A stretch of 43,545 nt of DNA from Pseudovirgaria hyperparasitica (GCA_010093815.1 ML996574.1), one strand, 5' to 3'; shown: positions 1-43,545, counted from the stretch's first letter. The notes: generated from the sequence alone by a model not told the origin. Numbers and translations: made by a program.

Positions 1-555
1 AAACTAGGGAAGATAGTATATGAATTAACGACTTACCTTAAGAGCGAGGTAGATATACTAGAGAATAAAATCAAAGGCAAGCGAAGCTAAATATATACTT
101 AACCAAAGTAGTAATTACGTGTCCTAGGTAGTAGCTATAAAGCAAGGGATAAGCGCGTACATAAACTAGTAAAAGTAAACTAGAATCTCGAGTTCACCTA
201 TATTAAGAATAGTTATAACGTTATAGGAACTTAGTTACGGATATATAGATATATAATAGATTATAGAGACTTGGGATTATATATACTTAAGTACTTCGGG
301 GCGAAGTATAAAAAGAAGAAGGATATTATTAGGACGGGAACTATAATAGATCTATATAGACTATTCTAATCTATATAGCCACGTAGTGGCCAGAGCTAGG
401 TTAAGTTAGCTAAGTTAAGCGAGGTTACTATATAAGTAGACCGTATAAACCGATTCCTACTCGTTAGGAATCAACCTCGTATAAGAGTAAGATTACTCTA
501 CAAATACATTCCTATGTCTCTCTATAAACTATTAGACTACTATCCCACGTCTTCA
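1..555 (+). mobile_element. 3' end of a RIP-mutated Ty3/gypsy LTR retrotransposon (G0): 3' region, polypurine tract and 3' LTR
   Basis: Purine tract AAAAAGAAGAAGGA (310-323) lies just before an LTR starting TATTAGG (327, RIP form of TGTTAGG) and ending CTTCA (555). The LTR core resembles the LTR at 37049-37279. Confidence 0.7.
327..555 (+). repeat. LTR, diverged relative of the G1 LTR
   Basis: Shares ctaggttaagttagcta, actatataagtagac and ctattagactactatcc blocks with 37049-37279 and with the reverse complement of 7112-7343. Confidence 0.75.
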
Positions 556-3500
556 CTCTTTATAAGTTTATACTATAGAAAAATAATAAACTATAGTTTA
601 ATATACTTTAAGTATATTAAGACTTATATAACTAGCTCTAATTATCTCTTTTACTCTAACTCTAGTATTAGCTACTACTCTACTAATTATAATAGATCTA
701 TATATCTAATCTTTAAGCTATCTATCTACTACTACTATTATACTATCCTTAGTAAAGTTTATCTTTAGATAAGTCTATTAGATTATTTTAGTCTAGAATA
801 ATCTAAAGTTATCTATACTAATATATTTTTAGATTTCTATTTATATATAGAATATATATAATAATCTTTATATCTATAAGACTCTTAGTAGTTCTAGTAG
901 TTATCTAGTCTCTATATATAGAGAGTTTAGAGAGTACTATAAGCTCTTTCTAGAGATTATTAAAGTATAAGTTTAGAAACTATTAATTACTATTAACCTT
1001 AGCTTATAATTTTTAGTTACTATAAGATTTCTAGTACTTAGACTATCTATTCTAGGGAGTTAGTTTTAGCTACTAAGGCTATAGAAGAGATTTATAGTAT
1101 CTCTTTCTATCTAACTTATACTACTAATAGATCTTATAAGAGATCTATTAGTTCTTCTTCTAAGTTACCTTATAAGAGGGTATATATTCTATTCTAGATT
1201 ATTCTAGATTATATTAGCTAACTTTAGATCTAGTCGCTCCACTCTAGCGCATAGTCCTCCTTCTACTAGACTCTAGTTAATTAGATAGCTACTCTAGAGA
1301 ATAAGGTATCTAACCTCTACTACTATATTATCTATCTAGATTAGTTAGTTTACTCTAAAGAGAAGAATAAGATAGAGAAGTAGCTCTATAGCTTTATTTA
1401 CTAGGGTTCCTATCTATCTAGTTTCTATCTATTTTAGTTCTTTTTAGACTATTTAGATATCTATCTACTAGTTTTCTAGTAATTTAATTCTTAACTTAAT
1501 AATATTATATACGCTCTTATTTATTCTATAACTATTAAATTCTAGATTCTAATTTTCTTTAAGTTACTTAAGTATAGATATTATATATAAATTAGTTTAT
1601 CTCTCTAAATTATATTAGAGTATCTAAACTAGTAGTCTAGTAGTTATTAGTTCGGGTACTCTAACTTTTTATATTATATATTATAAGTTTAATTCTATAG
1701 TAGAGTACCTTTTTAGTTTCTTAGTTCTATATTCTTCTTATATATAATAGTTTATATTAGTCTATTCTAGACTTTTCTATATTATTCTATTATAATATAT
1801 TATATTATATATCTATAATAGTTATTTATATTTTCTTCGCGTTTAGTAACTATATATTACTTAAATTATAGGGCTACCATATAGAGTTTTCCTAGTATAC
1901 ATTTAAGATTTATAATTTAATACTTTATTCTCTATAGTATTCTTCTTCTTTTTATAATAGCTCTAATAGTATTAGGTTTATAGTAGTAATATATTATTCT
2001 ATAACCTCTATTTATATATAGATATTATAGTACTTAAGATATATACTATAGGTTTCTAGGTATCCTTATCCTTAGTATAGTTCTTCTAGTAGATTTAATA
2101 CTTCTAGATACCGTTCTTATTAAGTCTATATTTAATAATATAGTCTACTTTATATATATCTAGTCTATCTTAGAGTATAATAGAGTATAATTATATATTT
2201 ATATAATTATATACGTTAGATTAAAACCTTTTAAGTAATAAGATATAGAATATATTATAGACTTTTATATTATTTTCTAGGTTAAGCTTATAAGCTCTTA
2301 TACTAATATAGTATTTAATTTAGAAGGGACTAGCCATTTTATAGTTAAGCTTTTTATTTACTTATAATATCTATATATTATAGATATTAAGAAGGAGTTT
2401 ATCTCTCTTCTTATATATTTAATCTTTAACTAATCTATTATAGTACTTTATATATAACTTATTTATTTACTAGATTATTATATAATAGTTATATATAGTT
2501 TTAAACATTTTAATTACTAGTTTCTATACGTAGATATTAATATCTATTATTTAGTTAAACTAGACTATATAAGATTTTAAATCTATTCTTAGACTATATT
2601 TTAGATTCGTCTAGAAGAGTATAACGTCTATTATACTATAATAACTATTATTATATATAAATTCTACTATACTTAGTAGAGAGGCCTAGTTATCTTATTT
2701 AAAATTATAGAATATATAAAGATAGACCTTAAGCGTTTAGTTCTATTACTCTATCTAACTATCTATTTATAGATAGAATACTATGAATATATTTCTATTT
2801 ATACTAGCTATTTTATAGAATAATATCTAGAATTTAGATATAAATATACTCCCTTAGTCTATAATAATTCTTTTTAGTATACTATAGACCTTAATAATCT
2901 TATTCTAGAATACTTATACTAGTTCTTTTAATATAATTATCTTCTATATAGAGATATACCTAGATATCTTTATAAGTCTATCTATAATAATAAGAATTAA
3001 ATTATAACTTATTCTAAGTATCTTACTTAGAGATAAGTTAACTATAAAATCTATAGTAATATCTTCCTATATAAAGAGAGGGACTAGTAGAGACTATAAA
3101 TTCCTATATAACTTATATCTAGGTGCCTTTATTCTTTAATAAATTAGATAAGTAGCTATCTATTCTTTAATATACTTAGGTATATCTTCCTAAAAGTAGT
3201 ACTAATAAATTAAGCTTAGGGTATATATATATCTAAAATATTCTACTAGGTTAGTATTATAGCATTAGCTAACTATAGTAAATTATATATTATCTATTAG
3301 TATATAGTACTTTCTATTATAGTAGAGTAAGCTATCTATAAAGATCTACTTATAGTCTACTTTAGTCTATAATAATCTATCTTACTATATTTTATATAAC
3401 TTTAAAACTATTAGATCTATCTTTTATAGATCTATAATTAACTAGATAAGGTCTACTTAATATATATACTAGGTACTATTACCCTCTCTAATAGCGCTAA

Positions 3501-6500
3501 TAAATAGCTTACTAGAGACTTTAGTACTATATCTTTAGTTACTAGCTTTAGTTTTATAAATTTAATTACTAGTATTAGTATTAGTATCTCGCTAATTATT
3601 AGATAATTTATTATCTAACCTCGTTCTTAAGAGTTAGGCCTATAGCTACTCTAGAACTCTATAGCTACTATAATTCTAGGCGCCTTCTTTATAGTTAGGT
3701 CTTCTTAATATTCTATTAGCTAGATTTATACTTCTAGATTAAAAGTAGATTATAAAGTAGAAATTTATAAGCTACTTAGTCTATTAAACCTATTAATAAT
3801 TTAAAACTATTATACTTATAAACCTCTTTAAGTTATAGTAATTAGTTAGTAACTTAATATTATATATAGTACCTTTAAGATAATATTACTACTACTTAAA
3901 TAACTCTACTATTACTAGTAGCTCTTAGTTATAAATAGTATATCTAGTCTTAATATTAGCTATCTTACGTAAGAAGAATATAACTAGATACTATTAGATC
4001 TTTTTAGACTCTATTAGTCTAGACTAGAAGAGTATATCTAAGATTATAAATTTTAATATATTAGTTTTAATATAAATAGGTTTAGTTAGATTAAAGTATA
4101 CTAGTAATAGAGCGGTTATAAATATCTCTTTAATCTTCTTAAAGAATATTCTTTTAACCTCTATTAATTTAATAGATTATAACTTAATATTATACTATTT
4201 CTATCTACTATAGACTATAATAGATAAATTAGTAGTAGTAGTATATATATTAAGTAGTGCGGCTAGATAGAAGAAGTATTTAATAAATTTTTAATAATAG
4301 TTAGTAAAGCTAATAAAGACACGTATATCTTAAATAGATTTTAGTTTAGACTATTCTATAATAGTAGTAACTCTATCTCTCTCTATAGTTATACCTTAAT
4401 TAGTAATAATAAAGCTAAGAAAGTTAATATAGTTCTAATAGAACTTATATTTAAATAGCTTAATATATAGCTTATACTTTTCTAGTCTATCTAGAACTAT
4501 ATATATATACTAGATATACTTCTTCTTATTATCTAAGAAGATAAGAATATTATCTAGATATACGATATATATTATATTAAGTAGATCTACTAGCGCGTTA
4601 TTAATATATACTTAGAAGGTATCTAGCGCGTTAGTTAGTCTAAAAGGGACTATAGTATACTTAAAGTATCTATAACGGGTTCTAAAAGCCGTTTTCTATT
4701 TATCGCTCTCCTTAATATAAAGGTAATAGTAGGTATTATATATATTAAGCTTAGTAAAGATCTTTATATATTCTAGTCTATTAATAGACTTATAGATAAG
4801 AGGTAGTAGATAATAATTCTTTTATATAATATTATTTAGACTATAGTAGTTAATATATAGATAGAGGCTTCTATTCTTCTTCTTTATAAAGAGAATTAGA
4901 GCTCTAGCTAGAGATATACTAGGTCTTATCTATTCTTATATAAGGTTCTTTTTAATATATTCTTAAAGAACTTATAATTTAGATTCTAAAAGAGGGTAGA
5001 TAGATCTATATAGAGGTTACTAGCTATCTTTAAGATTAATAGTAAGATTAGTAGATTAGTATTAAGATAGTTTAGAGGAATTAATTACTAATATAATATA
5101 TTAATATATTTTATACTAATATAGTAGGTTTTTATCTACTTTAATACTAAGCTTACTATTTTAGATAAGTAAGAGTATATAGATAGTAGAGATTACCTTC
5201 TTATAATCTTTCTAGAATTATTTATTATTAATAAGCTATACTAGTTTCTATTAAGATAGGTTTATATACTAGCTAGCTATCTTCTTAAGAAAGTCTAGTT
5301 TTAGATTATATTTCTTAAGCTATAGTATATCTAGAATTATATTAAAGGGGCTATCTACTATAATAAAGGTTAAGTAGTAGGGTTTCTATTTCTCTCTACT
5401 ATTCTAGATACTATATTTAATAGTATAGATACTATATAACTTAATAGAACTATTAATACTATAGAATATAGTATCTATTAGAGCTTAGATATTAATATTA
5501 AGTTCTTATACTTATTAAGTTAATATAATATTAGTAGCTAAACTACTATTAAGTATTATAGTCTAATATTATCTATAAGGGACCTTAATAGGTCTAGTCT
5601 ATAGTTTAATATACTATTTAGCGGCTTATCTCTCTATTATAGTTATATCTATAAGTTATAAGAGTTTCTTATAGATTATTAGTTTTTTATATTCTATACT
5701 AGATAGTTAGACGTGATATATTCTAGCTACTAGTACTTATAATATATAACTAATTAGTTAGTTATATTAGTACTTAGTAGTTTCTCTAAATAGTACTTAG
5801 ATACTATATAGTCTGTTCTACTATAGGTATAGTAAGTAACTATAGGTTATTTATATAAGTTAATTCTTATATCTTAAGATATTAATTAGTAGAGAGACCC
5901 ACGATATAGTCCTTGTAGTTTTAAATTTAAGGCGTAGTAGTAGCCTTATAACGTCCTACGAGATCTATTACTAAATTAGTTTTAGTTAGATAATTTTATA
6001 TCTAATTAGATTATTAGAGATAGTTATATACTAGTATAGTATTAATTATTTATTATATACTAGTATTACTCTATAAGATTTATAAGAGCTTAGAGATCTA
6101 TAGAGATTATTATTATAAGATTAAGATAGTTCTTTATATTTAGAGTAAGAGACCGTTTAAAGTTATTATATTATTAAATTATATAATCTTCTTTAGCTTC
6201 TCTCTAGCGAGGCTAAAGGTATTTAAGAAGTTATAATAGTAACTAATTATCTTATTATTAAGTCTTAAAGATATAGTTCTAGACCTAGTTATATTATTTA
6301 GCTCTATTACTAAAATATTAGAGAAGGAATTTAGTAAATATATTCTAGTTATAGATATCCTTAGAATATTTAATTTAGTATACTATCTAACGTTCTAAAG
6401 GTATTAGATTAAGGTAGTTCTAAGTAAATCTAATTTTATTACTATTATTTATAAATAGATAGAAGAATTAGCTATATTAATAAGTCTATATATAGAAACT

Positions 6501-7343
6501 CTTTCTACTTTTACTATTAAAGTAAGATAGTTTCTTAGATTAGAGTAATTAAGATAGTAGTAGACTAGAATAGACTATTTTAGTTAGTATAGATCTATAT
6601 AGATATAAATTAGTTATTACTAGAACTAAAGTATATAATATAGCTTTAAGTCTTATAGTACGTCCTTAAGCTTTATTAAGTTTATATAGTTATTACTTAA
6701 GTTAAGTCTAACGTTACCTTTCTTCGTATAGTCTAGTATATATATTATTATAAGATATAGTTAATATTAGATGATTCTAATAGATTAACTTATTAATATT
6801 AATAGAGTCTAGTCTTATATTAAGGTTAGATCTAGTATAGTTTAAACTAGACTAAGATAGAGTATAATAGACTCTATCCTTATATTCTATAATATCTTCT
6901 ATAGTTATATAGAATATTATATAAGTTATTAGTATAATAGTCTATAAGATATAGTTATTAGTAGAGGTAGTTATAGATAGACTATTCTTCTTATTTAAGT
7001 TAGAAGAAGGTCTACTATAAGAGGCGGTACTATAAGTATTATAATAAGTAGTTAGAGCTATTTCTATAAACTACTATTATACTATATAAAGAGAAATTAA
7101 AATATAAGAATTATAGACGTAGAATAGTACTCTAATAGATTATAGAAGGATTTAGAAATATATTTAAAAGGGTAGTCTACTCTTATAATAAGGTTAATTT
7201 CTAAAGAGTAGAAATTAGATATATATATTCTACTTATATAGTACTCTTACTTAATCTAGCTAACTTAATCTAGATCTATCTATTATAGGACTATACTAGA
7301 CTATAGTAGTCTAGCTAAGTCTATTCTAGTATTAATTCTAATA
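556..7343 (-). mobile_element. RIP-inactivated Ty3/gypsy (chromovirus-type) retrotransposon G1; 5' LTR, gag, PR, RT, RNase H, IN, chromodomain; 3' end cut off by G0
   Basis: Colinear reverse complement of 37049-41407. De-RIP reading on the minus strand gives protease LDSG (~5531-5560), RT YLDD (~4548-4562), the integrase GPY/F region KKLDYKM.GPF..AYKL..VFH (~2230-2365) and a chromodomain Y.I.WK.Y...DTWEP (~2035-2150). Confidence 0.9.
7112..7343 (-). repeat. 5' LTR of G1
   Basis: Reverse complement of 37049-37279. Similarity stops at 7343, where Fot1-like sequence begins. Confidence 0.85.
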
Positions 7344-9048
7344 ATCTCTTAATAACTATTTACTATTATTATTATTATCTCTATATATTAATCTAGGCTA
7401 TTATTACTATCTATAGTATTCTATACTCTACTCTTTAAAAACGCCTTAATAGATAGTAAGACTTATACTAAATAGCTAATTATTATCTTTAAATACTATC
7501 TTCTAATTAAGAGAAGAATCTATATAATTAGATAATCTACTTAGATTAGATATAGATAGCTCTAAGCTATATAATTATCTATAATATAATAATTAAAATT
7601 ATAGCTATATCTAGAGAAATAGTTAAATTAGATAAGAGATAGATTATAAAGTTTCTAATATAGAATATATATATTAAAATACTCTTTAGTAAGGCCCTTA
7701 ATAAGGAATAGATATAGACTACTATCTATAATATAATTAATATATTCTATATATTATATAATTAGATCTACTCTAAATTTAATATTCTATCTAATTACTA
7801 TTAGAATATAGATAAATAAGATATAGTCTAAGAGGTTATAAATAATTAGTACTATATAGAAGAGATAGAAGTTAATTCTAAGTATAAAAATATATATATT
7901 TAGAGTTCTACTAATTATAAATAGACCTTAATTATAGAGTATATATCTATAATAGAATAGAAGCTTTATTCTATAATTATATTTAAAGGAAAGATAATTT
8001 AGACTATATAGTTCCTAGATAATCCTTCTAATTAGATATATATAGTATCTTTATATAGTTAGATATTATATTAGATTACTCTAAAGTAGCTATAGAGTAT
8101 ATTTATACTAGAGATAAAGATTCTAGAAGAAAAGTAGAGACTTCTATTAGTTAATAGCTATAGAAGCTATATAGAGATTAACTTTATATATATATATACT
8201 AGATAAATAAAATCTATATAGTCTATTTATCTACTTATACTAGCTATATACTATAGCTACTTAACTTAGCTTATTTTTCTAGTCTAAAGAGAAAATATTA
8301 TAATCTTCTTAATAAATTAATATATCTTAATAATAAGACTCTACTAAAGAAGCTTTAATTTATTAAGTACTACTATAAGATTTAGAGATAATAGCTATAA
8401 CTATCTTAGATTATAGAAGAATAGAGAGCTATAGAGCTATATCTATTTAATTACTTAAAAGAAATAAATAGTTCTTTAATATTATCTAATTTAGATAAAT
8501 ATCTAAAGACTCTATCTCTATTTATATAATAATAGAATCTAGCTAATATATTTTATAGTTCTTAAGATATATATTATAGAGTAGAGATACTCTAATCTAA
8601 TAGTAAGCTATTAAATAAGACTTAAGATCTATTATTCTTATTAATATAGTCTATAGAATAGCTAATAGCTAATATTAGATAATTAGAGATATATATAGCT
8701 AAGCTTAAGACTTAAAATAATAGTCTAGTCTAAAAGAGAAAATAGAAGAAGATTAAAATAGACCTTAATAAATAATTTATAAATATAATATATATAAAGA
8801 AGACTATAGATAAGAAGAAGAAGAAGATAGTAATAGAGATAGTTTAAGCTATTAAATATATAGAAAAGCTTAAGAAATTAGAGACTTAATTACTATAGAC
8901 TAGATAGATAGTCTCTAAGAAGATATATAAGGCTTATTTATATAAATTCCCTCTATTTTAAGTATATAGTTATTAATATAGGCGTTTAGAGTTATACTCA
9001 AATCACGTGGTTCATTAGTGGGTTGGCTCATTAGTGGGTACGTCAACT
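7344..9048 (+). mobile_element. RIP-inactivated Fot1/pogo (Tc1-mariner superfamily) DNA transposon; left end missing, displaced by G1
   Basis: De-RIP motifs WNMDE (7802-7816), W.SIIECISA.G..L.P.IIFKGK (~7920-7993), LLLVDGHGSH (~8141-8170) and YLPAHTSH.LQPLDL (~8224-8268). Ends in a TIR-like sequence followed by TA (9049-9050). Confidence 0.85.
9004..9048. repeat. Right terminal inverted repeat of the Fot1-like element
   Basis: Reverse complement reads AGTTGACGTACCCACTAATGAGCCAACCCACTAATGAACCACGTG. It has an AGT terminus, a TA target and an internal direct repeat TCATTAGTGGGT (9012-9023, 9028-9039), as is typical of Fot1-family TIRs. The partner TIR is not in the window. Confidence 0.7.
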
Positions 9049-9252
9049 TAGTTAGTGCGTCTAGGCGATACTCCGTATGTTAGCTGTGCATGCTTGACAC
9101 AGAATCAGTACCGGGTACAAACATGAAACTTCAAAACCTATTCACCAGGTACGTATTGGTCATCGCGCCAATATTCCCGCCTTAGCTGATGTCAAGTCAT
9201 GTACATATCCCCCCGATCATAGATATATATGTCCGAATCAGCGTTTGTCTCG

Positions 9253-10602
9253 CTATGGCTGATCCCCACGATACCGTTTGCTCTCATCACGCCGCCCATA
9301 TCCCGCTTCCCTGTTGTATTCTCTCTCACAGTCTTCATACCTGTCTGTCGTGGCGTCAGAACCTTCGTCCTTGCGGCATTTCCTCTTATTACTGCGGTAC
9401 ATATCGCGATTATCGTTATCACGTCGTCGTCTGTGACAGCGGGAGGTAGAAGTGCTCCTGTCGCGACTCTCACAATGGCTACGCGAATGTTTGTGGTCTA
9501 TGTCTTGACCCTGAGTGCGATCATCGTACTGGTATTGATACCGGTCCCGGTCCTTGTCAGTATTTCGCCCGCGCCTCCTTTTCGAGCTCTTGTGGTAATC
9601 GTCACGCTCTGGCCGTTTGTCTGTGAATTCGGTCATTATACAGCTGGGTGACCTGCGTTTTGCACGACGATGTTCCTTGTCATCATTATGCACTGATTTC
9701 TCACGTTCCCGCCTAGCTTTTAACTCCTGCTCTGTGATGTCTTCACCTGTATGTTTGTGCTTGAGCAAGACCGGTACATACGAGGTCTGCTGTCGTCCTT
9801 TGCGATGTTTATCTGTCTTACCCCATGCACCCAGCTCTTCGCCGGTGGCGTCTTCCGGCTTCGCTCCAATGCCAAGAAGCGCGGGACGCCGTTCTAGCAC
9901 TCTTGGTTTGACGACAGGACCATCTCGTTTACGACCAATAGATTCGCCGTCTTTCCAGCCCATACCTCGTAATAATGCTGCACCAAATCCCTCGATAGGT
10001 GTGTTTTCATAATCCGCAATCGATGCCATATCTGGCGCTTCCTCGTATGCCTGTTGAAATGCTTCCCTATCATTAACAGCTAAAGAAATGATACGATTCG
10101 AGGCCGAGGTATCCTCTAACAGTGCCTCAAGTGCCAGCTCCTCATCTGTTTTGTGGATTGCCTTGACGGTAGCCTCATGTGAAGCTTGTCCAACGTCTGG
10201 TAGAGTTTCTGTGTCTTTCTTAGGGGCTATTTTCAGACCGTACCGTATCTCTTCTGCGTTATCGACGTCCCGCAATGTGTCTACGGGTTGTTCTCTTGAT
10301 GATGATGGGCCCTTTTGCCTCTTCATCTTCCGCTCAAGCCAATTCCCTTCTTTCCACTCCGGCGGAAGTGCAATGATGCGAAGACCTTCTGGAGTTCCCC
10401 GGGTCTTCTCATGTATTGCTTTACCACCCGAGAATGAGGTGATGGTCCTTTCAATCGTGCCGTCATCTTGATGATCGAAATCGTCAAGGGTTGTGTGACC
10501 ACGCTGAGCGCCTGTTGTAGAGGTGACTTTAGATTTGAACGGCTCCGACTTCCTCGTACCGAAAGTGAGCGAGATCTTCGCCGGCGCGGGTTTCGAAGGC
10601 AT
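9253..10602 (-). CDS. spp2: Pre-mRNA-splicing factor Spp2 (G-patch cofactor of the DEAH helicase Prp2), 449 aa, single exon
   Basis: Open ATG-to-TAG frame with normal base composition. Contains the Spp2/MOS2-type G-patch DYENTPIEGFGAALLRGMGWKDGESIG...RRPALLGIGAK, a YVPVLLKHKHTGE block I recognise from fungal Spp2, and an R/D-rich C-terminus. Confidence 0.93.
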   Translation of the reverse strand: MPSKPAPAKISLTFGTRKSEPFKSKVTSTTGAQRGHTTLDDFDHQDDGTIERTITSFSGGKAIHEKTRGTPEGLRIIALPPEWKEGNWLERKMKRQKGPSSSREQPVDTLRDVDNAEEIRYGLKIAPKKDTETLPDVGQASHEATVKAIHKTDEELALEALLEDTSASNRIISLAVNDREAFQQAYEEAPDMASIADYENTPIEGFGAALLRGMGWKDGESIGRKRDGPVVKPRVLERRPALLGIGAKPEDATGEELGAWGKTDKHRKGRQQTSYVPVLLKHKHTGEDITEQELKARREREKSVHNDDKEHRRAKRRSPSCIMTEFTDKRPERDDYHKSSKRRRGRNTDKDRDRYQYQYDDRTQGQDIDHKHSRSHCESRDRSTSTSRCHRRRRDNDNRDMYRSNKRKCRKDEGSDATTDRYEDCEREYNREAGYGRRDESKRYRGDQP

Positions 10603-10789
10603 TCTCGCTGCCTATGAATGTCTCGTCTGATGAAGGGTGGTCCCCAAATGGTATGCAGGCGCGGTCCCGTAGTAGGTCGTAAACCATGGTAGTCATAGGC
10701 AGTGTTCCGGGATTACGAGTTATACTCCGGAGCGTCACTCCAATCGCTTCGGAGTGGCCGGGTGACGTTCTCTTTACACTGGAGCTAGT

Positions 10790-11991
10790 TCTAGTCTTAC
10801 TTCTAAAATATATTACTAATATATCTTACCTCTAGTAGTTCTCTATAAAGAGAATAAAATCTAGTATATAGCTATCTCTATTTAGAGTTTCTTTAAGATA
10901 AGATATTCTATCTATTATCTCTATTTAAGTATAATAAATTATAAATAAAAACTAATAAAGAGTATATAGTTAGTAGTATAAGTAATATAAAGAATAGTAT
11001 AATATATATATAAGATATCTATAATACTATAGATAGTTTTAAATAATAATTTAAGATAATAATAGATACTAATAAAAAGAACTAATTATAGATACTTAGA
11101 ATAGATATTCTAAGTAATATATTAAGTAAGTAGAAATAGATTAGTAGTATTCTAAGTAATATATAGAGTACTTAGAATAGATATTCTAATTAAGATATCT
11201 TACTAGAACTATATAGATTCTTTAAATCTAATCTCTAGATATAGTTCTATAGTTATTAAGTTAAACTTATTATAATATAATTACTACTTTACTTATCTAC
11301 TAGCTAGTTATTATTTATATCTTATTAATACTTAGTATAAGTCTATTTAACTCTACTTAATAGTCTAAGTATCTTTATCTATAGAAAAGCTAGAATACTC
11401 TATATAATAGACTACTATAGAGATAAGCTATACTCTACTAGAAAGATTTATTATAGTTTAATTACTCTTATTAAGATACTTAATCTAAGTATTTATACTA
11501 TCTATCTAAATAATAATAGTAAATAATAGATAATTCTTATTTATATAAACTACTCTAGAAGTTCTAACTATAGAATAAGTTAAAGAGCTAATTACTAAAC
11601 TTAGAGAATAAATTACTAGACTTAAAGAAGAGAATACTAAATATAGAAAGACTAAAAAGAACTTTAAAAGAAAGATTTCTAAACTCTTTAAAGATAAATA
11701 AAATAAACTCTAAGAATTTCTAATATAAGTTAGAATCTACTTTTAGATCTATTAGATCTAAGATCTAAAAGAATAAGTTATATTTACTATAGAATTACTT
11801 AAAGAAGATATATTTACTTTATTTAAACTCTATTTAAGAAACTATGTTAAAAATAATCTAGAGAAATAATAGAATAATATAATAAATTATAAACTAAGAC
11901 TATAGAGAGATATATAGATCTTAGTATAGATAGTATAGAGAATATTATAATATATAAAAGAGATATCTATAATACTATAGATAGTCTTAGA
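10790..11991 (+). mobile_element. Heavily RIP-mutated gypsy family G2 remnants: 3' fragment, LTR (~11020-11339), start of gag (to ~11875), repeat of the 3' fragment and first ~24 bp of another LTR (11968-11991)
   Basis: 11028-11875 is colinear with 21429-~22285. De-RIP gag motifs PKPFEG...L.EF and F...LLE.DAF.WFEPHLR at ~11675-11840. Segment ~10932-11037 is repeated at ~11881-11985. Confidence 0.7.
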
Positions 11992-13333
11992 AAGTATTAT
12001 AAAAAACTTCTTCTATCTTAAGAGACTAAAACTAGTTAATTTAGGGCGATATAGTAATCTATAGATATAAATTAATAGTAGAACTATAGAACTAGATATA
12101 GATAATAATCTAATACTTTAATTATTAGAGATATAGATATACTAGATAGAGGTACTCTTAAAAGGCTATATATAGCTAATATTATTAGAGCTATAGTACC
12201 TAGAAATACCTCTATAGAACCTAGAGTAATAGTATATATAATAGAGATACTACTAAATACTCTAACTATAATAGAAAATATCTATTCTAGTTAGTAATAT
12301 ATATAAAATATAAATAAGTTACTAAGTATATTAACGCTATAAAGGTAAGAGAAGTAAGGTAGATATACTAGACTATAAGGTCTCTTCTATCTACTCTAAT
12401 CTTATCTATAATTATATCTACTAATCTATAAGGGAGTAAGAATAATATATAATAGTATACTATATAGAGAAAGATAGATTAACTCTAGAGTATTCTTAAG
12501 ATAGCTATAGTATAGAGATAGTTACGCCTTAATACTACTAGTATATAGATCTAAGTATTCTCTAGTATCTAATAAGGGACTAAGATATATTTATTATTAT
12601 ATAGGTAAATATATAATATAAATAAGAAAACTAGGCTATACTTCTTAAAGAGATAGATACTATAATAATAGCTATCTAGAAGCTATATAAATACTACTAA
12701 ACTAATAATATATCTAGAGTACTATACTATCTACTCTCTAAGCCTAGATAGAAGAGTTCTATTCTATATATATAAATTAATTCTACTCTCTAAGTAGTTC
12801 TATATAGAATAAGATAATCTCTAAATAATACTATATCTATAGATAAATATAGAATCTCTCTATATCTATAATATCTATAAGTAGAGAGAATTACTTATAC
12901 TAGATACTATACTAGAGAGTATTATAGTACTAGAATAATATATTCTTCTAGATAACTTTAATCTCTACTATAGATAGTAGAGAGATCTAATAGTTATTAG
13001 AGAAGAGCTTAGAGTAAGAGAACTCTATACAAGGTACTATAACCTTCTATACCTTCTTATACTAGTTAGATAAATTATATAGAGGAAATATAATAATAAT
13101 AATAATAATAATATTATATAACTAGGTAGAGTAGTACTCTATAGGCCTATACCTTCTCTAGTCTAAGCCACTATATAAGAAGAAACCCTATAGGGAAAAA
13201 CTTCCTTATATCTATAACTACATCTCGTTAAACCTCTATTTCGTCTTAAGTATATAGCTATAGAGTACGCCTATTAGTCTATAGTCTATATTACCGTTAT
13301 TTCGCCCTTAGGTAGCACGTATAGATGCGGAGG

Positions 13334-13364
13334 TTATTAGTTAAGGGCTGCCCTTAACTAATAA
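13334..13364. repeat. 31-bp palindrome, 3' copy in LINE B
   Basis: TTATTAGTTAAGGGC-T-GCCCTTAACTAATAA, perfect 15-bp arms. Confidence 0.95.
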
Positions 13365-16300
13365 TCGGGGTTCTCCTAGGGTTCTTCCGGTATATATCGG
13401 GTTACTACTAGTATATACCGGGTCTCTTCCGGTATATATTTCCGGGTCCACTAGTACTAGAGGAGTAGTAGATATATAAGTATCTATCGGGAGACGTCCT
13501 TAGGGTACTTATTAAGCTATTATACGATATCTAAAGTCTTTATAACGTAGATAAGCTATTACCGTTATATATAGAGGTTAGGGCATATAGCTAGATAGTA
13601 GCGTATTATACCTCTCCGGCCGTACGCCTTATACTATAGAGAGGTATTAGGAACGCCTCTCTTATAGATATAGTATAGAAGTCCTATAGCGCCCGTTCGG
13701 GCTTAGATAAGTATAGATACTTAGGCTTTCGTTAGCCCTTTATATATCTATTTACTTAGTTCCTTCTATAGCCCTCGAATCTACTCTAGGTACCTATTCT
13801 ACTAGGAGATCTAGTAGGCATAGAGTGCCTCTTTCTACTTATCTTAAGTCCACGACCGTATGTTTTTTATAAGTTCTTAAAGGCTCTACTAGTCTAGGAG
13901 AGCGTCCGGGTTATCTCGGACTTCTTATACTACTTAGCTAGAGTTAGTTTCTATTAAGCACCTATACCGTATTTAATTCCGGCCTATATATAGAAGTGCG
14001 CGGTAATATATACTAATTCGTGCATATAGCGCAGCGAAAGTATATTCTACATTTCCTATACGTTTCTATACTTATTATTTAGTAAAGTATACTACCCTCT
14101 ATATCTAGTAGAAGTTATATATACTTATAACGTCTATCTCGCGTCGTAGTAGTACCGTGTTAGTAGCTTTATATACGCCTAATATAAGACGGAGTATACG
14201 GTTCTATATAGATTCGAGCTTTATTCGCCTAGTCTATATAAGGGCCGTGTACTAGCACTCGTGTCTATACGTGAAGGCGGGTCGTACTATAGATATATAT
14301 AGCTAGTATACCTTATCCCGGGCGGTTCCCCACGTAGAGGCTATAATCCGTTATATAGTAGCTTCTACCTAGAGAGCTCTAGAGACGGTATATACTACTT
14401 ATAGTCTCTATTTAAGCTTACTATCTAGTATAACTCCGAGCGCGCGTATACTTTATACTAGTAGTTCGTTAAACGCGTCGATTCGGGGGCGTTATTCGCC
14501 TTCCCTAGTTACCTATTTCCCTTAATAGTTAATAAAGTATATAAGCTAGTATTTCTCCGGGGCGAACTTTACTCCGTAGCGTTTTACCTACTAGAGGCAC
14601 CTCTCGTGGTTCTATTCTAGTCGTCTATACGTTCGGTTAGTATTATTATTAATAGCTAGGAGGTATATATTATCGGCGTATCCGACTACCTCTATATACT
14701 TTATTCCTTAAAGAAGGTCTACTATAAAGAAGAGGAATAGAATCGGAGAGATAGTACTCCCTTATAGGATGCCGTATACCGTCTCTTTATATTCGCTCTA
14801 GTACCTAGAGATATATATCTAAGTTATTCTTCCTATAAGGAATAACTATATAAAGCGTATAATCTATTCTAGTATTCGTCTTATCCGGAGGTTATAAATA
14901 AGTCTTATATGGTTTACCTTATTAAACGCTCCGGCTATATTAAGGGAGAGGAGCGATACTACCCGTCCCTATTTCTATACGGCCTAGACGACTTTAATAA
15001 TATATTAGATAGCTATTATTAGAGAGCTATCTATCTTTGCCTTCTAGTTCGGAGGGAGGAGATTATATTTCTATACCGCGGTACTTATCTTCTTCGCTAC
15101 CGTAGCCTCTAGTATCTTACCTAGGTAGGAGAGAAGGGTAATTAGTCTCTATCCCTTTAGGGAGTTAGGGCTCTTTCCTAGTTTCGGGAGTATAATAGTA
15201 TAGGCGACTCGGAAGCTCTAGGGGTGGTATCCCTACGTGACGCATGCTTAGAATATATAAGTAATAAGCGGTAGAGTCGCTTTTATAGTACTTTTTAGAT
15301 ATCGATTTAGAATTCCATCTGGTCTAGGTACTTTATTATTTGGGAGTGTCTTAATAATATTAAGTATGTCCTCCTCCGTAACTTCTTTAGGGATATCTAC
15401 CGTATATAGATATTCGGCGCTATGAACGTCTAATAGGTCTACTAGTTCCGGGAGAGAGAACATGGCCTCCTATAGGGCCTTAGTTTTCTTAAGGCTCGTG
15501 GAGTATATTCTTCCCTAATATATTAGGGGAGGCATAAGTGGCGGGGGTGTCGGAGTGTCTACGCCCTTAGCCTATTTCGCTATACGCTATAGCCCTATTA
15601 CGTATCATATCTATTAGCTAGTAATTATACGCTACTATTTATACCTTTCGTTACGGAGGACTTTATCACGTTATTATATCGCTTCCTTCTATTCTTTCTA
15701 CGACTCGGGTATTCTTATATAGTATACGCGTGTGTATAGCCTTCGGGCGTCTTATCTACTTTCCTATACTTAAGGAATCCCCTTTACTTCCGGGGGCCGG
15801 TATATTTAGTATAGTACGTGTTTATTTCTCGCCTTCTAGTATGTTTATAGGAGTATCTATACGGCCTAGTCTATGGCTAGGTCGTTAGATATATCGACTA
15901 TAGAGGGATCTAGGATCGCCGATTCTAGGTCCTTTAGGTACTTTTCCTAGTCGGTGTCCTTCTATATCTATCGTCCCCGTTATTCATTCGGGGTATATAT
16001 GTTTATTACGGTTTCTATGTATTCGTGGTCGGAATCCGTCTATACCTAGCTTAGGCGGTAGTATTAGATTCGGTAACTAATATACTCTATAGCGAAGGTA
16101 AGGTTAAGCGTAGACCCGTCTTCGTCCTATTTATGTTTTTTCTATATAACTTATTCTATAGGTGTAAGTAGATATAGAAAGTCGTGGTAGCGGGTGCGTA
16201 GTTCCCTTACTCTAAGTTCTTCCCTTACTATGGTTAGGCCTCTCTACTATTAGTAGTAGAGGTTAAAGTCTCCTAGGAGGATGTGTTACTCTAGTTCCGT

Positions 16301-18110
16301 AGTACCCTCGAGCATCTTATCTAGTATAAGTATACGTTATTAGTTATATATATTATATATATATAGGGGGCCTATATCTATTTATAGGTGTAGTATTATC
16401 CTAAGGTTATCGCGCTCGGTATACGACCATAATAAGAGTAGTATAGACCTATGAATATGGAAGAGGACTCGTCTTTCTAGTCCTAGAGGGTATATAGTAT
16501 GGTATCCGGGGTATATGGTTGGTTTACTCGTCTGGTAGTGTTTATAGGGTTCCTAGATAGCGAGTATTATGGCCCCGGTCTCTTTAAGGAGCGTCGCCTA
16601 GTTCTCTCTTTTATATTATATATTTACCTATATAATTCGGAGTATATTCTAGTCCCTTATTAGGTACTAGGGAGTATATATACTTATATACTTATTCCTT
16701 AGAGGCGCGACTATCCTTGCGCGGTAGCGGCTTTAACTATGCCTTTTAGTCATCCTATTATCTTTAGAATAGTCTACTATCCCGCCTAACTACCTTCTAG
16801 AGGGGAGGTTAGGGGTATTATAAAGGAAGGGCTTATAGTAGGTATTATATTCTATAACTATCTCGCGCCTCTCGCTTTTATTATACGAATATATTCTATA
16901 ACCTATTTATGTTTTATACACGTTATCGACCACGATAGGTGTTTCCTATCGTAGTTTAAACACTATACTATGTCCCTGTTTCTTGGTCCGTCTCCTCGCA
17001 GTTCATAAGGGCACTCCTAGGTAGCGTGGTCTCTATAGTACTATCCGTACTTAGTCTTCTATAAGTACCTTTATATAGTATATCTATACCCTTAATAGTT
17101 AAAGTACTATATTATTACCTATACCCTATCCCATGGCTCGGCTATAAGGAGCTCTTCTTCTACTAGGAATCCCTCCTATATAATATATTATATAAGGGCG
17201 GGGTCTCGGAGCTCTATAATTATAGTAGAGTATTTTTTCGCCGTTGTCTTAATCGTCTATAGGTTCTTCTACCACGCTTTCACGATCTTAATCCCTAGGT
17301 ATTTTCGCGTGTTAGATTATTCTATACGCGTAATATCCTCCGTACCGATAGCCTATCCCTACACGGGTACTACGTATACTATAATCGGGTATATAGCTAC
17401 CCTAATAGACGCGCTAGGGAAGATACTACCTATCGCGTTCGGATCTCGTAAGATGTTTTACTACGTAGTATTTATTATAGTAGTAAGTACTACTCTACCT
17501 AGCGTAACTTTAGTAGCCACGACGCTTAACTACATTCCTTTCTATTTATTAATCTTATTTATAATTTCCTTTAGGGATGCCTATTAGACCTACGCTAGCG
17601 TGTTCTTATCCTAGATTATAATATATATACTATATACTCTATCTATGGTCCTAGTAGTCCTTAGTGCGGTAGCTCCGGGTATTACTATAATCTAAGCCCA
17701 CGTGTTAGGGCGCTTACCTTAGGATAGCTCTTCCTAGATTCTCCGTAGGCTAGCTTCTATTCGGTCGAGTCTACTACTAGGTTCCTCTCGTAGTAACTTC
17801 CTTTCTTTCTCTATAATTCCTCTTAGGTTCCGGATAAGGTCCCGGAATATATAAAGGAGGGTCTTCTTTCCCTCCTCGGCGTCCCTCTCTATACGTATTA
17901 CCTAGTATTTAATTTTATCTAGGAGGGTCTCCCCTCTCGGGGTCCCCTCAGTCTAGGTTATCTATAGCACTTCGCACCCTTAGTTAGTTCCTATATTTTA
18001 GATAGGTGTCTAGCTATCTATATTAATATCGCTATATAGCCGTTTCTACCGTACTAGTAGGGGTATATCCGGCGTCTACCGGGGTATTACGATGCCTAAG
18101 GCCGCTATAG

Positions 18111-18141
18111 TTATTAGTTAAGGGTAGCCCTTAACTAATAA
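18111..18141. repeat. 31-bp palindrome, 5' copy in LINE B
   Basis: TTATTAGTTAAGGG-TAG-CCCTTAACTAATAA. Confidence 0.95.
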
Positions 18142-21100
18142 AAGGGGGTCGGCGTGTTAGCGTTTATTAGATATGGTCTATGCTTATATTATTAAAGAGT
18201 CTTCGAGTATATATATATAGTATCTCTATACGTCGGTATCGTTACATATTATACGCTATACGTACGCACGTATGTCGGAGGTTATTATACTCGGTATACT
18301 CTATCGTTTAATGTATGTAAATTGCTGTTTTACCCCGAATTAACTAGTTTAGTCCGTTAGGGTGTGAGAAGTTTTTTTTAGAGGAAATATAAATAGAATA
18401 AGAAGGGATCTATACTTAACCTTACCCTTACTATAGAATATATAAGCTATAGAGTATAATACTATTATCTAAGTAAGATATAGATAGACTCTAACTATAA
18501 CTATATAGAGACTATAATAGATATATCTATATCTAATAAATAATAGAGAAGATAGTTCTAGAAAGATACTAACTAGAAGAAATATAGAGAGAATCTAGAA
18601 TTAGTAATTCTAGATTTCTCTATAGTTAATATATCTAATAGTCTAGCTATAGATAGAGCTATATAAGTTCTTCTTTAAGTCTTCTAAGACTTAAGAGATA
18701 AATATATACTATATTAAATATATAAGCCTCTAGATATAAGAGATATATCTTAAATATATAAAAGTAGATAGAAAGCCCGGAGACTATATATATATACTAT
18801 ATCTAGATAGCTAAGGTATAGAAGAAATAGAAAGAGATAATCTAATCTTATAATAGAACCCTCTATAATAAATAATATAAATACTAGTATATAATTACTA
18901 ATAAATATATATAATAAGCTATAGAGCTATAGTATATAGTAAAGTAGACTAAGAGTATAGATATACTAATACTATTACTACTAATACCTCCCCTAATATA
19001 CTAGGAAAGAATATATACTATAAGCCTAGAAAAGATAGAGATTCTATATAAAGTTATATTTCCCTCTCTAGAGCTAGTAGATCTATCTAATATTAATAAT
19101 ACTATATATCTAGATATAGTTAATATCTCTATAGAGATTATAGAAGGGGATATATTTAATACTATTAAAGTACTTCTAAATAATAAAGTATCTAGACTAG
19201 ATAGAATACTAAATAGATACCTTAAATATACTATATAGATAACTCTACTACTTATTAGTCTTATCTTCTAGATATATACTAAGAATAGATACTATCTCTA
19301 AAGTTTCTAGACTATCTATACTATTATACTTATAAAGCTAGAGAAGAATTCTAACTCTCTTAAAGAATAGAGACTAATTACCCTTCTCTTCTATCTTAGT
19401 AAGATACTTAAGACTATAATTATAAAAAGATAAGTATTATAGTATAGAAATATAATCTTCTTCTAGTAAACTAGAAAGTAAAGACTAGAAGCTCTCTAAT
19501 TAGTACTATTTAATATATTCTTAAAGTTATCTAGACTATATAGAAGTAGAGATATATAGTAATACTACTCTCTATTAATATAGCTAGTATATTTAATAAG
19601 ATAAACTATATAAGACTTATCTATAATCTATAGAAGAGATATATATCTAAATAGATTATAAAGTTTATATAGTTCTTTATTACTAAAAGAATTAGCTAGA
19701 TATATATCTCTAGATATTAAAGTAAATATAAGAAGATAATATATAGTATTCTATAAGGAAATACTATCTCCCTAATTCTCTTTATCTTCTTTACTATAGA
19801 TCTTCTATAGAGAATATAATATATAGAGATAGTAGAATATACTAATAATATATACCTTCTAGCTATTAATAATAATACTAGTCTAATATATAAATACCTT
19901 AAATATAATTATAAAAGCTATATCTAGTAGGTAAAATACTATAGAGTAAAGTTTGCCCCTAAGAAATATTAACTTATATACTTTATTAATTACTATAGAA
20001 GATAGACTACTAAGAAAGAAGAGTAATATTCTAGAATAGATACTTTTACTAAGCTACTAATATAGAGTATATATATACTAGATATTATAATTAATAATAA
20101 ACTTAAATAGAGACTATAGATTATATATACTATATCTAGACCCCTTAAGATAGAAACTACTATATATTAGATTATAGTCTCTATATAAAGAACTACCTAG
20201 AATAAGATATACTAGTTATTTATCTCTATAGTATAATCTATCTTTATATATAGATATAAATACTAGTATATAACTCTTATATAGACTAGATAAATAAAGC
20301 TTAAGTCTATATAGAACTATATACTCTATCTTATATCTAGTATATATAAAGCTACTAATATAGTACTACTATAACGTAAGATAAATATAATAAATATATA
20401 GAACTTCTACTAGATATAGAGGGTAATATACTTTACTAAATAATAAGTATAGAAATATATAGAATATATAGAATATACTTTTACTATACTATAAATATAA
20501 GTTAGTATCTATTATTAAGTACTTCTATATATAGACTATACTTATATATAGTATAAGTATCTAATAGAGATAGACTTAAATTAGATTATATAAGAGATTA
20601 AAGATAATCTAGATATCTTTCTAGACTAGTAGAACCCTTAGAAGCTTATATAGACTATGAAATTATAGACCTAGAATAAATAGAGAGAAGCTCTTTAAAT
20701 CTATTAGATATTCTAATAGAAAAGATATCTAGAGTAGATTTAAGAACTATAGAAGGAACTACGTAAATAGATATATAAAGGGCTTATAAAAGCCTAGATA
20801 TCTATTCTCCTCTAAGTCTAAATAGAAGCTATAGAACTTCTATACTATCTATACTAGAGAGGTATTCTAGATATATCTCTATAGTATAAAATATATAGCT
20901 AGAGAGATATAATATAATACTATCTTATAATATACCTAGACCTCTATATATAAAGATAATTACTTATCTATATAATAAGAACCTCTAAAATTACGTGCTA
21001 GCTTAATAAGTACCCTAAGAAGATTACTAGATAGATACTTATATATCTTCTACTTTCTTAATACTAATAGATCTAAATATATATACTAGAAGAAACTAGA

Positions 21101-21153
21101 TATATATTAGATAGACTCTAGTATATACTAGAAGAACTCTAGAAGAACTCTAA

Positions 21154-21184
21154 TTATTAGTTAAGGGTAACCCTTAACTAATAA
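21154..21184. repeat. 31-bp palindrome, 3' copy in LINE A
   Basis: TTATTAGTTAAGGG-TAA-CCCTTAACTAATAA. Confidence 0.95.
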
Positions 21185-21428
21185 CCTCTATACTCTATAT
21201 ATACTATCTAAGAGTAAAATAATAGTACTATAGATTATAGGTCTAGAGGTATTTCTAGTAGCTATATACTTAAGATAATATAAAGACTTAATAAGATATA
21301 GTAGTAGAGTGAAGAGAGTTTTTCCTCTTATAGAGGTTTCTTCTTATATAATAGCTTAGACTAGAGAAGGTATATATCTATAGAGTAGACTACTCTATCT
21401 AGTTATATAATAATAATATTATTATTAT

Positions 21429-23672
21429 TATAGATAGTCTTAGATAATAATCTAAGACTAAGATAGATACTAATAGAGAGAACTAATTATAGATACTTAG
21501 AATAGATATTCTAAGTAGTATACTAAATAATTAGAAATAGAATACTATTATTCTAAGTAGTATACTAGATACTTAGAATAGGTATTCTAATTAGAGAATC
21601 TTAGTAGAACTATATAGACTCTTTAAATCTAATCTCTATAGATAGTTCTATAGTAATTAATTTAAACTTATATTAATATAAGTACTACTTTACTTATCTA
21701 CTAGCTAGTTACTATTTATACTCTATTAATACTTATTATAAAACTACTTATACTTTTCTAAGCCTTCTAAGTATCTTTATCTTTAGAAAAGCTAGAATAC
21801 TTAATATAATAGACTACTTTAGAAATAAGCTATACTCTTACTAGAAAATTTTATTATAGTTTAATTACTCTTACTTAGACTCTAAAGTAGATACTTATAC
21901 TATCTTTATAAATATAAAATAGTAAATAATAGATAGTTTCTATCTTTATAAACTATTCTATAAGCTCTAACTATAGAATAAGTTAAATATCTTATTATAG
22001 AATTAGAGAAGTAAGTTATAGAGCTTTAGAAGAAAAATATTAAACTTAAAAAGACTAAGAAGAACTTTAAAAGAAAAATACTTAAGTCTTTTAAAGGTAA
22101 GTAAAGTAAACTCTAAGAATTTATAATATAGATTAGAATATATTTCTAGATCTATTAAATCTAGAATCTATAGAAGAATAAGTTATATTTACTACTAGAT
22201 TACTAAAGAGAGATATACTTACTTAGTTTAAACTCTACTTAAGAGACTTTATTAAAAGTAACCCTTAGAATTAATAGAATAATACTATTAAGATATTTAA
22301 ATACTTTAAAGAATTTAAGAAATATATTAAGATAATTTTTAGAGATATAGATAAATAAAGAATAGCTAAGAGATAGATTTAGTAAATTATTTAATAAAAT
22401 CTATATCTAACTATATCTCTAAATTCTAATAAATTTCTAGCTAGTTAGACTAGAATAATAAATCTCTAATTCTCTACTTCTATATAGAGCTATATAATAA
22501 TATAAAGAATAAGATCTCTAGAGAAAGAGACTACTCTACTAATCTCTTAGAGTATATTAAGCTTATAGTCTAGATTAATAACTAATTATATAAAAGATAC
22601 TATAAGAAACGAAAGAAAAAGATTTTTTAATCTATACTTAAATAAATATAAGAAAGGGCTACGCTAATTAGACTCTAAACTACTTATATAAGAGATTCTA
22701 TAATAGATCTATACTAATAGAACTTAGTATCTTATAGAAAAACTAGCTATCTAATAAAGAAAGGGAATAACTAAAGAAGAAAGATAAGTATCTCTACTAT
22801 AAGAAAAAGAAATACTATATCTATAAATATCTAAAAAATAAGAATAAGAAAAATTAGATTAAAGATCTAATACTAAGATAAGAAAACTTTATTATAGAAA
22901 AAGAAGAAGTATTCTATATAGCTATATTATAGACTAGTTATACTAATAACCTCTACTTTATATAAAAGCTAGAAATAAATAGAGTAGAATAGTATCTAAA
23001 GAAAAGAGATATTTCAATAGCTAGTAAATAACTCCTTCTACTCTATGAAAAAATAGAACTATAAAAATATCTAGATATAATAAGAAGATCTAGACTAACT
23101 AAAGAAATAATATCTAAAGAAGTAATAGCTAAAGAAAATATTATAGAGAAAGATAGTAAGAAAGAAACCCTTACTACTAAAGAATTATATAATAAGTTAA
23201 TAATAGAATAAAACCCTAGTACTTACTATACTATCTATTATTATAGAAAATATATAGATAAGAATAATAAAGATCTATTCTTAAAAGATATATAGATTTA
23301 ACTAGAAGATAATTAACTTATCTTGTCTTACTAAGAAGAATATAATAAGACCTTCTAGATTATCTATTTATATAATAATTATCTTTAATATCTCTATAAG
23401 AAGTACACCTAGAAATAGTTTCTATAGTAGTACTAGAATTAATTAATTCTAAAAGTATTTAAGAATAAAGATATATAATAGTATAAAATAATCTTAGAAG
23501 AAGCTAATAAAAACTACTTTATATTAAGATAAGTAGAAACTAAGATTTATTAAGAGAACTAATATATCTAATACCTAGATATTATATACCGGATATATCT
23601 AATATCTAAGGCTATTATATAGTATAACCTCTAAGTAGATTTAGATAAAATTAAGAAACAAGTTATAAAAAT
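21429..23672 (+). mobile_element. Gypsy family G2: remainder of the LTR (to ~21740) and gag region, RIP-inactivated and truncated
   Basis: De-RIP capsid motifs (L.GDALAWFEP, IFGD.DE...AE, LDW.D..L...FY.GL), a CCHC knuckle at ~22788-22835 and a second Cys/His motif at ~23341-23425. Confidence 0.8.
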
Positions 23673-23786
23673 TATAGATATAAGATAGTAGTCTAATAGA
23701 TTATAGAAGAATATAGAAATATATTTAAAAGAGTAGTCTACTCTTATAATAAGGTTAATTTCTAAGAAGTAGAAATTAGATTTATA
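23673..23786 (-). repeat. Fragment of a G1-family LTR (3' half), cut by LINE C
   Basis: Matches 7112-~7235 (gaaatatatttaaaag.gtagtctactcttataataaggttaatttctaa). Confidence 0.8.
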
Positions 23787-24029
23787 TAATAATAATAATA
23801 TTATTATATAACTAGGTAGAGTAGTTTACTCTATAGATATATACCTTCTCTAGTCTAAGCTATTATATAAGAAGAAACCCTTATAAAAGAAAAAACTTCC
23901 TTCTCTCTATTATTATATCTTATTAAGTCTTTATATCTTCTTAAATATATAGCTATTAGATATATCTATAGATCTATAACCTATATTACTATTATTTTAC
24001 CCTTAGATAGTATATATAGAGTATAGGGG

Positions 24030-24060
24030 TTATTAGTTAAGAGTTACCCTTAACTAATAA
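24030..24060. repeat. 31-bp palindrome, 3' copy in LINE C
   Basis: TTATTAGTTAAGAG-TTA-CCCTTAACTAATAA (one G>A in the arm). Confidence 0.92.
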
Positions 24061-25832
24061 TTAGATTTTTCCTAGGGTTCTTCTAGTATATAATAGAGTC
24101 TATCTAGTATATATCTAGTTTCTTCTAGTATATATATCTAGATCTACTAGTATTAAGAGAGTAGAAGATATATAAGTATCTATTAGATAATCTTCTTAGA
24201 GTACTTATTAAGCTAATATATAATATTAGAGATTCTTATTATATAAATAAGTATTTATCTTTATATATAAAGGTCTAGATATATTATAAGATAGTATTAT
24301 ATTATATCTCTCTAGCTATATATTTTATACTATAGAGATATATCTAGAATACCCCTCTAATATAGATAGTATATAAGTTCTATAGCTTCTATTTAGACTT
24401 AGAGAAGAATAGATATCTAGACTTTTATAAGCTCTTTATATATCTATTTACTTAGTTTCTTCTATAGTTCTTAAATCTACTCTAGATATCTATTCTATTA
24501 GAATATCTAATAGACTTAGAGAGTCTCTCTCTATTTATTCTAGATCTATAATTATATAGTCTATATAAGCTTCTAAGAATTCTACTAGTCTAGAGAGATA
24601 TCTAGATTATCTCTAATTTCTTATATAATATAATTTTAGTCTATCTCTATTAGATACTTATATTATAGTTAAGTTTAGTCTATATATAGTAGTACTTAAT
24701 AGTAGATACTAACTTATATATAAAGTATAATAAAAGTATATTCTATATATTCTATATATTTCTATACTTATTATTTAATAAAGTATATTACTCTCTATAT
24801 CTAGTAGAAGTTCTATATATTTATTATATTTATCTTATATTATAGTAGTACTATATTAATAGCTTTATATATACTAGATATAAAATAGAGTATATAGTTC
24901 TATATAGACTTAAGCTTTATTTATCTAGTCTATATAAGAGTTATATACTAGTATTTATATCTATATATAAAGATAGATTATACTATAGAGATAAATAACT
25001 AGTATATCTTATTCTAGGTAGTTCTTTATATAGAGACTATAATCTAATATATAGTAGTTTCTATCTTAAGGGGTCTAGATATAGTATATATAATCTATAG
25101 TCTCTATTTAAGTTTATTATTAATTATAATATCTAGTATATATATACTCTATATTAGTAGCTTAGTAAAAGTATCTATTCTAGAATATTACTCTTTTTTC
25201 TTAGTAGTCTATCTTCTATAGTAGTTAATAAAGTATATAAATTAGTATTTCTTAGTAGTAAACTTTACTCTATAGTACTTTATCTACTAGATATATCTCT
25301 TATAGTCTTATTTAAGATATTTATATATTAGATTAGTATTATTATTAATAGCTAGAAGATATATAGTATTAGTATATTCTACTATCTCTATATATTATAT
25401 TCTTTATAGAAGGTCTATAGTAAAGAAAAGAAAGAGAATTAGAGAGATAGGATTTTCTTATAGAATACTATATATTAATTTTTTATATTTACTTTAATAT
25501 CTAGAGATATATATATTTAGATAATTCTTTTAGTAAGAAAGAACTATATAAACTTTATAATCTATTTAGAAAGTCTAACTATACTTATAAGACTAAAAGG
25601 AACTTCTTATACTCTAACGGACCAAACTAGTTAATTCGGGGTAAAACAGCGATTTACATACATTAAACGATAGAGTATACCGAGTATAATAACCTCCAAC
25701 ACACGTGCGTACGTATAGCGTATAATACGCGACGATACTAACATATAGAGATACTATATATATACGCTCGAAGACTCTTCGATAATATAAGTATAGACTA
25801 TATCTAATAAACGCTAACACGCCGACCCCCTT

Positions 25833-25863
25833 TTATTAGTTAAGGGCTACCCTTAACTAATAA
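25833..25863. repeat. 31-bp palindrome, 5' copy in LINE D
   Basis: TTATTAGTTAAGGG-CTA-CCCTTAACTAATAA. Confidence 0.95.
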
Positions 25864-27282
25864 CTATAGCGGCCTTAGGCATTATAATACCCCGGTATAC
25901 GCCGGATATACCCCTACTAGTACGGTAGAAACGGCTATATAGCGATATTAATATAGATAGCTAGACACCTATCTAAAATATAGGAACTAACTAAGGGTAT
26001 AAAGCGCTATAGATAATCTAGACTAAGGGGACCCTAAGAGGGGAGACCCTCCTAGATAAAATTAAATACTAGATAATACGTATAGAGAGGGACGCCGAGA
26101 AGGAAAAGAAAACCCTCCTTTATATATTCTAGGACCTTATCTAGAACCTAAGAGGAATCATAGAGAAAGAAAGAAAGTCGCTATAAGAGGAATCTAGTAG
26201 TAGACTTAACTAAATAGAAGCCAGCCTACGGAGAATCTAGAAAGAGCTATTCTAAGGTAAGCGCCCTAACACGTAGGCTTAGATTATAGTAATACCTAGA
26301 GCTACTATACTAAGAACCACTAGGACTATAGATAGAGTATATAGTATACGTATTATAATCTAGGATAAGAATACACTGGCGTAGGTCTAACGGGCATCCC
26401 TAAAGGAAATTATAAATAAGATTAATAAATAGAAAGGAATATAGTCGAGCGTCGTGGCTACTAAAGTTACGCTAGATAGGGTAGTACTTACTACTATAAT
26501 AAATACTACGTAGTAAAACATCTCACGAGATCCGAACGTAATAGGTAGTATCTTCCCCGGCGCGTCTATTAGGGTAGCTATATACCCGATTATAGTATAT
26601 ATAGTACCTATACGGGGATAGGCTATTAGAGCGGAGGATATTACGCGTATAGAATAATCCAACACGCGAAAATACCTAGGGATTAAGATCGTAAAAGCGT
26701 GGTAGAAGAACCTATAGGCGATTAAGACGACGGCGAAAAAACACTCTACTATAATTATAGAGCTCCGAGACCCCACCCTTATATAATATATTATATAGGA
26801 GGGATTCCTAATAGAAGGAGAGCTCCTTATAGCCGAGCCATAGAATAGGGCATAGATAATAACATAGTACTTTAACTATTAAGGGTATAGATATACTATA
26901 TAAAGGTACTTATAGAAGACTAAGTGCGGATAGTACTATAGGGACTACGCCATCTAGAAGTGCCCTTATAAACCGCGAGGAGACGGACTAAGAAACAGGG
27001 ATATAGTATAGTATTTAAACTACGACGGGAAACATCTATTATAGTCGTCAACGTATATAAAACGTAAATAGGTTATAGAATATATTCGCACGATAAAAGC
27101 GAGAGGCGCGAGATAGTTATAGAATATAATATCTACCACGAGCCCTTTCTTTATAATATCTCTAACCTCCCCTCCGGAAGGTAGTTAGGCGGGATAGTAG
27201 ACTATTCTAAAGATAATAGGATAACTAAAAGGTATAGTTAAAGCCGCTACCGCGTGAGGATAGTCGCGCCTCCAAGGAATAA
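25860..27282 (+). pseudogene. LINE ORF1 (gag-like; coiled coil and CCHC knuckles), disrupted by RIP stop codons
   Basis: De-RIP reading GETLLDKIKY...LDRIEASLRRIQEEL...KRPNTWAQI, and a CFNCQGYGH-type knuckle at ~26868-26895. Boundaries are approximate. Confidence 0.7.
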
Positions 27283-27313
27283 GCATGTAGATATATATAC
27301 TCCCTAGTATCTA

Positions 27314-30300
27314 ATAAGAGACTAGAATATACTCCGAATTATATAGGTAAACGTATAATATAAAAGAGAGAACTAGGCGACGCTCCTCGAAGAGACTAGG
27401 GCTATAATACTTACTATCTAGGAACCCTATAAATACTACTAGACGAGTAAACTAACCATACACCCTAGATACCATACTATATACCCTCTAAGACTAGAAA
27501 GACGAGTCCTCTTCCATATTTATAGGTTAATACTACTCTTATTATAGTCGTACACTAAGCGCGATAACCTTAGGATAATACTACACCTATAAATAGATAT
27601 AGGCCCCCTATATATATATAATATATATAACTAATAACGTGTACTTATACTAGACGAGATACTTAAGGGTACTACGGAACTAGGGTAATATATCCTCCTA
27701 GGAGACTTTAACCTCTACTACTAATAGTAGGGAGGCCTAGCCGTGGTTAGGGAAGAACTTAGAGTAAGGGAACTACGCACCCGCTACTACGACTTCCTAT
27801 ATCTACTTACACCTATAGAATAAGTTATATAGAAAAAATATAAATAGGACGAAGACGGGTCCACGCTTAATCTTACCTTCGCTACGGAGTATATTAGTCA
27901 CCGGATCTAATACTACCGCCTAGGCTAGGTATAGACGGATTCCGACTATAAATATATAGAAACCGTAATAAATGTATATACCCCGAATAAATAACGGGGA
28001 CGATAGATATAGAAGGACACCGACTAGGAAAAGTACCTAAAGGACCTAGAATCGGCGATTCTAGATCCCTCTATAGTCGATATATCTAATAACCTAGCTA
28101 TAGACTAGGCCGTATAGATACTCCTATAAATATACTAGAATACGAGAAATAAACACGTACTATACTAAATATACCGGCCCCCGGAAGCAAAGAGGATTCC
28201 TTAAGTACGGGAAAGTAGATAAGACGCCCAAAGGCTATATAGACGTGTATACCGTACGAGAATACCTAAGTCATAGAAAGAATAGAAGGAAGTAATATAA
28301 TAACGCGATAAAGTTCTCCGTAACGAAAGGTATAAATAGTAGTATATAATTACTAGTTAATAGACACGATATATAATAGGGCTATAGCGCATGGCGAAAT
28401 AGGCTAAGGGCGTAGATACTCCGATACCCCTACCACTTATACCTCCCCTAATATATTAGGGGAGAATATACTCTACGGGCCTTAAGAAAACTAAGGCCCT
28501 ACGGGAGGCCATGTTCCCTCTCCCGGAACTAGTAGACCTATTAGATATTTACGGCGCCGAATATCTATACGCGGTAGACATCCCCGAAGAAGTTATAGAG
28601 GAGGATATACTTAATATTATTAAGATACTCCTAAATAATAAAGCACCCGGACTAGATGGAATTCTAAATCGATACCTAAAAAGCACTATAAAAGCGACCC
28701 TACTACTTATTACTTATATATTCTAAGTATACGTTACGTAAGGGTACCACCCCTAGAGCTTCCGAGTCATCTATACTATTATACTCCCGAAGCTAGAAAA
28801 GAGCCCTAACTCCCTAAAGGGATAGAGACTAATCGCCCTTCTCTCCTACCTAGATAAGATACTAGAGGCCACGATAGCGAAGAAGATAAGTACCGCGGTA
28901 TAGGAATATAATCTCCTCCCTCCGAACTAGAAGGCAAAGGTAGATAGCTCCCTAATAATAGCTATCTAATATATTATTAAAGTTATCTAGGCCGCATAGA
29001 AATAGGGACGGGTAGTATTACTCCTCTCCCTTAATATAGCCGGAGCGTTTAATAAGGTAAACTATATAAGACTTATTCATAACCTCCGGATAAGACGAAT
29101 ACTAGAATAGATTATACGCTTTATATAGTTATTCCTTATAGGAAGAATAACTTAGATATATATCCCTAGGTACTAGAGCGAATATAAAGAAACGGTATAC
29201 GGCATCCTATAAGGGAGTACTATCTCTCCAATCCTATTCCTCTTCTTTATAGTAGACCTTCTTTAAGAAATAAAGTATATAGAGGTAGTCGGATACGCCG
29301 ATAATATATATCTCCTAGCTATTAATAATAATACTAACTAAATATATAGATAACTAGAATAGGACTACGAGAGGTATCTCTAGTAGGTAAAACGCTACGG
29401 AGTAAAGTTCGCCCCGGAGAAATACTAGCTTATATACTTTATTAATCGTTAAGGGAAATAGGTAACTAGGGAAGGCGAACGACGCCCCCGAATTAACGTA
29501 TTTAATAAACTACTAGTATAAAGTATATACGCGCTCGGAGTTATACTAGATAGTAAGCTTAAATAGGGACTATAAGTAGTATATACCGTCTCTAGGGCCC
29601 TCTAGATAGAAGCCGCTATATAACGGATTATAGCCTCTATATAGGGAACCGCCCGGGATAAGACACGCTAGCTATATATATCTATAGCACGACCCGCCTT
29701 CACGTACGGATACGAGTACTAGTATACGGCCCTTATATAGACTAGGTAAATAAAGCTCGAATCCATATAGAACTATATACTCCGTCTTATATTAGGCGTA
29801 TATAAAGCTACTAACACGGTACTACTATAACGCGAGATAGACGTTATAAGTATATATAACTTCTACTAGATATAGAGGGTGGTATACTTTACTAAATAAT
29901 AAGTATAGGAACGTATAGAAAACGTAGAATATACTTTTACCGTGCTACGTGTACGAATTAGTATATATTACCACGCACTTCTATATATAGGCTAGAATCG
30001 AATACGGTATAGATACTTAATAGAAGCCGACTCTAGCTAAATAGTATAAGAAGTCCGAGATAACCCGGACGCTCTCCTAGACTAGTAGAGCCTTTAAGAA
30101 CTTATAAAAAATATATAGTCGTGGACTTAAGATAAGTAGAAAGAGATACTCTATACCTACTAGACCTTCTAGTAGAATAGGTATCTAGAGTAGATTCGAG
30201 GGCCATAGAAGGAACTAAGTAAATAGATATATAAAGGGCTAACGAAAGCCTAAGTATCTATACTTATCTAAGCCCGAACGGGCGCTATAGAACTTCTATA

Positions 30301-30640
30301 CTATATCTATAAGAGAGGCGTTCCTAATACCTCTCTATAGTATAAGGCGTATAGCCGGAGAGGTATAATACGCCACTATCTAGCTATATACCCTAACCTC
30401 TATATATAATAGTAATAGCTTATCTATGTTATAAAGACTTTAGATATTATATAATAGCTTAATAAGTACCCTAAGGACGTCTCCCGATAGATACTTATAT
30501 ATCTACTACTCCTCTAGTACTAGTAGACCCGGAAATATATACTAGAAGAGACCCGGTATACGCCGGTAGTAACCCGATATATACCGGAAGAACCCCGGGA
30601 GAACCCCGATTATTAGTTAAGGATAGCCCTTAACTAATAA
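27314..30640 (+). pseudogene. LINE ORF2 (APE endonuclease, reverse transcriptase, C-terminal CCHC; no RNase H recognised), disrupted by RIP
   Basis: ILRI.QVNV and AIQEP at the start, LLGDFNL (~27695), DSDH (~27938), KAPGLDGI (track ORF 28511-28726), RPIALLS.LGK.LE (~28825), GIPQGS.ISPILF (~29201), GYADD (29291-29305) and QARTGAIG (~30268). Confidence 0.85.
30610..30640. repeat. 31-bp palindrome, 3' copy in LINE D
   Basis: TTATTAGTTAAGGA-TAG-CCCTTAACTAATAA (one G>A in the arm). Confidence 0.92.
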
Positions 30641-31446
30641 CCTCCGTACCTATACGTGCTACCTAAGGGTAAAATAATAGCAATATAGGCTATAGACTAA
30701 TAGGCGTACCCTATAGCTATATACTTAAGACGAAATAGAGGTTTAACAAGATATAGTTATAGATATAAGGAAGTTTTTCCCTATGGGGTTTCTTCTTATA
30801 TAGTGGCTTAGACTAGAGAAGGTATAGGCCTATAGAGTGCTACTCTACCTAGTTATATAATATTATTATTATTATTATTATAATCTATTTAGATATATAT
30901 CTCTTCTATAGATTATAGATAAGTCTTATATAGTTTACCTTATTAAATATACTAGCTATATTAAGAGAGAGTAGTATTACTATATATCTCTACTTCTATA
31001 TAGTCTAGATAGTAAAAGAATATACTAAAGTTACTAGAGTTAGAATAATATTATAGATACTAAACTACTAAGAGAATATATATAATAGCTATAAAAAAGA
31101 AAGAATACTTTACTAATTAAGTAGTACTCTAGTAAGAGATAAGTAGAGAGAGAGTAATATTAAGAGTAAACTCTAGTTATACTTAATACTAGTATATCTA
31201 TATCTATAATAATAATAATAATAATATTAGTAAACTAGGTAGAGTACCACTCTATAGGCGCATGCCTCCTCTAGTCTAAGCTACTATATAAGAAGAAACC
31301 TATAAATAGGAAAAACTCCCTTATATCCATGACTACGCTCTGTCTATCCTCTCGTTCTTTTATATATATAGCCCTAGGGGCTACCTATAGGCCTATAGCC
31401 TATATTATAATAGTTTGCCCTTAGGTAGCACGTGTAGATGCGGAGA

Positions 31447-31477
31447 TTATTAGTTAAGGGCTACCCTTAACTAATAA
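31447..31477. repeat. 31-bp palindrome, 3' copy in LINE E
   Basis: TTATTAGTTAAGGG-CTA-CCCTTAACTAATAA. Confidence 0.95.
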
Positions 31478-34400
31478 TCGCGGTTCTCCCGGGGTTCTTC
31501 CGACGTATACCGGGGTTCTTCTAGTATATATTAGGCTTCTTCCGGCATATATACGCGGGTCCACTAGAACTAGGGGAGAGGAAGGTATACGAGCATCTAT
31601 CGGGCGACGTCCTTAGAGTACTTATTAAGCTATCGCGTAATATCGGAGGTCCTTATTATACGGACGAGGGCTTATCTTAGGGTATAGAGGCTAGAGCATA
31701 TCGCGAGATAGTAGCATATTATGCCTCTCCGGCCGCAGTCCTCGCACTAGGGAGATACATCTAGAACGCCTCTCTAGTAGAGGTAATATAGGAGACCTAT
31801 AGCGCCTATTCGGGCTTAGAGGAGTATAGATGCTTAGGCCTTCGTTAGCCCTTTATATATCTATTTACTTAGTTCCTTCTAAGGCCCTCGGATCTATTCT
31901 AGATACCTATTCTATTAGGAGGCCCACTAGGCTTTAAGTACCTCCCTCTATTTATCCTAGATCCACGACCGTATAACGCGGCTAAGCTCCTTAGGGCTCT
32001 ATTGGCTCGGGACGGTATCCGGGTTATTTTAAACCTCCTACGCGGTCTAGCTCGAGTCCGCCTCTATATAGTATTTATATTATACTCGAGTTTATTCTAT
32101 AGTAGGGAGGGCCTAGTAATACGCGCGGATATATATACGTAGTACGGCGAAGGTATATACCCTATCTCCTCTACGTTCTTATACTTATTATTTAGTAAAG
32201 TATATAAGTCTCTATATCTAGTAGAAGTCCTATATACTCGTTATATTTATCTCGCGTTAGAGGAGCGTCGTGTTAGTAGCTTTATATATACCGGAGATAA
32301 GGCGGAGTATACGGTTTTATATAGACTTAAGCTTTACCCGCCAAGCTTATATAAGGGCCGTGTACTAGTACTCGTGTCCGTATATAAAGGCTAGGCGTAC
32401 TAGAGAGACGTATAGCTATCTCGCCTTATCCCGGGCTATTCCCTACGTGGATACCGTAATCCGGCGTATAGCGGTTTCTACCTAGAGGGCTCTAGAGACG
32501 GCGTGTGCCATCTATAGTCCCTATTTTAGCTTATTATCGATCATGACGCCGAGTGCTCGTATACTCTATACTAGTAGTTCTATGAAGGCGTCGATTTAGG
32601 GGCGACGTGCCCTCTCCCTAGTAGCCTATCCTCCATAGCGGTTAATAAAGTATATAAGCTAGTATTTTTTAGGTGCGAATTTTACTCCGTGGCGCTTTAC
32701 CTACTAGATGTATTTCTCGTGGTCTCGTTCGAGTCGTATATATGTTCTACTAGTACTACTATCGACCGTAAGGAGGTATATATCGTCCGCGTATCCGACT
32801 ACCTCTATATATTCCATTCCCTAAAGAAGGTCTACTATAAAGAAGAGGAAGAGAATCGGGGAGATGGTACTCCCTTACGGGATGCCGTATGCCGTCTCCT
32901 TATATTCGCTTCGGTATCTAGAGATATATATTTAAGTAGTCCTTTACGCGAGGAAGGACTATATAAATCGTGTAATCTACTTAGGTATTCGCCTTATCCG
33001 GAGGTTATAGATAAGTCTTATATAGTTTACCTTATTAAACGCCCCTACTATGTCTAGAGAGAGTAGCGTAACGACTCGTCCTTATTTCTATATAGTCTAG
33101 ATAACCTTAAGGATATGTTAAATGGCTATAATTAGGGAGCTTCCTACCTTCGCCTTCTAGTTTACTAGAAGAAGGCCGTGTACCTATACTACTATACTTA
33201 TCTTCTAGATAATCGTGGCTTCTAGTACCTTACTAAGGTAGAAGAGGAGGGCGATCGGCCTCCATCCCTTCGGCGTGTTTAGGCTCTTCCCTAGTTTTAG
33301 GAGTATAACCGTATATATAGTTCGGAAGCTCTATGGGTAGTATCCTATACAGGCGCACGCTCGGAATATATAGCCTATAATTAGTAAGGTCGCCTATATA
33401 GTCCTCTTAAGATATCGATTTAGAATTCCGTCTAGCCCGGGCGCTTTATCGTTCGGGAGTATCTTAATAGCGCCGAGTATATCGTCGTCTATGATTTCCC
33501 TAGAGATACTCACGGCTTCCGGGTATTCCGTACCGTTAATATCTAATAGGTCTACGGGTTCTAGAAGAGGGAACATAACCTCTTATAGAATCTCTATTTT
33601 CTCGAGGCTTATAGAGTACGTCTTTTCTTAATATATAAGGGGGGGTATAAGTGGTGTAGGTGTCGGGGAGGCGGTGCTTTTAGCCTATTTTACTATATAC
33701 CATAGTCTAGTAGTATTACGTGTGTATCTATCCGTAACTATACGCTACTATTTACGTCGCTCGTTACGGAGGACCTTATCTCGTTATCTTCTCGCCTCTC
33801 TCTATTTATCCCACGCTTTAGATATACGGTTATAGTATACGCGTCTATATAATCTCCGGACTTCTCGCCTATACTCTCGCACTTAAGGTATACTTTTCGG
33901 GTCTAGGGGTCTATATATTTAGTATGGCACGTATTTATCTCTTGCTCCCTAGTACGCCTATAGGAGTATATTCACGGCCTGGTCGATAGCCGGGCCATTA
34001 GATACGTCGACTATAGACGGGTCTAGGATCGTCGATTCTAGGTCCTTTAGATACTTTTCCTAGTTAGTATCCTTCTATAGCTATCGCCCTCGTTAGTCTT
34101 AAGGGGTGGATATATCTATTATAGTCTCTATGTATTCGTGGTCGGAGTCTATCTATATAAGGCTTAGGCGGTAGTATTAAGTTCTATTATAAATGTGTCT
34201 AGTGGCTAGGGTAAGGTCGAGTATAGATCCGCCCTTATCTTATTTATGTTTTCGCTAGGTAATCTATTCTACTAGTATAAGAAGGTATAGGAAGCCGTGG
34301 TATTAGGTGCGTAGTTCTCTAGCTCGAAGCTCTTCGCGGGTAACGGTTAGTCTACTCTACTAGCTATAATAGAGGTTGAAGTCTCCTAGGAGGATGTATT

Positions 34401-36235
34401 ATCCTAGCTCGGTAGTACCCTTAAGTATGTTATCCGCCTAAAGCGATCGGTTCTAATTATATATATTATATATATAGAGGGGTCCGATATTTATCTAGAG
34501 GTGTAGTATTATCCGGAGGTTATCCCGTTTAGTATACGACTATAATAAGAGTAGAATAGACTTATAGACATGGAAGAGGACTCTCCTCTCCGGTCCTAGG
34601 GGGTATATTATATAATATTCTAGGTGTGTTATTAGTTTATTCGTCTAGTAGTGTTTATATAGCTCCTATATAGTAAGTATTATAGCTCCGGTCTCCTCGA
34701 GGAGTATCGCCTAGTTCTTACGTTTATACTATATGTTTACCTATATAATTAGGAGTATATCTTGGTCTCTCATTGGGTGCTAGAGAATATATAGACCTAT
34801 ATATTCGTTCCTCTAAGACGCGACTATCCTCGTACGGCGGCGGCCTTAGTAATTCCTTGGGGCCGTTCTATTATTAGCTTTCTCGGGACGGTTTACCATT
34901 CCTAACCGCTTCCTTATAAGGAGGTAGTCTATAGTAGTAGTGTTATAGTAAAGAGAGGAACGGTAGTAGGTCGCATCGTTTATAGCTACCTTGCTCCCTT
35001 TATCTAGATTAAGTAGATATATTTAGTAATCTATTTGCGTTTCGTGCACGTAGCCGACTACGACGGGTGCTTACCGTCGTAGTTAGAGTACTTCACCGTG
35101 TCCCTATCTCTCTAGCCCTCTTCTCGTGTCCTATAGGGGCACTCCTAGGTACTATGTTCTTATTAATACTATCTATACCTAGTCTTTTAGGAGCACCGCT
35201 ATACCGTGTACCCGTATCCCTAATAGTTAAAGTACTATGTTATCGCCTATGCTCTATCCCATGGTTCCGCTATAAGAAGCTCCCCTTCCGCTAGGAATCT
35301 CTCTTATATAATTTAATACGCGAGGGCGGGGTCCTTAAGCTCTACTATTATAGTAGAGTATGCCTTCGATCTAGTTTTAATCCCTTATATATTCTTCTAC
35401 CATGCTCTTACGATCTTAATTTCTAGGTATTTTTACTCGTTTAACTATTCTATCCGCGTGATGTCCTCTTCTCTAATAACCTATCCGCTTATAGATATAG
35501 AGTATACCTATATCGGGTATATGGCCGCCCTAATAGAGGCGCCTAGAAAGATACTACTAATCGCGTTTGGATCGCGCGAGATAGTCTACTACGTAATATT
35601 TATTATTATGGTAAGTACTACTCCTCCTAGTGTAAGTTTAGTAGTAAACATATTTAACTATATTCCCTTTTATTTATTAATCTTACTTACTATATCCTTT
35701 AGGGATGCTTACTAGACCTATACTAGGGTGTTCTTATCCTAGATTATAACGCGTATACTATACGCCGCGTCGCCGGTCCGGGGGGCCCGTAGTATAGCCT
35801 CCGGTATTACTACTATTTATACCTATATACTAGGGCGCTTACCTTAAGTAAGTTCCTCCTAGATTCTACGTAGGCTAGCCTCTATTCGGTTAAGCCTACC
35901 CTCCGGTCCTCCTAGTTATATCTTCTTCTTCTTCTCCGTAATTCCCTTTAGATTCCGGATAAGGTCCTAGAATATATATAGAAGGGTCTTCTAACCCTCT
36001 CCGGCTTCCTTCTCTATACGTGCTACCTAGTAGTCGATATAATCTAGAAGGGTTTCCCCTCTTAGGGTCCCCTTTATTCCGTCTATCTATAGCGGCGTGC
36101 GCCTTTAGGTGTGTTCTATATTTTAGATAGGTATATGGTTACCCTTAGTAATATCGCTATATGGCCTTTTCTATCGTACCGGTAGGGGTATATCCGGTAT
36201 ATACCGGGGTATATCGGTGCCTAAGGCCGCTATAT

Positions 36236-36266
36236 TTATTAGTTAAGGGCTGCCCTTAACTAATAA
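36236..36266. repeat. 31-bp palindrome, 5' copy in LINE E
   Basis: TTATTAGTTAAGGGC-T-GCCCTTAACTAATAA, perfect 15-bp arms. Confidence 0.95.
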
Positions 36267-37048
36267 AAGGGGGTCGGCGTGTCGGCGTTCTAGTAGCGTG
36301 GTCCGTGCCTCTATCTCCGTAAGGATTTTAAGAGGGTGTGTATATATCTTTATACGGCGATAACGTCTTGGTTTCGACGCTGCACGTACGTGCGTGTAGT
36401 AGTAGTAGGTGTACTCGGTGTGCTCTATCGATTGAGGTATGTATCTCGCTATATTACCCCGAATGGACCAAGTTAGCCTCTTGGGGATGTAAAAGAAGTT
36501 TTTCTATATCTATAATATCTCTATTCTACTATATAAGATTAAGTAAGTATCTTTTATTAGTATACTTATATATACTCTATTCTATATCTTAAGAAAATAA
36601 AGTAGATTTCTACTTTCTCTCTTATTAAACTTACTAAAATCTATTAATACTCTTATATTTATATATATATTATATTTCTATAATAGTTCTATAGAGAGTT
36701 ATTCTACTTTAAGATATTAGATATTATTTAATATATCTATTATTTTCTTATTAAATAGTTCTATAATTTAGTCTTATATATTAACTTCTCTATTAAGAAT
36801 AGCTAGATTTAATACTAAATAGAGTAAATCTATACTATATAATATATATTACTTATCTCTATAGTAAATTATACTAATTTTCTTAGTTCTAGTTAAACTA
36901 TAGTAAATATAGTACTATATATAGAGTAATTAAAATATAAGAATAGAATAGATAGATAATAATATAGCTAGATAGAATAATATAGTATATTCTATTATAG
37001 AATAAAATACTATTAAATCTCTCTAGTAATAATTAAAGAGAGTATATA

Positions 37049-37279
37049 TGTTAGGGCTAACACTAGGGTAGACTTAACTAGACTACTATAGTCTAGTACG
37101 GTCCGTAATAGGTGGACCTAGGTTAAGTTAGCTAGATTAAGCGAGACTACTATATAAGTAGACTATATATACTTAATTTCTACTCTTTAGGAATTGACCT
37201 TATTATAAGAGTAGACTACCCTTTTAAATATATTCCTAAATCCTTCTATAACCTATTAGACTACTATCCTATATCTATA
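37049..37279 (+). repeat. 5' LTR of the G1 copy
   Basis: TG start retained. The end is placed by comparison with 327-555, 7112 and 23673. Confidence 0.85.
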
Positions 37280-38702
37280 ATCCTTATATTTTAATTTCTC
37301 TTTTCATAGTATAATAGTAGTTTATAGAAATAGCTCTAACTACTTATTATAATACTCGTAGTACCGCCTCTTATATTAGACCTTCTTCTAACCTAAATAA
37401 GAAGAATAGTCTATCTATAACTACCTCTACTAATAACTATATCTTATAGGCTATCGTACTAATAACTCGTATGATATTCCGTGTAACTATAGAAGATATT
37501 ATAGAATATAAGGATAGAGTCTATTATACTCTATCTTAGTCTAGTTTAAACTATACTAGACCTAACCTTAATATAAGGCTAGACCTTATTAATATTAATA
37601 AGTTAATCTATTAGAATTACCTAATATTAACTATATCTTATAATAATATATATACTAGAGTATACGAAGAGAGATAATAATAGATTTAACTTAAGTAATA
37701 ACTATACGAACTCGATAAAGCTTAAGAACGTAATATAAGACTTAAAGCTATATTATACGCTTTAGTTCTAGTAACGGCTAATCTATATTTATATAGACCT
37801 ATACTAACTAAAACGGTCTGTTCTAGTCTACTACTATTCTAATTACCCTAACCTAAGAAACTACCTTACTTTAATAGTAAAAGTAGAAAGAGTTTCTATA
37901 TATAGACTTATTAATATAGCTAATTCTTCTATCTATTTACGAATAATAGTAATAAAATTAGATTCGCCTAGAACTACCTTAATCTAACGCCTTTAGAACG
38001 TTAGATAGTATACTAAATTAAATATTCTAAGGATATCTATAACTAGAACATGTTTACTAAATTTCTCCTCTAATATTTTAGTAATAGAGCTAAATAACGC
38101 GACTAGACCTAGGGCTATATCTTTAAGACTTAATAATAAGATAATTAGTTACTATTATAACTTCTTAAATACCTTTAGCCTCTATAGAGAGAAGCCGAAG
38201 AAGATTATATAATTTAATAGTATAATAACTTTAAACGGTCTCTAACCCTAAATATAAAGAACTATCTTAACCTTATAATAATAATCTCTATAGACCTCTA
38301 AGCTCTTATAAACCTCGTAGAGCGATACTAGTATATAATAAATAATTAACGCCGTGCTAGTATATAACTATCCCTAATAATCTAATCTAATATAAAATTA
38401 TCTAACTAAAACTAATTTAGTAATAGATCTCGTAGGACGTTATAAGGCTACTACTACGCCTTAAATTTAAAACTACAAGGACTATATCGTGGGTCTCTCT
38501 ACTAATTAATATCTTAAGATATAAGAATTAACTTATATAAATAACCTATAGTTACTTACTATACCTATAGTAGAATAGAATATATAGTACCCGAGTACCG
38601 CTTAGAAAAACTACTAAGTACTAATATAACTAACTAATTAGTTATATATTATAAGTACTAGTAGCTAGAATATATCGCGCCTAACTATCTAGTATAGAAT
38701 AT

Positions 38703-38712
38703 AAAAAACTAA
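38703..38712 (+). promoter_or_regulatory. Putative -1 ribosomal frameshift site at the gag/pol junction (AAAAAAC followed by a stop)
   Basis: AAAAAACTAA lies between the gag zinc knuckle and the protease. It is conserved as GTTTTTT at 5682-5688 in the minus copy. An X-XXY-YYZ heptamer is typical of fungal Ty3/gypsy elements. Confidence 0.55.
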
Positions 38713-41407
38713 TAGTCTATAAGAAACCCTTATAACTTATAGATGTGACTATAATAGAGAGGTAACTAGTTAAATAGTATATTAAACTATAGGCTAGACC
38801 TATTAAGGTCCCTTATAGATAATATTAGACTATAATACTTAATAGTAGTTTAGCTACTAATATTATATTAACTTAATAAGTATAAGAACTTAGTATTAAT
38901 ATCTAAGCTCTAATAGATACTATATTCTATAGTATTAACGGTCCTATTAAGTTATATAGTACCTATACTATTAAATATAGTATCTAGAATAGTAGAGGGA
39001 AATAGAAACCCTACTATTTAACCTTTATTATAGTAGATAGTCCCTTTAATATAATTCTAGGTATACTCTAGCTTAAGAAATATAATCTAAAACTAGACTT
39101 CCTTAAGAAAATAGCTAGCTAGCATATAAACCTACCTTAATAGAAACTAGTATAGCTTATTAACGACGAATAATTCTATAAAGATTATAAGAAGGCGATT
39201 TCTACTATCTATATACTCTTACTTATCTAAAATAGCGAGCTTAGTATTAAAGTAGATGAAAACCTACTATATTAGTATAAAATATACTAATATATCGCGT
39301 TAGTAATCGATTTCTCTAAACTACCTTAATACTAATCTACTAACCTTACTATTAATCTTAAAGATAGCTAGTAACCTCTATATAGATCTATCTACCCTCT
39401 TTTAGAATCTAAATTATAAGTCCTTTAAGAATATATTAAAAAGAACCTTACGCGAGAATAGATTAGGCCTAGTATATCTCTAGCCGGAGCTCTAATTCTC
39501 TTTATAAAGAAGAATAATAGAAGCCTCTATCTATATATTAACTACTATAGTCTAAATAATATTATATAAAAGAATCGTTATCTACTACCTCTTATCTCTA
39601 AGTCTATTAATAGACTAGAATATATAAAGATCTTTACTAAGCTTAATCTATATAATACCTACTATTACCTTTATATTAAGGAGAGCGATAAATAGAAAAC
39701 GGCTTTTAGAACCCGTTATAGATACTTTAAGTATATTATAGTCCCTTTTAGACTAACTAACACGCTAGATATCTTCTAAGTATATATTAATAACACGCTA
39801 GTAGATCTACTTAATATAATATATATTATATACCTAGATAATATTCTTATCTTCTTAGATAATAAGGAGAAGTATATCTAGTATATATATATAGTCTTAG
39901 ATAGACTAGAAAAGTATAAGCTATATATTAAGCTATCTAAATATAAGTTCCATTAGAACTATATTAACTTCCTTAGCTTTATTATTACTAACTAAGGTAT
40001 AACTATAGAGAGAGATAGAGTTACTACTATTATAGAATAGTCTAAACTAAAATCTATTTAAGATATACATGTCTTTATTAGCTTTACTAACTATTATTAA
40101 AAATTTATTAAATACTTCTTCTATCTAGCCGCACTACTTAATATATATACTACTACTACTAATTTATCTATTATAGTCCGTAATAGATAGAAATAGTATA
40201 ATATTAAGTTATAACCTATTAAATTAACGGAGGTTAAAAGAATATCCTTTAAGAAAATTCAAGTGATATTTATAACTACTCTATTACTAGTATACTTTAA
40301 TCTAACTAAATCTATTTATATTAAGACTAATATATTAGAATTTATAATCTTAGATATACTCTTCTAGTCTAGACTAATAGAGTCTAAAAAGGTCTAATAG
40401 TATCTAGTTATATTCTTCTCGCGTAAGATAGCTAATATTAAGACTAGATATACTATCTATAACTAAGAGCTACTAGTAATAGTAGAGTTATTTAAGTAGT
40501 AGCGATATTACCTTAAAGGTACTATATATAATATTAAGTTACTAACTAATTACTATAACTTAAAGGGGTTTATAAGTATAATAGTTTTAAATTATTAATA
40601 GAGTTAATAGACTAAGTAGCTTATAAATTTCTACTTTATAATCTACTATTAATCTAGAAGTATAAATCTAGCTAATAGAATATTAAGAAGACCTAACTAT
40701 AAAGAAGGCGCCTAGAATTATAGTAGCTATAGGGTTCTAGAGTAGCTATAGACCTAACTCTTAAGGACGAGGTTAGATAATAAGTTATCTAATAATTAGT
40801 AAGATACTAATACTAATACTAGTAATTAAATTTATAAGACCGAAGCTAGTAACTAAAGACACGGTACCAAAGTCCCTAGTAAGCTATTTATTAGTACTAT
40901 TAGAGAGGGCGATAGTACCTAGCGTATATATTAAGTAGATCTTATCTAGTTAATTATAGATCTATAAAAGATAGATCTAATAGTTTTAAAGTTACGTAAA
41001 ATATAGTAAGATAGATTATTATAGACTAAAGTAGACTATAAGTAGACCTTTATAGATAGCTTACTCTACTATAATAGAAAGTACTATATACTAATAGATA
41101 ATATATAATTTACTATAGTTAGCTAATACTATAATACTAATCTAGTAGAATATTTTAGGTATATACACACCCTAAGCTCGATTTATTAGTACTACTTTTA
41201 GAAAGATATATCTAAGTATATTAAAGAATAGATAGCTACTTATCTAATTTATTAAAGAATAAAGGTACCTAGATATAAGCTATATAGGAATTTATAGTCT
41301 CTACTAGTCCTTCTCTTTATATAGGAAGATATTACTATAGATTTTATAGTTAACTTATCTCTAAGTAAGATACTTAGAATAAGTTATAATTTAATTCTTA
41401 TTATTAT

Positions 41408-43545
41408 TATTAGGACTTAGCCTTAGGTAGGACCCGATCTATATGTACCTTAGCTAACAGGGTTAGAAGGTGACGTGAAGGGCGGTGAATAGTCACGTGC
41501 TAGATAGATCGGCGTCCCTTTATATATATACCCTTAGATTCCTACTAAAAGGGTTCGGTAGTAATTCGTTCTATACTAGAATACACCCTATTATTCTATC
41601 TAACTATACTACTATCTAATAACCCTATTCTTATATTCGAATTACTCCCTATATAGTACTATAGTTAAGATAGTCTAACTAGAACCGAGAAGGTCGATAC
41701 GATCTACTATAGGGATAAGTAATACTATATTAAATAATAGGGATCCTCTATAATTAGTATTAATCCCGGCCGTTTCTAACCAAGAAGTAGAAATATTAGA
41801 CTAAATCACGGAGCTTTTAGACGAAGAAATAGTAGAGACTCTAAGTAACTTCTAATAATATAAAGCTAGATAACGAGTCGTGGTAGAGCTATATAAGGTA
41901 TTATAATAAACTATCGCTGAACTTTAGGAATACGTTATAAATTAGACTTAAGAGATTTAAACCCTTAAAGAATAGGTAGAACACGCGAAACTCCTTATAA
42001 AGAGATAAGAACTTAAGGAGTCTCTTAAAGAACTACGCCGAACGATAGTAGGTAGACGACTTCCTACACTAATTTAGGCGGAATTAGTTCACCTACTATT
42101 AGAGTTATAATAATCCACTGTATACCCGGCCGCTTCGTTACCGATTTACCCTACTTCTTCTCTAGGTATACTAAAACCTAAAGACCTAACTATATTTATA
42201 GAGAAGAACTAAAAGGAGTAGAAAGACTAGAAGAGAGACTACGAAAAGTACTTCCTTAATAACCCTCTACTCTTTTCTACTAAAGTATAACGCATTTCGT
42301 TCGGAGAACGATACCTAGACTTATAATCCCGTGATTAATAGGATAGATAGAAGGAAGTATAGCTACTATCTATAATAACCTAGAAATATTTAGCTATATT
42401 TATACTAAATACCCTCGGAACGGATAGAGAACGTGAAAGAAAGGTACTATCTAAGTTAAGAAGCGTGGTATAACGACCGAACTAGACACCTACTTAACTA
42501 CTATAATACCTCTAAAACCTATAGGATAATATCCCTATACTATAGAAAAATATTTATATATTCTAGTTTTATAAAGTACTACTTCCGTTAATCCGCGAAA
42601 GACTAGAAATAGTATTATTAAGTTTTAACTATCTATATAAATTAGAGGAGAAAGCTAATAAATACTACCGCATCCTTAAGGAACGTGGCTCTCTAGGTAA
42701 AACCGATAAACCCTATACGGGTTAGAAACGAGGTTAATTAAATACATTTAATTAAGAGTAATCTTACCGCGATTAGCGCTAGAAGAGTATAAATTAGAGT
42801 AGAAACGCGTTAAGAGGATACTAAAATAATTAAGGCGGTGCTTCTTAACACGGAAAAGGATAAGGCATAGACTTAAATATAACGCCTATCGTAAAATAGT
42901 AGGATTATAGTATACTTCGTTACTATAAGTATAGAGAAATATAATATATTTCGCCTAACTATAAGAATCCGAAAAAAGAATAGACTAGTACATGAGACCT
43001 AACCGCGTCCTTAGCTAAATTATATATACTTAGAAGGAGCCGTAGCGCCTTCCGGTAAGTAAAGACCTAATATTACTAAAAGTATTATTACCTATAGTAA
43101 ATAGTAATAAAACTATATAGGCCCTCGTAGATACTAGTATAGAAGATAACTATATTTCGTTAATTCTTATAAAGACGTATAGATTATCGTACGATCTCGG
43201 TAAAGTTAGCCGAACTATTATAGTTAATAGATATAAAGTTAGAACTTTAGATAAAGCTATAATAAATTACGAAGTTTATAACTTAAAGATAATAAAATAG
43301 TAGATGTCTAATAAATTTATCGTGGCTAATATTAGCTAATAGAATATAATTCTAGGGATACCTAAGCTTAGACATCTAAACCCCATCCTTAATTTTTAGA
43401 AGGGGATATTAACGTTCCGATAATACCGTAGTAAATTATACTAGTAAGTTATAACTATTAGTAAGGAGGTATAGAACCTCACCATATAGACCCGATCGTT
43501 ACTAATCTATCTTATATTCTTATTAATCATTAATAAAGATAAGAA
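41408..43545 (+). mobile_element. Third Ty3/gypsy family G3 (5' LTR ~41408-41621, gag, protease), runs off the window
   Basis: Host G1 similarity stops at 41407. LTR TATTAG...CTAATA is the RIP form of TGTTAG...CTAACA. De-RIP gag KPKDLT.F.GKN..EW.DWKRD.EKYF (~42175-42255), CCHC knuckle (~42921-42963), protease ALVDTG (~43120) and IILG.P.L..LNP (~43346). Confidence 0.85.

Follow-up and report, generated by a model that had tools for sequence, protein, structure and literature searches.

Outside a few model elements the untranslated regions of LINEs are little understood, and both the translation of their open reading frames and the recognition of their own RNA by the encoded proteins are open questions. 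Flavivirus genomes and Ty1 RNA carry 5'-3' cyclisation sequences, complementary words near both RNA ends; we know of none in LINEs. For the stop-start coupling of SART1, the work reportedly cited is that of Kojima 2005. In those passages of the SART1 report that deal with it, this coupling combines the word UAAUG with a nearby downstream RNA structure (PMC3894237), and a UAAUG stop-start is also described, in the corresponding part of another account, for the hypovirus CHV1 of a fungal host (PMC2699510). TRE5-A (DRE) of Dictyostelium discoideum has, according to the portion of its description drawn on here, a 290-bp B-module that holds the ORF1 start and is repeated after ORF2 (AB-ORF1/ORF2-BC), the 3' B-module seeming dispensable because TRE5-B and TRE5-C are without one (PMC3159450). 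The same portion cites stringent-type LINEs (UnaL2, R2 and, with its C-module, TRE5-A) as having a reverse transcriptase (RT) that recognises stem-loops of the 3' UTR (cited in PMC3159450).

In the window (the whole 43.5-kb stretch of DNA analysed), the 31-nt palindrome TTATTAGTTAAGGGC-W-GCCCTTAACTAATAA occurs eight times, always inside copies of one RIP-degraded non-LTR retrotransposon. Three of the five copies are full length: D (25593..30884, plus strand; 5292 bp, heavily RIPped, delimited by self-BLAST and ORF frames), B (13094..18379, minus strand; delimited by self-BLAST and a 13-bp duplication) and E (31193..36503, minus strand; 5311 bp), which belongs to a diverged subfamily and is the least RIPped copy. 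B is inserted into A/C, a 5'-truncated copy on the plus strand whose left part (12075..13093) aligns to D 26829-27843 and whose right part (18380..21432), with the 3' palindrome and tail, aligns to D 27830-30882. The 13-bp target-site duplication of B, AGAGGAAATATAA, stands on the plus strand at 13081..13093 and 18380..18392; these are its two exact matches in the window, a number that 0 of 100 shuffles reach. The remaining copy, C2 (23786..25566, minus strand), shares 93% identity by self-BLAST with the 3' portion of A/C and is likewise 5'-truncated, so that both retain only the 3' palindrome. Identity reaches 91.8% between B and D and ~73% between E and either of them, with 7.9% transversions, while A/C and C2 match the remaining copies at 68-74%. 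The LINE 3' ends carry (ATT)n tails and the outer flanks are mutually unrelated, that is, without LTRs.

The identification of the element as a LINE in the first-pass annotation was borne out at the protein level: the frame of copy E that starts at 36501 contains RVT_1 (E = 1.8e-16; 60.9 bits, cut-off 29.6), and the best ORF2 relative, P0011, matches with E = 3.5e-143 over 1035 residues. Upstream of the RT in copy E, Exo_endo_phos_2 scores just below its cut-off in RIP-damaged sequence (25.7 against 27.4 bits; E = 1.1e-5). Distant ORF2 relatives from a word search carry PF03372/PF14529, and some carry PF00075; an RNase H domain was not detected in copy E. Among 1.84 billion representatives, the best ORF2 match is only 30% identical and no un-RIPped member of this LINE family was found, and a P0011-based search of metagenome contigs for related loci gave 52 pattern matches, none of them confirmed. 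The RT and EN domains, target duplication, 5' truncation, simple-repeat tail and absence of LTRs identify the element as an APE-type non-LTR retrotransposon; its CCHC ORF1 and TAA-type tail resemble those of the Tad1 or I clade, to which it may belong. From the duplication around B, its nesting in A/C and the truncated copies, the transposing unit is the whole 5.29-kb element, outer flanks beyond the palindromes included.

The eight palindromes start at 13334, 18111, 21154, 24030, 25833, 30610, 31447 and 36236, as originally listed; low-complexity AT runs excepted, no perfect palindrome in the window is longer. The degenerate motif of the first-pass annotation gave seven matches at up to two mismatches (0 of 100 shuffles contained any match), and relaxing its centre gave eight, the gain being the 3' palindrome of C2 (24030..24060), with three RIP-type changes in its centre. 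All copy-to-copy differences outside the central W are indeed C>T or G>A, and all are confined to the central GGGCWGCCC. The arms are identical in all eight copies, variation occurring only where RIP targets remain; they thus offer no covariation by which the compensatory arm changes suggested as a check could be judged. Nor was the motif found in other sequence contexts, a further point raised at the outset: all 16 matches to the 13-nt arm at up to one mismatch in the 43.5-kb window fall within the eight palindromes (0.82 matches expected by chance), and native, pre-RIP and intermediate forms of the degenerate motif had no matches in metagenome, prokaryote-genome and viral contigs, collections that hold little fungal DNA. 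Rfam gave no matches at E <= 1 over 12000-37000, and no description of the motif, or of such a palindrome or hairpin in a LINE, was found in open-access full text.

This distribution bears on two further ideas, that the word is a site of recombination or that a very small palindrome, mobile on its own, inserted into the element on two occasions. Identical 31-nt words within one element could support deletion or inversion, and one sequencing run (X2) contains a loose end with different sequence ahead of the palindrome (two contigs); but with the arm restricted, within the window, to the LINE copies and no matches in the three collections, with no target duplications or other direct repeats around the palindromes and with no inverted or deleted derivative among the five copies, we regard either origin as highly improbable. 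A MITE or foldback insertion was rejected because the palindrome has no target-site duplication of its own and its arm, in the window, occurs only within LINE copies.

In the full-length copies the palindromes occupy element positions 241-271 and 5018-5048 of 5292 (B and D) or 238-268 and 5027-5057 of 5311 (E). They lie 237-254 bp from the element ends, in agreement with the 235-270 bp first estimated, and the 3' palindrome ends 244 nt (B, D) or 254 nt (E) before the element's 3' end. As the first-pass annotation proposed, the two palindromes bracket the ORF1-ORF2 coding block. Between them, the indels that separate E from D are 3, 9 and 6 nt long, all multiples of three, whereas those outside are 1, 1, 1 and 2 nt long, plus 3-nt gaps at the element ends and position 19. 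An excess of transversions at third codon positions spans ~450 to ~4900 of the element, and codon-position bias is absent from the 240-nt leader (10/13/7) and the 3' trailer (9/7/3). In the last 30 codons of the ORF2 frame, searched from past the last residues that align to P0011, no stop is common to B, D and E before the TAG at positions 5-7 of the 3' palindrome, which in D (30610..30640) falls at 30614-30616. P0011, the nearest un-RIPped relative, has the C-terminus DKVYDE, unlike every reading of the palindrome, and the pair may therefore be peculiar to this LINE family.

The 5' palindrome closes all three reading frames. In the first 150 nt beyond it the three codon positions show no bias (3/7/2, n=12); the start of ORF1 may therefore lie further in, and its N-terminus is without an anchor because a read-through search found no ORF1 homologue. 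An 86-codon open frame from the 5' end of E to the palindrome was rejected as coding: it has no codon-position bias and contains a 1-nt indel between E and D, and with eight stops over the three leader frames one stop-free frame is not unusual.

Although the first-pass annotation noted that LINEs normally have no terminal repeats, a repeat of this kind is already described for TRE5-A, where, in the portion of the description drawn on here, the module at the ORF1 translation start recurs after ORF2, inside the outermost UTR modules, as at this locus (PMC3159450). The TRE5-A module is a plain direct repeat of 290 bp, whereas the repeat at this locus spans 31 nt (no more than 41 nt), has perfect dyad symmetry and takes in the ORF2 stop, in another host and LINE lineage. 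The shared layout favours a past duplication that in itself does little or nothing, in which a 31-41 nt module was copied between coding boundaries, for instance when the reverse transcriptase switched templates, and the likeness was kept by one functional copy or by gene conversion. Also in keeping with such a copy, direct similarity of the 5' and 3' palindromes reaches slightly beyond the symmetric word (41 nt at 83% identity). Beyond this their flanks show neither extended similarity nor complementarity above shuffles, which upholds the original description of the flanks as unrelated apart from two small exceptions, a GA.CCCC stretch of 7-9 nt immediately upstream of the palindromes and a 15-nt word, CCCGGTATACGCCGG, seen in D.

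The central base provides one further trace, since the symmetry leaves the orientation of the pair readable only there. On the coding strand, the 5' palindrome has T in D (25833..25863, with G17>A) and in B (18111..18141; assigned by motif search, position in the element and folding) and A in E (36236..36266, where the arms reach 16 nt). The 3' palindrome has A in D, in B (13334..13364; motif search and folding, centre unmutated) and in E (31447..31477). The two are therefore in the same orientation in E and in opposite orientations in B and D, which fits occasional conversion or flipping. Against a functionless duplicate stands the retention of both palindromes in all three full-length copies (two subfamilies) and of the 3' one in both truncated copies of the third subfamily (in A/C at 21154..21184, by motif search), with 0 transversions in 2 x 30 nt of arm in a comparison of subfamilies whose overall transversion level is 7.9%; a neutral copy in a UTR where transversions or indels reach 10-15% should have decayed. 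We consider a bare historical duplication unlikely. The conservation is nevertheless only moderately above background and not exceptional by itself: between E and B/D, 12.5% of 31-nt windows over the whole element, and 4.9% of UTR windows, contain no transversion or indel. Measured against these two sets of windows, the joint chance of transversion-free arms is ~0.04 and ~0.005, respectively. The blocks adjoining both palindromes are also conserved, the 3' palindrome lying within a 68-nt transversion-free run. The earlier statement that the word is conserved across three diverged subfamilies holds for its presence in all three, but is weaker as evidence because these windows are equally clean.

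How the word was spelled before RIP is harder to read. In the three full-length copies, 78 codons of the ORF2 frame are stops in every copy, indicating that RIP is near saturation; a TA found in every copy is then uninformative on ancestry and the present spelling may well be post-RIP. The family thus offers a warning for the reading of RIPped repeats: here a TA shared by all copies is often itself produced by RIP, and a consensus alone does not reveal the ancestral motif. By our count there are 27 symmetric ancestral options (three mirrored TA pairs, each TA, CA/TG or TG/CA), of which the form proposed in the first-pass annotation, TCATTGGTCAAGGGCWGCCCTTGACCAATGA, is one. Variants were taken from those listed for four sequencing runs (X1-X4), none of them listed as RNA, with contigs compared to copy E. 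In the 3' palindrome of E they include A>G at 31463 and, by T>C at 31455, a GTCAAGG variant (TCAAGG site) that makes up 0.7% of word depth in X1 and is the main contig in X3. GTCAAGG is the only part of TCATTGGTCAAGGGCWGCCCTTGACCAATGA with direct run support; a pre-RIP form differing from today's spelling is plausible, and the proposed spelling as a whole is one option among many. Where contigs of X3 and X4 cover the 5' palindrome, they depart from E at only 3 of 53 positions, but these copies are also RIPped, and their near-identity to E does not date the spelling. The idea that the X3 copies are less RIPped was rejected, since their 15 X3-supported differences from E at 31786-31897 comprise 5 C/G, 7 T/A and 3 transversions. 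In-frame TGA was unusable as a marker of the native stop, with only 1-7 left per copy.

The word at the junction between ORF1 and ORF2 can be compared among the full-length copies. In E (34770..34776, minus strand) it reads CCAATGA, in which overlapping start and stop codons (ATGA) place the ATG in the ORF2 frame and the TGA in the ORF1 frame; in B (16657..16663, minus strand) and D (27311..27317, plus strand) it reads CTAATAA, in B by RIP. The contrast between TCATTGG in E and TTATTAG in B, drawn from the complementary strand in the first-pass annotation, is thus correct. In the sequencing runs the E junction carries the RIP letters in 92% (34771) and 100% (34775) of word depth. The palindrome, too, ends in CTAATAA, and its codon register there agrees with that of this RIPped ORF2 start word; the heptamer occurs 6-7 times per element on the coding strand of B and D, three of these at the boundary sites. 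The ATGA overlap at the palindromes themselves is hypothetical, being present only in the first-pass reconstruction. The ORF1 ATG derived from it has the shared heptamer and register in its favour, but an equally good start for ORF1 would be the ATA that follows 3 nt after the palindrome, or one beyond it, and codon bias begins only at ~450.

Another possibility is that the palindrome is a DNA site for a dimeric protein, for example two inverted CCAAT boxes before RIP, which might serve internal sense transcription from the 5' copy and an antisense promoter in the 3' copy. The perfect dyad symmetry would suit such a site, the change of CCAAT in E to CTAAT in B and D at the ORF2 start means that the CTAAT found in the arms of all eight palindromes could derive from CCAAT, and a weak antisense promoter in the 3' C-module is mentioned in the TRE5-A passages (PMC3159450). 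Weighing against it, CCAAT is present in the arms of none of the eight copies and absent among the 40 run-variant rows listed out of 452, and the 5' site would lie ~240 bp downstream of the presumed transcript start. We consider such a dimeric-protein site distinctly unlikely. The word reads alike on both strands, however, so that binding of a protein to the DNA would account for the observations just as well as the RNA reading that follows.

We tentatively favour a different reading, in which selection maintains the palindrome as an integral cis element of this LINE family, one copy at the start and one at the end of the coding block, that probably acts in the transcript. Each copy would fold as a 13-16 bp stem-loop, or, the word being self-complementary, the 5' and 3' copies could instead pair with each other over 31 nt. 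Six folds gave predicted hairpins with energies between -14.3 and -21.4 kcal/mol (z between -3.3 and -6.4), and for each of them 0 of 200 shuffles attained that stability; values for the 5' and 3' palindromes of D are -16.6 (z = -3.3) and -14.3 kcal/mol (z = -5.3), and for the 5' palindrome of E -18.5 kcal/mol. The 31-nt 5'-3' duplex is predicted at -42.2 to -49.7 kcal/mol against -30.9 to -39.9 kcal/mol for both hairpins together, a gain of 10-11 kcal/mol. Complementary words near both ends recall the cyclisation sequences of flaviviruses and Ty1; unlike those, each LINE word is also self-complementary, so that local hairpins would compete with a long-range pairing that is here predicted only. 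A conserved stem-loop, likewise predicted here, in the 3' part of a LINE transcript is shared with the stringent LINEs, but their stem-loop, in the passage citing them, stands beside the 3' tail (cited in PMC3159450); here it stands 244-254 nt upstream, on the ORF2 stop and with a 5' twin, and not directly upstream of the tail as a stem-loop for RT recognition would.

The palindrome pair may serve as boundary signals for translating a two-gene RNA. The 5' palindrome ends at, or at most 3 nt from, the likeliest ORF1 start, the 3' palindrome probably carries the ORF2 stop, and their final heptamer is the word of the ORF1-stop/ORF2-start overlap, of the AUGA type used in termination-reinitiation. 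As in the parts of the SART1 and CHV1 accounts cited above, the ORF1 stop overlaps the ORF2 start (AUGA in E), and the same word may end the palindromes; unlike SART1, where the structure lies downstream of the word, the structure here would lie upstream, and coupling is read from the sequence arrangement alone (PMC3894237, PMC2699510). We infer the action as RNA, the role in translation and the pre-RIP spelling alike, and several observations sit poorly with this reading: a stable stem reaching up to a start codon is likelier to impede scanning than to aid it, bias is lacking just inside the 5' palindrome, P0011 ends differently and the arms offer no covariation. Binding of the element's zinc-knuckle ORF1 protein to the palindrome would fit the data equally well.

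Carried further, CCAAUGA would mark three ORF boundaries (leader/ORF1 start, ORF1 stop/ORF2 start and ORF2 stop), the outer two lying in 31-nt modules that pair 5'-3' and loop the coding block, so that ribosomes or new ORF2 protein could be handed from the 3' boundary back to the 5' one. We think this extended scheme quite improbable; if true, it would also allow chained termination-reinitiation from read-through host transcripts, and such a device for cyclisation and translation coupling is not known for any LINE. A perfectly symmetric word that borders the coding block on either side, and that three subfamilies and most of thousands of copies retain, provides a compact, mutable handle that could serve tests of translation control, RNA cyclisation or ORF1-protein binding in a fungal LINE. 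In the 3' palindrome of E, two additional flanking base pairs extend the symmetry to 35 nt, interrupted only beside the centre, and the predicted hairpin reaches -21.4 kcal/mol (z = -6.4).

The 31-nt palindrome TTATTAGTTAAGGGC-W-GCCCTTAACTAATAA occurs eight times in the window, with starts at 13334, 18111, 21154, 24030, 25833, 30610, 31447 and 36236, as the first-pass annotation had claimed. The motif proposed there recovered seven palindromes at ≤2 mismatches, with any match in 0 of 100 shuffles, and relaxing its centre gained the eighth, at 24030. All 16 matches to the 13-nt arm (≤1 mismatch; 0.82 expected) fall within these eight palindromes, which, low-complexity AT runs excepted, are the longest perfect palindromes of the window. 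Departures from the consensus are solely C>T or G>A, again as claimed for the non-central bases, and are confined to the central GGGCWGCCC. Read on the coding strand, each of the five 3' palindromes (those near the ORF2 end of a LINE copy) has A at its centre, and the 5' palindromes (near the ORF1 start) have T there in copies B and D and A in copy E. The pair is real, family-specific and conserved, and it lies at the edges of the coding region in a dead LINE.

Self-comparison of the window delimited the full-length copies D (25593-30884, + strand), B (13094-18379, - strand) and E (31193-36503, - strand), a 5'-truncated copy, A/C, which B's insertion divided into 12075-13093 and 18380-21432, and a second truncated copy, C2 (23786-25566). 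Because an exact 13-bp target duplication, AGAGGAAATATAA, flanks B (13081-13093 and 18380-18392), the transposing unit is the whole 5.29 kb, including the ~240 bp beyond each palindrome; B sits cleanly nested within an older 5'-truncated copy of another subfamily. Read-through translation of E gives RVT_1 (60.9 bits) and, in the same frame, an endonuclease domain just below the cut-off (25.7 bits), with a CCHC-knuckle ORF1 in a different frame. The best relative of ORF2 among 1.84 billion representative proteins is the un-RIPped P0011 (E = 3.5e-143, 30% identity, 1035 residues). The 3' ends carry (ATT)n tails, and by these sequence features the palindrome-bearing element is an APE-type LINE. 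The tails of B, D and E are plain (ATT)n, in contrast to those of A/C and C2 (21406-21432; 23782-23811), which are (TAA)n then (TTA)n and themselves palindromic.

All LINE copies are heavily RIPped (TpA/ApT 1.67-1.71; (CA+TG)/(AC+GT) 0.17-0.27), with 418 transitions and 19 transversions separating B from D. Since E differs from B and D by 7.9% transversions, it is, as judged from divergence, a truly separate subfamily. RIP is near saturation: 78 codons of the ORF2 frame are stops in B, D and E alike, and the E frame has 94 stops in 1084 codons, where P0011 holds 87 Q+W residues; among the 88 E stops aligned to a P0011 residue, 16 lie opposite W, 13 opposite Q and 12 opposite R. A TA common to every copy is therefore no evidence of an ancestral TA. 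In agreement with this, at the ORF2 start in sequencing run X1, E's C at 34771 reads T in 92% of word depth (14 contigs) and its G at 34775 reads A in 100% (18 contigs).

Within the available resolution, the palindromes bracket the coding block. Between them, E and D differ by indels of 3, 9 and 6 nt, and outside them by indels of 1, 1, 1 and 2 nt, besides 3-nt gaps at both element ends and position 19. Inter-subfamily transversions concentrate at third codon positions from element position ~450 to ~4900 (by codon position, e.g., 29/6/56 and 16/7/52 in ORF2 and 14/9/30 in ORF1), with no third-position excess in the leader (10/13/7) or 3' trailer (9/7/3). Past the last residues aligned to P0011 (...RWT), the ORF2 frame runs for 28-30 codons before a stop common to B, D and E, a TAG at 3' palindrome positions 5-7; positions 26-31 read TAA TAA in the same frame. 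Whichever the pre-RIP spelling was, the ORF2 stop falls within the 3' palindrome. At the other boundary, the ORF1 frame runs through the 5' palindrome to a stop at palindrome positions 22-24 and continues CTA ATA A(C/A)T ATA GCG GCC. ATA codons that could derive from the ORF1 ATG occur at element positions 268 (within the palindrome), 274 (3 nt beyond it), 295, 316 and others further on; the first 150 nt past the palindrome have no codon bias in transversions (3/7/2), and a search for an ORF1 homologue to anchor the N-terminus found none. The anatomy given in the first-pass annotation is right; its choice for the ORF1 start, position 268, is one of several candidates.

The junction between the ORFs (E 34770-34776; B 16657-16663; D 27311-27317) bears on the ancestral spelling. 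As had been noticed for E against B, E retains the un-RIPped CCAATGA, in which ATG in the ORF2 frame overlaps TGA in the ORF1 frame, whereas B and D have CTAATAA, the ATGA being RIPped to ATAA. This heptamer is also the right end of the palindrome, where its codon register matches that at the junction, both for the start of ORF1 and for the stop of ORF2; CTAATAA occurs only 6-7 times per element on the coding strand of B and D, the three boundary sites included. By chance such a match would be expected at roughly one in a thousand specified positions, uncorrected for post-hoc noticing. The junction word lends indirect support to a terminal CCAATGA in the palindrome, and near-saturating RIP makes it plausible that the arms arose by RIP. 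A binding site in DNA for a dimeric factor, a CCAAT dyad for instance, would draw on the same spelling and symmetry; we consider it improbable. When sequencing runs were compared with E at 80% likeness (X1, 14137 pieces), two of the 40 variants listed fell in the 3' palindrome of E: A>G at 31463, the un-RIPped centre (20% of word depth, 34 contigs), and T>C at 31455, giving GTCAAGG (0.7% of X1 depth, 8 contigs; also X3's main contig). Its mirror, position 31469, had no variant among those 40, beyond which a further 412 rows were recorded. GTCAAGG is thus direct evidence for one site. The proposed reconstruction is plausible, but the full form is one of 27 symmetric options by our count, since each of three mirrored TA pairs could take three states, and that it is exactly right is doubtful.

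The arms have no transversions between subfamilies. Equally clean 31-nt windows make up 12.5% of all element windows and 4.9% of UTR windows, for a joint probability for both palindromes of ~0.04 when all element windows serve as background and ~0.005 when UTR windows do. Blocks adjoining the palindromes are also conserved, the 3' palindrome lying within a 68-nt transversion-free run. Together these point to selection on the palindrome regions, yet not uniquely on the palindromes. The 5' and 3' flanks, said to be unrelated, have no other likeness but do share a short GA.CCCC stretch upstream and, in D, the word CCCGGTATACGCCGG, 28 nt inward of the 5' palindrome and 35 nt inward of the 3' palindrome. 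With every arm match in the window inside the LINE copies, a recombination site or mobile mini-palindrome is a most improbable reading. Just before each 3' palindrome (D 30520-30609 and homologous stretches) stand three to four tandem ~22-nt units, ACCCGGTATATACCGGAAGA-like, which in translation give TRYIPEE-like repeats at the C-terminus of ORF2; the related CCCGGTATACGCCGG word after the 5' palindrome, at 25891-25905, reads PRYTP in the same frame.

As RNA, each palindrome is predicted to form a stem of 13-16 bp closed by a loop of 3-5 nt, at energies of -14.3 to -21.4 kcal/mol (z = -3.3 to -6.4); for each of six hairpin folds 0 of 200 shuffles were as stable. The predicted 5'-3' duplex reaches -42.2 to -49.7 kcal/mol, where both hairpins summed give -30.9 to -39.9; at its centre the two bases can pair in B and D and clash in E. 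Rfam had no match in 12000-37000. The data establish position, symmetry, conservation and folding potential; we tentatively favour a role in the transcript, as a cis element where translation starts and stops. The palindromes would act either as two hairpins or as a 5'-3' duplex, linked to how starts and stops are used and perhaps bound by the zinc-knuckle ORF1 protein.

No description of this palindrome element was found in the open-access literature searched, but the earlier claim that nothing like it is known is undercut by Dictyostelium TRE5-A. According to PMC3159450, TRE5-A has the layout AB-ORF1/ORF2-BC, and its 290-bp B-module sets the ORF1 start and recurs after ORF2, the 3' copy being apparently dispensable because TRE5-B and TRE5-C lack it. 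The B-module differs in size and has no dyad symmetry. A similar historical duplication here, with one working copy at most, is unlikely. The AUGA junction, known here from sequence, appears an ordinary member of the stop-start kind described for SART1 (UAAUG, with RNA structure nearby; PMC3894237) and suggested for a fungal hypovirus (PMC2699510).

Elsewhere, the longest stop-free frames of the RIPped copies (132-162 codons; 26387-26875, -; 17099-17587, +; 35317-35715, +) lie antisense to ORF1 and occupy matching element positions in B, D and E; with 3-4 stops per 173 codons in one antisense register and 25-26 in another, they look like a side effect of an A-rich sense strand, not a gene. An island of normal GC (0.44-0.50) holds an intact 452-codon frame with a G-patch_2 domain (9253-10611, -; E = 1.5e-21), a normal gene surrounded by RIPped repeats. 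Two 4.35-kb copies of a RIPped LTR-type retroelement (2984-7334 and 37058-41407; RVT_1 and RT_RNaseH), 94% identical and inverted to each other, lie on either side of the LINE cluster, and neither has a palindrome arm at ≤1 mismatch. Finally, the 3' part of A/C (19646-21428) recurs inverted as C2 (23786-25570, 93% identity), and sequence adjoining the 3' end of A/C (21404-22284) recurs left of the cluster at 11003-11879 (84% identity), which suggests that a segment was duplicated locally or that a host repeat is shared.
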